Of a DNA stretch of 64,000 nucleotides, positions 1 through 64,000 are shown piece after piece; position 1 is the stretch's first letter; every line of letters begins with the position of its first letter. The DNA is from Vitrella brassicaformis CCMP3155 (lineage: Eukaryota; Protista; Chromerida), in NCBI GenBank assembly GCA_001179505.1, contig CDMY01000224.1, forward strand, positions 62,001 to 126,000, given 5' to 3'. Position numbers and translations under genes: made by a program. The notes beneath the pieces were generated by a model. The model was not told the origin of the DNA. It made no database searches and worked only from the letters and a program-made list of their open reading frames with translations.

Positions 1-980
1 ACAGCCAGAAGGTCTTCTTGCCGGCGATGATGTAGTGGAATATGTGTGGGGCGGCCAGGTCCATGTGCAGCGGGGTGATGGAACCCTTAGGGGCGATCCA
101 CAGGTACTCCACCAGAGAACCAGCAAAATGCTGAACGAAATGACAGCCAATCGACCGCGAATTCTCTTCCTCCCTCTTCATTGTGTGGCCAGTCACTCAC
201 CGTGGGCATTGCAAGTCGCCAGTGCAGGTGTCTTCGCAGCCCCGGCAGCTGATTGAACACCTCAATGTCCTCCCGCACGTCAAGCCACCTGCCCCCGCCG
301 CCCTCGAGGGTGCCATTCCCCTCAGAAAATGCCTGAACCAGCGTGACTGCCCGCTGGATGTCCAGTTTAGTGCTCCCATTGACACTCGAAGGCTCAGAGA
401 AGGCGTTCAGGGTCACATTGCGGGCGGCGCCGCGCCTCCGCAAGAATGCGGGTGTCCATTTCCCGGCCGGCATGAGGGACTGTAGGCCCTTCATTCTGAC
501 GGGGATGCAGGCACTGGGGGGAACGGATGAGGGCGGTAGGATGGTGTGAACAGGCTCCAGACGATCAAGGCAGACGCTGCACTCCTCTTCATCCGCCTCA
601 ACCCTGGCAAGAGGGAACAGACATTCCTCCTCCCCAGCATCTTTCTCTGGCTGGAGTGCCGTCCGCACCAGATCATCCTCACTCAGTGGCCGCATAGCCG
701 ACAGAGAGACGAGCACCACCTCCGCCCCTCTCAGCAGCTCAGCAGATCCGCATCGGCTGGCCTGCAGCAGCCGGAAGCGCCTCCCAGCCACGAGAGTGAA
801 GTTGCCATGGGTCGCCGTGTGATGATGCAGTGCAGATGTGTTGGTGTTGGTGTGATCGCACACGTGCAGCCCTGCCGGGCGGAGGGCGAGGAGGAGGGAG
901 GGCACCGCAACCCAGCCAATGCCGATTGACAGCCCGGCCAGCAACACGCACAAAGGACACCGCACCGCTGCTTTTGGCAT
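1..980 (-). CDS. JmjC/cupin_8 2-oxoglutarate Fe(II) oxygenase with N-terminal signal anchor, copy A (3' part runs off the left edge)
   Basis: Start MPKAAVRCPLCVLLAG at 980; exon 980-201, GT-AG intron 200-131, then HFAGSLVEYLWIAPKGSITPLHMDLAAPHIFHYIIAGKKTFW. PVRMKG...WTPAFL and TPLHxD...GKK are cupin_8/JmjC motifs. Confidence 0.85.
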
Positions 981-1095
981 GATCGGATCTGAAGGAAGGG
1001 CAGGACGCACGTGTACAGCAACTTCGTAGGGCGGAATCGGCTTCAAAAGTGTTGTTCCTTTCCGTCAGTTTCAAGGCGACCGGTCCCGAAGGGGT
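1..1095. repeat. Inverted segmental duplication, arm A (pairs with 56165-57253)
   Basis: The reverse complement of 1-1095 aligns by eye with 56165-57253, with scattered substitutions. Position 1 corresponds to 57253, so the arm continues beyond the window edge. Confidence 0.95.
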
Positions 1096-1860
1096 CTCTT
1101 GGACGCGTTCGTGGGACATCTCGCTCTAAGGCTCTTTCCTCAGGTGTGCCGTTCATCGGCCAACAGTCCGCGGCGTCTACGATGGAGGTGAGAGGAATTG
1201 GCCTCACACCTATACTGTACATGGCTGGGTCAACAACGTCCACACCGAAAGCACCTTCCACCTGCCTTCCACACGTACGGAAAGTTATCCTACAACCCTC
1301 ACAACACCTGACACTCATGTAATGCCGTCTTCTTGCATGAAGGATCACGCCATGTAGCCAACTGCATCACTGTACGTGGTCCTGGCCAATCCAATTCAAT
1401 ACTCGAAGTATAAAATGCAGGCACCGATAGATACACACCACACATCCGCAGCTTAGTTGTCGACGCCTCTCCGTGCCGCCCGTGTGTTGCGCTTGGCCTC
1501 GACCTGCTTCTGCCGGAACGTGTCTCACAGCCGCAGGTGGGCAGCCCTCCTCAAACCTGAGCAGGACCCAACAACACACACACATGCAGGTCATCCATCG
1601 GTTCAGAGTCACCCGTGTCTTCTATAATTCGCTCACTTCTCGAGGACGCGGTCGAGCTGGGTGTTGGTGAAGTCTCAGCCACGCGGCATCTTGCCGCCAC
1701 TGCCGGCAGCAGGGCGACGCCGCGGGCACTTGGCCGCGGGTGTCAGACACCAAATACGCTACGCTCAACATGGTCACTCGACTGGCCCTTGAACACACAG
1801 CCACACACAAAGACATATGGAGACATACATGAATGTCTTCTCCCTGTGCCTCACATACAC

Positions 1861-3577
1861 TTACGGCAGCAGGGGGCCGTTGTGGAGGATGCCGTCGATG
1901 AACGGCTTGTTTTTCTCCCTATCCATGTGGCTGTTGGCCACCTTGGCCTTGGCCTTGTCCACCCTCTCCTGCTCCCCATCCTCCTCCTGCTGGCGCATCG
2001 TCTCGTTGTCGTCCTCTCGGGACGGACGGTCGTCCCCCCGCAGCGCCGCCCTTTGTTGGTTGTTGAGCCCGTACAGCTCCTCTGCGGTGCCGTACCGGCC
2101 AGAGATGCGGATATCGGGCTGGCCGTCGACCGTCTGTATCCACCAGTGCCCATCTGCACCCTTGTAGATGACGACGCAGCCGTCAACGATGAGGGGCTCC
2201 AGGCCAGACTCCTGGATGAGGATGGAGATGGGCACCACGACGCACCACCACCAGATAATTATACACCACTCCCACCTGAACCAAACACATACAGAGCACA
2301 CGACGGAAAGCCTTCTTGCACTGGATCCATCCATCTGTGCGTCCACCCATTCATGCATGCGGCCAGGTCTTAGTTACTTGGGGCAGACGCGCCAGATGAT
2401 GATGAGAGTGTAGTGTCGATGAAAACCCACAGGGAATAGAAACTGCCCTTGAGGTACGTAGCTCCGCCCGTCACCTCGAAATACTCCAGCACCCGAGGAA
2501 TGACGCGCTCCAGGCGCAGAAAGATGTGTTCGTTGGTCTGGTGGTTGCGAGCAGAAAAGTCTAGCATGTAGCCGAATATCTCAGTGAACCATAGGAACCC
2601 CACGAATGCATGCGGTGCGTCATCGCTGCGAGTCGGCCGCTCTGGCTCCTCCAAACTGTCCGTCCATAAACCGACACAGACGCAAAGACAAAGATGCATA
2701 GTGATAGAGGTGTGCTGTGTCGTGTGGGTCGTAGGCTGATCGAATAAATATACTCACTGGGGAAGTATCCCAAGGACGAGGGCGCGCTTTCTTGCATCAG
2801 TGACGTCGCGAATCTTCCGGACAGCTCGGCCCAGAAGCTCTCCTCACAGATGGCGTTCGAACAGTTGTGCAGCGCTGATTTCACATCACACGCACACACA
2901 CATGTGGATGCATCGAACATGCCGGGAGCTGCACGACGGACAAATAAAAGCAAATCGAAGAGACACATTGCTCGTGCTGGTCACTTACACTCACCCCGGC
3001 ACACTCGTCGTCGGATGCTGTCGAGAAGTCTGCGCGCCTTCAATCCGTAGTCCTCTTGATAGATCACGATCAAGCCGTCAAGGTCCGCCTGCATGACCGG
3101 ATCGACGTACACATGCACGTGCGTCAATCCTCCTTCCCTCGCCCACGTCTGTCCTGTGTTGTGCTGACCGATTTGACGACTGAGTCGAAGCGAAGGTGGG
3201 CTGTGTTGGGCGGGGCCTTCTCCTAACGCACTTTCTGCACACGCACATAAACACATATTAAACATCTTCGTGTCTGCGAGTGATTGGGTTCTCGTGCGGG
3301 TCGAAGTTGGGGTTGCAACGTCAGCGGCTTCGTGACCACCTTTCCCTACGCAGCACAAAACACGCTTACGCGCATTCGCCTTGCTCCTTTCGTCACTTCC
3401 CTGTGTGCCAGTGTGTGGTCGTTTGTGTGTCGCCCTTGGGAGTGGCCGCCTTGATCCGCACCCATCGCGCACAAACACAAAGTGGAAGGGTATACATACA
3501 TTCGTGCTCACCTCTTCCCTGCTGTCCTGGTCACGGAGAAGCGGTGCATGTGCCTCAAGCTGGGATGAGAGACACAC
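1861..3577 (-). CDS. Multi-exon hypothetical protein (ends uncertain)
   Basis: Protein-like segments bounded by GT/AG sites and microsatellite introns: ADLDGLIVIYQEDYGLKARRLLDSIRR, ALHNCSNAICEESFWAELSGRF, VLEYFEVTGGATYLKG, ESGLEPLIVDGCVVIYKGADGHWWIQTVDG. No family recognised. Confidence 0.45.
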
Positions 3578-3843
3578 ATGCGGAGCAATTGCCGCCAGCT
3601 CCCCTACCGTATCCCTCCTCTCCTCTTCTCAGTAGCTTACGTGTTCGTTGACTTATGGAGGCCAGTAATGACGAAAATGGGGCGTGTCTCTTCGTTTCCA
3701 CAGACGTCGGGATATAAAATGTAGCCAGCGATATGACATTGTGATGTCGCGTCAACATTGATGACCTGAGCAAGATGAGACAGGAGACGCAGAGCAAAAG
3801 GTCACACTAGCGTGTGACACCCTCCATTTCACATTTGTCGTAC

Positions 3844-6800
3844 TCACATCTGAAGAATGCAATGCAACACACAACACATGCGCACCTCCCCACGTGGCCC
3901 CTCCAGAGGACGCAACGCATCCGGTGACGTGAGATACCTGAATTTCGTGGTTCCATCACCCGCAATCAGCTGTCGCCCTGCACACACACATGCATACATA
4001 CATATATACATACATACATATCTATGAATTGCCATCATCCGTACTTCAATTCATGAAGATAAATACCGCCTCGAGACGCGAATGCCTCTGAGATGCAGGA
4101 CATCTGATTATGTATTCTGGCACACTTATGTGTATCGACCGGTGTGTGATTGGCCCCATCCATGCGTGTCTCTGTGCCTATGTGGCATACCAGCGGCTGT
4201 TTGGCTGCATTCCGGCATGGGCGAATCCAATCAGCGAAATATGAAATGTAGGCAGCGATCGACCACACTGAAGAGGCATCACACAGCTGAGGTGCTTTAC
4301 CATCGTGTGTTGCCCCTGGCCCCCTACAGCTGCACCTACCGGTCGTGGGGGCAGAGAGGGTCGCGGTGCTGGGGGGAGTGATGGCGGTGGTGGAACTTGG
4401 TCGTCCTCGCACACTGCAGATCTAGCAGCAACGGCAGAGGGCTTCGCTGGCGACTCACGCAAGCTGCTGCCAAGTCCCGAGCATCTGTTTGCAGTCCAAT
4501 CCATAGGCGAAGAATAGACACATCCCGACATGGGGGGTGTTTACTGCACTCCCTCTCTCTCTCTGTCTGTCTGTGTATCTGTGTGCCTGTCTGGCTGTCT
4601 GTGTGTCTCGGACCTACCTGGGTCATGATGTTGTGTGAGTTCGATGGCCCTACTGGCGGCTGATGCGGGAGTGGGGGTGGTGTGTTGGTGGTGCCGCTGA
4701 TCACCTCCTCATTGGCCGCCCCGGCGCCTCCCTCGGCCTCCTGCTGCGTGCCGTCCTGTTGGCTGCCCTCCAGCTGATGGTTGATGGGTGCGATTGGTGG
4801 GTGCTGGGCCGCAATCGACTCACCCCTGCAGACAGACAACACAAGAAGGGCAAGGAGTGAGTCTTGCAAGCAATGTGTCTGAACTCATTCCGGTCGGTCA
4901 TCTCTCTCTCTCTCTCACCGTAGCGCCTCGACCTCGACCTGGCGGCCTCTGCTGGGCGTCGACCAGCCCATCCTGACATACATAAACAAATGCAGACAGA
5001 CAGACACGACAGAAGCGACATGAGACCACAGCACAACACACAACCATCGACAGACACATGGCATGACCCATCCATCCATCCATCCATAGGTTTCCCCCTC
5101 CCTCCTCTCACTTCGTCTGCATCCCGTCAGTCCACACACATGCCCGTCGTCATGCCCCTGCCGCACCTCCGTCGGTCGCCCTACTGCCCTGGCCAGCCAA
5201 GCCATCGCCACCGCCATGGCCCTTCTTCTCCCCGCTCTCGAATGGGGGGCCTATGGGGCGGGCGTTGTTGGAGTACCCGAACGATCTGAATGGGACACTG
5301 GTCACACACACATGCAGTCAGTGTTGGAAGATGGATGCATTCGTCCGACGCAACTCACCCGGGGGGCCCGTGGAGGGCCAGTGGAACGCCAGACCCCCTG
5401 AGCGACCACACAAATGCATATACTCACCAATCAATGGCGCGCTCGAACTGTCTGTGTGCCTGTCTTGTGTGTGCTTACTGAAACGCAGCAGCCGGAGGGG
5501 GGCCGTAGCTGAAGCAAGGACAGACAGACAGACAGAGCCCACCATTGACGGATGGCTCGTGTGGCATTCGTGTGTGTATGTATGTGTGTATGTATGTCAG
5601 CTGCTTGATGTGTCTGTGTGGGACATACTTGTACGTGTGGTATCCCCCGTAGTTGAAGTAGTTCAAGTTGCCCGGCGCGCCATATCTGTTGGACACATCA
5701 GGACGTATCCGTCCGTGCATCCGTCGTCTGTCTATCGTACCCGTGCGGAGCGACCAACGCAGCAGCAGGCCGAACGCCATTGCCACTGCATTCAGACCAA
5801 CGAACGACACACGACACGCAACACACAGGCAGACAGACAGACAGACACAGTGTGAACGCGTCTGAGAAAACCCACCACGCTCTCTCTCTGTCTCTCTCTT
5901 TCTTTGTGTGTGTGTGGGTGTGTGTGGGTGTTGTTGCTGTGCGGACGCACCCGTGGCTAACGCTCGCCGGAGGAGCATACACCTGGGGCACAGGCGCACC
6001 GCTGCAGATAAGGAGTCGCGAAAACAAGACACCAACCGTATGTGTGTAGTGTGCAGACTGGACATTGTGTATGTGTGCGCACCCGCCCTGCGTGGAACTC
6101 TGCATCGCCCCGCCAGCGCTCCCCGTCTCCCCGCCACCCTGCTGATGCTGCTTCACCGTGGTTACCTGGGGTCCCGCTACGCCAGCGACGGCAGTATTCA
6201 CGGACTTATCTGCGTGTTGCTGTGGCTGCTGTGGTAGTTCACCAGTGCCCGTCTCCGAGACGGCCCGAAGCGGCGGGGGAACTGCGGGTCGTGGGGGCAG
6301 AGAGGATTGCAGTGCTGGGTGGAATGACAGCGCGGAGAAGCCGGGAGGTGGTGGAAGTGGAAGTGGAGGCGGGGGTGGCGGTAGGGGTGGACAGACCGCC
6401 TCATCGGTCAGCGCATCGGCAGCCGCCGCCACTGCCGTGCCGCCATTTAGCTTTTCGATGGTCTGAAGAGGAAAGGCGCACCGCAGAGAGAGGTGTACAA
6501 AGTGAATGAGCGAGGGCCGAGTGAATGAACGAGGGCGAGATGGCGACCTCTTTCAGCCTTATGACTTCCGCCTTCAACTCGTCCTGCAAAGGACAGCCAA
6601 CACGAGGGAGCGAAACCTTACCAAATCGACCACCCAACACACAAAAATAACAAAGAGTCGGTCCCGTACCCTCTCCTGCTCTATCTTGGAAGACCGCTTC
6701 CTCACAAGACGCTCCCGCCAGGGACGCAACTCTATGTCGTCTGTATTTTCACACATACACACACGGGGCCGGACAGACACACAGGCAGGGAAGCCAATGT

Positions 6801-7650
6801 GTGGACTGAGTGCACGTGTTGTTGCTGTGTATCCTTCACTTACCTTGGTAGAATGTCAGCTTGTCCATTACGTCCCTGACCTCCTCGTACAAGGTCTTCG
6901 CGTTATACTTGGCCAAACCTGACAGACAGAGCATGGGCTCTCCATCATGGCAGCGCTGATGGATGTGTCTTTGTCAGCCGTCCGGCTTACGGTCATAGTA
7001 GAGGGCTTGGAGTGTCGCCTTGTCGCCTTGTGTGTGTCTACTCGTCGGTTGGTTTCAACGCGCGTACTGTACCTGAGATGCGCTCCTGAGGGTCGAACAC
7101 GAGCAGACGGGCGAGCAAATCACACGCATCGGGAAACCGCTCACTGACGTCATCACAAATCGAGAACCCCTGACACACCACACAGACAGCCACTGGATGT
7201 GATGCGGGTATGGTGGATGGGATGATGTCACAAACCTTCGCCATCTCCTGCAGTAGCTCCCCTTCCTCGCGGTCTGTTTCGGCCGCCTCGGGGAAGAGGT
7301 CCTCCTTGTGAGTCCCTAGAGAGGGCTCTCATGGCAGCATGGACGTGCATGTCTTTTGTGGGGCTCGCATACGGTCGTGGTAGAGCGCCTGAAGGATGGC
7401 TTTGTCGCTCTGCTCCCGAATTGCCCTCCAAGGCATCCCCACCAGCTCTGGTGGGGCGCCTCCTTCCCAGACTGCCAGGGGAAAGGCGGCGGAAAAAGAA
7501 ACGCACAGACCGATGCTATCGGGCAGCTTTGGGAATCGTCAGTTGGTTTCGACGCACGTTCCCGAGATGCGCTCTTTGACGGGTAGGGAGGAGGACAACT
7601 TGAAAGGGCGAGAGGTTGGATGGCTGTCGAATACAACCAAAGAAATGGAC
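3844..7650 (-). CDS. Multi-exon Pro/Gln-rich hypothetical protein containing an isolated kinase subdomain XI-like motif
   Basis: Spliceable exons WEGGAPPELVGMPWRAIREQSDKAILQALYHD / THKEDLFPEAAETDREEGELLQEMAK / GFSICDDVSERFPDACDLLARLLVFDPQERIS, followed by low-complexity exons. Treating this as one gene is an assumption. Confidence 0.45.
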
Positions 7651-7785
7651 GGTGGATTCGTTTCATGAAAAATTCGCAAAAGCTGCCGTCTCGGCGAGAA
7701 TTCGAGTATGAGCTCGCAGAACAGGGTTCTCCGTGAAACCGCTCTCAGGGGAGGCGAAGGGGAGGAAAAAGGAAGAAGCACGAGC

Positions 7786-8611
7786 ATGAGCACTGCCTCA
7801 TCTATGCCTTCTAATTCACCTTTGGCCAGCTATTTCCATGGGAGATCTTTTCTTGCTCTACTCATCGTGATGCTGACGGAGGTTTGGTTCCGCACATCAC
7901 AGGGGAGGGAGATCCGCAACACTAATCCATCCACAATGCCGCAGCGGACACAAACGGGGTTCATGCACCCAGCCGGACCATCACTACAAAGCTTTCAGGT
8001 GAAAGAATCAACACGACAAGCTGAGCGAAGTACCCTTGATGAATGCTGCTGCTTCTTCTTACGCTGTCGCAGGTGCAGAGGCACAGGAGATGTTCCCTCT
8101 CTGGCGATGACCCATCATCATCACGTTCCTTCTCTCTCCATCCACCGCCTCTCTGGCGGCTGCCGTCCTCCGTGGCCCACACCACCGCCTTGGGTGCCAA
8201 GGTGCGTCGTCAGAAGCAGCAGAAGACGACAGAGAAGAAGAAGGACCGCGACGACCGGCTCGAGATTGACGGATCCGTCGCCGAGTGCCTGCCGGGAGGA
8301 CAGTTCCTCGTCGAACTCGACGGCACCGGGCAGAAGGTGACTTTGACATGATTCCTTTCTCCATCACGCTCGCTGCCTGGGTGTGATGTCTGTGTTTGTT
8401 GCTGTAGGTGGTGTGCACGATAGCGGGCAAGATGCGCATCAACCGGATCAAGATCCTGCTGGGTGACCGTGTGACGGTGGAGATGACGCCATACGACCTC
8501 ACCAAGGGCAGGATATCATTCAGGTACAGAAAAGGCCAGATCAAGCGAGAGGCTGAGGAGGGCGAGGAGGAGGGCGGAGAGGAGGGGGAGGCGGGACGGC
8601 CGAATGAGTGA
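7786..8611 (+). CDS. infA: Translation initiation factor IF-1, nucleus-encoded, probable plastid targeting
   Basis: Exons 7786-7881, 8073-8336 and 8408-8611, all phase 0. [21 protein letters not shown]...[39 protein letters not shown] is canonical bacterial-type IF-1. The N-terminus has a hydrophobic segment followed by an S/R/P-rich transit-like peptide. Confidence 0.95.
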
Positions 8612-9015
8612 GAGAGCGAATGAGTGGATGTGTGTGAGTGACGGAGGCATTTTGATCCGTTTTGATGTGCGTGTCTGTGTGGGTGTGTTCCTTGATTGCG
8701 TGTGTGGTGTATTTTTCACAGCTGCCGCCGGCAGCTTCCATGGTGTGTGGTGCATGCATGATGCATAGACGGATGTTGACTGTACAGACAGACACCTTCC
8801 CTCCATGTGTTTCACCAGTGGGTTGCGAATGCAGCCGTCAGTCATGTGGACTGGACACGAGTATCTTTGAATACCACTGCGATCGATGCGATGCCATCAA
8901 CTAATCAATCAACCATGTCAGTGATCCCCCAACCCACCCAGCCCACCCCAGGCTATTTATTATTCACAGCCTCTTCTCCTCCATCTGTACACCCTGATGC
9001 TAACTAACACCCATG

Positions 9016-10788
9016 TCACGTGCTGTGTGGTGCCGCTGCGGCCCCTCCCTCCCAGCCATAGCCACCCGCCGTGTGGCCGGCATCGTCCATATATGGGTCG
9101 TACTGGTGGCCTCCCTCATCCCAGTCGCCCTCCACCACCCGAAGCACCACGCCGGCCACACACATGGCAACACTCGACGCCGCCGCCTCGCCGTTTGCTT
9201 CGTCGCTTTGCTTCTGGGTGGTGGGGTCGTTGAGCCAGGTGGGCACCAGGATAATGAATCGAGGGCGGCGAGGGTGGTCAGCCATCGCCTCGGCTGCCGC
9301 CTGCTCTTCCTGCTCGCCATGGGTGCTGAAGTCCTCATCGCGCAGGAGGGGACGCAACCTGCAGACACACATAGAAACATTATCATGACTGACTAACCCG
9401 AACCTCTCATTTGGTATGTCTGCCTACGATTTCAGCGATAGGAGCACTTTGACTTGGTAGGTTCCGTCATGTCCACTGCTGCTACTCGCCGCCTGTGCCG
9501 CGCTCGTCAGCGGCCACGCCCGTCCGTGCAGCTGGGCCGCATCACTTGGCCCGTGGCCGTGGTGGTGAGGGTGGTGCGGCGGTGCCGCCCAACCCGGCGC
9601 GTCGAGCTCGAAGCCCTCCACTTCGATGGCCTTGTTGAGGTAAGACCCGCCGCCATTCTGATGCGATGAGAGGAAATCCGCCTGCATCCATGTAAGCAGA
9701 GGAACAGAGGGAAATGACTGACGCCATGCAAGACGTCGTGGTGGCGTCCTCCTGACCCGTCACCTGCCTGTCGTCTGGTGATGAATCCGTATCCGTCTTT
9801 CTCGAAGTACCCGTCGCTCCCCCCACCCCCGCCCTGCGTCCCCATCAGCGCCAGCACCTCCTGCACCTTCTTGGGAGCGAGCGTCTTGTCCACACTCTGC
9901 CCGTGGTGCACCTTGTCGAGCCGCTCCAGCAGCCCCCCCGGCACCGCACGCTCCTTGCCGCCCTTGGCCTTGCGCTCCCCCGCCCCCCACCCCGCCGTCA
10001 TCTGCCCCTCTGGGCATATCGGCGCCTGGTCGATCAGCGCACCGATGTCCAGCGGCGGGGCGGCGCTCTGCTGTGTGCCGGTCGGTGGCCGCGGGGTCTT
10101 GGGTCTCACTGGTGTGGGAGGGTGCTGCTGCTGCTGCTGGTGGTGTCTGAAGATCCCATCTAGCACGCTGAAGCTGGTGTTGCCTGTTGTTGTTGTGTTG
10201 GGGTTGGCGGGGCCTGCCGATGCTGGGCCTTGGTTGGTCGGTGCAGGTGATGGCATGGCGCGGGGCGGGAAGGAGGGAGGCGCCGATGGAGGTGCGATGG
10301 GCCTTCCGCGGGGAGCAGCAGGATGCGATGGACGGATGGCAGGTGTCCTGGCAGAGGGAAAGGGGCACATGCATGATATGCAGACACAGACAGGTGAGCA
10401 GCACCGTTGCTCAGTCAGCATCTTCTCGCGTACTTACTTGGGTCGGTATTGTGCGCCATGACTCGGCGCCAGACGTGTGCTACTAACGGGGAAATTGGGG
10501 CGAGGAGCTGCAAGGTGGTGGTTGGTAGCACACACACGGAAGGCGCGTTGCGGCGGGGCGAGAAAAGGCAATATTGCTCACTCGCGTTTGTGCTGGCAGG
10601 CTGGCCGCCGTGCAATTGCTTGAAGAGGTCGCTAAAGGAGGTCCTGGCAGGCAGCACAGGCAGGCAACACACAGCCACACAAACACCACAACAGACATCG
10701 GCTGAGGTCACGATCTGATTTCCATGTGTTTGATGGTCCACTTTTTGACAGGAGGCCTCCCCGTCGTCGGCACGTGGCGGTTATCCAT
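9016..10788 (-). CDS. Multi-exon low-complexity hypothetical protein
   Basis: Consistent minus-strand exons (MDNRHVPTTGRPPVKKWTIKHMEIRS ... GLLERLDKVHHGQSVDKTLAPKKVQEVLALM ... YLNKAIEVEGFELD ... RPRFIILVPTWL) separated by GT-AG introns. No domain recognised. Confidence 0.5.
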
Positions 10789-11012
10789 GGTTCTCCCTCC
10801 TTGACTGCCGATCGCTGGAAAGCTCGCAGGTTGCGCAGATCTCCGGCCTGAAACCGCTGCTGCAGATCTCCGGATCTGATCTCTCTTTGCAGCCAAAGCA
10901 AGCTCCACCAGGTACGCAAGTAAGGAGTGCGCAACACTTCGGCCACGCGCGCCATCTTTCTTTCTCTGTTGTACGTGTTGGCTGCAGCTCCTCTCCCTCC
11001 CTCTCCCCTCTG
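10789..11012. promoter_or_regulatory. Candidate bidirectional promoter with AGATCT x2, GAAACCGCT and GCTCGCAG
   Basis: AGATCT at 10837 and 10864 and GAAACCGCT at 10850, between divergent start codons. Confidence 0.55.
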
Positions 11013-13110
11013 ATGAATGTCCGTCCGCCCTCGCCCCAGCCTGCTTTGCATCCCCAGCCCCCGCCTCCACCTTCGCCATCGCTTACCTGCATTGACGAGG
11101 ATGAGGACGTCAACTCTAATTCGTGTGTCGTTCCCGACATCGAGGAGCGCACGCAGTGCTGTGAGAAACCCGATGGAAGCCACTGCACGTCGTCCCAGTC
11201 ACCCGCTATGGCTGGCGCAGAGGACGTCAAGAACGCCAAAGGTGGTGATGATGCTGAGGCTGACGGTGATGGTGATCTGCCGCACAGCCCGTGTGCCAAG
11301 ATGCTCTCGTGGTGGGCTGGGTGGTGCGTTGGGTCCGCAGCCCGACTCGTCGCCGGTGTGGTTCTCCTGTCCATCCTCTCTGAGCTTCTCCAGGTGAGTG
11401 TCATGATGACTGCATGTCTGACATGTCAGCGGGGGAGGCTGGGCTGGACGAATGGTTTCTGTCTGGTCTGTGACTGCCTGCCTGCCTCACACAGGACGGT
11501 TTGGATGCTGCGGGTTTAGACTTTCCGGGCTCGGTCGCCGGGCTTCTTCTGGTGTTTCTCGTGACGATCGTGCTGGACGTTGTTGGTCAGAAGTGTCCCC
11601 GCCTGCAGGGCCTGCTGCCGGCTTGGCTGTCCATCTTCAAGGCAGCTGAGGGCACCTTACTCAAGTGGATGATCGTCCTCTTCCTGCCGGCGGTCCTCGG
11701 GCTCCCTGCGCTGGCTGAGACAACAAGCATCGAGGTCACCTGGCTGGGCTGGATCAAGATCATGGCTGTCGTCCTGATTGGGATGCCGCTGACGGCTGCC
11801 TTTGGGGGGACGCTCATCATGCAAGGCTGCGCAAGTGCAACTGTCGTGGCGTCACTGAGGAGATCTCGCCGATCGAGATGGAGGAGGGCGTCAACAAGGA
11901 GGAGGAAGGGCCGGCGGCAAGACCGAAACTGGCCCCCAAGGCTTCGGTCGCGTGGGTGCGCCCCTACGCTGCTGTCGGCGGCGTCTGCCTGGTGCTCTTC
12001 CTCATGGTGCTCGTGGCAGCTCCGGCGTACCTACAGATCCTCTCGCAACTGCTGATGATCGTCTGGCTGCCGTGGACCTTCGGATCCCTCCGTCAGCTGG
12101 AGGCGAGGATCCCGTCGTCGAGGTGGTATCGCTATGTTGCCATCCCGGTGCTGGGGACCCTGGCAATGGCGTGGCTCATGATGCTGACGCTGGCGGCTGT
12201 GAGGGATGTTCCCTTCCCCCTCGTGGTGCGGGAATTCCGCACAGGTGAGTCGCGTCGACAGACACATCGGGGATGGAAAGCGACAGCACTGTCACGTGTG
12301 TTGCGCTGTGCATCCATCGATCAGGCGAGCTCCTTCGGATTCTGCCGTCGCTCATCGATGCCTCTCACAGCCGCAGGTGAGTGAATGCATCAAGCATCCA
12401 GATCTGTCCGTCTCGTACTCATAGATTCGTGTGTCACTCACCTGCTCCCTCCCTTGTGCTCTCAGCTATGACTTCGGCGCGGGGGATGTGCTGCTGTACC
12501 TGCTGAACTCGGCCACCATTGCGATGGCCTTCCCAATGCACTCGCGGCTGCCTCAAATGAGAAAATTCTTCATCGAGCTCAATGCAGCGGCGCTGATCGT
12601 GTCGATCGCATCCATCATGCTCTCGGTATCCTGCTCCCGCCTGATCGGCCTCTCGCCAACCATCTCTGCGAGCATGTCGTTGCGAAGCGTGACAGCGCCC
12701 ATTGCGATTGCGTCGTCGCGCTACCTGGGGGGTGCCAACGAGTCCCTGGTGGGTGGCATTTGTGTGATGACTGGGACGACAGGAGTGCTGCTGTACGACA
12801 AGATCCTGGGACTGCTGCGCCGCTGGACGGCCACGATGAAGAAAGACACACTGGACGTGATGCAGGGGGTGGCTGTGGGTGTTTCGTGCCATGGTACGCA
12901 TGACGTGCAAACAAAATGAAGCACGCTGATCTGCAGACGTGTGTGTGTGTGTGTGTGTGGACAGGGCAAGGGACATCGATGCTCCTGCTGACGCACCCTG
13001 GTGCCGCCCCTTTCTCCGCCATTGCATTCGCGCTCCTGGGCATCTACAGTGCGGTGCTGATGGCCATTCCCGCGGTCCCTGCTGCTGTCGCCGCCATCGC
13101 AAAGCTGTGA
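11013..13110 (+). CDS. LrgA-LrgB (CidAB/LrgAB) fusion transporter, PLGG1-like
   Basis: LrgA-like FPGSVAGLLLVFL...LLKWMIVLFLPAVLGLP, then LrgB LLNSATIAMAFPM...SMSLRSVTAPIAI...GVAVGVSCHG-GT. About six exons, with a frame discontinuity near 11825. Confidence 0.9.
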
Positions 13111-14169
13111 AGCTGCTGCTGCTGCTGCTGCTGATCGGCCAACTCACGCACTCACTCACTAACTGACTCAGATGCCCGCTTGTCGACTTACTCTTGGTGC
13201 ATATGGGTTTGAATGGCCTTGTGCGTGTCCATGTAGGTGCGTACGTGTCGTGTTGTGTTGCGGTGCTGTGCGGCGTGCTGTGTCGTGTTGTTGTGTTGCG
13301 CTGTGTCATTCTTGCTGCTGTCGGGAAAGGGGGGGTGGGCTGGGGGTGCGGGGGAAGTCCGTGTCCAATTGTCCTTTTGTTTGTTTGTGCTGCCTGTTTG
13401 TGTATGTACCTTATGTCGTTTTGCCATCCATGCCTTGTGTGTGTATGTGTGTACAATTGTAGTCTGCCGCGCAAAGGATGGCTGGTAGCACGATAGCCAC
13501 GACGGTAGCTAGCTAGCTACACGCGATGCGGTGTGGGGTGTGTGTGTGTGTGTGTGTGTCCAAATCCTAGTGCCCGCCCTCCCCCTGAGAGAAATCGGGG
13601 CAGGGCGGGCAGACCACGAGAGGAAACAGTCGTGGTGGGGATGGCTCTGGGTTGCGTGTGGGTGTGAGCAACTTGCGGCCCCGTTCAGCGGGCGAATGAA
13701 TTCTGGCGTCTCGTCGTTCGTTCGTTGTCTCCATTCGTTTCTCTCGTCGGGCCATCGAGTCAGTGTCGTACCTTTTCGTCCTGCCTGCCTGCCTGCCTCG
13801 TCTGTTTTCTTTTCGACAGTTGTCTTGGTGTGTCTGTCTGCCTGCCTGCCTGTCTGCCTGTCTGCCTGCCTGCCAGTGTGGTTCTTATTTATCCTTGTCC
13901 TGCCTGCTGTGTGCTTCTCATGTATGGGGACATACTTCAGTAGGTAGTGGAGAAGCGCAGCCCAGAATGAGACAAGGAGGCATCGTTTCTGTCATCTGTG
14001 GCTGGCATGCGCACGTTCGGACGACAGACAAGGGGAGGAGAGCGTGTGCATACGAACGATGACACACACACACACACACACACATCACATTCGTATATAA
14101 AGTATGACGTCAGTTCGGACGTCAGTCCGTATGCCTCTATGCCTCTTTCCATCCCTATCGTGTGTGTTT

Positions 14170-15700
14170 GTTTGGTGTGCTTGCTGATTTAACCGAGGAG
14201 AGATTCTTACTGACAGAGAGAGATATTTCACAGCCAGCGGTGTCATCTATGGATTGATGTGTGTGACATACAATAAGTCCATCGAAGTGCACACGAAGTC
14301 AGAGCGCACTGCATGTGGAAGAGGGTCGGTCGGGTGGCCTGGAGTGGGGTAAGACGTCCATCATGTCGTCATTCATGGTGCGTCAAAGGCAGGCCGGCAG
14401 ATATCCATGAATGCCTGAAGTCCGTGCATACAGTGCTGAAGTGCACACATACAAAGTGAGAGCGTACTGCACGTGGAAGAGGGTCGGTCGGGTGGCCTGG
14501 CCCAGTGGGGCGAGACATCCCGCATTGCATGCATGGTCTTCATTCATGGTGCGTCAAAGGCAGGCCAGCAGATATCCACGGACGGGTGGTTTGAGTTGGA
14601 CTTGCGTGCCTGAGACTGACTGGCTGGCGAAGCCTCCCTGTGTGTTGCCTCCTTTCTCGTCTGTGTCTGTCTGTCTGTCTGTCTGTCTGTGCGTGTGTCT
14701 GCATGTGTCGAGGCCGAGAGGGCCCGATGTATTACATGCATACATAAATACCTACAGCCATACAGCCGTGCGGCCTCTTGCTCGGTGCCTGGTTTCACTG
14801 TCTGGTTTTTATTTGTTGATCTACCAGCATCGGTTTAGGCGTTCCTTATGTCGTCGGCTTTCATCCATTCATTCATTCACTAATGTGTTGTTTGGGGGGC
14901 TGGCCAGGCCGGATCGCATGGATGTTCTATGTGTGGCTTTCCTGCACGCGTGTGGCGTGGGTGTGTGGGTGGACTCTTTTATCACGACGACACACACATC
15001 ACATGACATCACACGCCGGGTATGCCTCTTTTTGCTGATTTAGTGGAAGAGAGGTTCTTTCTCAGAGAGAGAGAGATTTGACAGCCAGAAGGGTCACGTA
15101 TGTATGGATTGACGTGTGTGACATACATACAAGGAGTCCATCGATGAGCGAAGTGCACACAAAGTGAGAGTGCACTGCACTGCTGGTGGTTTGTCACCCC
15201 ATAAAGGAGTTTAATCCATACCTTCTGCACAGGCAGGGCAAGGTGCGCCACACACATACACACATACGCCTACATACGCTAAGACTGACTGGCTGACTGA
15301 TTTGCGGCGGATGGATGGATGGATGGAGCTTCCCTGTATGTCGGTTGCGTCCTTTCCCCTCTGTCTGTCTGTCTGTCTGTCTGTCTGTGCCTAGCTGCAT
15401 GTGTGTGCATGTGTCGAGGCCGACAGGGCCCGATGTAATACATACACACCCACAGCCCTACCATCCATACAGCCGTGCAGCCTCCCACAACTCGGTAGTG
15501 TGCCTGCCGCTGGAGAGGCTCATGAGATGCATGAGATGGGAGCTCTGGGTTGGGTGCATTGCATGCGGAGTGTTTATCATCCATATGACATTCATTCATT
15601 GCTGCTGTGTGCTGGTTTCCCAGTCTGTCTGGTTTTTGTCCGTTGTCCATCGGTCCAAGGCCTTCCCTTCCTTACTCATGTCGTCGGCATTCGACCATCC
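14170..15700. repeat. Degenerate non-coding tandem duplication (two roughly 800-bp units, with an internal ~130-bp duplication in the first)
   Basis: 14185-14312 resembles 15040-15185; 14283-14408 resembles 14436-14578; 14660-14790 resembles 15360-15490; 14800-14845 resembles 15615-15660. Confidence 0.8.
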
Positions 15701-15844
15701 ATTCATTATCGTTCTGCGGTGTGGACGTTTCGACGAACCGATAGATACGCGATGTGATGCATGGAACAAATTGCGATTACCAAATGGACAGTGACCGACT
15801 CGGCAGAACCCACCCATCCCACCCACGATCGCGTCAGTCAGTGG

Positions 15845-18800
15845 TCACGTCGCCAGTGTAGCACGGGAATCCTCACTCTCATCATCCCCCTCTTGTCTGG
15901 CCTTGTCCTTCCTGTCTCCTCTCTCCCCCTCCCCTTCATCCCGATCCTCATGCTCATACTCATCGTCCAGCCCCACCCCACCCCTCTCAGCAGCAGCCCG
16001 TCTCGGCCGCACCGTCCCGCCCCCAGTACTACCCGCAGCCCGGCTGTACGCACTCTTCACACGCCACTTCTGCTGCTGCTTCTTCGCAAGCGCCCGCTCT
16101 CTCATCTCCTCGGCATCCTCGTCCTCATGCCAATCACACTCACCACCGCCACCGCCGGCCGATCCTGCCGCGGCGTCTCGCTTGCTGGCGACGTCGCTCA
16201 GGCGCTTCCAGTCGTCTGTGTGTGTTGAGGAGGGCAGCTTATTGGTGTGGGTGACGGGCGGGGTGAACTCGATGAACTCCTTGGCTGCGGGGACGAAGGT
16301 GGAGACGATGCGGGCGAGGAAGGACCGGAGGGAGCGGTCCTTGACGGCGTTGAACAAGTCGCGCAGGTGCACTGAATGAACCGCCCAGCCTGTGGGAAGA
16401 GAAGAACGGACATGCTAGAGTGAGTGGCTGGGTATGTGATGTGTGGGCACTTGTGGTCGGTTACTCACTGACCGAGCAGCGACAGCTGCCTTTGCCTGAG
16501 CTCTGCTGACGCCAATGGGCGGCTGGAAGGGGCAACCAAATCCTAACAAACACACACGACATAGGGGGGTGCATCATTCGCAGGTGTGTGAGTGAGTGTG
16601 TATGCGCTGATGGTGTGCTGATTGATGGTGTGGTGTGATACGATCTCACCTGGAAGTTGAGGACGTCGATGAGGTGCTTCTCGAGTGGGAATGCCACACT
16701 GACGCGATAGATGTTCTCCAGCGTGTGGGCAGTCTTGTGCGCAACCTTCAGCTGAGAGATGAACAAAGCCAACACGTGTCTGTCTATGGTGTCCGTCTGT
16801 GTGTGTCTTTGCGGTGCGTATGTGCTTACCTGGATGAGCGTCTCCGACAGCCACTTGTCATAGTTATAATCCTTGACGCGCAATCGCTTGTCCATCCTGT
16901 AGCCAGCCGTTCCGGTCAGGACCAATTGGTGCCCCTTCTCCCTCCCTCCCTCTGGCCACCTGTATTTGGCGCCTCCTTCGTAGACATAGAGGTCCGCCCT
17001 GGGGCACGCCAAGACGTCTTCCAGGAAGGCCACGAGTGCGTCGGATGCAGGGGGGTCCAGCCCGCTGGGCTTGAGCTTGAGAGCGTGCAGGGCCACCTGC
17101 TGCGCATGCATCAGCTCCTTCGGCAATTCATCCCCGAAACCCCTGAGCGAGCGACAAGAGAGAGAGAAGCATGCACCAGCAGCTTCGCTTGTATGCCTTG
17201 TGGATGTGTGTGTATGTGTGTGACCTGACCTGGCGATGTCTTCGAGGAGTGGCGTGAGGTACTGCTCCTCGCTGGTGACGACGCACACCCACGCCAGCCG
17301 CAGAAGCGCCTCAGCGGCCTCCTTGGCACCATCCTTCAACACATCACCGCTGAAGGGGTCGTCCTCACCCTGCCAATAATGACCCATGTACAAACATGTT
17401 TGCCATTCCTCAGAGGTGTCTGTCTTGTCTTGGTGCTCGTATACAAGCACCTCACCTGGATGTGCACGTTGCCCCCGCGGTATTCGGCCCGCCCGACGGC
17501 GGCCTTTTGTTCCGGTGTGCCGTATCGCTGAGTGAGAAAGTGCACCACCACCGGACGCACCCAATCCATCTTGAGACTTTGCTGCACTCACACCACACAA
17601 CCAACCCCCTACACACATGCAGTGCAAGCTTAGCTAAGCTAAACTAAGCCAAGCTGTGTTAGTCGCCCCCCATCCCTCTCACCGACCGACTGCCTCACCT
17701 CAGTGAGTGTCCACAAGAGGTAGCAGAGCATCAGAGGCCTGGGGCGCTCGCCCTCGGTCTCGATCAGGTGCTGCACCGTGTCGACGATCTTGTGCACAGA
17801 GTCGTCCTCAAACCCAATCCGGGCACACGCGTAGCACAGCACAATCATCGACTGCAGGTCGCTGTCCAGCCGCGCCAGCTGAGCGAGGTTGTCGCTGATG
17901 GCCTTCTGCACACGAGGGCGGCGGTGTATGTGGGTCCTCACGAGGAGCCGGTCGTCAGCTGGCAGGTACGAGAGGCTTCCGACGATGCGCAGGAAGTCCT
18001 CGGGGTCGCCTGAGCGGAGGAGGGGTGCGAGTTGCCGGAGGATGACGTTGGTGAGCTGGTCGTCGGTGATGTTGAGTTCGTGCATCGCCTCAAATAGGTC
18101 CGCCACATTCGCTGCCGTGAAACACCTACACACATCCAGACATCCACCCACCAATCCATTCACCTGTGCGTGTGTGTGCGTGTGACCATCTCACTGACCA
18201 CCAGGTTCTGATGCGTTGTCGGATGGCGGTGAGTAGCTGGTCGATGAGTGTGGGGCTCCTGAGGTTGTTAGGGCACTTGGTGAGTACGTGTAGGATCTGC
18301 ACGCAGTCCTCAGCGAAGATGCTCTGGACCTTCTTGCTCGTCAGCTCCAGCAGCGCAGGCACCACGGGGTGCGACAGGTACTCGGCCTCGTACAGACCCA
18401 CCAGCGTCTGCACTATGTTCTCAGGGTACAACACGTGCTTGCGCTCCAAGATCTCCAGGACAGACATGAATGACCACACGCAACACACACACACATCGAT
18501 GCGTCCAGAGGAGACTCACCCCCTCTCCCCCCCCCCCTCTCCCCATCCACACAGACAAGACAGACAGACAGACAGACCGACTCACCTGGTCGCATAAAGC
18601 GCTGTAGAGCTTTGCGTCGGTGACGCCTGCCGCACCGAAGCCGTAGACAGCGCGGGAGAGCTGCAGGGGTGAGAAGGTGCCGACTAGCTTGAGGGCCTGC
18701 TGCTTGAGTCCGGCGAAGAGCTCCTTGTGTGCGAACTCCGCCTGTGCGAGGGCCATGGCGACGCTTGAGATGTCGTGGGCCGTGAACTGCTTGACCTTGG

Positions 18801-21100
18801 GCAACATCGAGGCGGCAAGGTCCGAGAACAGATCCGGGTCAGATACGCCTGCAGGACACACAACACACGCACCCAGAGAGAGATGGCATGGATGAGATGG
18901 GTTGGCCCTTGTTGTGTTGCATCTGTGTAAACAAACGCTCGAGCGTGGTACCAGCATTTGCATACGCCCACGCGACGGTGCAGAGGTCCCTGGCTGCCAG
19001 GTCCAGCATGAACGACCGGATGGTGGGCGAGATGGTGAACTTGAAGAGCTCCTCGTCGGCCTCCTCCACCCTGCTCATGGCCCAGGTCAGCTGCACCACG
19101 TCGCGCACCGTGCACTGCTCCACCTGCCGCTCCAGAGACCGGCGGATCTTCTTGAACAGACTGGGGTCGGTGTAGGACATGCTGGCGAAGGCGTGGGCCA
19201 CCCCGGCGATCTCCTGCATGGAGAACTGGTCCATCCCCTTCTGCACCTTCTGCGACAGCTGCGCGAACAGATGGGGGTCCCGCACATCCAGCTTGGCCAG
19301 CGCCGAGCACACCACTGTCAGGTCGAGGGGCGTCTTGAACTCCTCATACCGATACTTGACGGCCTCGACGAGCTGCTCCTTGAGCGGCATGGCCTCCTTG
19401 ATGGCGAACGACAGCTTTGAGAGGCAGAAGAGTGCGGTGCTGAGGTGCTGGCCCTCGAACTTGGGCACGTGCTGCGTGCACTGCACCATCAGTGACGGCA
19501 GCCACTTGGGGGCGTGCTCAAGCTTGACCAGACCCCAGAACAGGTTCACCAGCCCTTGCGGCCCAAGGTGCACCAGCATCCTCTCGGCAGCGACCAGCAG
19601 CTCCACGAACCGCTCGTCCTTGACGATCGTCTGCCGCTGGTACGGAGTGACGTAGCGCCCCAGCCGATGGACGGCCGTCGTCACGTTGACCTCGTCCATG
19701 TGCCCGATGTTGCCGCCCACAGTGGTGAGGATGGCCGCGACGCTCCTGGCCTTGACGAGCTCCTGCTGCACCTGCAGCCGCTCGGGAGCCATGTTCATCC
19801 ACGTCTCCACCGGCAGCTTGGTCGCCGCACGAACCAGCTCCGCGGGGGAGTGGGCGTCCACCTCCGTCGGCGGCGCCGTCACGTCGGCTTCGTCGCCATG
19901 GCGAGCGGGAGAAGTGTCGCCCTGGCCGAAGAGCATGGCACGGATCTTGGCCTTCTCCTCTTTCTCTGACAGAGACGGCTCCTGCCCGATGTCGTCAATC
20001 AGCGCGCTGCCTCGCACCATCCTCAGCTGCCCGTGGTCATCCCTCTCGCCGAGCCGGTCCATGGCCTCTGCAGCAGGCTTCTGCAGGGGCCCGGTCGTGG
20101 CATTGCTCTCGTGTGTCGCCTCTTCTTTGGCCGCTGCTGCTGAGTAGATTGATGCGTCGCTGGAGGTCTCTGCCTCCAGCTGAGAGAGGGAGGCCAGGTC
20201 GAGAGCAGACCCAGGGGTGGTCTTGCCCCTGGTGCTGTGGCTGTGCTGTGCCGCCCGGTCCTCCTTGTCCCAACTGGGTACGCCCTTCATGCTGCCGCCC
20301 GAGGGGAAGAGGTCCCCCTCCCCTCCCTCCCCCTCGTCGATGGCCGGCAGCCTCCTGCCGTCGGCCTTGTCCTTGTGCCTGGCCTTCTCCTCCTTCCTCC
20401 TCAGCTGCCTCGCTGCCAGGCTCTCCCGCGTCTTGGCCACCTTGTGCAGCTCCTTCTCCCTGATCTCCTCCCAAAACGTCTTCTGGTACAGCGGCTCGTC
20501 TGTCTTGAGGTCGCGCAGAGAGAAGCGCGACTTGCCCTTGTTGCGCCGGCCGGCATCTTTGTCCATCTCCTTGAGCGGCAGATCGTCCTCGTCTGCCTGG
20601 CTCATCGTGGACTTGCCGGCCTTGCGCTCCAGCCGCCCCCCCTTGCCCCTCCTCGGCATGGCCTCGGCCTCCACCTCCTCTGTGGACTTGAAGAGAGTGC
20701 TGGGGTGTGCCCCGTAGCGCATCTTCCGGCGGAAGCTGGAGCTGGTCTCCTCTCGGATGATGGACGTGTACGATGCAGGCGTGTAGGATGGTTCGTCGTA
20801 CTCATCCCTGCCGACCTCCCCCTCCTCAAAGGACTCCTCGAAGGCCTTGGCACGGTCACCAGCGCCGCCCGCACTTGACGACATGCCTGCCGCTGCAAGC
20901 CGGACATGCTGCAAGGCCGGGATGGATGAGGGCTGAGACGGGCTGCCGGAGAGAGCCACGCGATGAATGAAGGAGGGGAGGGGAGTGGTTGCATGGCGAG
21001 CACTGCACTCGGCGCCGGCTGGATCTGTAGTTTGTGCCAGTGGTCTTGGGCGCCGCAGGTTGCCGCGATGAATGCGGGATGAAAGCTTTGACGGGATCAT
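15845..21100 (-). CDS. Large helical-repeat (heptatricopeptide/OPR-type) organellar RNA-binding protein with C-terminal RAP domain
   Basis: Counted repeat periods of 37, 37, 38, 37 and 37 aa (DLTVVCSALAKL..DPHLF, EIAGVAHAFASM..DPSLF, DVVQLTWAMSRV..DEELF, DLCTVAWAYANA..DPDLF, DISSVAMALAQA..HKELF). RAP-like end YRVSVAFPLEKHLIDV...LRQRQLSLLGWAVHSV. The R/S-rich N-terminus resembles a mitochondrial presequence. About nine exons. Confidence 0.9.
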
Positions 21101-21435
21101 GAAACGAAACCCCTGGATGTTGACCAGCTGGGCTCCCTAGCCCCTACAGCCTCACCAAAAGAGCCAGATCTTCGCTCTCTAGCTCGAAGAGAGAGCGGTT
21201 TCGAAGATCTGCGAGCTCAGACTTGCCGTGTTGGCAGAAGGGAAAGAAGGAAACAGGCAGCAAAGACACAGGTGAGCAGCCTTCAAAGTGGGACCACCCA
21301 AGCTGGCTCGATGATCTTGATGCCTGTGTGTTGCTTTCCTGCTGCCATGTCAGATTCGTCGCTCCCTCCCCGTCCCCCATCCCCTCCCCTCCTCTCCTCG
21401 CCCTCCCCCCCCATCCCATCCCATACAGATCGACC
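21101..21435. promoter_or_regulatory. Candidate bidirectional promoter with AGATCT x2 and AGCGGTTTC (reverse complement of GAAACCGCT)
   Basis: AGATCT at 21166 and 21205 and AGCGGTTTC at 21194. A probable 5' intron lies at about 21272-21428. Confidence 0.55.
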
Positions 21436-22650
21436 ATGGCCTCATCCTGGCAGGACAGCGATTGGCAAACCATGTGCTTGCTGATCAAGGAGAGTCAGAA
21501 CGTCGACGGCGGCCTTTGGACGCAGTACATCGAGCGGGCCTCCAAGACCAAGCGCGACCCCACATGCCACGACTGGGAGTTTCTCGCACGGTTCCTCACC
21601 ACGGCCGCCGGCAGCAACCCCGTCGTGTCGGCCATGGCCCACCGGGCGCTGCAGGCCAAGCAGTACGAGGCCGACAAGACCTGGGACGCCCTCGTCATGG
21701 CCACGCAGGGCCACCCCTACTTCCACAGATTCTACGGACCACAGATCTACACCAGCGAGGACCTCCCTGGCTGGGTGCGGGCGCAGGCGTCGACCAAGGT
21801 GCCGCAGGAGCGCAAAGTGCTGGCCATCAAGACCATCATGGTGCGGACAAGCGAGGACGCGCGAGCGGTGCTGCGGTGCGTGCTGGTTGACGCCGACGGC
21901 AAGGTGGTGCTTGACGACTGGGTCAAGCCGTACGGCTCCATCACCGACGACGTCAAGGCCTTTGGCACCACCCCGGAGCAGATCGAGGCCACCTCGACGA
22001 TGCGCGAGCAGCTGCAGCAGAAGCTGCTCAAGCTCATCAGCCCCGACACCATCCTGCTGGGCCACAACACGGCGCAGGACCTGTGTGCCATCCGGCTGCA
22101 CCACGCCAAGATCGTCGATGTGGGCCTGCTGTGCCGCTCCTTCGACAACCCCCGCCACGCCCCCACACTCAAGGAGATCTACGAGACCATCGCGCGCGAC
22201 AACGAAGCCATGGGCCCGCGCGACACTGACGACAGCGAACCCGCGTCGGCGGCCCGCGTGCTGGTGGACGTGGGTCGTCACCTGAAGGACCACCGGATGG
22301 ACAAGCCCAAGAGCCACCCCACCCCCAAAAACGTCGACAACGGCGGACGGCAGGAGCAGCAGTCCAAGCTCTTCGTCCACAAGATCCCACGCATGGTGCG
22401 GCCGGAGGAGATCCAGGCCCTCTTCCAGCCACAGCCGGTCGTCGGCAACATCAAGATGTCGTCTGGCGGCACCTGGTCGGCCCTCCTGGACTTCGGCAGC
22501 CCCGCTCTCGCCATGGCCATGTTCGACAGCGTGCCGGGCAGCACGGGCCAGGACACACGGGGGCGGGCGCAGAAGTCCCTGTACATCCCACTGATGTTCA
22601 ACAGCAGCGACACCCAGTACGTGGAGATCAAGATACAAAAGGCCGGCTGA
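21436..22650 (+). CDS. SDN-like (small RNA degrading nuclease / REXO1 family) DEDDh-fold protein with C-terminal RRM, catalytic residues substituted
   Basis: Uninterrupted CDS. N-terminal GLWTQYI...DPTCHDWEFLARFLTT and HPYF..Y......W, exonuclease fold VLVDADGKVVLDDWVKP...TILLGHNTAQDLCAIRLHHAKIVD, and RRM KLFVHKIP...AMFDSVPG..GQDTRGRAQK. This matches plant SDN architecture as recalled. Confidence 0.85.
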   Translation: MASSWQDSDWQTMCLLIKESQNVDGGLWTQYIERASKTKRDPTCHDWEFLARFLTTAAGSNPVVSAMAHRALQAKQYEADKTWDALVMATQGHPYFHRFYGPQIYTSEDLPGWVRAQASTKVPQERKVLAIKTIMVRTSEDARAVLRCVLVDADGKVVLDDWVKPYGSITDDVKAFGTTPEQIEATSTMREQLQQKLLKLISPDTILLGHNTAQDLCAIRLHHAKIVDVGLLCRSFDNPRHAPTLKEIYETIARDNEAMGPRDTDDSEPASAARVLVDVGRHLKDHRMDKPKSHPTPKNVDNGGRQEQQSKLFVHKIPRMVRPEEIQALFQPQPVVGNIKMSSGGTWSALLDFGSPALAMAMFDSVPGSTGQDTRGRAQKSLYIPLMFNSSDTQYVEIKIQKAG

Positions 22651-24710
22651 GGCAGGGAGGGAGGCAGGGAGGGAGAGAGGGAGGGTGGGGGGATCGGATG
22701 GGTCTTTGTTTGTTTGATGGCCGAGTGAGGGATGGGTGTCTGTCTGTCCGTGTACCTACTGTCTGTCTGAGTGCTTCCCACTGCTCCAGTGTTCCCTCGT
22801 TGTGGTTTTCCTTCCCGTGTGTGACACGTATACAGTACCTGACAGTGCAGTGCGTGCCAGGCTGCCCTCCCCTCCCTCCCTCCCCTCCCGCCCTGCACAC
22901 AGCCAGACAGACAGCCAGCTTCCCTTCCCACTGGCTGTGAATGAAGTGGCGCCACGCACCCACCCCCCATGCATCCCTCTCCTTGTGTGCTGTGACGTGT
23001 GGTTGAGCGGGGAGACCATTTGTTTTTTCGTTTTCGCACGCGTTATCGGATCATGTCATCTGTCCGGTGGGTGATGGGTGGGTGGATGGGGGTGTGGGGC
23101 GGGGAGGGAGGCAGGGAGGGAGGCAGGGAGGGCAGACAAGACAGGCGCGTCGTTTTGAAAACAGCCAGCAGACTGGAGTGTGTCGTGTTGCCTGCCCCTT
23201 GTCGCTTCGTCTCTGTCCTTCCGTCGCTTCCTTCGTTGGCTGCCTCCCTCCCCTTTGTCCCATTCAGACAAGGAGAGTCTGCTGGCCAGTCGATCGACGC
23301 ACGTGACGAAGCGGCAGCAGCAGCTGGTCTCCAAGTGCACACCCATGTAAGTAAAGACAGCGACTGTGACGAGGGGGGTGTGGCGGCATTCATGAATGGG
23401 GAACGGTATTTGTGGATCGGATCCCTCCCCTCCCCTCCCCTCCTCCCTCCTGCATGCAATCTCATCACCTAAGCAAGTAAGGGGTGTCTCTGTCTGCCTG
23501 CCTGCCTGCCTGTGTGCTTGTCTGTCTGTCTGTCGATCTCGATCTGCATCACCCACCTTTTTTCCTGCATGTCGTGTGCGTGGCCATGGGTGCGGTGCAC
23601 GCATGAGGGGAGGTCTCGGTGATGGATGGAGATACTAGGGCTGCCTGGCCTGCGGATTTTTGGCTCTCGGACAGACAGACAGACAGACATGATAGAACCG
23701 ATGGAACAGATTAACAACATCCACCATGTTTGTTTGTAATGTGTATGTCTGTCTGTCAGTCCATCGATTGGCCGCCAAATCGATAGACACTGAGAGATCC
23801 CCCCGCCTCCCATCCATCCATCCATCCACGCGGATGCTTACACGCACACACGGAGGTCAGCAACAGGGCAGGGCAAGGCAGGCAGGCGGCAGCTATCAAA
23901 CATTCATCATCACTGGATCAGATCGATCAATGAATGACGGCTCTCCGTATAGACAGACAGACACACGGGCAGGCAGGGCCAAAAGAGGCAGGCCGAGACC
24001 CCAAAATACCAGAGACCCTACACCTTTCCGTACGCTCGCCACGCCACGCCAAAAACGACTCGGTCAAGACAAAGACGACAACGCTCGGACGCTTCCGATG
24101 CTCCCTCCCTCTTCACACCCACCCACCCACACGCATACGATATCCCACGATGGCCAGATGGAAGAAAGCACACCCCACCGCACCCCCTCTCTGGCATGTT
24201 TGTTATGTGTTGTGTGATGTCATGTGATGGAGTGACACGTGTGTGTGTGTGTGTGTGTGTGTGAAAGTGTGAGCATTCACAGTCAGTGAGTGCATGGATC
24301 GACTGATGGATGGATGGATGGCTTGACCGATAGATGGGTAGTGGACGATTCCTAGGCATCTATCTCTCTCTGTCTAGGCTGCCTGGCTGGCTGGCTGGCT
24401 GGCTGGCTGGCGGCTCCTCTCATCGCCGTCGTCATGCCATGGATGCGACCGACAGGACGTATGTATGTATCTCCCTTCATTCCTTTCTCTTCTCCCTAAA
24501 CCGACAAAAACAACAGAACGGAACAGACCGACTCAATAATCAAAAGTAAGTAGCCAACCGACGGAGCGGCGACCGACAAAACCTGTCCGTCTACCACCCA
24601 CCCATCCATCCATTTCTCCATCCATCCATCATTCTTCCGTCCATCGACACGCTCAGCTAACGCTGGCGACCGACCCAGGTCGGTCGACCGACATGTACAG
24701 GATACATCTG

Positions 24711-25652
24711 CTATGGGGTGCCGCCGCCAGCCCTCTCCCTCTCCCTCGCCGTTCCCGCCCCATTAATGTCCGCAACGCACGCCATCGTTTCCTCGTCGCA
24801 GCGCCCCAGGAGGTGCTCGCCTTGCTGTTGCTGGCCACCCATCCACTGCAAAACACAAGACTGCAGCCGGCCGGCAGCTAGCGTCACCGTCATGGGCTTG
24901 TCCCAGCTTGCGGGTGGCGGGTCAGGCTCACTCACAGCCACCGCAGAGCGGGCGGACAGCTGCACGAGCAGCGCGTCTGCGGCACTGTTGTCAACATGAT
25001 GGCCGCGGGGGTGAAATAATGGGTGGTGGTACATCTCGCCCAGACAGGAGCCATCGCTGGTGCAGCAGTGGAAGGTCATCTCATGACGCGAGCCGCTGAA
25101 GCAAGAGCACCGTGAAGCGTTGGTCTGCCGGTTAGTGCCGTCGAGCAGCCGGATGCCGCCCCTCCGCTGCCTTGGTCGCTGCTGCTGTGATCGTTGCTCT
25201 GCGAGTCGCTGCCGCCTGGCCGTGTCCTCACTCTCATCCCTCACCGTATCAAAGGGATAGGTCGGCCGGCAGTAGTACCAATTGTAGGAAAACGTCAACC
25301 TGACACACCGACGGCCGACCGACGGACACATAAATAAATCGATGGAGGTGCAGTGCGGGTGTCCGCTTTTTGCTGGGGTGCCCACCCACCTCTCATCTAT
25401 GTCAACAATCTCTTCGAAGCACTGAACAAGGTCCAGCCCACGTATGCCACAGACACGACAAGATGAATATGGCATGACACGATGTCGTTCTCTGTGTGCT
25501 TCCCCTCCCCCCGCACCTACTTGATCGCCAGATACAGTGAACTGGTTAGCCAGGTTGGCGTTGCATGTCGACGCCGCAAGCAGCAGCACCAGAGGGCACC
25601 ATCCAGCTTGCGCAACTATCACAATGGCTGCATCGCTGCGCCGCACCGTCAT
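24711..25652 (-). CDS. Hypothetical secreted Cys-containing protein
   Basis: N-terminal hydrophobic stretch WCPLVLLLAASTCNA, two probable introns, and a long final exon (SYNWYYCRPTYPFD...CSCFSGSRHEMTFHCCTSDGSCLG). Confidence 0.45.
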   Translation of the reverse strand: MTVRRSDAAIVIVAQAGWCPLVLLLAASTCNANLANQFTVSGDQVGAGGGEAHRERHRVMPYSSCRVCGIRGLDLVQCFEEIVDIDERWVGTPAKSGHPHCTSIDLFMCPSVGRRCVRLTFSYNWYYCRPTYPFDTVRDESEDTARRQRLAEQRSQQQRPRQRRGGIRLLDGTNRQTNASRCSCFSGSRHEMTFHCCTSDGSCLGEMYHHPLFHPRGHHVDNSAADALLVQLSARSAVAVSEPDPPPASWDKPMTVTLAAGRLQSCVLQWMGGQQQQGEHLLGRCDEETMACVADINGAGTARERERAGGGTP

Positions 25653-25827
25653 CCGTCACCCTTTCATCCGGCAGAGAAGGGAATAGCACTCACAGCCTCT
25701 CACTACTCCTGGCTACCTATTGCCATCGGCAGCTGAATGGGGAGGGGAGCCTCCAGCGATCCGCGGGGTGCTTCTGTTTTAAAAACCCTGAGCCCTAAGT
25801 CTGGCACACCTCGGACCCGCGTGAAGG

Positions 25828-28013
25828 ATGGAGCCTGGCTGTCCAGAAAGAGTCTCGCTGACAGTTGACCTTTTGCGAGAGTGTGTGCGGCAAGATGTTC
25901 TATCTCGCTTGCGCAAGTCTTTTCCAACCACGTTCAAGGTGAGGTTCTCAACAGATCAGCTCGAGGCAGATCTTGGCACGGGAGCTCACGATGTGCCTGA
26001 CATTGCCTGTGTCCACAGACTCACCTGGGCATCCCTCCCGTCAGCCCCGAATCGTTCAATGCATTCATGTTTGAGGTGCTTGCGCACTCATCGGTCATAG
26101 GGGGCAGTGACCGGAATGAAGAGCTGCTGCCGGGATATGAATTGACAGTGGCCGATGGCAGCCCTTCACTCAGGAATGCCGTATGGCAGGTATGTGGGAC
26201 AGCAGGAACTCACTCACATTGAATGTCACGTCTCTCACGTCTGTCTGTCTGTCTGTTGCCATGGCGCATCAGGTGTTTTTCAGAGGTGTGCAAAGCGGGA
26301 ACAAGTCCGTCGATGCATTCCTGGCGGCAGCCAACGGGTTCCTACAGGATGAGGGGCACATAAAGGAGCTGAGGACGATGATCGATCGTGCCCGACAAAG
26401 CGACGCCGCCAATCCGTTGGTGTGCGACGGAATACAAGAACGATTCATGGTAGGACGACGGCAGGAGGCAGTAGGTCACACGCGCAGACACACGAACACA
26501 CACATGTGATGTCAGCCCTCTTCTTCTCCTCTTTGTATGTGCTTCAGGCTTGGGTCAACGAGCGGCTGGCTGTTTGCCTGCCTTCCCTCCTATCTGTTCT
26601 TCAAGAGGAGCTGACTCAGCTGCAAGGCAGCTTCCGAGAGCTGTGTGAGTCGTCTTTGGCCATGATGGACCAATCCATCCTCCCGGCGACAAAGCGGCGC
26701 AGAACCGATGGCGAGACGAGTCATGCGGCAGACATATCTGATGCTCTTCCAGGTTGTGTCGTCGTTTCCGAGGTGAAATGGATCGACAAGCAAATGCACA
26801 CTCATTGTTGAATGTTCCTTTTCTCGTCAGGACGGCGGTAAGAAGACGGTGTGCTTCAGCCTGGACCCAGCCCTCACAGCAGCTTCGTCTGTGATGCGTC
26901 GCATGAACACGGCTCACGAGATCCGGCGAGGGCATGCCGTTAAATTGTGGAGGAGATATTTCACTAGTGATGCATCACGGTCTGCACATCGAGCCACAAG
27001 AGATGTCAGCCTCGATGAGGACGATACCGATGCGTCTTTCGCTGACCTGCAGGTGGGCACTTATGCATCTTGCAAAGCGACGGGGTCGCACCTGTGTGGG
27101 TGTCGTATTCAGGGTGTCATCTGTCGGCGAGTCGACGGACCTCATAATGCTGAAGCCATCGATGCCTGTCGTATTCGCTTCAACCATGCCGTGTGGATCC
27201 TCCTCCACAGATATCAGGTCAAAGACTTCATTGACACGGCACGAGGCCCCATCCTACATCGGTCCGTATCGGTCCGTCTACTTTTATTGCAGACATTGTT
27301 CGGTCCTCGTAGTGGAGAGGGTAGCGGCTGGCAGCTAGCGGCACCATCAGCCGTGCATGATATGTTGAGAGAGGTCTTTGACGTCCATCACGAGTGTTTC
27401 GCGTCGCCCCTCAACGCTCATCACTCGACCTTCAACTCGCTTTTTCCCGATGTTGACAGGCCCTTCGGTAGTCGAGGAAGCTTCTTCGCCGACGAGTCAT
27501 TCTCGGGCGGCGGCGCGTATGAAGTAGGCCCGCCATACGACGTCGGAGTGATGGAGCGAATGGTAGAAAAGCTGCTGTCACATCTATCCACAGCCAAAGA
27601 GGTGAGGACACATCCAACCAGCCAGTCGATCACTCAGCCAACCAGAGGGGGTCGGTTAATGTGGGTGCGTCTGTAGAGTGGCGTTTCTCTTTCTTTCTAC
27701 CTGGTGCTCCCTGATTGGGACGTGTCGAGCATTAATCGACTGTTCAACTGTCCGTTCCACCAATGGAGCTTCACGCTGCCTAAGAGGCATCACAGGTGAC
27801 ATGCGCAAGCACACAGGAGAGCATCACCGTGGCTCGCCTGTGTGCACACCGTGCAGATACTGCAGCGGACTTCAGCATCAACGAAAGAACAAGCACCAGT
27901 ACGTTCTGTGTGAGACGCCGACATTAATGATGGGGCTTGAGACGCGCCCAACGACAGACAGGCCTGTAGATCCAGACGTGCTCAAGTCGTTGATCAAAGC
28001 ATGGATGCCTTAG
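25828..28013 (+). CDS. PCIF1: PCIF1/CAPAM-like cap-adjacent adenosine N6-methyltransferase homologue
   Basis: LLHRYQTLFG...EGSGWQLAAP...FDVHHECFASPLN...SLFPDVDRPFGSRGSFF...YEVGPPY...LSFYLVLPDW...HHRYCSGLQH are PCIF1 core motifs. Multi-exon; the 5' exons are uncertain. Confidence 0.9.
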
Positions 28014-28042
28014 GCCCGAAATGCAAACCAGCCATGGCGTAA

Positions 28043-28580
28043 ATGGATGCGGCGTCTCCCCCAACGCCCCCAATGCGTCTCACGATGTTCCTTTTCGTGC
28101 CGCTGCTCATCGCAACAATGACAGCAGGCCACGCGGCAGATGACTCGAGCGCATCAATGCCGTTTGCCTGGCCAACGCGTGGTGAGGCAATCCCTGCTGT
28201 CACGACCTTCGTCAAAGACGAACACAGGAGGCCAAACTTCCTTGAATTTGGCAATGACACCGGGGGGAGCGGAGTCAACGACGAGCAAGAAGCGCGTGGC
28301 GCCCTCTTGAGGGTCCTCAGGTACATGCCATCGCCTGTGTGAGAAGTGCATGGGTTGGTTCTCTCTCTGATACATCGTATGTGATTCTTCCCCTGTAGCT
28401 TCTGCGACGCCGTACCACCACTCTACGAGACTAAGCACTGGGCCAAATGCATCTGTAAGGTGCCGGGAAGTCCTGCATGCACTTATCGCACTGCTGTCTT
28501 GAACCGATGCAGGCTTCCGGAAGCTGGCGAACGGCCGAAGTGGCGCTGTAGGCATGCATACATGCAGAGTGGTCCACAGA

Positions 28581-28618
<38 letters not shown>

Positions 28619-30464
28619 TGGGTGTGGGTGTGTGTGTGTTGTGTGTTGTGTGTGTGTGAATGAGGAGGAGGTAGACCCAAACGACAATGATACGATACAG
28701 AGGCACTGCGATTCTGCTGACTATCGGTTCCCTTTCTACCACGGCTCCTTCGGTGTGGTATTCTTCGTCAATGTCCACCCAGGTGTGGGTTGGTGCACGA
28801 CTTGCTGCTGGCGTCCCACGATATGTTTTCCTGCGGCTGGCCTGCAGCTTCTCTGCCCGATAACAAAGTACTGTGGTACTGGGATTCCATGACCAACAAG
28901 TGGACCATTCTCGACAAGAAACTCAAACTAGCAGCGAAGGAAGGTCTGAGCGAAGCATGGAGAGGGGTAAGGTGGGAAATAAATTTGACCTTGCAGGAGA
29001 AATTTCGTAAGGCACCTTCAACGTCCCTCCCTGCTCTCGGCACATGCTTCTCTCTCTGTCTGCTTGGATTCACGGCCTGTACATGCCTGCAGGGACGATA
29101 GACATGTGGGATCACATTCGAGACGCAATCGGGCGGCGCTCATTCCCGCCGATTCCCCGTGTGTACCGCTTGATGTCCGCTGAGCGCGGGGCGACATCCG
29201 ACGAGCTGGAGCACCTCGCCATGATGATGGAGTTGATGCCGGGATACTTCCTGATGGAGAGGATACACGGGAGTCAGTGGGACGACATCATGCCCTTGTT
29301 CGACTTACGCTCGGTACGCACATGCCCATGTCTGCGTGTGTCTCCTTGCTCCCCCCGGGGCGGAGAGAGTCCATCCATTGCCAGGTGAGGTGCATGCGAG
29401 TGATGTCTTGAGTGAATGCAATCAATGCAGCATGTGCCGGAGGAGGGATGGGTGGTGAGCTTGGCGATTGCCAAGGTTCTCCAGGACATTCGTGCCAACC
29501 TTCAGCAGCACTGCGACCTCCACGAGGGGCAGCTCTTCTTCCGCGAGTACAGCCAGCCGCCGTCACAAGACAAAAGGGAGTATCTCGCGATACCCAAGGG
29601 AGAGGGCGTCAAAGGAGACTATGATAGGGTATTCAATACTCAGCCAGGCTAAGCTCGAATGAGACACAGGAGTGAGCGGTCGGTCACATGAAATTTGGAT
29701 GGATCTCTGTCTGTCTGTGGTCGTGTGTCAGTATATCGGTCTTACTTATAAGGACATCGTGATCTATGATTGGTCCTTCTCGCGCAACTACTATCAGTAC
29801 AGAGCTGTCCGCCTGCGGCTGACCAAGGGCATGCTGAAGCCCATGCCACAATACGGATACCCTAGGGACGCACCCTGCTGCTTCTTTGTCGAAGACTCGC
29901 AACTACTGGGGTGGGTCGATCAGCTGAAGAGACCATCAGCCAGGCAGCCATGCAGCCAGCCAGCAGAACTTCTCGTGTGCCACTGGCTGCAGCATTCCGT
30001 ACCAGCTGGTGAGCAGATATGGCGGGATTTCTGACTTGGAGCCGTTCGCTCTCGGTGTGCGGATTGAGCTCGAAAAGAGCTGTCTGGGTGAAATCCGCTA
30101 CCTGTCGGGACCTGACAATGTGTTCGATGTGTCGACTCTACGCGCCCCCGCCCCACAGCATCCGACAGCTCCGAACCCTGCCACACTGACCACGGGCCAG
30201 GTAACTAAGCGATTTGGTGATTGCTATTGTTTTCACCTTCGCTGCCGTCCGTCCTTTGTGTGTTGCTGTGGACGCCAGGGGCTGTGCACCTGGGGGCAGC
30301 AGACACGGCTTGCTGAGGCTATGGTGTACAACTTCCAGGCCATATTGGATGCATACGACAGGAAGCGGGCTAAGGAAACCGACTGGACAGTCACCATCAT
30401 GCAGAAGCACGACAATACGGTTTTTCAGCAGAAGCACGGGAGCGCCTGGGTGAAGACGAAGTAG
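28043..30464 (+). CDS. Signal-peptide-bearing atypical protein kinase-like protein
   Basis: Signal peptide MRLTMFLFVPLLIATMTAGHA. Spliced motifs in correct order: GSFGVV (28743), LAAK, RWEI, YFLMERIHG, HCDLHEGQ (29509) and IVIYDWSFSR (29768). Confidence 0.75.
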
Positions 30465-30789
30465 AATGAAGGACAGCTTGGATGTGGTGTGTGGGTCATC
30501 CACCCACATAGGTGGTGGGCGGATGCAATCAATGCATGGATACAGCTTGTTCACGTGACAAATACCACGAGACATGCACGGCACGGCGGCCACTCCAATC
30601 ACTCGAGTCTTCTAGAGCCTATCGCTCTCTGCATAGACACGCAATGCAGCCACGCATCGTATGCAGGTGTCACACACACGTGCTCACTGGTCACACAAAA
30701 ACCTCAGTCAGCAACCAAACATGAGCGATAGATGGGCAAGGGGGAGTGCTGGCTCTAGGCGCCTTCATGCCCTTCTCCTCCATTGGTGT

Positions 30790-31430
30790 CTACGTGTGAG
30801 CCGCGAGATGAGCTGCCTCCCGCCCTCCCTCCCGCGGTCGCGCCTCGCTTCTATCAACGCATCTATCAAATCCCGCTGCCACCTGCACACACACACGAGA
30901 GTACACGACCACACGCATATAGACAGGATGATGACACACAATCCATCCATCCATGCCTCCATCCATCCATCCAGGCATTGTTGCTCACTTGCGCAGCCTG
31001 AGGAGGCCTATTCCGCCTGTCCTGTCGCCGACGGCTTGCGACCTCGACAGGCTGTTGGAAGGATAACACCTGATCCACACACACACACACACACACACTA
31101 TAGTCCATCCAACACGTGGGCGATGACCGCCAGCCAGAGCAGTGCACTTGACGACTTGACTCACCAATAGAAATTGTTCTGCACGAAGAAACACAGGGCA
31201 AAAAGGAGTGAGCAATCGCCACGCCTTAGTCAGTGTTTGGGTGTGGCTGACCGGCCCAGTGCCTGCAAAGCGATTATTGAGTTCCGTCACCACCAGTCCA
31301 CACCTGCAGGCATAACGGGAGCGTTGAATGAAATATGGGGGACGACCAGATGTCTGATCTGTGAGGTCAAACCTGCGTAAGGTGGAGACGACGGCCACTT
31401 TGCCTGCAGAGTCCAGACGCACCACACATT
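30790..31430 (-). CDS. Possible small multi-exon hypothetical gene
   Basis: Three to four phase-compatible GT-AG-bounded segments (VVRLDSAGKVAVVSTLRR / CGLVVTELNNRFAG...RAEQFLL / VLSFQQPVEVASRRRQ...). No recognisable domain. Confidence 0.3.
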
Positions 31431-31720
31431 GCAGCTATGTTGGTGGTGCCGAACGTCACCGGTGTGCTGCCAGCGCTTGCCTGGTGTCGGGACGGCTTTG
31501 GAAGCACCAGGAAACAGCAGCAAGATCACCACGAGCCACACGAGAGCGGGGACTTGATCTAGGCACTTTGAAGGCCACTGCCAGGGATCTAGGGATCTTG
31601 CTGACTCATGGATCGGGTCCCAGAATTTACCCGTTCGGGGGCGTGGGGGGCCTGGAGTCTCGCCGAGTTTCATTGGCGTGTTCCTCCTTTCCTTCCCTTT
31701 GCAGTGACTGAGGAAAGGGG

Positions 31721-34669
31721 ATGGTGAGCGCTGACTTCGAGCGCAACCGTCTCGTCACATGGAAGAGCCTGACAGAGGACGACCATGGTAGGAAGGACCA
31801 GCTCACGGACGTGAAAGGAAGCCTTTCTGGGAGAGGGAGACCATTGGATTCTCTCCTTGGTGTCGTTCGTTGCAGCTCGCGTGGTCACGTCCGCGGTATT
31901 CTTCTGCACGGCCGTGTACCTGATCTACTCAATGGCAAGCGCATCATGTAGACAGGCGGCTGCACGAAGCCAAGGCCCCACCTCTGTGTGTCCTCCTCAC
32001 GTGGCTTGAGTGTGCAGGGCAACACGCACAAGCGCATGATCCGGCAGCCTGTGGAGTTGAGGCTGCAGTTCTGTCTCATCCTCAATGTCTACGTCTGCTG
32101 GTACGCACGCCCGACTGGTTTTCCTCAATCGCCTTATTCGCGAACTAGCCTAGCCTAGCCTGTAATGTGTGTATGCGTCGGTGTCTCTCTGCGTGTGTCC
32201 GTCGTGTCAGGACGTCCGCGCTATTCGCGTGGATTGCTATGGGAAACATGGATGACAGCACGTAAGGAAGGAAGGACTCCATCCAGTACGTATTATTGCC
32301 GTCTGTGACAAGACAGGTCATCTCATCAATGTGTGTGTGTGTGTGTGTGTCTGTGTGTTGTTACCTACCTGCAGGACCGGCGACGTGTCTAAGTACGTCG
32401 AATGGCTGTTGACGTGCCCCGTCATGCAGTACCAGATGGTCGTGTTGGCTGGGACCAAAGTCAACCCACGGCGCAAGTTCGAGGCCCCGATGGTGACGGC
32501 CTGCATGCTTCTCAGCGGCATGACGGCCAGCCTGATGGCCAACAGAATTGTCAAGATGGCCTTCTTCATGGTGGGTGTTGGGTTTTTGGTGTGGCTAATC
32601 ACAATCATCAACGGGCTGATCATGGAGCACACCGACGGCCGGGAGAGCCTGCTGCAGGGCCGCGGATACCACCGCATCGTCGTCTGCACCTTGGTCACCA
32701 GCTGGTTCCCCTTTCCGCTCTTCTGGTCGGTGAGACAGTCAGACACCCGGACCTGCACCACACCACCGGACACCACCATGCGCACTCACTGTGTCTCCTT
32801 GTCTCTCTGCCCGCCCGCCCGCCTGCCTGCCTGTCTGTCTGTCTGTCTGTCTGTCTCTCATTCAGGCTGGTGTCTGCTGATGGGTTTGCTCTCGCGAGAG
32901 GGGGCCGCATCAGACTTGCACTGACCATCCTTAACGCCTCAGCCAAGATAGGATTTATCCTGTAGGCACACGCGGGACGGCAGGTCCCGACTCATGCGGA
33001 TGGATGAGTGGACTGGCGAGATCTTCCCNNNNNNNNNNNNNNNNNNNNNNNNNNNNNNNNNNNNNNNNNNNNNNNNNNNNNNNNNNNNNNNNNNNNNNNN
33101 NNNNNNNNNNNNNNNNNNNNNNNNNNNNNNNNNNNNNNNNNNNNNNNNNNNNNNNNNNNNNNNNNNNNNNNNNNNNNNNNNNNNNNNNNNNNNNNNNNNN
33201 NNNNNNNNNNNNNNNNNNNNNNNNNNNNNNNNNNNNNNNNNNNNNNNNNNNNNNNNNNNNNNNNNNNNNNNNNNNNNNNNNNNNNNNNNNNNNNNNNNNN
33301 NNNNNNNNNNNNNNNNNNNNNNNNNNNNCCCCCCCTGTAATGTGGATTGGATGCCTGTAGGTTCCTAACAATGTGCCGCAAAAAGTGGATGCGCAAGTGA
33401 GCTGAGCTGAGCTGACTCCAACGAGCTTTTCCGTCCGCAACGCACCGCGACGTCTTTTTGTGCCTGTCTGTCATCTCATCAATCAGTGCGATAGCCAAGC
33501 GGAACCTGTCGCGGCAGCTGAGCAGGTCCAAATTCAACATCGACGTCGTCTCAGACCTGGACCAAGTAAGCGACGAGGGGAAGGGCAGCAACGCACCCCA
33601 CACCACACCACCACTGCTGCCACGTCTGTCTGTCTGTGTGCGTGTGCAGGGACTGATGGGTGCGATCGAGGAGTTCGTCGGCGCCAAGGAACACGACAAG
33701 GATGACGTAGGCAGACAGACATGCGCACATCCATCCATCCATCCATTCATTGTGTCGCGTCAATGGATGGCGTGTGTATGGTCGGTATGCATCACTGCAG
33801 ATAGAGCCGCCCATCCAGATGTTCATCGAGGACTGGAGCCTGGGAAACCGAAAGGAACTCAGCAATGCAATCTTTCACTTCATCAAAGCCAACCGGTCAG
33901 CCCCCCACTTACTGACTCACAAACACACACACGCACACACACACACACGCGTCCGCGCGCGCGCAGAGAGACACACGCAGAGAGACATTGCCTGCGGCTG
34001 GCCGCCTCCCCTCCCTGCAGGTCCAAAGTCGACATGTCTCAGTCCCACAAGGCCTTCCGTGGCGACGACGACCTTGACGATGGCGACGGCTACAGCGAGG
34101 CCCTCGCCAACGAGGGAGTGGACGACCCACCGGCTTCCCATCATTCTCAGTCCCACCCCCACAACCCCCCCAAGCATGGCCCCACCGCCAGCACAAGCCT
34201 GCAGCACTCACAGTCGGGCCACTTGGACACCAAACAGACGCAGGGGTCACATCCCAAGGTGAGCAGCGGGAGGCGGACCAAGAGAGCTGGATCACTGACA
34301 CGCTTCGATCTCAGTGGGACCACAAACATCAACACATCCAAAGGCAGCAGCAGCGGTGCTAGTGCCATCAAGCAGCAGCACCATCAACAGCAGAGGGGCC
34401 GCAGCAGCAGCAGTGCATCGCTTGGCGGGGGTGGGGGGCGGCTGCATAGGAGTGATAGCAACGTGTCTCACAACCATGCAAACGTCAATGACGAGAATGA
34501 CGACGATCGTGCGTTGCCTGTATTGCCGGCCAAGAAGGCATTGGGTGTTAGCTCTGGTGTAGTGGGTGGCGGGTTAGGAAGTGGGAAGGTAGCTATGGCG
34601 GTGGCCTCGCCTACTGGGTCGTACCATGCCGACCTCCTCCCGGTCATGCAGGGAGACCAAGACGACTGA
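31721..34669 (+). CDS. Divergent type-1 (microbial) rhodopsin, 7TM plus long cytoplasmic C-terminal extension
   Basis: Eleven phase-compatible exons: 31721-31787, 31876-31934, 32018-32100, 32211-32261, 32375-32725, 32866-32961, 33361-33396, 33487-33565, 33650-33706, 33801-33895, 34021-34669. TM3 KYVEWLLTCP, TM6 SWFPFPLFWLVSADGF, TM7 LNASAKIGF with the retinal Lys at 32945-32947. Confidence 0.9.
33029..33328. other. Assembly gap (300 N) inside a rhodopsin intron
   Basis: Run of N flanked by C tracts. Splice phases on both sides are compatible, but a hidden exon cannot be excluded. Confidence 0.99.
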
Positions 34670-37600
34670 CTGACCGACTGACTGACTGACTAGACGGAGG
34701 GAGCAATGGGGGGCTGGGTGGTGGGGTGGGTGTGTTCGTGTGTGTGTTGAGTAGTCAGTTGTTCACACTGCCTTGGCTTCCATAGTCGCTAGTTACCCGC
34801 GTGTGTGAGGTATCTGCTTCTCAAGTAGTTCTCAAGTAGACGGACATCACATATCACATCCGCGTGCATGGCGTTTATCAGCCATCGATTGTCTGTCTGT
34901 ATCGGCGTCTGGTCATCAAATGTTGGTTGTTTCGTCTAGTCTATTGGCTGGCTGCGCTGCAAAGCAGCCCACAGTGGCCGGCCGGAGCCGGCCTCTGGTG
35001 CGTGATTGCGTGATTGCGTCCTACCATCAGCAAGTACATTTGGTCCGTGTGTCTCTCTATCTTTCTATCCTCTCTTGTTCGTGTCCCGCCCCATTGCAAT
35101 GCATTGCAACCACACCACATGCCGTCCGCGTGTCGTGCCCACTGCCCCCCAGAAAGAAGAAACAAAACACTGACTGACTGACTGATGTATACGAAATCGG
35201 ACACGTGCCTGCTGACTGCTGACTTGACTGCAGTGTGTGTGTGTGAGTGAGTGTGAGTGGATGAATCGACTCCCCCATCCGTCCATTCCGATCTCCAATC
35301 CCGTGCACCGAAGGGCACCCAAGCAAGCTGAACGCACGCACGCACCTTTACTCCCACACGGCTGGCCGACTACTGATCGCCTGGACAATCAAACAGGCAG
35401 ACAGTGGCTGCCCGGCCGTGTGTTTGGGGGAGGGGGGCGGCCCAGCCCATGGCAGGGAGGCTGCTGAAAAACTCCTGTGAGTATCCTGTCTGCATGTACG
35501 TGTGAGTCTCGAGGAAGTCAGCACGGATTGACGAGCCGTTCATAACGAACGCAAACACATGTGTTCCTCCCTCCATTTGCCCCTTGAAAACGAACGAGTG
35601 GGCGGCCGAGGCTCGCCACTGCACACTCAGGCGGCCCATGGATCCCACCGACCCAGCCCAAGCCAAGCAGACACAACAAATCGCCACCACACGTACACGA
35701 CACACGAATCTTCACCGACCCAACAGGCAGACACGCACTCATGGACACACACAAACACACACACACACACAGAGGTCGGTCGGTCGGCTGCGCTGCATCA
35801 AACGTTTGAGAAAGGAAGCAGATGGATGGATGGATGGATGGGTCAAACCAAACCTGACTGACTCTACGCGGCTGTGCTGTGGATGGGGCAAAAAGTCTGA
35901 TCTGTCTGTCGACAGATCAGCTGCATTACTCAAATCACTCACACACACAACACACACTCACACGCAACGCAACACACATATATATAAATGTGAGTCATGC
36001 AGGCAGGCAGGCAGGCGTGTAGACCGTCCGCCCTTCCGCCGTGTGTCTGCCTCCTTTGTGTCAGTCGACAGGCAGTCACATCGCGGACGGACGGACGAAC
36101 AGACAGACAGACAGACTTCATTCACTCTTCCATTCACTACACACACACATAGTCACACACACATAGTCACCCAGTCCCTCCACGAAAAAGCCTGTGGATG
36201 GGACCGTCTGGAAAAAAAGCGGCGCCAGGGCACACCCAACAAACAGCACGAGCGCGTCGACTAGAGGGGAGGGGGTATCCACGCTGGGATGACAGACAGA
36301 CGGGAAGGAGGAACGAGAGAGGGGCTTGAGGATGCGATGCCACAATTCAACGAGAAGAATGGGTGTCCAGGCCAGCCAGGCACACACTGAATGAGATGAG
36401 AGGGACCTACAACAAGACTGGCTTACGTATACATGGCAAGTAGTGAGTCAGTGAGAGAGGAAGGGAAGAGCCAAGCCTTTCTCGAGATAGCGAGCGAGAG
36501 CATCAATCTCAAGACACATACAGCTCAAATCGTCCTTGTTACTTACCCACACCCGGCCCGGCGGCTTCACACACACTCACACATATGCAAGGAAACAAGA
36601 CACATGAACGAACACGTGAAGGAAGGATGACTACCTACCTGTCAGCCTGCGATCTGACCTGCACACCACACACACGCGAGCTGCCACCATGCACACACAC
36701 ATTCACACACACACGGACGGACAGACAGACGGACAGACAGTACCTACTTGTGACCATCAAGGCACGAATCAATGAATGGAGGGAGGAAGTGAGAGAGCAG
36801 TGCAGTGTTTACCTATTTGTTAGACCTACATACCATACTCCCCTGCGTGCCTGTCTGGTTGCTGCGCGTCGTCGACTTCAAATGTGTGACAACCGACACA
36901 CCGCACCGCACCGCAGACGTAGGACACATCACATGCACGCCCCGCTCCTGTCTGTGCGGAATGCGACTGACTGACTGCACCCACAGCCGACACAGAATAC
37001 CTACTTGGGGGCGGGGTGAGGGCAATCGATACAGGGACGGAAGCACACGCCGGCACACACACACACACACACACAGAAAGAGAGAGAGAGAGAGAGAGAA
37101 AGGTCGCTCACGCAGGAGCGCCCCTGCGTGTGTGGCGATTAGGCACCCACCCTCATCAGCAGACAGGCGTAGACACATGAATCAGTAGGCACACACACAC
37201 ATACACACACATACACACACATACACCCAAACAAACATCACGGTTTAGATAGCACAGCGCACGGACACATAATGACGCACACAGAAGGAAGAAGTGCACG
37301 GCGCACTTGTGTGTATGGGTGCATGAGGTGGATGTGTGCTGCAAGCCTTACTGACTGAGCGGACCAACAGCAACAAGAGGGGATGAGATAAGGGGCCTGC
37401 TGTGTGTGCGATAGATAGTTGCGTCTTCACCCTTCACATACGAGGCAGGCAATGCAGGCAGGCAGGCAGGCAGGGCGGATCAGCCGGTCTCTCAGCTGAA
37501 ATGGCCCTGCTATCTATCTGGACAGACGAGATACATGGCCCAATCACATCATACCCCACCACACCACACGTCACACCACGCACAGACAGGCAGACGGACA

Positions 37601-38404
37601 TGAAGGTCCCCATCCCCCATCGCGTCTCTATCTCCTTCTCTCTTGCCCCATTAAGCATGGCCAAAGCTCCCGAGCCCCGGCATTTACTCACACACTCATT
37701 CACTCGGCAGTCAGTGTGCGTCTCCCGTCCCCCCAACCGCCACACACTCACGCCACGGTTGCTCGCTTCAGACCTGTATGTGTGGCGTAGTACACACGCA
37801 CGCCGACCCACGTCAGACATCAGAGGGAGGGACGCACGGAGCAGCCAGCACCAATTAGCAGATAGAGAGGCAGATGGACAGATAGCCACGTACACATCAC
37901 ACACGCACACACAGGCGTGGCGTGAGTAAACAGGGGTGGGTCGTCAAGGGCGCCCGTCGTCGTGCCCACCAGTGTCATGGACCCGTATCATCCGCGGCTC
38001 AGGCAGACAGACAGACAGGCAGGCAGACATTGCCTCCTTCTCCCTCTCCCCTCCCCCTCCCCTCTCTCTCTCTTACACACAGGCAGTCAGTCATCCGCAA
38101 GCCACACGTCTCTTCTCGCTGCCTCTGGCACTCACACAACACGCCCACACATCCATCCATCTACACCCACACCCACACACAAGACGACACGACACAAGGC
38201 CGCATTGACGTGTGTGTGTGTGTGTGGATGTTTGTATGGGTGACCGGGACACACATGAGAGGCCTGGACTCTTGAAGGGAGGGAGGGAGGGAGGGAGGAC
38301 GAGCATACATCAAAGGCCCCAAACACACACACACAGACTTGCCCCCTCGGCCTCCCCTCCCAGCCCCCAGGCCCTCCCTCCCCACATTCACCCCCGCACC
38401 TCAC

Positions 38405-40177
38405 CTATCTGTGAATGTGGGTGAGAGAGGGAGTGCGTGTGCGTGTGCGTGTGCGTGTGCGTGTGTGTCTGCCACTGCCCCGCTCCCCATCCCTCTCGAC
38501 GGTCGCCACATACGGCAGGCCCCGACGACGCAGCAACAGAAACGGCACCGACACCACCTCCTTAGCGCCACCACCAACAGCAGCGGCAGCAGCAGCGGCA
38601 CAAGCACACCCACCCTCCTCAAGATCGTCATCGCTCAACTCGAGTTGGTGGAGGGATGACGAACTGGCGGCCGTCGAGGGCGTGTCCATGGCGTGGAGGA
38701 GGATGCACTTGGGTGTGGGCGTGCTGCTGGCCGACGAGATCGGTGTGGGTGTGAGTGCCGTGGCTGTGGGTGTGTTGCTGGCGGAGGGAGTGGTGGTTGA
38801 CGAGTGGGGGGAGTGTGAGTGTGAGTGGCTGGGGCTTGGGGGGAGGGGCCCCGGTGGCGGTGGGGGTGGGGGCAGGAGGGAGGCTACGGGGATGCCGTGG
38901 TCACCTGTCACTGCTATCCTTGGCCTGACACACACACAACCAAACCACACAGCACACACATGACATGGTGTGGCCAGCCATAGCTACACACACGTAGAGA
39001 GAGAGACCTCCTTACTTACCGTGAGTCTGTGCGGACCCTGCGTTTGCACTTGTACTGTTTCTTGTGTGGGTGATGGAAGTGGCAGAAGCTGCACGAGGCG
39101 CCGTTCATGCAGCCCTTGGTCCAGTAGAACACGCACTGCTTGCAGCTACCCAGCAGATGATACGCGCTCCCTACAACCAAGTTTACCACATCGACGCATG
39201 GAACCAACACACTCACACACAAACATCCCTCCCATCCGCCCACACCACTCCCACCTGTCTGTGCCGTGCCAACGTAACGTACCAGGATTGATGGGTACGA
39301 TGTGGTCATAGTCGCCGTAGCTGATCTTGCCGAGGTCCCCCTCCACCTCCTCAAACCACAACACACGCATCCGGTGACGCGCACAGAAATCCAGACGCTC
39401 CTGCATCGACGCAGATGGGCTGGGTGAGGGGGAAGGGGAGGTGCCACCCGGCAGGTCTGCAGGGCTGTCGCCCTCGTCGTCGGTGTCGTCGCAGAGGAGG
39501 GCCTCGGTGGGGGTCCTCTGGGGTGTCTTGTGGGCGCTGATGGTGCCGCTCTTGTTCTTGTGCTTCTTGCGTCTGCGCTTCTTGGAGGAGGATGACTCGA
39601 CCGTCGAGGGGGTCTCGGGGTGGCAGCAATCTGCAGACATGGTATGGCATGGTGGATTGACAACAAAGGTTTGTGCCTGCCTGCCTGCCAGTCGTCTCTC
39701 TCTCTCTCACTGACCGCCGTTCTCTCCGTCCGTGTCATGGTGTTGCTTGAGCAGAGGCGGCAGCATCGCCTTGCCCTCCTGCTCCTGTCCCTGCCCTTCC
39801 CCCTCCCCCTCCCCGTGGTGGTCTGCCGCTTGCTGCTCCTGCTGCTGCTCCATGGCCCGGAACTCCCAGTACATGGCAGTGTCGTCACGGAGCCGCGCCA
39901 TGCCCTCCCTTCTCGCGACAGCCATGCACTCAGACGCGGCCACGCTGTGCATCAAGATGGTGGCATTGCGGGCGAAGGGGTCACAGTGGTGCAAGTGGTC
40001 CTGCTGGTGGTGGTGCGGGGCGTCTGTGATTGTGCGTGGCGAGAGTGAGAGGCATCTGCGTCTTGCGGATGCGGGGAGGGGGCTGCGGATGCTGATGAAG
40101 GTGTTGCGGACGCTGCCCTTGAGCCATGACGTCTGCCCATCCAACACAGACGACTCGGAGGGGGTGAGGAAATACAT
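38405..40177 (-). CDS. Alveolate-type C3H1 zinc-finger protein with N-terminal V[KR]NTFI motif
   Basis: GSVRNTFISI near the N-terminus, basic KKRRRKKHKNK, and GSAYHLLGSCKQCVFYWTKGCMNGASCSFCHFHH. About four exons. Confidence 0.75.
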
Positions 40178-40334
40178 GACGAGGGATAGCCGACAATGAC
40201 AATCGAAAGATCTATCTTCTGCCAGGGTGTGGGAGTCTGGATGCCCCAATCAGCGGTACCTGCCCCGTGGTTTTGACGCGGCCCTTCCCAGCTAAGCTCG
40301 CAGATCTGCGTCCCAGATCTGCCTTCATTTGGCC
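40178..40334. promoter_or_regulatory. Candidate bidirectional promoter with AGATCT x3
   Basis: AGATCT at 40208, 40302 and 40315 within a 157-bp gap between divergent ATGs, with GCTCGCAG abutting the second site. Confidence 0.55.
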
Positions 40335-43300
40335 ATGGACGACGACGTCACCATGGACGGCGAGGACGCCGGTCCATCACGGGCTCAAGGCGATAAGCGC
40401 AAGGCAGCAGCTGAGGCACCATCTGCAGCAGCAGCGCCGCAACAGCAGCAGCGGCATCCTCCTGCCAGCGCCAAGAAGAAGTCGTCAGCGGTGTCGCGTG
40501 CCGAGGGTGCCATTGACAGGAACCCCTACGACTGGAAGGCATGGGACACTCTGGTGGAGGAGGTGCCCTCACACGACCTCTTCGAACGCGTCCTTGAGGT
40601 CTTCCCAAACGCGGTCAGCCAGCCAGCCAGGCAGGCAGGCAGCCTTGATGGATGGCGGATTGTGAACGAACGAGCGAATGCACTCATCTCATCTCATCTG
40701 TGTGTATGTGATGTGGTGGGCTGACTTGACTGGCGTCCGTCGTGTCAGGTTCGTTATTGGCTCCGCTATGCGCGGTGGCTCTCCGGGCAGGTACCAGTGC
40801 CAGCAGCAGCAGGAGAAGCAGCGGCGCCTGAGGCCAAGAGGGCACGGGTGGATGAGCAGACCGACAACGGAGACAAAGAAGCTCATGCAGAGGCGACGGA
40901 TGGGCCGCGGAGAGAAGCCATCGGGCGTGTGCTCGACGTTTACAGCCGTGCGGTGGCCGTCTGTCCGTCTGCCGGTCACCACACCACACCACACCAAGTC
41001 ATGGACGGACGTGGAATCGGGTGGTGCATCTCACTCTCTCTCTCTCTGTGTCTGTGCAGAGCTGTGGCGCGCCTACATCGACTTCGTGTGCACCTGCCCG
41101 GCAGACACCTTTCCCACCACAGCCACAGAGCCCCCCAACGACCACCACCACCAGACGCAGCCGCAGCACCCGCAGCAGCCGGCCACCGCCGGCCCATCCC
41201 ATTATGGGTATTCCTTTTTGTTCGGTTTGCTGAACACCGCTGTGGATGAGGTGGGGGCCACGCCGCAGTCGTTCGACCTCTATGCCGCACTTCTCTCGCT
41301 GCTCGTCCGTATCTATAACTCAGCACTGCTGCAGGTACGTATGTCTGTCCGTCGGTCGCACACCAAGGATGGATAAGACAACAAACAAGGCAGGCAGGCA
41401 GGCAGGCACAACGCTGCATGCCGTGTTTCTCTTTCCTCGCTCTATGTATGTATGTGTTTCTTTCAGTCCGGGACGACAGAAGGGCTCCTCCTCGACCCAT
41501 TCGGACCGGTCAGCACACCACAGCACAGCACATCGCCTGACACACAATGTACGTTTCTCCTTCTCTCAGCTGTCGGTGGGCAAGTTCGGCCGTCCTCTGA
41601 GGTCGCGTGAGGACATAGCGGACCGGCTGTCGCGGGCTGCGAGGGAGTCAGAGAGCAAGGGCGGCGGCGAGGACCCCACGGGAGGGCTGCCCGAGGGGCT
41701 GCCGGCTAACGAGGTGGAGAGGGATGAGCTGGGAATGCTCAAGGCTGAGGCCTCCGTCAACGACATCAGACGACGGACACAAATGGTCGGACGGACGGAC
41801 GGACGATGGGTGGTTCCTGCCATCGGATGGAGCGGGATGGATGGTGCTCTTCTCACTCACTCGTGTGTGTGACCGTGTGTGCGACAGTGGTTGAGCACGC
41901 CGTGTGGGGCGTTGGACAAGGTGTGGGGCGCATACTGCCAGTTCGAGAAGAACCTCAACAAGCAGCTGGTGCGGACGGACGGCGGGAGAGGGAGAGGCGG
42001 GGAGGGACTCCGTAGGTGTGTGTGTGTATGTGTGTAAGCACGCTTGTTTGTGTTGGTTGTGTGTGTTCAGGCGAGTCGTCTGATAGCCGAGTGCGAGCCC
42101 GTCTACCAGGCAGCCGGTGCCATCACTAGGGTGAGACAGACAGACAGACAGACAGCAAAGAGAAGGTGCAGTCAGTCGGATAGAGACCAGACCGATGTCT
42201 GCGCATTTGTGTGGGTCATTCATCTTCATTTGTTGAACGATTGGTTCTCCACACAGGAGGTGCAGGGGCTGTACAGCAAGGTGGACATGCTGCGGCCGTC
42301 CGTACCGATCACAGCCGACAATGCCGCTAACCAGAAGGTCAGTCAACCGGACAACATACAAAGACCCCACACCCGCGTCGCGTGTGGGTGGAGTGGATCC
42401 CGTCCGTCCATTTTGTCCGTATTTACGTCTTATGTGTGTGCAGTCCCTGCGTGAGAGCTGGGAGGCCATCATTGCCTTCGAGAAGGACAACCCCATGCAG
42501 CTCGCCGTAAGTGCAGTGAGTCCACTTCACTTCCCACCGATCTGATCTGTCTGCCCGCTCACACCACACCAAGTCTGACTGACACTATTGACCGTACCCA
42601 TTTCTGTGTCTGTCTGTGTGTCAGGAGGCGTCTCTGGTTCAGCGTGTGATGACTACGCTGCAGAGTGCGGTGATGTGTGGGTGTGCGTACCACCCCGACA
42701 TCTGGCTCACCTTCCTCCACTTCCTCAACAAACACCAAATGCGCGACAAAGGTGGGTCGGTCGGGTCGATGGGAGGGAGGGAGGGAGGGCTGGGTGGATG
42801 ATGCACACAACACAACCGCCTGCACTGCACTTATCCTATCCAGCGATTGAGTGTCTGCGTCGCGGCATTGAGCTCTTCCTCCCACACGATGGTGACACAC
42901 ACACACACAGACACGCTTGCCCGTTGGATGGATGAATGGATGGATGCGTCCAACTTGCTTCATTCCTTCGGTGCTGTGCTCGGTCGTGCTGCACACACTG
43001 CAGAGCTGTTGCGTCTCGTCCTGGCCGACTCACTCGAAGAACAAGGCGACCTCGAGGTCAGCTCACTCAGCAAACCAGCCATCCCATCAACACCCACCCA
43101 ACTAACCCCTTGTGTTGTTTGTGTGTGCCTACCCCATCTATCCCCCAGGGCGCACTGCAAGCCTATGAGGGCCTGATGCAGAGCGTCCTGGTGCTGCACG
43201 ACGAGGACCCCAGTGCTGCCGCCATCGCAAGGTCACTCGCACCCGCCATGGCCCCAGCCACCGGCAGGCGGCCGATGGACAAGGGCGAGGAGGGGCCGGG

Positions 43301-45486
43301 GGGCAAGGAGCCGCCACCGGCATCGCCTCTCGCCCTAATCTCATACCTCAACTTCATCAGGAGAAACTACGTACGTCAGTCACAACACAGCCAGCCACAG
43401 ACGGAGAGGGGGATGGGAGGAGGGACCATTGATTGTCTTGGGTGTGTGTGTGCGGTGCAGGGTGTGGAAGAGTGGCGCCGTGCCTTCTCGGAGGCGACGG
43501 AGCTGCCTTTGTCCCTGTTCTCGTGGGAGGCGGTGATCGCCCAGGCATTGCGCGAGTGGCGGATGGCTGGAGGGGAGACCACCACCCGCAGGAAGGAGGC
43601 CGTCATGGACACACTCAGGGTGGGCCGGCAGCGCTTCCGCCTCAACGGGCAGTTCATGCTGGCCTGGGCCGACCTTCTCGTCGACATGGGAGACATTGAC
43701 GGTCGGTGACTGATGTTCGTACGTACGAGTGTAGGCAGGGGATGATGAGATGCACGATGGATGATCTGATCCTGTCTGTCTGTCTGTCGTTCTGTCGTGT
43801 GTGCAGCTGCGCGCGAGGTGCTCTCGGAATCGGTGGAGGCCATTGCCAAGGAAAAGGGTCAGAGACGGACAGAGGAGAGCACCGCATGGCCATGAACCAC
43901 ATGCCATGCTCGACTCCCTCCTCCGTCCGTCCGTGTGTTCAGGTGAGTGTTGCGAGATGCTGTGGCAGCGGTGGTTGCGGCTGGAGCAGACCTACGCCAC
44001 ACGAGAGTCACTCAAGGCCACACAAAAGGCCCACACCCAGCAGCAGCAGTACGTCGCATCCCTCGCCGCCGTACCCGACGCACAACCAGCGGTCGCCACA
44101 GCGGCCGGTAAGTCATGGACCAGGGAGGTGGAAGGAAGGATGACTGACGCTCACATGATGGGTGCGTGTGTGTGTGTGTGTGCGTGTGTGTGTATGGCTT
44201 ACACACACAGAGACGGTGCCCGAGCTGCTGCATCGGTACCGTTTTCTCCAGCTGGAGCCCCGCACACTCACCACAGACGCATTCCTCACCGAGACGAAGG
44301 GACCCGCCACCCACATACACAAGCCGGACGGTCAGTCAGTCAGTCAGCAACCTGTCTCTCTTCCATTCCTGCACGTCTGTCTGTCTGTCTGTCTGTCTGT
44401 GTGTGGTGGGTGCGGTGCAGTGGGTGAAGCCGACCAGCTCGCCGGCCCCGAGCCGCGGAGCAGAAGGCGCGAGAGGGGCCCGGAGGACAGATCTGCGGCT
44501 GCCCACGGTGCGGGCCAGGTGGCCGTTGCGGGTGGCCGCATGGCCCGGCCAGACACCACCCGCATGCTCTCTTACAAACCATTCCTCTCACCCCAGGGGG
44601 CCATGCAGCAAGGTCAGGTCGGGCCGGTGGGCTCGCCTTCCTTTGTATCTCACTGGGATGGGGGCATCCATGTCTGTGTCTGTGTGTGTCGGTGGGCTGG
44701 GCAACGAACCAATCAATCAGGCGAGGGCGAGGCGGATTTCTCATCCTTTTTGCCTGCGGTGATCCCGCGTGCGCTGCAGGACCTGCAGTTCCTGCTGCCG
44801 TCGTTGGCCCCCGATGGTCTGGAGATGCAGCGGCTGCGTGCGCGGGGTTTCTCGATGGAGCTGGTGGACTACCTCCTCACCACGCTGCAGCTGCTGCCCA
44901 TCCCGCACGTCAAGCTCGACCAGTTCGGGCCGCTGCCCACTGGGGCCGGTGGTGCTGGTGGGGCTGTGCCGAGGGAGGGAGATAAGGCGGCAGTGGCTAA
45001 GGAGAGACGGGGCTCCGGTGTTACGAAGGGCGAAAAGGTGAGCGCGCCATGGATGTGATGGACCATGGATGGATCGTGTGTGCTTTGTCGTGTGTCGTCA
45101 GGTGGGTGTGGGTTATGACGCTGAGATGGCACTCAACGGCACGACGGACGTCAAGGATGAGGAGGCAGGTCAGTCACCGAGAGAGAGGGAGAGAGAGAGA
45201 GAGAGAGAGAGAGACTCAACACACCAACGCAACCCACCTGTGTGATGTCTCTCTCTGTCTTACCCCTCCCACCGATCGATGGCATCCATCCATTGCACTC
45301 TCAGACGAGGCATCCGATGAGGACGAGATGACGGCCGAGGGGCCGACCTTCTTCAGAGCCAGGGGGCCCGCAGACAAGGGCGATGCCCGACGCACTGCTG
45401 AAGACAAGAAGGCCTCGGTGGACTGGGCTGCCAGCTTATACCGACAGAGACTCGCCAGACGGATCAAGAGAGAGCCCATGGGATGA
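40335..45486 (+). CDS. CSTF3: Cleavage stimulation factor 77 kDa subunit (Rna14/Suf, HAT repeats)
   Basis: RNPYDWKAWDTLVEE...FERVLEVFPNA-VRYWLRY, ELWRAYIDFV, WEAIIAFEKDNP, AYHPDIW, ISYLNFIRR, MLWQRWLRLEQTY. Many exons. Confidence 0.9.
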
Positions 45487-45703
45487 GAGAGATGATGGAT
45501 AAGAGTGCCTGTGAGTGTATGGTTGGGTGGGTTGACTCGTGAGTGAGAGACTTGTTTGTTTCGTGACACGAGAAAGGCTTCGGATCTGATCTGCTTCAGC
45601 AAGCCACATGCATCGAATCGAAGCAAGAAATGTCGCTTGTTTAACCACACCCACCTTACCTTGCCCACCCAGGGACTCAGGGATAGGACACACGCATCGC
45701 ATT

Positions 45704-45758
45704 TCTAAGCAGCTAACCAGTTCGTCTTAAGCAGCTAACCAGTTCTTCTTAAGCAGCC
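45704..45758. repeat. 22-bp tandem repeat (about 2.5 copies)
   Basis: tctaagcagctaaccagttcg / tcttaagcagctaaccagttct / tcttaagcagcc in the spacer between two convergent genes. Confidence 0.9.
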
Positions 45759-46065
45759 GTCAGCAAAACAGCTGACTGAGAGAGGAAGAGAGGCGAGACA
45801 AGACAAGACGAGACGGCATCGGTATCGCATCTCCGATGGACAACGCCTGTCTGCCTGTCTGCCTGCCTGCCTGCCTTCCTTGGCTTCTCATCTATGTGTG
45901 CTACCTACAACTAGCCACGCCCCCCCATTATCCATCCATCCATCCATCCACCCCTCCATCTATCCCGCTAACAAGGGCAATCCGACGAGACAGACAGACG
46001 GGCACAACACAACGAGTGCCGTCCGTCCGTCCGTCTGTCTGTCCGTCTCCCTTCACGAGTCGGCC

Positions 46066-46923
46066 TCAGCCGTCATAGTCAGCGTCTCTGCTCTCATCCC
46101 CATCGCCAGCACCGCCCTCCTGCCCTCTGAAGCTAGCTTGACGATGTCGTCCCTCTGAAGCGTGACCCAATGCACCCCAGCCACCTGCTCTCCCGCCCCC
46201 GTCACGCCCGTCACGCGACGATCGCCTGGATGTGCTGCTGGTGCCGTGTGTGTGGCTCCCATGGTGGGTATTGGTGACCCTGCGACCACCGTAGGGGTGC
46301 GAGTGGGAGGATGGATGAGAGTGAGAGTGAGAGGAGCTACCACTCCCACCTCCCCCGCCCCCACTGCCACTGCCCCCACCCGGCCTGCGGTACATGTTCA
46401 TGCCCAGACTGACTGTCTCGGCCTCGGGGAGCTCGTCTTCCTCCTGCCGCTGTTGCTGTGCTGTGTCGATCAACTCCGATACCGACGCGGAGATGTCGGC
46501 CCATACGCTGGCAGACGATCCTGGTGCTGAGGCCGAGGCGGACGCAGACGCAGACACAGGCATGTTGAGGTGGTCGATGTGTCTTCTGTTGGCGGTGGTG
46601 CCGGCAGTCGATGTGGCCCGCTTGTTGTTGAGGCCACCACCGCCGGTTGGGCCGCTTCCGTAGTCCGGGGGAGGGGCGTTGATCCGCTGCAGCGGGGGCG
46701 GGGGGAAGAAGGGCGTCGGTGGCCGCTGGGCACCGGCTGCAGCCGGAGATGGCGAGGACGGCCCGGGCAGGTCACTGGCCAGTGAGAATGAGGGCGGCGA
46801 TGCGTTGGAAGAGGAGGGCACTGCAGGCCCGGCAGACTGTGTGCGGGCGGGTTGGGGTGCCGATGCAGAAGCAGGGGCAGCCGCAGGCAACAGGACCTGC
46901 TTCGCCGATGTTGATCCGGCTGT

Positions 46924-46954
<31 letters not shown>

Positions 46955-49900
46955 GCTGCTGCTACCGGAGCTGCAGCTGGCGCTGGTGCTGGTGCTCCGG
47001 CTGGTGCAGTCGTGTTGGTGTGGGTGGGTGGCGGTGGTGGTGGTGGGTTTCGAAGGAAGTTCTTGGCCCCTGGGATGGCGGCCTTGGGTCTGCCGTTGGC
47101 TGTCCCGGGTGGCTGGGACTGGGAGTACCTCTGCTGCAGCTGCTTGGCGTGTGTGCTGGTCTTGCGCTTCTTGAGGCACTCGATGATGAGCCCCTTGTCC
47201 AGCTCGCAGAAGGACGGCAAGCAGCTGATAACGTCGAAGTGCTCCGGCTCCAAAATGTACCGGAGAGCATGCTTCCTGTAGGGACACCACCGCCAACACA
47301 GACACGTGCAGCAAGAGTCTTAAGAAAGATGGTTCATTCGTGTGTGTCGGTAGGCACGCACACACCGCACCTGAGTCGGGGTGCGGCGAGTTGGTCAGCG
47401 AGGTTGAAGATGGTGGCGGCCGTGTCGGGCGTGATGCCCTCGATCAACACACGCTCGCAACGCTTCTTGAGCTCACCCACAGCCAGCCTGACATACATAG
47501 ATGGCGACACACACAAGCATTGGGCGGGCGAGTGTGCTCACGTGAGGGTGTGTGTGTGTGTGTGTGGTGACGCCCTCACCCACCCATATATATACCTATC
47601 AGCGATGGGCATGAGTGCGAGTGCGTCCTGGACCGACTCGCCCCACCGGTCAGTGTAGAGGAACGCCAGCAGAGACGACATCTGCGACCCCGATATGTCC
47701 TGCGGGCCGTGCCGTGCAGCCACACATAACATACATACGTAGCCAGACCCACGTTTGTTGCGTTGTGTGTGCTGTGCTTACAGGCAAGTCCCACTGCCTC
47801 TGGTGTCTCTCGCGGAAGTCGCCGCCGATGAGCGCCATGAAGTACGCTGAACGGCTCGCGAGGATGCACCGGTGAGCTAGGAACACCTGACAAACGAACG
47901 ACAAACAGCGGGATCTCGACAGCGAGAGGGCTCCCTCCCCCCGGTGCAGGCAGCTCTTCCTTCGCTTTTCCTACCTACCTCGTCGGCTGTGACAATCTCT
48001 ACGTCAGCCGTTTCGTCTCCCCCCAGCAGCCACCCCAGGGCTCCCTCCAGCCCCATCGAAGACGACCAGTATTCCCGCACGTCCTCCTCATCCTCATCTA
48101 CACCCAAAGGCACCGGAGCCGGCGCCGACTGCGGTACATACCACTTTCCACCCCCACTCCGGGCTCCGCTCTTCCCGCCCAACGCGCCGCCGCTCTCCTT
48201 CATCTCCTTCTTCTCCTTCACCTCTTCCTGCTGCTGCTGCTGCTCCTGCTGCTCCTGCTGCTGCTGGTCGTTGGCGAACGACAGGCGGAGAGGGATGCCC
48301 TTCCGCAGAGTGGTCCGGTAGGTCTCGCTGTCCAGGACCAATGCCATGCCGTCCGGCAGGAAGACCACACCCCACTGGCCGTCACTGTCAGATGGGCTTC
48401 CATGCGGAGGCGATGGCGATGGCGATGGCGATGGCGACGGCGACGGAAAAGGGGAGGGGTCAGTCGGCAGCAGGGGCGAGCAGGGGACTAGTGGGGATGA
48501 ATCGACCGCTGCAGCAGCAGCAGCTGCTGCAGCTGCGGCTGCCTTTCTGAGGCCGACGGTGTCTCGCTGCTCCCTCTCCTCCTCCTGCTGCGCCAGCAGG
48601 CCCGACGAACCGATTGCCAGACCGCCCAGTCTACCCACACCGAAGTCGGGCTTCCTCGACACACCGTCGAACGCCGGCACCGGGAACATCGTGGGTCGCA
48701 TTGCCTCTATATCAGGACCGCCATCCCACTCCTCAGCCTCACTCTCCTCGTCCTCCTCTGTCATCGTCTCCCTGGCCTTCCGACGGAGATCGCGGGCTAT
48801 GTGGTACGCCGCAAGCGAGAAGGGCCGCCTGTGGTCGGCAGGCGAGCTGGGTGGCGCGTCAGAAGGGGAAAATGGGGCGCTGGGCGATGTCGGGTAGGAG
48901 GGGGAGTCGAGGAAGGATGTCGACAGAGCTGTGGGGTGGTGTGGGTCGGTGGATCGGTCTGCTGGGGCTGGTGGGGGGTCCCGACGCTGCCGCGATGCGC
49001 TCGACGGACGACCACGGCCTGAATGGACCACAGCAACAAAGAGAGAGCACTCATGTGGCCTGCCTTGGTGTGCATTGCATTACATGTGTGTGTCTCACTC
49101 ACTCATTTGCGTGGAGGATGTCGGGGCCTTTTCCGTCTCCTCAGGCTCCTCCTTCTCAAAGTTGTCCTTGTCCGTCAACTCGTCATCATCGGCTTCACGG
49201 GCCTCCTCCCTCTCTGAACCACCACCACCATCAGCAGCAGCAGTGCCCCCGCCCCCACTGCCGCCGTCTGCGCGTCGCGACCCTTCCTTGGTCTTGGTTC
49301 TGGTCTGCTGCGAGGGCGGCCCGAGGCTGGCGCCGAAGGGCGATGTGAGCCTGACGGTCTCCTTGACGAGCTTCTGTGTGTGTCGTTTGAGGGGTTTGAT
49401 GGCGAAGTGTCTGGCAAGGTGGTAGAGCTGCAGGATGGTCTGCATGCGGTCCGACGACATGGTCAGGGGCGGCGACTCGCTCGGCAGCCGCAGGCGGTCC
49501 AGCCGGTCCGTGTAGAGGAAGTAGAGCAGCTCCTCAAACACCTCGGGCCGCAGACCCACGAAGTCCACCACCAGACCACCACCCATCGCATCGTTGCTGC
49601 TGCTGCTGCTGATGTTGTTGTTGTTGTTGTTGTTGCCGTTGGGGCTCATGCTCATGCCGATGCCGATGTCGCCCTTGTCGTCATCCGCCACTCCGCCCTC
49701 CTCCGCCTTGTCCCTCTCCTCTTTCTTCTGTGAGGGCTGCGAGCCCCCCGAGCCGAGCCTGCTGGTGTCCCACACGCGCTGCCTCCCACTGGCACGCACC
49801 GGACGAGTGCCGAGTGGCGAGGGAGGGGGCAGGTCTGCCGCGTCGTGCTGGTAGGGGTGGGCACCGATGTGCAGAGTGGGCATGGGGGGGATCGGTGGAG

Positions 49901-52900
49901 TGCATCCCGCGGTGAGGTACTGGTAGAGGTGGGGGGCCCGTGCCTTGATGACGGACAGGTGTGCGGGGATGACTGTCGGGAGAGGTATGGGTGCGAGGGG
50001 TGAGCCTGTGGTAGTGTGTGAGGGGAAGATGCGGAAGGAGACGTCGCTGAGGGTCTCGGAGGTGAGCAGCCGGTGCATGTAGTCGGCGAGGGGCTCCTCA
50101 ACCTCCACTACCGCCAGGCAGTGCACACCGCCACAAGCTACCGACAGCACATTGCCGCCACCGAAACCTGCGCACCGCAGCTCACACCAGAGGGGAGGGA
50201 GGGAACATAACTACACACGTGGTTGAACGAATGAATGCATCGAATCAATCGGTGTGCTCGTGGGCTCGTGCGTACCGACCGTACGTACCGTCATTGATGA
50301 GTGCGGGTGTGGGGCGGTATCGGTATCCGCCTGGGTCAGTGGCGGGATCGAGAGCCTCACGGTAACCCAGCTGACCACAGGACGACGCACCCCAACTGAA
50401 ACAGACAGACAGACACGCACACGCGCGCACGGAGACCAGTTGGATGTGGTGTGCCCGTGTGCTGTGCTGTCTGAGTGTATTATTCTCAAATGCATCTGGA
50501 CAGACCTGTAGACGTCTCCGTCCTGTGTGAGGGCGACGGTGTGTCCCTCGCCGCACGCCACACTGACTATGAACTCCTCCGCCTCTACCAGCGTCTCTGA
50601 ATGAACAAATCAAGCAGCCAGCATACCCACACACACCCCCACACACCCACACCCACAAGCAAGCACTGGCTAAGGTGCCCTGCCCCCATGGGATGGATGG
50701 GTGTGGTTCATTCCCTCACCTACCTACTACAATGGGGCTGACAACGACACGAATGCCGTCACGGTCACGCTTGATGCGATCATCCTGTGACATACAGACA
50801 AACAACCCACAAGCCAACACACGCACACCATTCGTGTGTCCATCCATCGCTGGCTGTCTGCCCGTCCATCCATATATCGCTGTCCTGTCCTGTCCTGCGT
50901 ACCTACCGGTATCTCCCCCAGGCCACACTGGCCGCACGAGTCGGCCCCCCAGGCATACAGTCGGCCATTCTTGTCGACGGCCGTGGAGTGGCTATCGCCG
51001 CACTTGACCAGCACGGCGTCCACCAGGTCGACGACCAGCTGCGGCGTCGGGATGTACGGACAGCCATCCTGGTCGAGCGGCAGCCAACCCAGCGGCCCGA
51101 AGTCGCCCAGAGGGGTCTTGGTGCGCACGTCAAGCGGGTAGATCTCCTCCTCCATATCGTCGGGGTCCTCCCCATCCTCCCCGCCTCCCTCGTTGCCGTC
51201 ACTGTCAGGCGAGTCGTTGGCCTCGGCGCCAGGCGTCCATGCGGGCGCCCCTGTGTCGGACGACTGCTGGGCGGGCGGCTGCTGGCTGTTGTTGTTGTTG
51301 TTGTTATTGTTGTTGTTGCCGTATAATCGCCGTTGCCGTTTGTCGCGTCTGTTGAGGATGTCGGCCCCCACCCCAAGCTGGCCGAAGTTGCCCCCGCCGA
51401 ATGAGTACACGAGGCCCGATTTGGTCAGGACCAGCGTGTGCACGTCGCCACACGAGGCATGCAGGGCGGTCAGGCCGTCCTGCTCGTCCGCCAATGGCTG
51501 GTAGCCGCTGCCACTGCCACTGCTGCCACTGCTGCGGAAGAAGTCAATCTGCCGTGGGATGGGCTGGAAGGGGTAGCCGTCTGAATGAAAACCATGCATG
51601 CCCACCACGCACACAATACAACCATATACAGAGGTATTCAGCAAGAGGTTAACGGGGCAAGTAAGTCTGCATCGCAGACCAGACCAGACCCACCATCGTC
51701 TCGCGGGAAGGTGGTCGTCTCAGGGTGTCCAAGCTGCCCACACGCACCCGCACCCCAGCTGAAGATCGAACCTGTACACACACAAACAACAGATAAGCCA
51801 GCCGCCACACACATTTGGCGGCTTTGTGACTGATGGATGGCTCGATGCTTGGTAGCCATTTTCTGTCTGTCTGTACCTGTCTTGGTGACGGCGACGGTGT
51901 GTGCCTTGCCGCAGGCCACCTGTATGACCACTTGCGGGAAGAGGTGCTCGACGGCCCGCGGGACGGGCTGGAAGGGGCAGTTGTCCTCGTCCTTGGGCAT
52001 CTTGCCCGTCTCCGACAAACCCAGCTGACCACACCCACCACCTAGTAGACCACCACACGTCACACACAGATGTGATGATAGACACACGAATGCATTGCGC
52101 GTGCATGCGTGTGTGTGTCAATGCTGACCTCCCCAGCTATAGACGACTCCCTCCATGGTCAGCGCCACCGTGTGCGCGTCGCCGCACGCTACGAACGTCA
52201 CGAATCGGTTGAGCCGGACGAGCGTCTCGACCAGCAGAGGCCCAGGGAGGTAAGGGTACCCCTCCTGGTCTCTAGGCCTTTAAGAAGAGCCAAGTAAGCA
52301 AGCAAGGCAAACATACATAAGGCAGCTGCTCGCTACTCTGTTTGACATCTGCCGTCGTCTGTCTCTGTCTCTCCCTTTGTTTACTTACATGTTGTAGGTG
52401 TCCTCTAAGCCGAGCTGTCCACACGCACTCGCACCCCAGGTGTACAGCCGCCCGTCGCTCGTCACTGCTGCCGTGTGGCCGTCACCTCCGCTGATCTGAC
52501 GCACCACCGGCGCCGCACGGTGAGGAGGCCGACGCAACAACCACTCAGCGACCTTCTCCTCTCCGGCACCCTCCCCCTGCCCCTGTTCTTCACCCTGATT
52601 ATTGCCGTCGGTACCACCCTGCGCACTTGCCGCAGCAGCAGCAGCGGTGGCCTCGCCCTGGTCTTGCGCATGCGGGGCCTGTGCGTCGTCATTGTTGTCG
52701 TCGTCAGCGTCCTCTGTGTCTTCGTTGTTGTTGTCTTGTCTCGCGTTGTCCTGGTCGGGGACGGACGGCGGGGGGCTGTCGGGGTCGAAGTGGCGGGGGT
52801 CGACGCCGTGTGGGGTGGGCTGGAAGGGGTACCCGTCTGAACCACACACACACACACACGCGGAGGGTGTGTGCAGTCTAGGAGGACAGCTACATTGCCA

Positions 52901-53204
52901 CCGTTTCGCGCCATACCTGGGTCTCGCGCCAGCCTGACGGTGCCGTAGCCGAGCTGACCCATCTCGCCACTGCCCCTGAGCCAACGCACACACGCGCCGG
53001 CAGACACGAACGAAATGAACATGTATTCACGGTGGTTCACTCTGCATGTCTGTCTGCATGTGCCTCGTGGCGCTATCCTGCCCGCCTCGCTTTCTGCCTC
53101 TGCGCACGCTGCTGCCTTGGGGAGTGCCGTGATTCAACGTACCACGAGCAAATGACGCCGCCTCGCGGTCGCTTCCCCGCTTCATGGTAGCTGCCGCCCA
53201 GCAT
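46066..53204 (-). CDS. RCC1-repeat beta-propeller plus two BTB/POZ domains with low-complexity tail (probable Cullin-3 adaptor)
   Basis: Start MLGGSYHEAGKRPRGGVICSW|GSGEMGQLG at 53204. RCC1 repeats (ISGGDGHTAAVTSDGRLYTWGASACGQLG, VACGKAHTVAVT, CGDVHTLVLTKSGLVYSFGGGNFGQLG, CGDSHSTAVDKNGRLYAWG). BTB1 TLSDVSF...AHLSVIKARAPHL...LLYFLYTD and BTB2 ADVEIV...FLAHRCILASRSAYF...LLAFLYTD. Confidence 0.9.
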
Positions 53205-53449
53205 GCTATGCTCCCAATCGAATGGACGAGGAGTCAGTCAACAGGCAAGTGCTGTATTTGCGCCATTTCTTGCTAAGAACAGAAGAGGAACAGCGTTACG
53301 CCGACCTCTTGTCCCCTTCTGCAATCGCTTCAAGCTCGCAGACGAAACTGGCCTTCGAAGAAAAGTGCCTTCTCCGCTCCCATGCGCGTCCGCTGGTGCT
53401 GCTGAATGACATCTGCCTGGCGGGAAAGCTAAGATCTTAAAAGATCTGA
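53205..53449. promoter_or_regulatory. Candidate bidirectional promoter with AGATCT x2
   Basis: AGATCT at 53432 and 53442, immediately before the chlD ATG. Confidence 0.5.
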
Positions 53450-55883
53450 ATGTTTATTCATAGAGGAGCCGCTGCGTGCGCCGCGCTGCTTCTCGCCCTC
53501 TCCCTGCCCTTCCCACCATGTCAAGCGACCCGCCCACTGCGCCGCCAGACGTCATGCCTCGGCTTCGCCCCCTGCGTCACACCGTCTTCGCCCAGGCGCC
53601 ACCTGTCAGCATCAGTACGGCCGAGGAGGCCTCTGTTATCGATGTCGGCCACTGCCGTCATAGATGCGCCGCCAGAAGAGGCAGAGCAGAGGGCGGCGCC
53701 ACCCATCCCAGCGCGCGACAAGCCCACAGGTCTTCCCCTTTCTCTGGTGGTTGGCAATGAGCCGATCAAGATAGCCCTCCTGCTGGCGGCGGTCAACCCC
53801 CTGATGGGCGGCGTGGCTATCGGCGGCCGCCGGGGGACGGGCAAGAGCGTCATGGCCAGGGGGCTGCATCGGATCCTGCCTCCGTTGGAGGTGGTCAAGG
53901 GCAGCTCCTTCAACATCGACCCCAACAAGCCCGAGGAGGTGGATGATTTCCTCAAGGAGCAGCTGGCGGCGGAGAACAAGACGCTGGACCAGCTGGACAA
54001 GGACATCATCCCGACGCCCTTCGTGCAGGTGCCGCTTAACGTCATGGAGGACCGCCTGGTGGGCTCGGTCGACGTCGAGGAGTCGGTCAAGCAGGGCAAG
54101 CCCGTCTTCGCGCCAGGCCTGCTTGCACGCGCACATCGGGGGGTGCTCTACGTCGACGACCTCAACCTGCTCGATCCCGAGCTGGCCAACATCCTCCTGT
54201 CGGTCATCTCGGACGGCTGGGTGCAGGTGGAGCGAGAGGGCATTTCTGTGCGGTACCCGTGTCGCCCTCTGATCGTCGCGACATTCAACCCGGAAGAGTC
54301 GGAGATGCGCGAGCACCTGCTGGACCGGCTGGCTGTGAGTCTGTCGGTGGACGCCACGCCGCTGACCGACTTGGAGAGGGTGCAGGCCGTCGAGGGGGTG
54401 CTCAAGTTCGGCAACTCCAAGCACAATGAGCAGATGCTCAGGGAGGCCGAGGAGGAAGAGGACGAGCTCAGGACCAGAATCATATTCAGGTGGGTGCATT
54501 CATGACAATGACACACACATGCTGACTGACTGACCAGTCAGTCCATCGGATGGATCACTCGTGTGTCTTTGTGTCCTGTCTGTCAGTCGCGAGTACCTAA
54601 AGCGCGTCAAGTGCACTCACGACCAGATCAAGTACCTCTGCGAGGAGGCCGTCCGTGCCGGCGTGCAGGGCCAGCGCGCTGAGATCTTCGCCTGTGAGGT
54701 CGCCCGCGCATCGGCGGCCCTCGACAACCGCGACAGCGTCACATCCGATGACCTCAAGCTCGCCGTCAAGCTGGTCATCGCCCCTCGTGGCGTGTTCCTG
54801 CAGCAGCCGGAGAACATGATGCAGCCGCCGCCCCCTCCGCCCCCGCCCCCCCAGCAGGACACGTCTGATGAGGACACCGAGGAGGACAAGAAGGAGGACG
54901 AGAAGGACGAGGATGAGAAGGAGGAGGACCAGATGCCCGAGATCCCGCAGGAGTTCATGTTTGACGCAGAGGGGACGCCCATTGACGAGGAGCTCATCAA
55001 CTTCGTCACCAAGCAGCAGAAGGGCAAGAGCGGCGGCAGGGGGCTCATCTTCAGCCAGGACAGGGGCAGGTACATCAAACCCATGTTCCCAAAGGGCAAG
55101 GTCAGGCGGCTCGCTGTCGACGCGACCATGCGGGCGGCCGCCCCCTACCAGCGGCCGAGGCGGCAGCGGGCTCTGAAGGACGACAAGAAGCGCTTCACCA
55201 GCAGCGGCAGGGAGAGGAAGGTCTTCATCGAGGAGGCTGACGTGAGGGTCAAGCGCATGGCCAGGAAGGCCGGCGCGCTCATCGTCTTTGTCGTCGACGC
55301 GAGCGGCTCCATGGCCCTCAACCGCATGAACGCAGCCAAGGGCGCGGCCATCTCTCTATTGTCCAAGGCGTATGAGAGCCGCGACAAGATCTCCCTCATC
55401 ACGTTCCAGGGCACCGACGCAGAGGTGCTGCTGCCGCCGACCCGGTCGATCGCCATGGCCAAGCGGCGGCTGGAGACGATGCCGTGTGGTGGCGGCTCCC
55501 CGCTGGCGCACGCCATCAACGTGGCCGTCAAGACGGGCATCAACGCGCAGAAGAGTGGCGACGTGGGCAAGGTGGTGATAGTGTGCATCAGCGACGGGCG
55601 GGCCAACGTGGGTCTCAACGAGAGTGTGGAGAAGGGGAGGGTCACTGAGAGCGAGAAGCTGGACAAGGAGGCTATGAAGGCCGAGGTGCTCGACACAGCC
55701 AGGGCGCTGCAGGGGCTGCCCAACTTCCACCTGGTGATGCTCGACATGGAGAACAAGTTTGTGTCGACGGGGCTGGCCAAGGAGGTGGCCGAGGCGGCGG
55801 GGGGGAGGTACTACCAGGTGCCCAAGGCAACGGAGCGCTCTGTTACCGATGTCGCCGTCGGCGCACTGGCTATGGCCAGGTGA
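53450..55883 (+). CDS. chlD: Magnesium chelatase subunit D, nucleus-encoded with bipartite plastid targeting
   Basis: Exons 53450-54489 and 54587-55883. AAA+ (GRRGTGKS, LYVDDLNLL), Pro/acidic linker and vWA (FVVDASGSMALNRM) domains. A signal peptide is followed by an S/R/P-rich transit peptide containing LGFAP. Confidence 0.98.
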
Positions 55884-56164
55884 TCGATGGCTGGCCGAAT
55901 GGATGAGGGCATGCTTGGGTGAGGGGCAACCATCTGGCAATGCAGAAGGTGTGGGACGGTGCTATAATTGCGTTGCGTGTGTGCATGGTCATGTGTATGT
56001 ATGTATTTTTGATGGATGATACATGCATGATCGATTGTGCCTGCCGACGTGTCGAAGATTGTTGTGTGGCTGTCTATTGATAAGGATTCCATGAATGAGG
56101 GTTGGTCGATATCCCATGCAAACAGCGGAAAGAAAGTTCCATACGCAACCCATTTGCGAAGCTT

Positions 56165-57253
56165 TCCGCCTTCGGGTCGCCTCGAAACTGACGGAACGGA
56201 ACAACACTTTTGAAGCCGATTCCGCCTTGCGAAGGCGTTGCAGGCGAGTCTGACCTTCGTCAAGATCCGATGACATTGTCAAAAGCAGCGGTGCGGTGTC
56301 CTTCGTGCGTGTTGCTGGCGGGGCTGTTCATAGGCATTGGCTGGGTTGCGGTGCCCTCCCTCCTCCTCGCACTCCGCCCGGCAGGGCTGCACGTGTGCGA
56401 TCACACCAACACCAACACATCTGCACTGCATCAGCACACGGCAACCCATGGCAACTTCACTCTCGTGGCTGGGAGGCGCTTCCGGCTGCTGCAGGCCAGC
56501 CGGTGTGGATCTGCTGAGCTGCTGAGAGGGGCGGAGGTGGTGCTCGTCTCTCTGTCGGCTATGCGGCCACTGAGTGAGGATGATCTGGTGCGGACGGCAC
56601 TCCAGCCGGAGAAAGATGCTGGGAAGGAGGAATGTCTGTTCCCTCTTGCCAGAGTTGAGGCGGACCAAGAGGAGTGCAGCGTCTGCCTTGACCGTCTGGA
56701 GCCTGTTCACACCATCCTACCGCCCTCATCCGTTCCCCCCAGTGGCTGCATCCCCGTCAGAATGAAGGGCCTACAGTCCCTCATGCCGGCCGGGCAATGG
56801 ACACCCGCATTCTTGCGGAGGCTCGGCGCCGCCCGCAATGTGACGCTCGACGCCTTCTCTGAGCCCTCCAGTGTCAATGGGAGCACTAAACTGGACATCC
56901 AGCGGGCAATCACACTGGATCAGGCGTTCTCTGCAGGGAACGGCACACACGAGGGCGGCGGGGGCAGGTGGCTGGACGTGCGGGAGGACATTGAGGTGTT
57001 CAATCAGCTGCCCGGGCTGCGAAGACACCTGCACTGGCGACTTGCAATGCCGACGGTGAGTGACTGGCCACACAATGAAGAGAGGAAGAGAATTCGCGGT
57101 CGATTGGCTGTCATTCCTTTCAGCATTTTGCTGCTTCTCTGGTGGAGTATCTGTGGATCGCCCCCAAGGGTTCCATCACCCCACTGCACATGGACCTGGC
57201 CGCCCCACACATATTCCACTACATCATCGCCGGCAAGAAGACCTTCTGGCTGT
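56165..57253. repeat. Inverted segmental duplication, arm B (pairs with 1-1095)
   Basis: Reverse-complement match to the window start, beginning about 105 bp upstream of the JmjC ATG. Confidence 0.95.
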
Positions 57254-57930
57254 ACCCCTACTCGCAGTCGGATCTCCTCACTCCCACCGGCACCATGCCA
57301 CTCGACGGCGCCCTCTACTCCAATATGGTTCCTCATGATGCGCCGGCTAACAACGGATCGGCAGATGTGTCTGTCGTTCCGTCGTCGGCAGCGCCACTGA
57401 AAATCACTCTCAGGTGGACGGGGCGAGAGTGGGAGGTGTTCTTTGGTATCGCCCCTGCCTATGTGTGTGTGTCGGCGCTGTGTGTGTCCACAGTGCCGGT
57501 GAGAGTTTGTACATTCCCTGGGGCTGGTGGCATTACGTCCACTACGACCAGGACTCCCTATCGGTCGGCGACACACACATCCACTGACACCTCTCATACA
57601 CACATCATATGATGCAGGCGATCCTCTGTCTGCTGGTGTGTTCAGGTGAATGTGGTCGGTTTCGATTCGGACGTGCGCACGTCGGTGTGGTATAGCGTGT
57701 TGGCGGTGGGTGTGGTGCTGCAGGGCATCAAGGCCTTGTGTGCCGGCGACTGGGCCACTGTCTCGTACTGCTCTCACTGGCACCCGACTACCTGCGGATC
57801 ATCAGTGTGTAGGACGGGATGGGACCGATGGTTGGATGGGGGTGTGTGCACTTTTGGACCTTGTATGTCCGTCTGTACGTGTCGATACACACATGGACTC
57901 ATTCATGGAGGTGAGACATGGGGCAATTGA
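56270..57930 (+). CDS. JmjC/cupin_8 oxygenase with N-terminal signal anchor, copy B (3' end approximate)
   Basis: Exons 56270-57055, 57124-57413, 57494-57563 and 57646 onward. Spliced protein has TPLHMD...IAGKKTFWLYP...TLSAGESLYIPWGWWHYV...SLSVNV, so the HxD...H Fe(II) triad is intact. Confidence 0.9.
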
Positions 57931-58062
57931 CATGGATTGGGTCAAAATTGTCTGTCCATCGGTCTGTCAGTGTGTTGATCAATCGGCTGTGCTGTCTGTG
58001 TTTGGGTCTTCCTTCGGTTTGTCTGTCTGTGCGGTTTGTCTGTGTGTCACTCGGTCCCTCTC

Positions 58063-60581
58063 TCACGAGAAGATGAGAATGCCGGGGTGGACGCGGAGGC
58101 AAGACAGCACCACCCGCAGCACACCGCTCTCATCCACAAAGTGCAGCAACGCCGCCTCATCTGCACCGCACACAAAGCGACAATGCCACAGACACTAAGG
58201 GAGAGACATCCCTCTCGGCTCACCTTTGAAGGCGAATCGGCAGAAGGGCTCCACCGAACGCGTCATCGAAAACGACTCAACCTGACACAGACAGACACAG
58301 AGAGAGAGAGAGGGATGTGCATGTCTCTCTCTGTATGTCATCTTTACTCTCCCTCACCTTCTTGATGACGTTGCGCCGTTCGTCAGCCGGGTGTACGAGT
58401 GTGATGTCGAAGCTGATGCGATACGTCGCCTCGTCCTCTGGCACACCGCCATCGCCACACCTGGCCTTCTTCTGATCATCCACACATGACAGGGCACACA
58501 GGGAGAGAGAGACATGGGTGTTGTTTTCCGCTGTCTTGTGGTTGCGTACAGTGATTGGGTCGTTGTGGTCGTGCGAGTCCTCAAGCCCACGCAGCTGGCG
58601 CTTGTTGTCACTCACTGCGTACACACACGCCGACACGTACCCATGGAACACTCAACTGTCGGCCGGCTGACCTACCGGTGTGTTGGTGGTGTGTGGAGGA
58701 TGACTGCTGTGCGGCGATGAGATGATAGAAGATGCTGCTCACGTCGGCAGGGCCCTTGGTGTTGGGCGTGCTCTGCGACGCACTCACTGGCGAACGAGCA
58801 GGTGTCTTGACAGGTACCTTCACACACACAGAGAAAAGATGTGGGGTGGGGTCCTGCCACTTCCTTTGTTCCCTCCTCACCGTCTGTCGTGGGGTCCGGG
58901 CAGGCATGGTGTTGTCCTGTGTCGCCGCCCGCTGATGGTACGAGACATGATGCAGCGACACCCTGGACACAACACACAACACACGCATTCTTCGCAGGCA
59001 GCCCATCGACACATCATCCGTCTCTCTGGCTGCAGAGTGGTCACCTACTTGAGCGACAGTGGGTTCTCTTCGATGAGTAGCGATGCAAACCAGGAATGGC
59101 CGGACAGCTGGAATCGAGGAGACAGGATCAGATTGGCTGCACATGCACAGACATATCAGTCTTGCAATGATGTCTCTCCACGCCATCCCACCCCCGCACA
59201 GACTTGTTTGTGCTTTGGTGAAGACATCGCCGATCTCCCACAGCACGTATCCCTCCTGCTGCTGAGGGGAGGGCGACGGGGGCGGCGGCAGACGGGCGGC
59301 AGCAGCACTCGCAGACGTGCTCTCGCGCTGCACCTCCTCAACCCTGTGTCACACACAGACACAGATGGGCCCATTCCCGCTGTCCTCAATGTTCGTGTTC
59401 GTTGACTTGTTGATTTTGGCTTCGAGTGTTTGGATTCTGTCTTTGTGTTTGATGAGCATGTCCTTGTAACACTCCGACGCGTGCGCCTCGAGCGACACAG
59501 CCTCAACCAACCTGACGACACAAACGACACAGCAACGGACACATGGGGGCCCTGTCTGTGTGTGTGTGCGTGTGCGTGTGCGTGTGCGTGTGGGTGAGTG
59601 GAGGTGTATGTGCTTCACTCACTCAATTGCACTCACTTGCCACAGAATCTGCATTTCTTGCGCTGATAGGGACACTTGGCGATGTGGTAGTGATAATCGC
59701 CGCGAGGTATGGCCTTGGGGCAACCGGCATTCACACACTTGAGCAACTCAAAGTCCTGCACGTGGACACCACAGACCAGCCAGCGAGACGACCTCTCGTC
59801 TGCAATGTGTCAAGATGCACACACATTGCCCGCCCGCCTCACGCATTTGTTGAGGTGTGCGGCATAGTCACTGTAGGCACCCTTCCTGCGTGTGAAATAA
59901 GTAAGGCCATGTGTGTGTGGTTTCGTTTGTGCGTGTGTGTGAGGACCATTCGCAGCCGGTTCGTGTCTTGGTCTGTGTATTGGATGCGGCGCTCTCAAAC
60001 GCCACACGGTCGTCTGAGAGAGATGAAACAAAGAAAATACATAAAACATGAGAGCTATTGTGGTATTTCTTCCCCATCGACAGACCGTAGTGTCTGCAGG
60101 AAGGTCACATACAAACACCACGCCAATGCCAATGAGATGAGATCGTGTCTTTCGTCCTTTGCTGGCCTTCCTTCGTCCATCTGACTGACTGACTTGCACT
60201 TGAGGTTGATTTTGCCTATCATGCGATACAGCAGACGGTTGGCCTGCTCCAGCGGCTGCACACACGACGCACCCGTCAGCATCTTCTGGCACGTTGGACA
60301 CGAGCGAGACCTGCGGGACACACACACGACAGACAGACACACATGCACTGAAAAGCACTTCCTTTCAGTTGTTCAGGTCTTGCCGACCGTGCGAGCCATC
60401 TCTCGAGGCATGAGCGGCAGTAGATGTGTTCGCACTCGGTGATGACGGGCACCCACACGAGCCACGAGCAGATGGAGCACCGCATCTCGTCGCTGATGAA
60501 GGTGCCGCCGACGTTGGCCAGCAGCTCGTCGGGGATGCCCTGGCACGGCTGCTCAAACAACTCGCCACCGCCAGACGACAT
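58063..60581 (-). CDS. TRAF-like E3 ligase: RING (C3HC4), TRAF-type zinc fingers, coiled coil and MATH-like C-terminus
   Basis: CSICSWLVWVPVITECEHIYCRSC...CPTC, GCEW-GAYSDYAAHLNKC, KCVNAGCPKAIPRGDYHYHIAKCPYQRKKCRFC, LEAHASEC, and C-terminal YRISFDITLVHPADERRNVIKK...LLHFVDESGVLRVV. The MATH call is tentative. Confidence 0.75.
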
Positions 60582-60830
60582 CGTTGTGCACGAGGAACGA
60601 AGCAGCAAAGCAATGAATGAAATGAATGTAAACTCGCTCGAGTTTCACGGAACGGCGATGCGCTTCGGCCGGTCACGTACCTACAGTGCCATGATGAATA
60701 GATAAAGCCAGGAGATCTGGTTGGCTGCGGACCATGGAGATCTTGCCCGTCTTGCTGACGTCGCTGCTCATGTTGAGGCCAGGGGATAAGAAGTGGAGGC
60801 GCCTCAGTAGAGCCAGATCTCGGCAAATCG
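60582..60830. promoter_or_regulatory. Candidate bidirectional promoter with AGATCT x3
   Basis: AGATCT at 60713, 60738 and 60815, between the RING gene and the ARM gene. Confidence 0.5.
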
Positions 60831-63800
60831 CTCATTGGCTTCGGCCTTCGACGAGAAGCCGCCCAGAAGCTGCAGAGCAACACCATCACAGAACTTGATG
60901 AATCGACTCGGTAGACAAGGAGTATGGCACGTAATGCATCACGATGGCTTCTGATGTCCTGCTTTTGTCCGTTTCTTTGTTGTGCAGGAAAGATGTCATC
61001 TCGGCTGTTGTTAGGCCTCTCAGCAGCGACGTGCGTGCAGCGACGCTGGTGCTCGCACTGGACAAGCTGGTGCCGGTTACATTTCATCCCTCCTTCGATG
61101 AGCTGATTCGTGTCGGTGGTCTTCGCCCCATCGTTGCACTGCTCGGCCACACGGCCCCTCAGGTCGCCAAGGCGGCACTCAGTCCCCTCTTTCCATACAC
61201 AGGTAGGCGGCCTCCCAGTCTTGCGCTGCGCGTCCACCATCGTTGTGTCGTGTGTGTGTGTGTGTGTGTGCGTGACAGTGTTGTTCGACTCAGCTCTCGT
61301 CCCAGAGGAGAAGCGGGCGGGCGTGATCAAGCAACTTGTCGACGAGGGGCAGCTCCTCCGCTCTCTCACAACGCTGCTGGCAACGATGCGCCAGAATGCC
61401 CCCGACGAGAACTGGCAGCGCGACGTGAAAGATGCCCTTCATGCCATCGGGGACTGTATCACAGGTGCGCGCCGAGCAACTACTGATTGCTTTTTCTGCA
61501 TCGCCTTCTCTCATACCTTTCGCAGCGGGCGGCGCCATGGTCATTGAGAAGATCGTCGCTGCGAATTTGGTGCCTCAGCTGAGGGCTCTCGACAGGAGGA
61601 TCGCACGGGACACAAGCATGGACAAACCGGCGGTCAACGAACTTCATGTCTTACTCGGGTGGACGTCCCGATCGTTGCTGGACACTCTGATTGACGGCGA
61701 CAACACCGTTGCCAACGCTACCCAGGTCGGCGAGGCGGCTTGCACAACCGGCCCCAGGACGCCGCAGACGACCTCGCGTCGTGTGTGTCCTTGCAGCTGT
61801 TGTACATGGTGGAGCAGGGCTGCATACAGAGCGTATATCGCGCGCTCGACGCCATGGATTCCTCATCTGTTGATTCTTCTTTGCTGACCTTCGCGAGGCT
61901 GCTGTACGTAGGCCGCAGACGACAGAAGAGTGGCATATTGCATGGTTTGTGTGGTGCAGGATGGTGGACGCGACGAGCAAGGTGGGCCAAGCCATCATAC
62001 AGCGGATGAACAAGGTCGGTTCGAAGAATAGAGAAGCGCCGATGCACTAGAGCCACCGTGTGTGGGTGCATCGCAGGACGGGTTCGAAGTCGCCATCAGA
62101 AGAGTCGCTGACCAACGGTTACCAGACGAGGACATCCAGCAGCATGTACCCAGCAGCTCACGGCACATCCTACGGGACAACTCACTCAGTCACCTGCTTT
62201 CATTTCCGTTCCAGGCCGACGTCGTCCTCGCTCTCAGGGAGCTGAGAGCCGACCCCACCCTGTCCGATACCCTTTCGGCCATGTCAGCCCACTTCACGAA
62301 CTTAGTCGAGTGCCGTGGACAGCACGCTGACGCCGCGGGAGATGACCTGGCTGCTGTCAAGGAGATCCGCTCAAGCGTCAAGAACAACAAGGGCTGCGTC
62401 CAAGCTTGCCGAGCTGCGCGACGTGAAAGAACTCTTGCTTGACTTCAAGCGACCGGGCTTGCAGCTGGAGGCCACACGAGCACTGCTGGACGTGGCATAT
62501 ACCGGCATTGATGGGGTGCGCGCACTCTTACGGTAAGGATCCGAACAGACAGATGAGTGGGTCGATGACGCACATCTGAGATGTCGTTCGTTCACAGGAT
62601 AGATGTGATACCCGGACTGGCCGCTTTCCTGAAGCGCACCATCGGCGCGTCGCGGGAGTTACAGGAGTCGCAAGTTGACGCCATCGTGCCTGCCCTCGAG
62701 ACGGTGCTGTTCATCTTCGACGTTACGGAGCATCACGATTGCTTCGATGAACTCCTGAGTCATGGCGTCGTGCCGCTGCTGGTGCAGGCGCTCAAATGCA
62801 GGGAGAGGGTCAGAGTGAAAGAGGCCACGAACGCCATGGGGGCGATAGCCAATATCCTAAGGAGCACCTCAGGTCAGCCGCAGAGCACAGGCACACAGGC
62901 ACAGCGCAACGCTCGTCCACGGACGGCGCATCGCATCCATCTGTCTCCTGGCAGCCAATGCGGATGATCTGCGGGAGGTGCAGCTGCAGCTGCAGCTGCG
63001 GGAGAGCGATTTCCTCACCGAATGCGAGAGGATCCTGTCGCTTCCGTTTACTCATGGTTGCGTGCTGTACCGTAACGCCTTGTCAGCTTTCCACGCCTTC
63101 CTCGTCTCTTTCAGCCGTGCTGGCCTGAGCGCTCGAGGTCAGACAGACAGAGGGACAAAGAGACAGACAGACAGACAAATAGACCGCCTGTGCTTACACC
63201 TATATCTGTGGCCATGTGCTCAGAGCGTGATGAGTATATCCAGGAGATGTTTGATGCCGACGTTGTCCATCACATCATGCGCTTCGTCGATGTTCCTCCT
63301 GATTACAGAGCTCATCCGTGTTACTTTGACGACGTTTACACCACCAAGATCTTTCTGGAAGTAGCAACCGAAGCGACTAGCAAACAGGTGCCACCAGTAG
63401 ACAGAGCTGAGAGATGGCCCATGGATGGATGTATGTCGCGTGTGTGTCATATATGCAGCTCTCCATCTTTGTAGGTCACGGTGTTCTCCCGCTCATGTGT
63501 CGCAGCTTGAGCTCGGCCTCAGTTTCCATCCTTGGCTACACTTTCGAAACGCTCTTTCGGTCGGCGACAAATACTCGGATCAAGCAGCTTGTGGGAGAGG
63601 TTAGGGAGAGCCAGTCTTGGATACGCGACCACTGGCTACGGTGCTCATTCATCGATGGGCATATTTCAGGAGGGCTGCGTGGGAGAGATGGTGAAGTACG
63701 CACTTGGTAACGACTCTGCTATCAGTGAAATGGTGCGAATTCACGCGCGGACGGCACACACAAATGCGCATTCATTCATGTGTATCGATCTTGTGTTGGT

Positions 63801-64000
63801 GTGGTGTGGTGTATCCAGTACGCATCACTGCTGAGCACCATGTCCATCGATCGGGCCACGTGGCACCTCTACCTGCAAACCAACAGGTGGGCGGTCACCC
63901 AGAAGCACGTGTGTCCTGCACTGTGTGGATGCTCGCATCAATCCAGCAGCTCTGAGAACCGGACTGCCGAGCAGACTTCGTCGTCCGACATGGGTTCGTG
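60735..64000 (+). CDS. Armadillo-repeat (importin-alpha-like) protein, 5' end unclear, runs off right edge, one apparent frameshift
   Basis: FDELIRVGGLRPIVALL, RPGLQLEATRALLDVAYTG, FDELLSHGVVPLLVQAL...AMGAIANIL are ARM-like segments in spliceable exons. Confidence 0.65.

What the first reader, a model, noticed from the sequence alone, without database searches (positions are those of the whole stretch)
7700..60830. Shared motif set (AGATCT, GAAACCGCT, GCTCGCAG) in divergent promoter regions
Seen: I count 14 AGATCT sites in or next to seven head-to-head gene junctions (7843; 10837, 10864; 21166, 21205; 25968; 40208, 40302, 40315; 53432, 53442; 60713, 60738, 60815). That is roughly 2.5 kb, compared with about a dozen sites noticed by eye in the other ~61 kb. 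Two of the 14 (7843, 25968) fall just inside my gene models. The 9-mer GAAACCGCT occurs at 7735, 10850 and, reversed, 21194. GCTCGCAG occurs near 7712, 10823 and 40297. Inference: a palindromic core-promoter or transcription-factor element specifying bidirectional transcription; I do not recognise it as described. The motif choice was post hoc and the counts are manual.
Basis: seen in the sequence. Interest (0 to 1): 0.75.

Follow-up and report, generated by a model that had tools for sequence, protein, structure and literature searches.

The report
Promoter word set of Vitrella alga
Three short DNA words that recur in the gaps between back-to-back genes of the alga Vitrella brassicaformis (a free-living relative of malaria parasites) are real, genome-wide parts of one undescribed promoter layout, built around AGCTCGCA at the point where RNA copies begin.

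Summary
A crude coding map confirms seven head-to-head junctions. The window is Vitrella brassicaformis CCMP3155.

Independent tests:
- In another 200 kb of the genome, AGATCT is 3.4-fold and AGCTCGCA 9.9-fold denser in divergent gaps than elsewhere. Composition-matched palindromes are flat.
- Genome-wide, AGATCT lies within 30 nt of AGCTCGCA 955 times, against about 120 expected, and GCTCGCAGATCT occurs 127 times.
- GAAACCGCT lies 5-35 nt downstream of AGCTCGCA 247 times (about 2 expected), against 34 in reverse order.
- Flanks are unrelated, so this is not a repeat family.

The one transcript I could map (Mg-chelatase ChlD) starts 4 nt after AGCTCGCA.

Reading: AGCTCGCA is an oriented start-site element. 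AGATCT is a palindromic accessory site clustered within about 150 nt of it. GAAACCGCT is the core of a ~24-nt downstream module. That AGATCT specifies bidirectionality is unproven: it also occurs at tandem promoters and inside the ChlD 5'UTR.

About a quarter of the modules are flanked by locus-specific 7-15-nt direct repeats, which is unexplained.

The scan found these words before in other windows of this genome. One earlier follow-up rejected AGATCT; my counts contradict that. No paper in the library holds these words.

The parts
7711..7718 (+). AGCTCGCA core, junction 1
   Evidence: exact match; next ATG on this strand is at 7786
7722..7748 (+). downstream module ...TCTCCGT-GAAACCGCT-CTC (GAAACCGCT at 7735-7743), 16 nt after the core
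   Evidence: same order and orientation as 247 genome-wide copies
7843..7848 (.). AGATCT, probably inside the first coding exon (codons G-R-S of the ORF from ATG 7786)
10821..10828 (+). AGCTCGCA core, junction 2
10835..10873 (+). GAAACCGCT (10850-10858) flanked by a perfect 12-nt direct repeat GCAGATCTCCGG (10835-10846 and 10862-10873); the two AGATCT sites (10837, 10864) are the two copies of this repeat
21210..21217 (-). AGCTCGCA core for the minus-strand FASTK/RAP-like gene, overlapping AGATCT at 21205-21210 (the 12-mer GCTCGCAGATCT)
   Evidence: conserved in the environmental relative L021
21194..21202 (-). GAAACCGCT, 7 nt after the core; this segment is replaced or deleted in the ~97% identical contig L021
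21166..21171 (.). second AGATCT of junction 3 (kept in L021); a one-mismatch core AGCTCGAA lies at 21181-21188 (+)
25968..25973 (.). AGATCT, junction 4; no exact core nearby
40208..40213 (.). AGATCT, 31 nt upstream of the first in-frame ATG (40177) of the minus-strand ORF 39710-40177, whose status as a true product is not shown (found only on unspliced contig L173)
40295..40320 (+). AGCTCGCA (40295-40302) overlapping AGATCT (40302-40307), second AGATCT at 40315-40320; first ATG at 40335
53333..53340 (+). AGCTCGCA core of the Mg-chelatase ChlD gene
53344..53344 (+). 5' end of the longest ChlD transcript contig (L053, Logan SRR646408); JGI contig L052 starts at 53356
   Evidence: 100% identity, spliced 54489/54583
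53432..53447 (.). AGATCT pair (53432, 53442; 10 bp start to start), transcribed within the ChlD 5'UTR
60713..60820 (.). three AGATCT sites (60713, 60738, 60815) in junction 7, 132-234 nt upstream of the minus-strand ATG at 60581; no exact core

Best explanation
The three words are parts of one compact promoter layout used at thousands of Vitrella brassicaformis genes. In this compact genome that layout often sits in the short spacer shared by two back-to-back genes.

(1) AGCTCGCA is a strand-specific element at the transcription start. It points toward its gene, and RNA begins at or just after its 3' end.

(2) AGATCT is a palindromic accessory site concentrated within about 150 nt of that core. 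Its preferred positions are overlapping the core's 3' end (AGCTCGCAGATCT), or 8-9 nt upstream where a second, inverted and often degenerate core sits back to back. It tends to come in pairs with short gaps. Most likely it binds a dimeric factor on DNA.

(3) GAAACCGCT is the core of an oriented ~24-nt module, TAGGgtgCTCC(C/G)T-GAAACCGCT-(CTCTC or GCTGC). It lies 15-45 nt downstream of about 3% of the cores, so it is probably transcribed into the start of the 5'UTR.

Shown here: the enrichment, the order, the orientation, the spacing, and one transcript start.

Inferred: that these elements bind factors and position RNA polymerase II.
For: Independent 200 kb (C227): AGATCT 17 sites in 31 kb of divergent gaps against 26 in 165 kb elsewhere (3.4x, p = 1.7e-4). 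AGCTCGCA 9.9x (p = 2.5e-7). Ten control palindromes are not enriched.

De novo k-mer ranking puts both words first.

Genome totals: AGCTCGCA 7,692 (reversed control 2,061); AGATCT 18,192 sites.

Coupling of AGATCT to the core:
- AGATCT then AGCTCGCA with a gap of 0-30 nt: 599.
- AGCTCGCA then AGATCT with a gap of 0-30 nt: 356.
- About 60 are expected each way from the genome-wide density.
- Gaps of 8-9 nt alone give 93.
- GCTCGCAGATCT occurs 127 times against 0 for the reversed control.

Position: around 49 cores outside the window, AGATCT density rises from 0.3-0.6 per kb to 2-4 per kb between -150 and +50. Controls stay flat.

Homotypic AGATCT pairs: 574 against about 141 expected.

Module: AGCTCGCA then GAAACCGCT with a gap of 5-35 nt occurs 247 times, against about 2 expected and 34 in reverse order.

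Not a repeat family: the flanks of 30 copies are unrelated, and the downstream genes are diverse.

Orientation: 6 of 6 cores in same-strand gaps point along the genes.

Transcript start: ChlD RNA contigs begin at 53344 and 53356. The core ends at 53340.

Conservation: the environmental relative L021 keeps AGCTCGCAGATCT and the second AGATCT.
Against: - Only one transcription start could be mapped here, and an assembled RNA contig can miss its first bases.
- The other RNA-derived contig (L172) starts about 160 nt downstream of the motif cluster, away from any of the three words. It may be truncated.
- About 94% of AGATCT sites are not within 30 nt of an exact core, and many lie in coding sequence. 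Most single sites are therefore background.
- Junctions 4 and 7 have AGATCT but no exact core.
- ATG depletion downstream of the core is weak, because 5'UTRs here are long and carry upstream ATGs.
- My gene map is a crude codon-usage segmentation, not an annotation.
- GAAACCGCT was not significantly enriched in divergent gaps of the independent 200 kb (2 against 2).
Confidence: 0.75

Rival explanations
1. AGATCT itself is a palindromic initiator. CAGATC fits the animal initiator pattern YANWYY on both strands, so transcription would start inside it in both directions.
For: - In AGCTCGCAGATCT the ChlD-type start offset (+11 from the core's first base) would fall inside AGATCT.
- Perfect 20-bp palindromes AGCTCGC-AGATCT-GCGAGCT exist, shown by overlapping + and - hits of the 12-mer on contigs C255, C304 and C563.
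- The commonest 5' neighbour is C: CAGATCT accounts for 25 of 64 half-sites in divergent gaps.
Against: - In ChlD both AGATCT sites lie 90-105 nt inside the transcript, and no contig starts at them.
- The 5' neighbour is C in only about 39% of sites.
- AGATCT is spread over +/-150 nt rather than held at one offset.
- It also accompanies tandem promoters.
Confidence: 0.2
2. The GAAACCGCT module, and through it some AGATCT pairs, is the product of a short insertion or templated-repair process that duplicates its target. It would then be a footprint of promoter turnover rather than a selected binding site.
For: - 8 of 35 modules are flanked by locus-specific 7-15-nt direct repeats, against 2.3% at 16,605 control positions (p about 1e-6) and 4 of 114 pseudo-anchors in cores without the module.
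- Among the eight repeat-flanked modules, the piece between the two repeat copies is 9-26 nt long and always includes GAAACCGCT.
- At 10835-10873 the two AGATCT sites are simply the two copies of such a repeat.
- The segment differs between the window and the ~97% identical contig L021.
- Cores are also often tandemly duplicated 7-40 nt apart.
Against: - The strict order, orientation and conserved 24-nt consensus across 247 copies argue for selection on function.
- There is no family of longer source elements: bare GAAACCGCT is only 1.3 times its control.
- L021 is not a clean empty site.
- Origin by insertion and present function are not exclusive.
Confidence: 0.2
3. The words act in RNA, as 5'UTR signals for translation or stability, rather than in DNA.
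For: - The module lies downstream of the inferred start.
- The AGATCT pair of ChlD is transcribed.
- The module carries a small inverted repeat, AGGG...CCCT.
Against: - AGATCT is a palindrome and is at least as dense upstream of the core as downstream of it.
- AGCTCGCA precedes the transcript start.
- Predicted hairpins in the module are weak (0 to -10 kcal/mol) and inconsistent between copies.
Confidence: 0.12
4. Chance, base composition, or a dispersed repeat or transposon family.
For: The motif choice in the window was post hoc. GCTCGCAG alone is not significant in the window.
Against: - The enrichment replicates in an independent 200 kb, and composition-matched palindromes are flat.
- Reversed-pattern controls give 0-4 against hundreds of hits.
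- Flanks of 30 loci share no similarity.
Confidence: 0.02

Closest known systems
Initiator (Inr) and TSS-proximal core-promoter elements of animals and protists
   Same: Short and strand-specific. Lies at or next to the first transcribed base and is present at thousands of TATA-less promoters. CAGATC matches YANWYY.
   Different: AGCTCGCA does not match any initiator consensus I know of (from memory). The position relative to the start was seen for one gene only. One-mismatch variants number 41 in the window, against 70.6 +/- 8.8 in shuffles.
Human TCTCGCGAGA palindrome of TATA-less bidirectional promoters (recalled from memory, not tested)
   Same: A short palindromic word in shared spacers of divergent genes. 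Shares the string CTCGC. A subset here forms perfect palindromes (AGCTCGC-AGATCT-GCGAGCT).
   Different: Different sequence, and an unrelated lineage. Here the main element is oriented, and the palindrome AGATCT is separable from it. No functional test.
Plant telo-box (AAACCCTA), found downstream of the TSS of many housekeeping genes (memory-based lead only)
   Same: An oriented short word just downstream of the start. GAAACCGCT shares AAACC, and the module carries a TAGGG about 10 nt upstream, which resembles a telomere repeat.
   Different: Only 5 of 8 letters agree. No evidence for a Myb/TRB-type binder. The downstream genes sampled show no shared class.
Head-to-head gene clustering in chromerid genomes (Woo et al. 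2015, PMC4501334)
   Same: That paper reports that closely spaced genes in Vitrella and Chromera are head-to-head more often than chance. This is the setting of the present finding.
   Different: The paper names no cis-element. 'Motif' and 'promoter' occur there only in the reference list.

Membership tests
Core-promoter element at the transcription start (Inr-like) | Fixed position at or next to the first transcribed base | tested here: inconclusive
   ChlD: the longest RNA contig starts 4 nt after AGCTCGCA and a second starts 16 nt after it. This is one gene, and contig ends are approximate.
Core-promoter element at the transcription start (Inr-like) | Strand-specific and pointing toward the gene | tested here: met
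   6 of 6 cores in same-strand gaps are co-oriented with the genes. None lies in 49 kb of convergent gaps, apart from one AGCTCGCG.
Core-promoter element at the transcription start (Inr-like) | Enriched at gene 5' ends genome-wide after composition control | tested here: met
   9.9x in divergent gaps of an independent 200 kb. 7,692 sites against 2,061 for the reversed control.
Core-promoter element at the transcription start (Inr-like) | Mutation shifts or abolishes initiation | not testable with these tools
   Needs reporter or in vitro transcription assays.
Bidirectional-promoter palindrome | Palindromic word enriched in divergent spacers | tested here: met
   AGATCT is 3.4x denser in independent data, and 8x in the window.
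Bidirectional-promoter palindrome | Specific to bidirectional rather than unidirectional promoters | tested here: not met
   All three tandem promoters marked by a core in C227 also have AGATCT within about 200 nt. The sample is small.
Bidirectional-promoter palindrome | Drives transcription in both directions | not testable with these tools
   No strand-specific 5'-end data could be reached.
Dispersed repeat / transposon (MITE-like) | Copies share sequence beyond the short words; terminal inverted repeats | tested here: not met
   The flanks of 30 composite loci are unrelated. The shared part is about 45 nt and has no terminal inverted repeats.
Dispersed repeat / transposon (MITE-like) | Target-site duplication | tested here: inconclusive
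   7-15-nt direct repeats flank 8 of 35 GAAACCGCT modules, against 2.3% background. No clean empty site was found.
ApiAP2 or other transcription-factor binding site | Bound by a named DNA-binding domain | not testable with these tools
   No paper in the library links these words to a factor.

The most novel reading that the evidence does not exclude
The GAAACCGCT module is not just a binding site. It would be a short piece of DNA (9-26 nt) that is copied into promoters 10-30 bp downstream of the AGCTCGCA-defined start and duplicates 7-15 bp of its target. Vitrella genes would then gain a shared 5'UTR or downstream promoter element through an insertion or templated-repair process aimed at transcription starts. 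Some AGATCT pairs, as at 10835-10873, would be by-products of that duplication.
Probability: 0.2. Interest if true: 0.85.

Novelty: new member of a known kind. Interest (0 to 1): 0.6.

Why it matters
Promoter architecture in apicomplexans and their algal relatives is poorly understood: no TATA box or canonical initiator has been defined for them (from general knowledge). Vitrella is the free-living reference point for how parasite gene regulation evolved.

This finding gives a sharply defined, oriented start-site word with about 7,700 copies, a palindromic partner and a downstream module, each with measurable spacing rules. That is a concrete, testable promoter code. It can be used to:
- predict transcription starts;
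- improve the annotation of 5' ends;
- design expression cassettes for chromerids;
- look for the binding factors (ApiAP2, Myb-like or general transcription factors).

The repeat-flanked module also hints at how promoter parts spread.

Tried and rejected
(1) Transcript starts for more genes.
- The search for homologous proteins gave the species' own protein only for ChlD.
- The single-exon 404-aa gene gave one RNA contig, starting at 21376, away from any motif, plus unspliced contigs that carry no start information.
- Contigs from run ERR558200 are unspliced or ambiguous.
- The representative search returned only the metagenome relative P0001.
- Twenty guessed single-exon ORFs were not in the collection.

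(2) A metagenome scan for the 17-mer TCCGTGAAACCGCTCTC gave 115 stretches. None of the 80 listed came from the Vitrella transcriptome sample (Ga0186167), so I read them as chance hits.

(3) Depletion of upstream ATGs as a proxy for the 5'UTR: only a weak signal. The median distance to the first ATG is 91 nt from the core's first base, against roughly 60 nt expected on the same scale. 5'UTRs here are long and carry upstream ATGs.

(4) Regulon idea: the genes downstream of the module are diverse (heme lyase, Ctf8, FKBP, MRG, LrgB, FASTK/RAP-like), so no shared function emerged.

(5) Non-coding RNA idea: no Rfam family and no tRNA in the window.

(6) Repeat-family idea: rejected, because flanks are unrelated.

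Full report
**What the window is.**
- The genome has 72.7 Mb in 1,064 contigs, and the window is contig C224:62001-126000.
- An exon of the window is 100% identical to the Mg-protoporphyrin IX chelatase subunit D of Vitrella brassicaformis CCMP3155 (P0122).
- G+C is about 59%.
- Real coding frames have G+C of about 0.8 or more at the third codon position. I used this to train a codon log-odds model and make a crude exon and strand map.
- The map shows seven minus-to-plus strand switches, at about 7.7k, 10.8k, 21.2k, 25.3-29.1k, 40.3k, 53.4k and 60.7k.
- The assembly gap (33029-33328) lies between two plus-strand exons, inside what another note calls a rhodopsin gene. It is not in any junction and does not affect the finding. 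Continuity across it could not be tested.

**The observation.**
- AGATCT occurs 27 times against 13.4 +/- 3.7 in shuffles.
- GAAACCGCT occurs 4 times against 0.35.
- GCTCGCAG occurs 8 times against 4.4, which is not significant by itself. Five of those eight are in junctions, and each extends to AGCTCGCA.
- 15 of the 27 AGATCT sites fall in my divergent gaps.
- The motif choice was post hoc, so I tested it on other DNA.

**Independent replication.**
- I fetched C227:1-200000 and mapped it the same way.
- A blind ranking of all 6-, 7- and 8-mers by enrichment in divergent gaps (40 kb of the 264 kb analysed) puts AGATCT first among 6-mers and AGCTCGCA first among 8-mers. AAACCGCT also appears in the list.
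- On C227 alone, AGATCT has 17 sites in 31 kb of divergent gaps against 26 in 165 kb elsewhere (3.4-fold, p = 1.7e-4).
- AGCTCGCA is 9.9-fold enriched there (p = 2.5e-7).
- Ten control palindromes (TGATCA, GGATCC, CGATCG, AGTACT, ACATGT, AAGCTT, AGGCCT, AGCGCT, GAGCTC, TCTAGA) show no enrichment; the nearest is TGATCA at 1.9-fold (p = 0.067).
- GAAACCGCT is too rare there to test, at 2 against 2.

**Genome-wide counts.**
- Totals: AGCTCGCA 7,692 (reversed control 2,061). AGATCT 18,192 sites, or 0.25 per kb. GAAACCGCT 1,135 (control 845).
- AGATCT followed within 0-30 nt by AGCTCGCA: 599.
- AGCTCGCA followed within 0-30 nt by AGATCT: 356.
- The overlapping 12-mer GCTCGCAGATCT: 127, against 0 for the control.
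- From genome-wide densities I expect about 60 on each side. With the promoter-local density of 0.55 per kb I expect about 130.
- Gaps of 8-9 nt alone account for 93 copies. Their spacer is usually GC-nnnn-(T)A, often a degenerate inverted core (for example AGATCT-GCGAGCT-A-AGCTCGCA). This peak is therefore the signature of two cores back to back, one of them carrying its overlapping AGATCT.
- Around 49 cores outside the window, AGATCT density is 0.3-0.6 per kb beyond 300 nt. It rises to 2-4 per kb between -150 and +50, with a peak just upstream. Eleven other palindromic hexamers stay flat, apart from GAGCTC, whose spike just upstream of the core comes from overlap with the core itself.
- In C227 only 3 of the 17 divergent-gap AGATCT sites are within 45 nt of a core. 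The enrichment is therefore not just the 12-mer.
- AGATCT also clusters with itself: 574 pairs with gaps of 0-30 nt, against about 141 expected. Gaps of 4 and 9 nt are over-represented among the 50 listed pairs. The window's pairs at 53432/53442 and 40302/40315 are of this kind.
- One earlier follow-up in this scan (s1-226983) concluded that AGATCT did not hold up outside its own stretch. My counts contradict that.

**GAAACCGCT is the core of a downstream module.**
- AGCTCGCA followed after 5-35 nt by GAAACCGCT on the same strand occurs 247 times, against 0 for the control. Chance expectation is about 2. The reverse order gives 34.
- The excess of the bare 9-mer over its control (about 290) is thus almost wholly explained by these copies.
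- Aligned on the 9-mer, 35 copies give the consensus TAGGgtgCTCC(C/G)T-GAAACCGCT-(CTCTC or GCTGC). The distance to the core is variable: gaps of 7-32 nt, median 18.
- The three junction copies in the window (7735, 10850, 21194) all have this order and orientation.
- Flanks of 30 such loci (L022-L051) are otherwise unrelated.
- The downstream genes are diverse: cytochrome c heme lyase, Ctf8, FKBP, MRG, LrgB-like, FASTK/RAP-like.
- It is therefore neither a repeat family nor an obvious regulon.

**Relation to transcription.**
- Cores in same-strand gaps point the same way as the genes in 6 of 6 cases.
- Three RNA-derived contigs of ChlD were retrieved. All are 100% identical to the window and spliced at 54489/54583. 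They start at 53344 (Logan SRR646408), 53356 (JGI 3300017148) and 53529.
- The core occupies 53333-53340. The longest transcript therefore begins 4 nt after it, and assembled contigs usually lack a few 5' bases.
- Both AGATCT sites of this junction (53432, 53442) are inside the 5'UTR. That 5'UTR is about 300 nt long and carries upstream ATGs.
- This agrees with earlier notes that place AGCTCGCA at or about 15 nt before RNA starts (s1-212014, s1-226983). Here it rests on one gene.
- For the 404-aa gene at 21436-22647 the JGI contig starts at 21376, away from any of the three words, and may be truncated. Other contigs were unspliced and uninformative.

**Conservation.** An environmental contig (L021, ENA ERZ893784) is about 97% identical to the part of window 20950-21500 that aligns. 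It keeps AGCTCGCAGATCT and the second AGATCT. In place of the 27-nt stretch holding GAAACCGCT it has 8 unrelated letters.

**An unexplained feature.**
- In 8 of 35 modules the 9-mer is flanked by a locus-specific direct repeat of 7-15 nt. The first copy ends 0-14 nt before the 9-mer and the second starts 0-6 nt after it.
- Such repeats occur at 2.3% of 16,605 control positions (binomial p about 1e-6), and at 4 of 114 pseudo-anchors in cores lacking the module.
- The piece between the repeats is 9-26 nt long and always contains GAAACCGCT.
- In the window, GCAGATCTCCGG (10835-10846) is repeated at 10862-10873. The two AGATCT sites of junction 2 are therefore the two copies of such a repeat.
- Cores themselves are often tandemly duplicated 7-40 nt apart: 11 tandem pairs among the first 100 sites, plus 3 divergent and 3 facing pairs.
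- This looks like target-site duplication or local duplication during promoter turnover. I cannot decide between those two.

**Interpretation.**
- The best-supported reading is a promoter code with three parts: an oriented start-site element (AGCTCGCA), a palindromic accessory site (AGATCT), and an optional downstream module (GAAACCGCT core).
- That AGATCT specifies bidirectional transcription is not shown. It occurs near the three tandem promoters sampled and inside a 5'UTR.
- A subset does form perfect palindromes centred on AGATCT, and CAGATC fits the YANWYY initiator pattern on both strands. That rival stays open.

**Literature.**
- No paper in the library contains AGCTCGCA, TGCGAGCT, GAAACCGCT or their composites.
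- Searches linking AGATCT to ApiAP2 or to core promoters returned nothing whose title or abstract concerns a promoter motif; the papers were not opened.
- The genome paper notes an excess of head-to-head gene pairs but names no motif (PMC4501334).

**Prior notes in this scan.** The scan has noted these words in many other windows of this genome.

Noticed in passing
L021 (ENA ERZ893784 contig k147_5008222) against window 18.8-22.7k: An environmental metagenome contig is about 97% identical, even in non-coding DNA, to this Vitrella locus, so a close relative or another strain is present in that sample. Its FASTK/RAP-like ORF runs 814 aa without interruption, whereas the window's ORF stops after about 720 aligned residues (an intron or a frameshift in the window).
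   Followed up: partly
window 53344-53642: The ChlD mRNA has a 5'UTR of about 300 nt with several upstream ATGs, including in-frame ones at 53450 and 53519. The annotated product (714 aa) starts at about 53642.
   Followed up: partly
window-wide: AGCTCGCA matches allowing one mismatch (41, of which 6 are exact) are fewer than in shuffles (70.6 +/- 8.8), while the exact word has 7,692 genome copies against 2,061 for its reversed control. The word appears sharply defined.
   Followed up: no
genome list (e.g. C7:7301/7313, C22:143847/143855, C33:62950/62970): About a third of the first 100 AGCTCGCA sites have another copy within 40 nt: 11 tandem pairs, 3 back to back and 3 facing. This suggests frequent short duplications in promoters.
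   Followed up: partly
window 7133-7160: A fourth GAAACCGCT, without an upstream core, sits next to a perfect TGACGTCA palindrome (a CRE-like word).
   Followed up: no
window 32789-32870 and 33616-33645: (GTCT)n / (GCCT)n microsatellite-like tracts lie on both sides of the assembly gap.
   Followed up: no
window 15364-22679 (L170, Logan ERR558151) and 20518-22679 (L171): Two run-derived contigs are colinear with the genome across the whole bidirectional spacer and across putative introns, yet both end at 22679, near the 3' end (22659) of RNA contig L172 for the plus-strand gene. This suggests pervasive or unspliced transcription across the promoter.
   Followed up: partly

What the first reader, a model, noticed from the sequence alone, without database searches (positions are those of the whole stretch)
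31721..33396. Divergent microbial rhodopsin with an unusual counterion complex (R to K, second Asp to Asn)
Seen: after manual splicing there are seven TM helices with TM3 KYVEWLLTCP, TM5 VKMAFFMVG, TM6 SWFPFPLFWLVSADGF and TM7 LNASAKIGF. Known: these align with channelrhodopsin-2 (RYAEWLLTCP; VKVIFFCLG; SWGMFPILFILGPEGF; IDLMSK) and BR (RYADW; LDVSAK). The retinal Lys and the TM3 Glu are kept. The conserved Arg is Lys, the TM7 Asp is Asn, the TM4 DC-gate Asp appears to be Thr, and TM2 lacks the channelrhodopsin glutamate ladder. Inference: neither a standard pump nor a cation channel. It may be a spectrally shifted or bistable sensory photoreceptor, or a new channel type, and is of possible optogenetic interest.
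Basis: partly seen in the sequence, partly recalled or inferred. Interest (0 to 1): 0.85.

Follow-up and report, generated by a model that had tools for sequence, protein, structure and literature searches.

The report
Known-type alveolate channelrhodopsin gene
This is a real, expressed light-sensor gene of a chromerid alga (probably Vitrella brassicaformis), but its "odd" residues are the published hallmark of the dinoflagellate/chromerid channelrhodopsin family, and the protein is most likely the one already expressed and measured in 2023 (CEL94649).

Summary
An 11-exon gene on the + strand (31721-34669, 540 aa) encodes a 7-TM microbial rhodopsin. It has K93-Y-V-E96-W-L-L-T-C-P in TM3 and L-N227-A-S-A-K231 in TM7. 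The N gap (33029-33328) lies inside intron 6. A ~90% identical metagenomic relative (L001) crosses that place with a continuous 84-nt intron, and its TM7 exon is 100% identical. Spliced RNA-type contigs confirm 6 of 10 introns. The e6|e7 joint across the gap is inferred, not seen in RNA.

Glu at the D85 place, Asn at the D212 place, Ser/Thr at the DC-gate Asp place and no TM2 Glu ladder are the norm in its family. Lys at the R82 place recurs (13 of 76) and is also in the characterised VbACR2. This is the published dinoflagellate/"Colpodellida" channelrhodopsin family (Govorunova 2021; Kojima 2023).

Kojima's CEL94649 from V. brassicaformis has Glu96 as its only carboxylate at these places. It absorbs at 550 nm and gives small passive photocurrents. 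That matches this gene, but I could not compare the sequences directly. Ion selectivity and native role remain open.

The scan noted other rhodopsin genes in this genome, but not this one on other DNA.

The parts
31721..31787 (+). Exon 1: start codon and short N-terminus (residues 1-22). An in-frame TGA lies 12 nt upstream.
   Evidence: The joint 31787|31876 is seen in an RNA-type contig.
31876..31934 (+). Exon 2: TM1. It is followed by a GC..AG intron (31935-32017).
   Evidence: The joint 31934|32018 is seen in an RNA-type contig.
32018..32100 (+). Exon 3: TM1-TM2 loop and first half of TM2 (E55, R57, C61, N65).
32211..32261 (+). Exon 4: second half of TM2 (S72 at the ChR2 E90 / GtACR1 E68 place) and the TM2-TM3 loop.
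   Evidence: Its 3' boundary is conserved in L001. No RNA contig covers it.
32375..32725 (+). Exon 5: TM3 to TM6 (K93, E96, T100, C101, Q107, T128, G135, G154, W197, F200, P201).
   Evidence: Pfam PF01036 at E 8e-13; PDB; HMMER family hits; an RNA-type contig covers 32494-32675.
32866..32961 (+). Exon 6: end of TM6 and TM7, with N227 and the retinal Lys K231.
   Evidence: It is 100% nucleotide-identical in L001 while the flanking introns differ. No RNA contig covers it.
32962..33360 (+). Intron 6, which holds the assembly gap (N at 33029-33328) and a poly-C tract at the gap's right edge.
   Evidence: Genomic contigs of three runs stop at the gap. The orthologous intron in L001 is continuous and 84 nt long.
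33361..33396 (+). Exon 7: end of TM7 (FLTMCRKKWMR).
   Evidence: The joint 33396|33487 is seen in an RNA-type contig. MMETSP ORF P0131 starts at M240 in this exon.
33487..33895 (+). Exons 8-10 (33487-33565, 33650-33706, 33801-33895): cytoplasmic segment, residues 248-324, with no known domain.
   Evidence: All joints are seen in an RNA-type contig. Identical in P0131. No Pfam family.
34021..34669 (+). Exon 11: 215-residue Ser/His/Gly/Gln-rich tail and the stop codon (34667-34669).
   Evidence: 100% identical to P0131. No Pfam family. No similarity to the tails of family members.

Best explanation
The locus is an intact, expressed 11-exon gene for a 540-residue protein: a 7-TM microbial rhodopsin followed by a ~300-residue, lineage-specific and mostly low-complexity cytoplasmic tail. 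It belongs to the alveolate channelrhodopsin-like family (the 'dinoflagellate ChRs' plus the 'Colpodellida ChRs'). It is most likely the Vitrella brassicaformis protein deposited as CEL94649.

Likely mechanism: all-trans retinal is bound to K231 as a protonated Schiff base. Its only nearby carboxylate counterion is E96, because N227 is neutral and K93 takes the place of the usual Arg. Green light (about 550 nm, measured for CEL94649) isomerises the retinal and opens a small passive ion conductance.

Shown here: gene structure, family membership, residue pattern, purifying selection and partial transcription. Taken from the literature: pigment formation and passive photocurrent. Inferred: identity with CEL94649, cation preference (from E96) and a photosensory role in the alga's flagellated stage.
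For: Gene model and residues. Rhodopsin homology: Pfam at 8e-13, PDB.

Family: only 111 relatives among 1.8 billion representatives. Nearly all carry the TM3 motif xEWxxTCP and the TM7 motif LNxx[SA]K. The named ones come from dinoflagellates, Chromera, Alphamonas and Vitrella.

Tree: the protein is sister to the clade Alphamonas + VbACR2 (CEM28120) + five Chromera proteins (84/86), inside a starred 15-row clade. Grouping it with the dinoflagellate K-E-N-K subclade is rejected (AU p 0.022).

Literature: the TCP plus Asp212-to-Asn hallmark and small green-peaked passive currents in mgdChR1 and dSmChR1/2 (PMC8406140). CEL94649 has Glu96 at the D85 place as the only carboxylate among the E68(GtACR1)/D85/D212 places, absorbs at 550 nm, gives ~59 pA currents reversing near 0 mV, and was expressed as residues 1-291 (PMC10147648). 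My model has E96, S72 and N227 at exactly those places.

Selection: the ortholog on L001 keeps every exon boundary, with dN/dS 0.12 in the rhodopsin part.

Transcription: six splice joints in RNA-type contigs, and MMETSP ORF P0131 equals residues 240-540.
Against: Identity with CEL94649 could not be checked residue by residue. The tools showed no annotated protein from this window's own genome region; a control with a neighbouring 753-aa ORF gave the same blank. The paper's alignment is an image. Two unrelated family members (P0056, P0084) also have Glu at residue 96, so the numbering match alone is weak.

No RNA contig covers the TM7 exon or the e6|e7 joint. Both transcript assemblies break exactly at the start of exon 7.

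All tested proteins with the E/N pattern gave only tiny currents (20-60 pA), so channel activity may not be the native function. Placement next to the VbACR2 clade is moderately supported only (84/86), and the branch is long.
Confidence: 0.8

Rival explanations
1. It is a sensory (non-channel) photoreceptor. Light-driven changes are passed to partners through the long cytoplasmic tail, and the small heterologous currents are a leak or an intramolecular charge shift.
For: Currents in every tested protein with the Glu/Asn pattern are tiny: about 20 pA for mgdChR1 and dSmChR1, and 59 pA for CEL94649. Residues 248-325 are almost unchanged in the relative L001 (2 of 78 residues differ). Family members carry long and varied C-terminal extensions.
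Against: The published currents reverse sign with voltage, which indicates passive conductance. The low amplitudes were attributed to poor membrane trafficking. The sister clade includes a robust anion channel, VbACR2 (0.89 nA). The tail has no recognisable signalling domain.
Confidence: 0.17
2. It is a separate paralogue of the family, absent from the visible annotation, and not CEL94649. It would then be a new, untested member.
For: No annotated protein containing exon 5 or exon 11 was returned by any search. Another scan note reports an unannotated chromerid ChR gene elsewhere in this genome.
Against: The control shows that the tools return no annotated protein for a neighbouring gene of this window either. 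VbACR2, from elsewhere in the genome, is visible. No other visible Vitrella protein fits the CEL94649 description, whereas this one fits at three places and in numbering.
Confidence: 0.1
3. The gene is broken, or its mRNA skips the TM7 exon, so no retinal-binding protein is made.
For: No RNA contig covers exon 6. An RNA contig and the MMETSP ORF both begin exactly at exon 7. An unread gap lies in intron 6.
Against: Exon 6 is 100% identical in L001 while the neighbouring introns have diverged. The splice sites are canonical and conserved, and the frame is kept. dN/dS is 0.12. RNA depth is only 2-8 and 3'-biased, and exon 4 is uncovered as well. If the protein is CEL94649, it bound retinal.
Confidence: 0.03
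4. It is a light-driven ion pump.
For: Profile search ranks pumps (MrHR, archaerhodopsins) slightly above channelrhodopsins among solved structures. Trp sits at the BR W189 place.
Against: The motif is E-T-Q (E96, T100, Q107), with no proton donor and no second counterion. The published currents of relatives, and of the likely same protein, reverse with voltage.
Confidence: 0.03

Closest known systems
CEL94649, the channelrhodopsin-like protein of Vitrella brassicaformis (Kojima et al. 2023, PMC10147648)
   Same: Glu at residue 96 at the BR D85 place. No carboxylate at the GtACR1 E68 and BR D212 places. The 7-TM domain fits within residues 1-291. It groups with VbACR2.
   Different: Nothing known. 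The paper left ion selectivity undetermined.
VbACR2 (CEM28120 = P0022), the blue-absorbing anion channelrhodopsin of V. brassicaformis
   Same: Lys at the R82 place, the TCP motif, and Thr at the DC-gate Asp place. It belongs to the sister clade in the tree (84/86).
   Different: VbACR2 has Gln128 and Asp257 where this protein has Glu96 and Asn227. Identity is only 38% over TM3-TM6. VbACR2 absorbs at 440 nm and conducts anions.
Dinoflagellate ChRs and metagenomic homologues (mgdChR1, dSmChR1/2; Govorunova et al. 2021, PMC8406140)
   Same: TCP motif in TM3, Glu at the D85 place, Asn at the D212 place, and Ser at the ChR2 E90 place. Green-peaked, very small passive currents. Long C-terminal extensions.
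   Different: Most have Arg-Pro-x-Glu-Trp rather than Lys-Tyr-Val-Glu-Trp. The tree puts this protein on the colpodellid side, and the AU test rejects nesting it in the dinoflagellate Lys subclade (p 0.022). The tails are unrelated.
Chlamydomonas channelrhodopsin-2
   Same: The TM3 string xYxEWLLTCP, the TM5 string VKxxFF, and the TM6 string SWxxFP...EGF.
   Different: No TM2 glutamate ladder (only E55), Thr128 instead of Asp156, Asn227 instead of Asp253, Ile232 instead of Asn258. Similarity is weak (E 3e-4 for TM3-TM6).
Bestrhodopsin-like and enzyme-linked rhodopsins noted elsewhere in this genome
   Same: Type-1 rhodopsin fold and the same organism.
   Different: No extra N-terminal helix, and no bestrophin, kinase, cyclase or PAS domain. 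The nearest relatives carry none either.

Membership tests
Microbial (type 1) rhodopsin | Seven TM helices with homology to the Bac_rhodopsin family | tested here: met
   PF01036 at E 8e-13 on exon 5 alone; PDB rhodopsins; hydropathy.
Microbial (type 1) rhodopsin | Retinal-binding Lys in TM7 and aromatic pocket residues | tested here: met
   K231 aligns with the family's nearly invariant Lys. W97, W197, F200, P201 and W204 are present.
Dinoflagellate/alveolate ChR family (Govorunova 2021) | [quoted passage not shown] | tested here: met
   T100-C101-P102. At these columns Thr is in 76/76 and Cys in 75/76 of the relatives.
Dinoflagellate/alveolate ChR family (Govorunova 2021) | Asp212 of bacteriorhodopsin replaced by Asn | tested here: met
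   N227. Asn is found in 64/76 relatives. The feature is stated in PMC8406140.
Dinoflagellate/alveolate ChR family (Govorunova 2021) | Clusters with the family in sequence searches and in a tree | tested here: met
   All best HMMER hits are of this family. In the tree it sits in the clade that also holds the colpodellid ChRs, next to the dinoflagellate clades.
Colpodellida ChRs (Kojima 2023) | From V. brassicaformis or C. velia and grouping with VbACR2 | tested here: met
   Sister to Alphamonas + VbACR2 + Chromera at 84/86, which is moderate support. The alternative placement is rejected.
Channelrhodopsin (functional class) | Light-gated passive ion conductance | not testable with these tools
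   Published only for relatives and for the likely same protein, CEL94649.
Anion channelrhodopsins | Non-carboxylate residue at the BR D85 place | tested here: not met
   E96. Kojima et al. state that all known ACRs have a neutral residue there.
Chlorophyte cation ChRs (ChR2 type) | TM2 Glu ladder, DC gate Cys128/Asp156, Asp253, Asn258 | tested here: not met
   Only E55 in TM2. C101 is kept, but there is T128, N227 and I232.
Outward proton pumps (DTD/DTE) | Carboxylate acceptor plus carboxylate donor at the D96 place, and Asp212 | tested here: not met
   The motif is E96-T100-Q107, with N227.
Bestrhodopsins / enzyme rhodopsins | Extra TM0 helix and a fused bestrophin or enzyme domain | tested here: not met
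   Only 22 residues precede TM1, with an in-frame stop upstream. No Pfam domain in residues 248-540 or in the long relatives.

The most novel reading that the evidence does not exclude
The Glu/Asn-type alveolate rhodopsins, this one included, may not be true channels in the cell. They could be sensory receptors with a single-carboxylate (possibly long-lived or bistable) photocycle that signal through their lineage-specific cytoplasmic tails. The tiny currents seen in animal cells would then be a by-product.
Probability: 0.15. Interest if true: 0.55.

Novelty: already known. Interest (0 to 1): 0.2.

Why it matters
It matters little as a discovery. The family and its Asp-to-Asn hallmark were published in 2021, and what is very probably this exact protein was expressed and measured in 2023.

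What this check adds:
- A complete 11-exon, 540-residue gene model.
- Evidence that the assembly gap sits harmlessly in a short intron.
- Evidence of purifying selection from a close metagenomic relative.
- Evidence that the Vitrella protein keeps the dinoflagellate-type Glu/Asn counterion pattern while its colpodellid sister clade (VbACR2 and the Chromera proteins) switched to Gln/Asp.

Still open and testable are its ion selectivity, why all Glu/Asn-type members give such small currents, and its role in the alga.

Tried and rejected
1. Bestrhodopsin or enzyme-rhodopsin reading, a lead from scan notes on other genes of this genome. Rejected: no TM0 helix and no bestrophin, kinase, cyclase or PAS domain, either here or in long relatives.

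2. Direct retrieval of the annotated protein, to prove identity with CEL94649:
- A profile search seeded with exon 5 found only relatives.
- A search with the exon-11 tail, using a 403-aa stop-free reference, found only the MMETSP partial ORF P0131.
- Exact look-ups failed.
- A control with a neighbouring 753-aa ORF showed that no annotated protein of this window's region is returned at all. The blank is therefore uninformative.

3. The supplements of Kojima 2023 and Govorunova 2021 hold no searchable sequence of the protein.

4. The C-terminal 300 residues have no Pfam family and no similarity to the tails of 130 family proteins.

5. A profile search against the PDB shows no solved structure of this family. 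Pumps, ChRmine and C1C2 all score alike (1e-22 to 1e-17), so it does not help to classify function.

6. Structure prediction of the whole protein was not run.

7. Grouping with the dinoflagellate Lys-Pro-x-Glu-Tyr subclade, which gave the best exon-5 hits (P0002, P0003), is rejected by the AU test (p 0.022).
Full report
**What is there.** Reading 31000-34300 in three frames and joining GT..AG-bounded pieces gives an 11-exon open frame on the + strand:

| Exon | Coordinates |
|---|---|
| e1 | 31721-31787 |
| e2 | 31876-31934 |
| e3 | 32018-32100 |
| e4 | 32211-32261 |
| e5 | 32375-32725 |
| e6 | 32866-32961 |
| e7 | 33361-33396 |
| e8 | 33487-33565 |
| e9 | 33650-33706 |
| e10 | 33801-33895 |
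| e11 | 34021-34669 |

The product has 540 residues. Exon 5 alone matches Pfam Bac_rhodopsin at 8e-13 and solved rhodopsins at 1e-5. Hydropathy supports seven helices. The gene continues through a cytoplasmic segment (residues 248-324) and a 215-residue low-complexity tail, with no Pfam domain.

**The gap.** The 300 N (33029-33328) lie between the donor at 32961/32962 and the acceptor at 33360/33361, that is, inside intron 6.
- A metagenome contig (L001, 2813 nt, ENA ERZ893784) is 88-92% identical to this locus and crosses the place without a gap. Its intron 6 is 84 nt, with the same donor and acceptor.
- Exon 6 is 100% identical at the nucleotide level, while the flanking introns carry substitutions and indels.
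- Genomic contigs of three public runs all stop at the gap, one side ending in a run of C. The gap is therefore probably a short homopolymer tract, and the true intron is of ordinary size for this gene (83-125 nt).
- The frame on both sides is fixed independently: upstream by homology, downstream by RNA and by P0131.
- The L001 ortholog keeps all exon boundaries. It differs at 5 of 174 residues in the rhodopsin part (dN/dS 0.12) and has dN/dS 0.57 in the tail.

**Transcription.** One run (X1) gives spliced contigs, so it derives from RNA. They confirm introns 1, 2 (a GC..AG intron), 7, 8, 9 and 10, and cover part of exon 5. A transcriptome ORF from MMETSP (P0131, 301 aa) is identical to residues 240-540 of the model. 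Neither data set covers exon 4, the start of exon 5, exon 6 or the e6|e7 joint. Both the RNA contig and P0131 begin exactly at exon 7. Depth is low (2-8) and higher at the 3' end, so this is most simply a coverage effect. The TM7 exon in mature mRNA is nevertheless inferred, not shown.

**Family.** HMMER of exon 5 against 1.84 billion representatives finds only 111 proteins at E up to 1e-3.
- Apart from P0001 (the L001 ORF), the best are dinoflagellate or marine-protist proteins of 300-1300 residues, with the rhodopsin at the N-terminus and no other Pfam domain.
- Nearly all carry xEWxxTCP in TM3 and LNxx[SA]K in TM7.
- In an alignment of 76 full domains, the residue counts are as follows:

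| Place | Residues found in 76 domains |
|---|---|
| R82 | Arg 58, Lys 13 (at least 5 switches on the tree) |
| D85 | Glu 63, Gln 6, Asp 5 |
| D212 | Asn 64, Asp 6 |
| D115 / ChR2-D156 | Ser 35, Thr 22, Ala 13, Asp 1 |
| ChR2-E90 / GtACR1-E68 | Ser 70 |

**Tree.** An IQ-TREE (C20 mixture) tree places the window protein as sister (84/86) to a clade of Alphamonas edax, VbACR2 (P0022 = CEM28120.1) and five Chromera velia proteins. This sits inside a well-supported 15-row clade. The 61 dinoflagellate-type sequences lie on the other side. Forcing it into the dinoflagellate Lys subclade costs 22.6 log-likelihood units (AU p 0.022).

**Literature.**
- Govorunova et al. 2021 (PMC8406140) defined 'dinoflagellate ChRs' by the TCP motif and by the 'very unusual' replacement of Asp212 with Asn. 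They recorded small, green-peaked, voltage-reversing currents from mgdChR1 and dSmChR1/2, with selectivity undetermined.
- Govorunova et al. 2022 (PMC8818676) note ChR-like genes in Chromera and Vitrella.
- Kojima et al. 2023 (PMC10147648) expressed two V. brassicaformis proteins. VbACR2 absorbs at 440 nm, is an anion channel, and has Gln128 and Asp257. CEL94649 absorbs at 550 nm and gives about 59 pA currents reversing near 0 mV, with selectivity undetermined. They state that Glu96, at the D85 place, is the only carboxylate of CEL94649 among the GtACR1-E68, D85 and D212 places. Their 7-TM construct was residues 1-291.
- In my model the D85 place is E96, the E68 place is S72 (mapped through VbACR2 T99) and the D212 place is N227. 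K231+60 = 291, compared with K261+58 = 319 for VbACR2.

**Is this gene CEL94649?** I could not compare the sequences. No search returned any annotated protein containing exon 5 or exon 11. A control with a neighbouring 753-residue FAST-kinase-like ORF likewise returned only a 96% metagenomic relative and no Vitrella protein. VbACR2, encoded elsewhere in the genome, is returned with its accession. The blank is therefore a property of the tools for this window, not evidence that the gene is unannotated. No other visible protein fits the description: P0056 and P0084 also have Glu96 but are not NCBI entries. I put identity at about 0.85-0.9.

**How it most likely works.** Retinal sits on K231. The protonated Schiff base faces a single carboxylate, E96, with neutral N227 and with K93 in the Arg place. 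Such a weakened counterion complex fits the green/yellow absorption (550 nm) reported for CEL94649 and the green action spectra of the dinoflagellate homologues. Light opens a passive conductance. Retention of Glu at the D85 place, which Kojima et al. report as absent from all known ACRs, hints at cations or protons. Pumping is unlikely: the motif is E-T-Q with no donor, and the published currents reverse with voltage. A purely sensory role is not excluded, because all Glu/Asn-type members tested so far give very small currents. The tail is unrelated to the tails of other family members, and its role is unknown.

**Solved structures.** A family profile hits pumps (1e-22), ChRmine (2e-20) and C1C2/ChR2 (1e-17 to 1e-16) about equally. 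No member of this family has a solved structure.

**Verdict.** The gene is a member of a published channelrhodopsin family and very probably an already characterised protein, so novelty is low. Other scan notes list further rhodopsin genes in this genome (bestrhodopsin-like, HKR-like and another chromerid ChR). They gave the organism name that led to the literature, but they concern other loci.

Noticed in passing
L001:210-293 versus window 32437/32438: The ~90% identical metagenomic relative has an extra 84-nt GT..AG, in-frame intron inside exon 5 (after ...QYQM) that this genome lacks. This is an intron presence/absence difference between very close lineages. Its read-through is why the database ORF P0001 carries a 28-residue insert.
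   Followed up: partly
window 31935-32017: Intron 2 uses a GC donor (ATG|GCAAGC ... CAG|G). The joint is confirmed by a spliced RNA-type contig.
   Followed up: yes
window 33361 (start of exon 7): A 490-nt RNA-type contig ends exactly at the first base of exon 7, and the MMETSP ORF P0131 starts at M240 in the same exon. This may be low 5' coverage, intron-6 retention, or an internal transcript start. It is unresolved.
   Followed up: partly
window 33022-33335: The assembly gap is flanked by CTTCCC on the left and a C-run on the right. Genomic contigs of three runs all break here, and two carry 10-11 further C. The gap is probably a long poly-C tract rather than 300 unknown bases.
   Followed up: partly
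window 31400-31611: An RNA-type contig of higher depth (31, against 2-8 for the rhodopsin) covers 31477-31611. It continues with sequence matching the window up to 31400, skipping 76 nt without canonical splice ends. It is a neighbouring transcript or a 5' UTR of unknown strand.
   Followed up: no
window 18839-21100 (- strand): A 753-residue ORF with weak FAST kinase-like and DUF6832 Pfam matches. A 96% identical 814-aa protein (P0132) lies on another ENA metagenome contig. This suggests, together with L001, that metagenome data hold a close Vitrella relative.
   Followed up: partly
P0004, P0005, P0010 (C-terminal to TM7): By eye, several dinoflagellate family members share a helical stretch ending in a Leu/Val-Pro-Trp motif about 100-150 residues after TM7. 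It matches no Pfam family. It is absent from the window protein's tail.
   Followed up: no
window 32322-32363, 32798-32870, 33905-33985: Several introns of the gene are made largely of microsatellites ((TG)n, (CTGT)n/(CCGC)n, (CA)n). Short-read contigs break at them.
   Followed up: no
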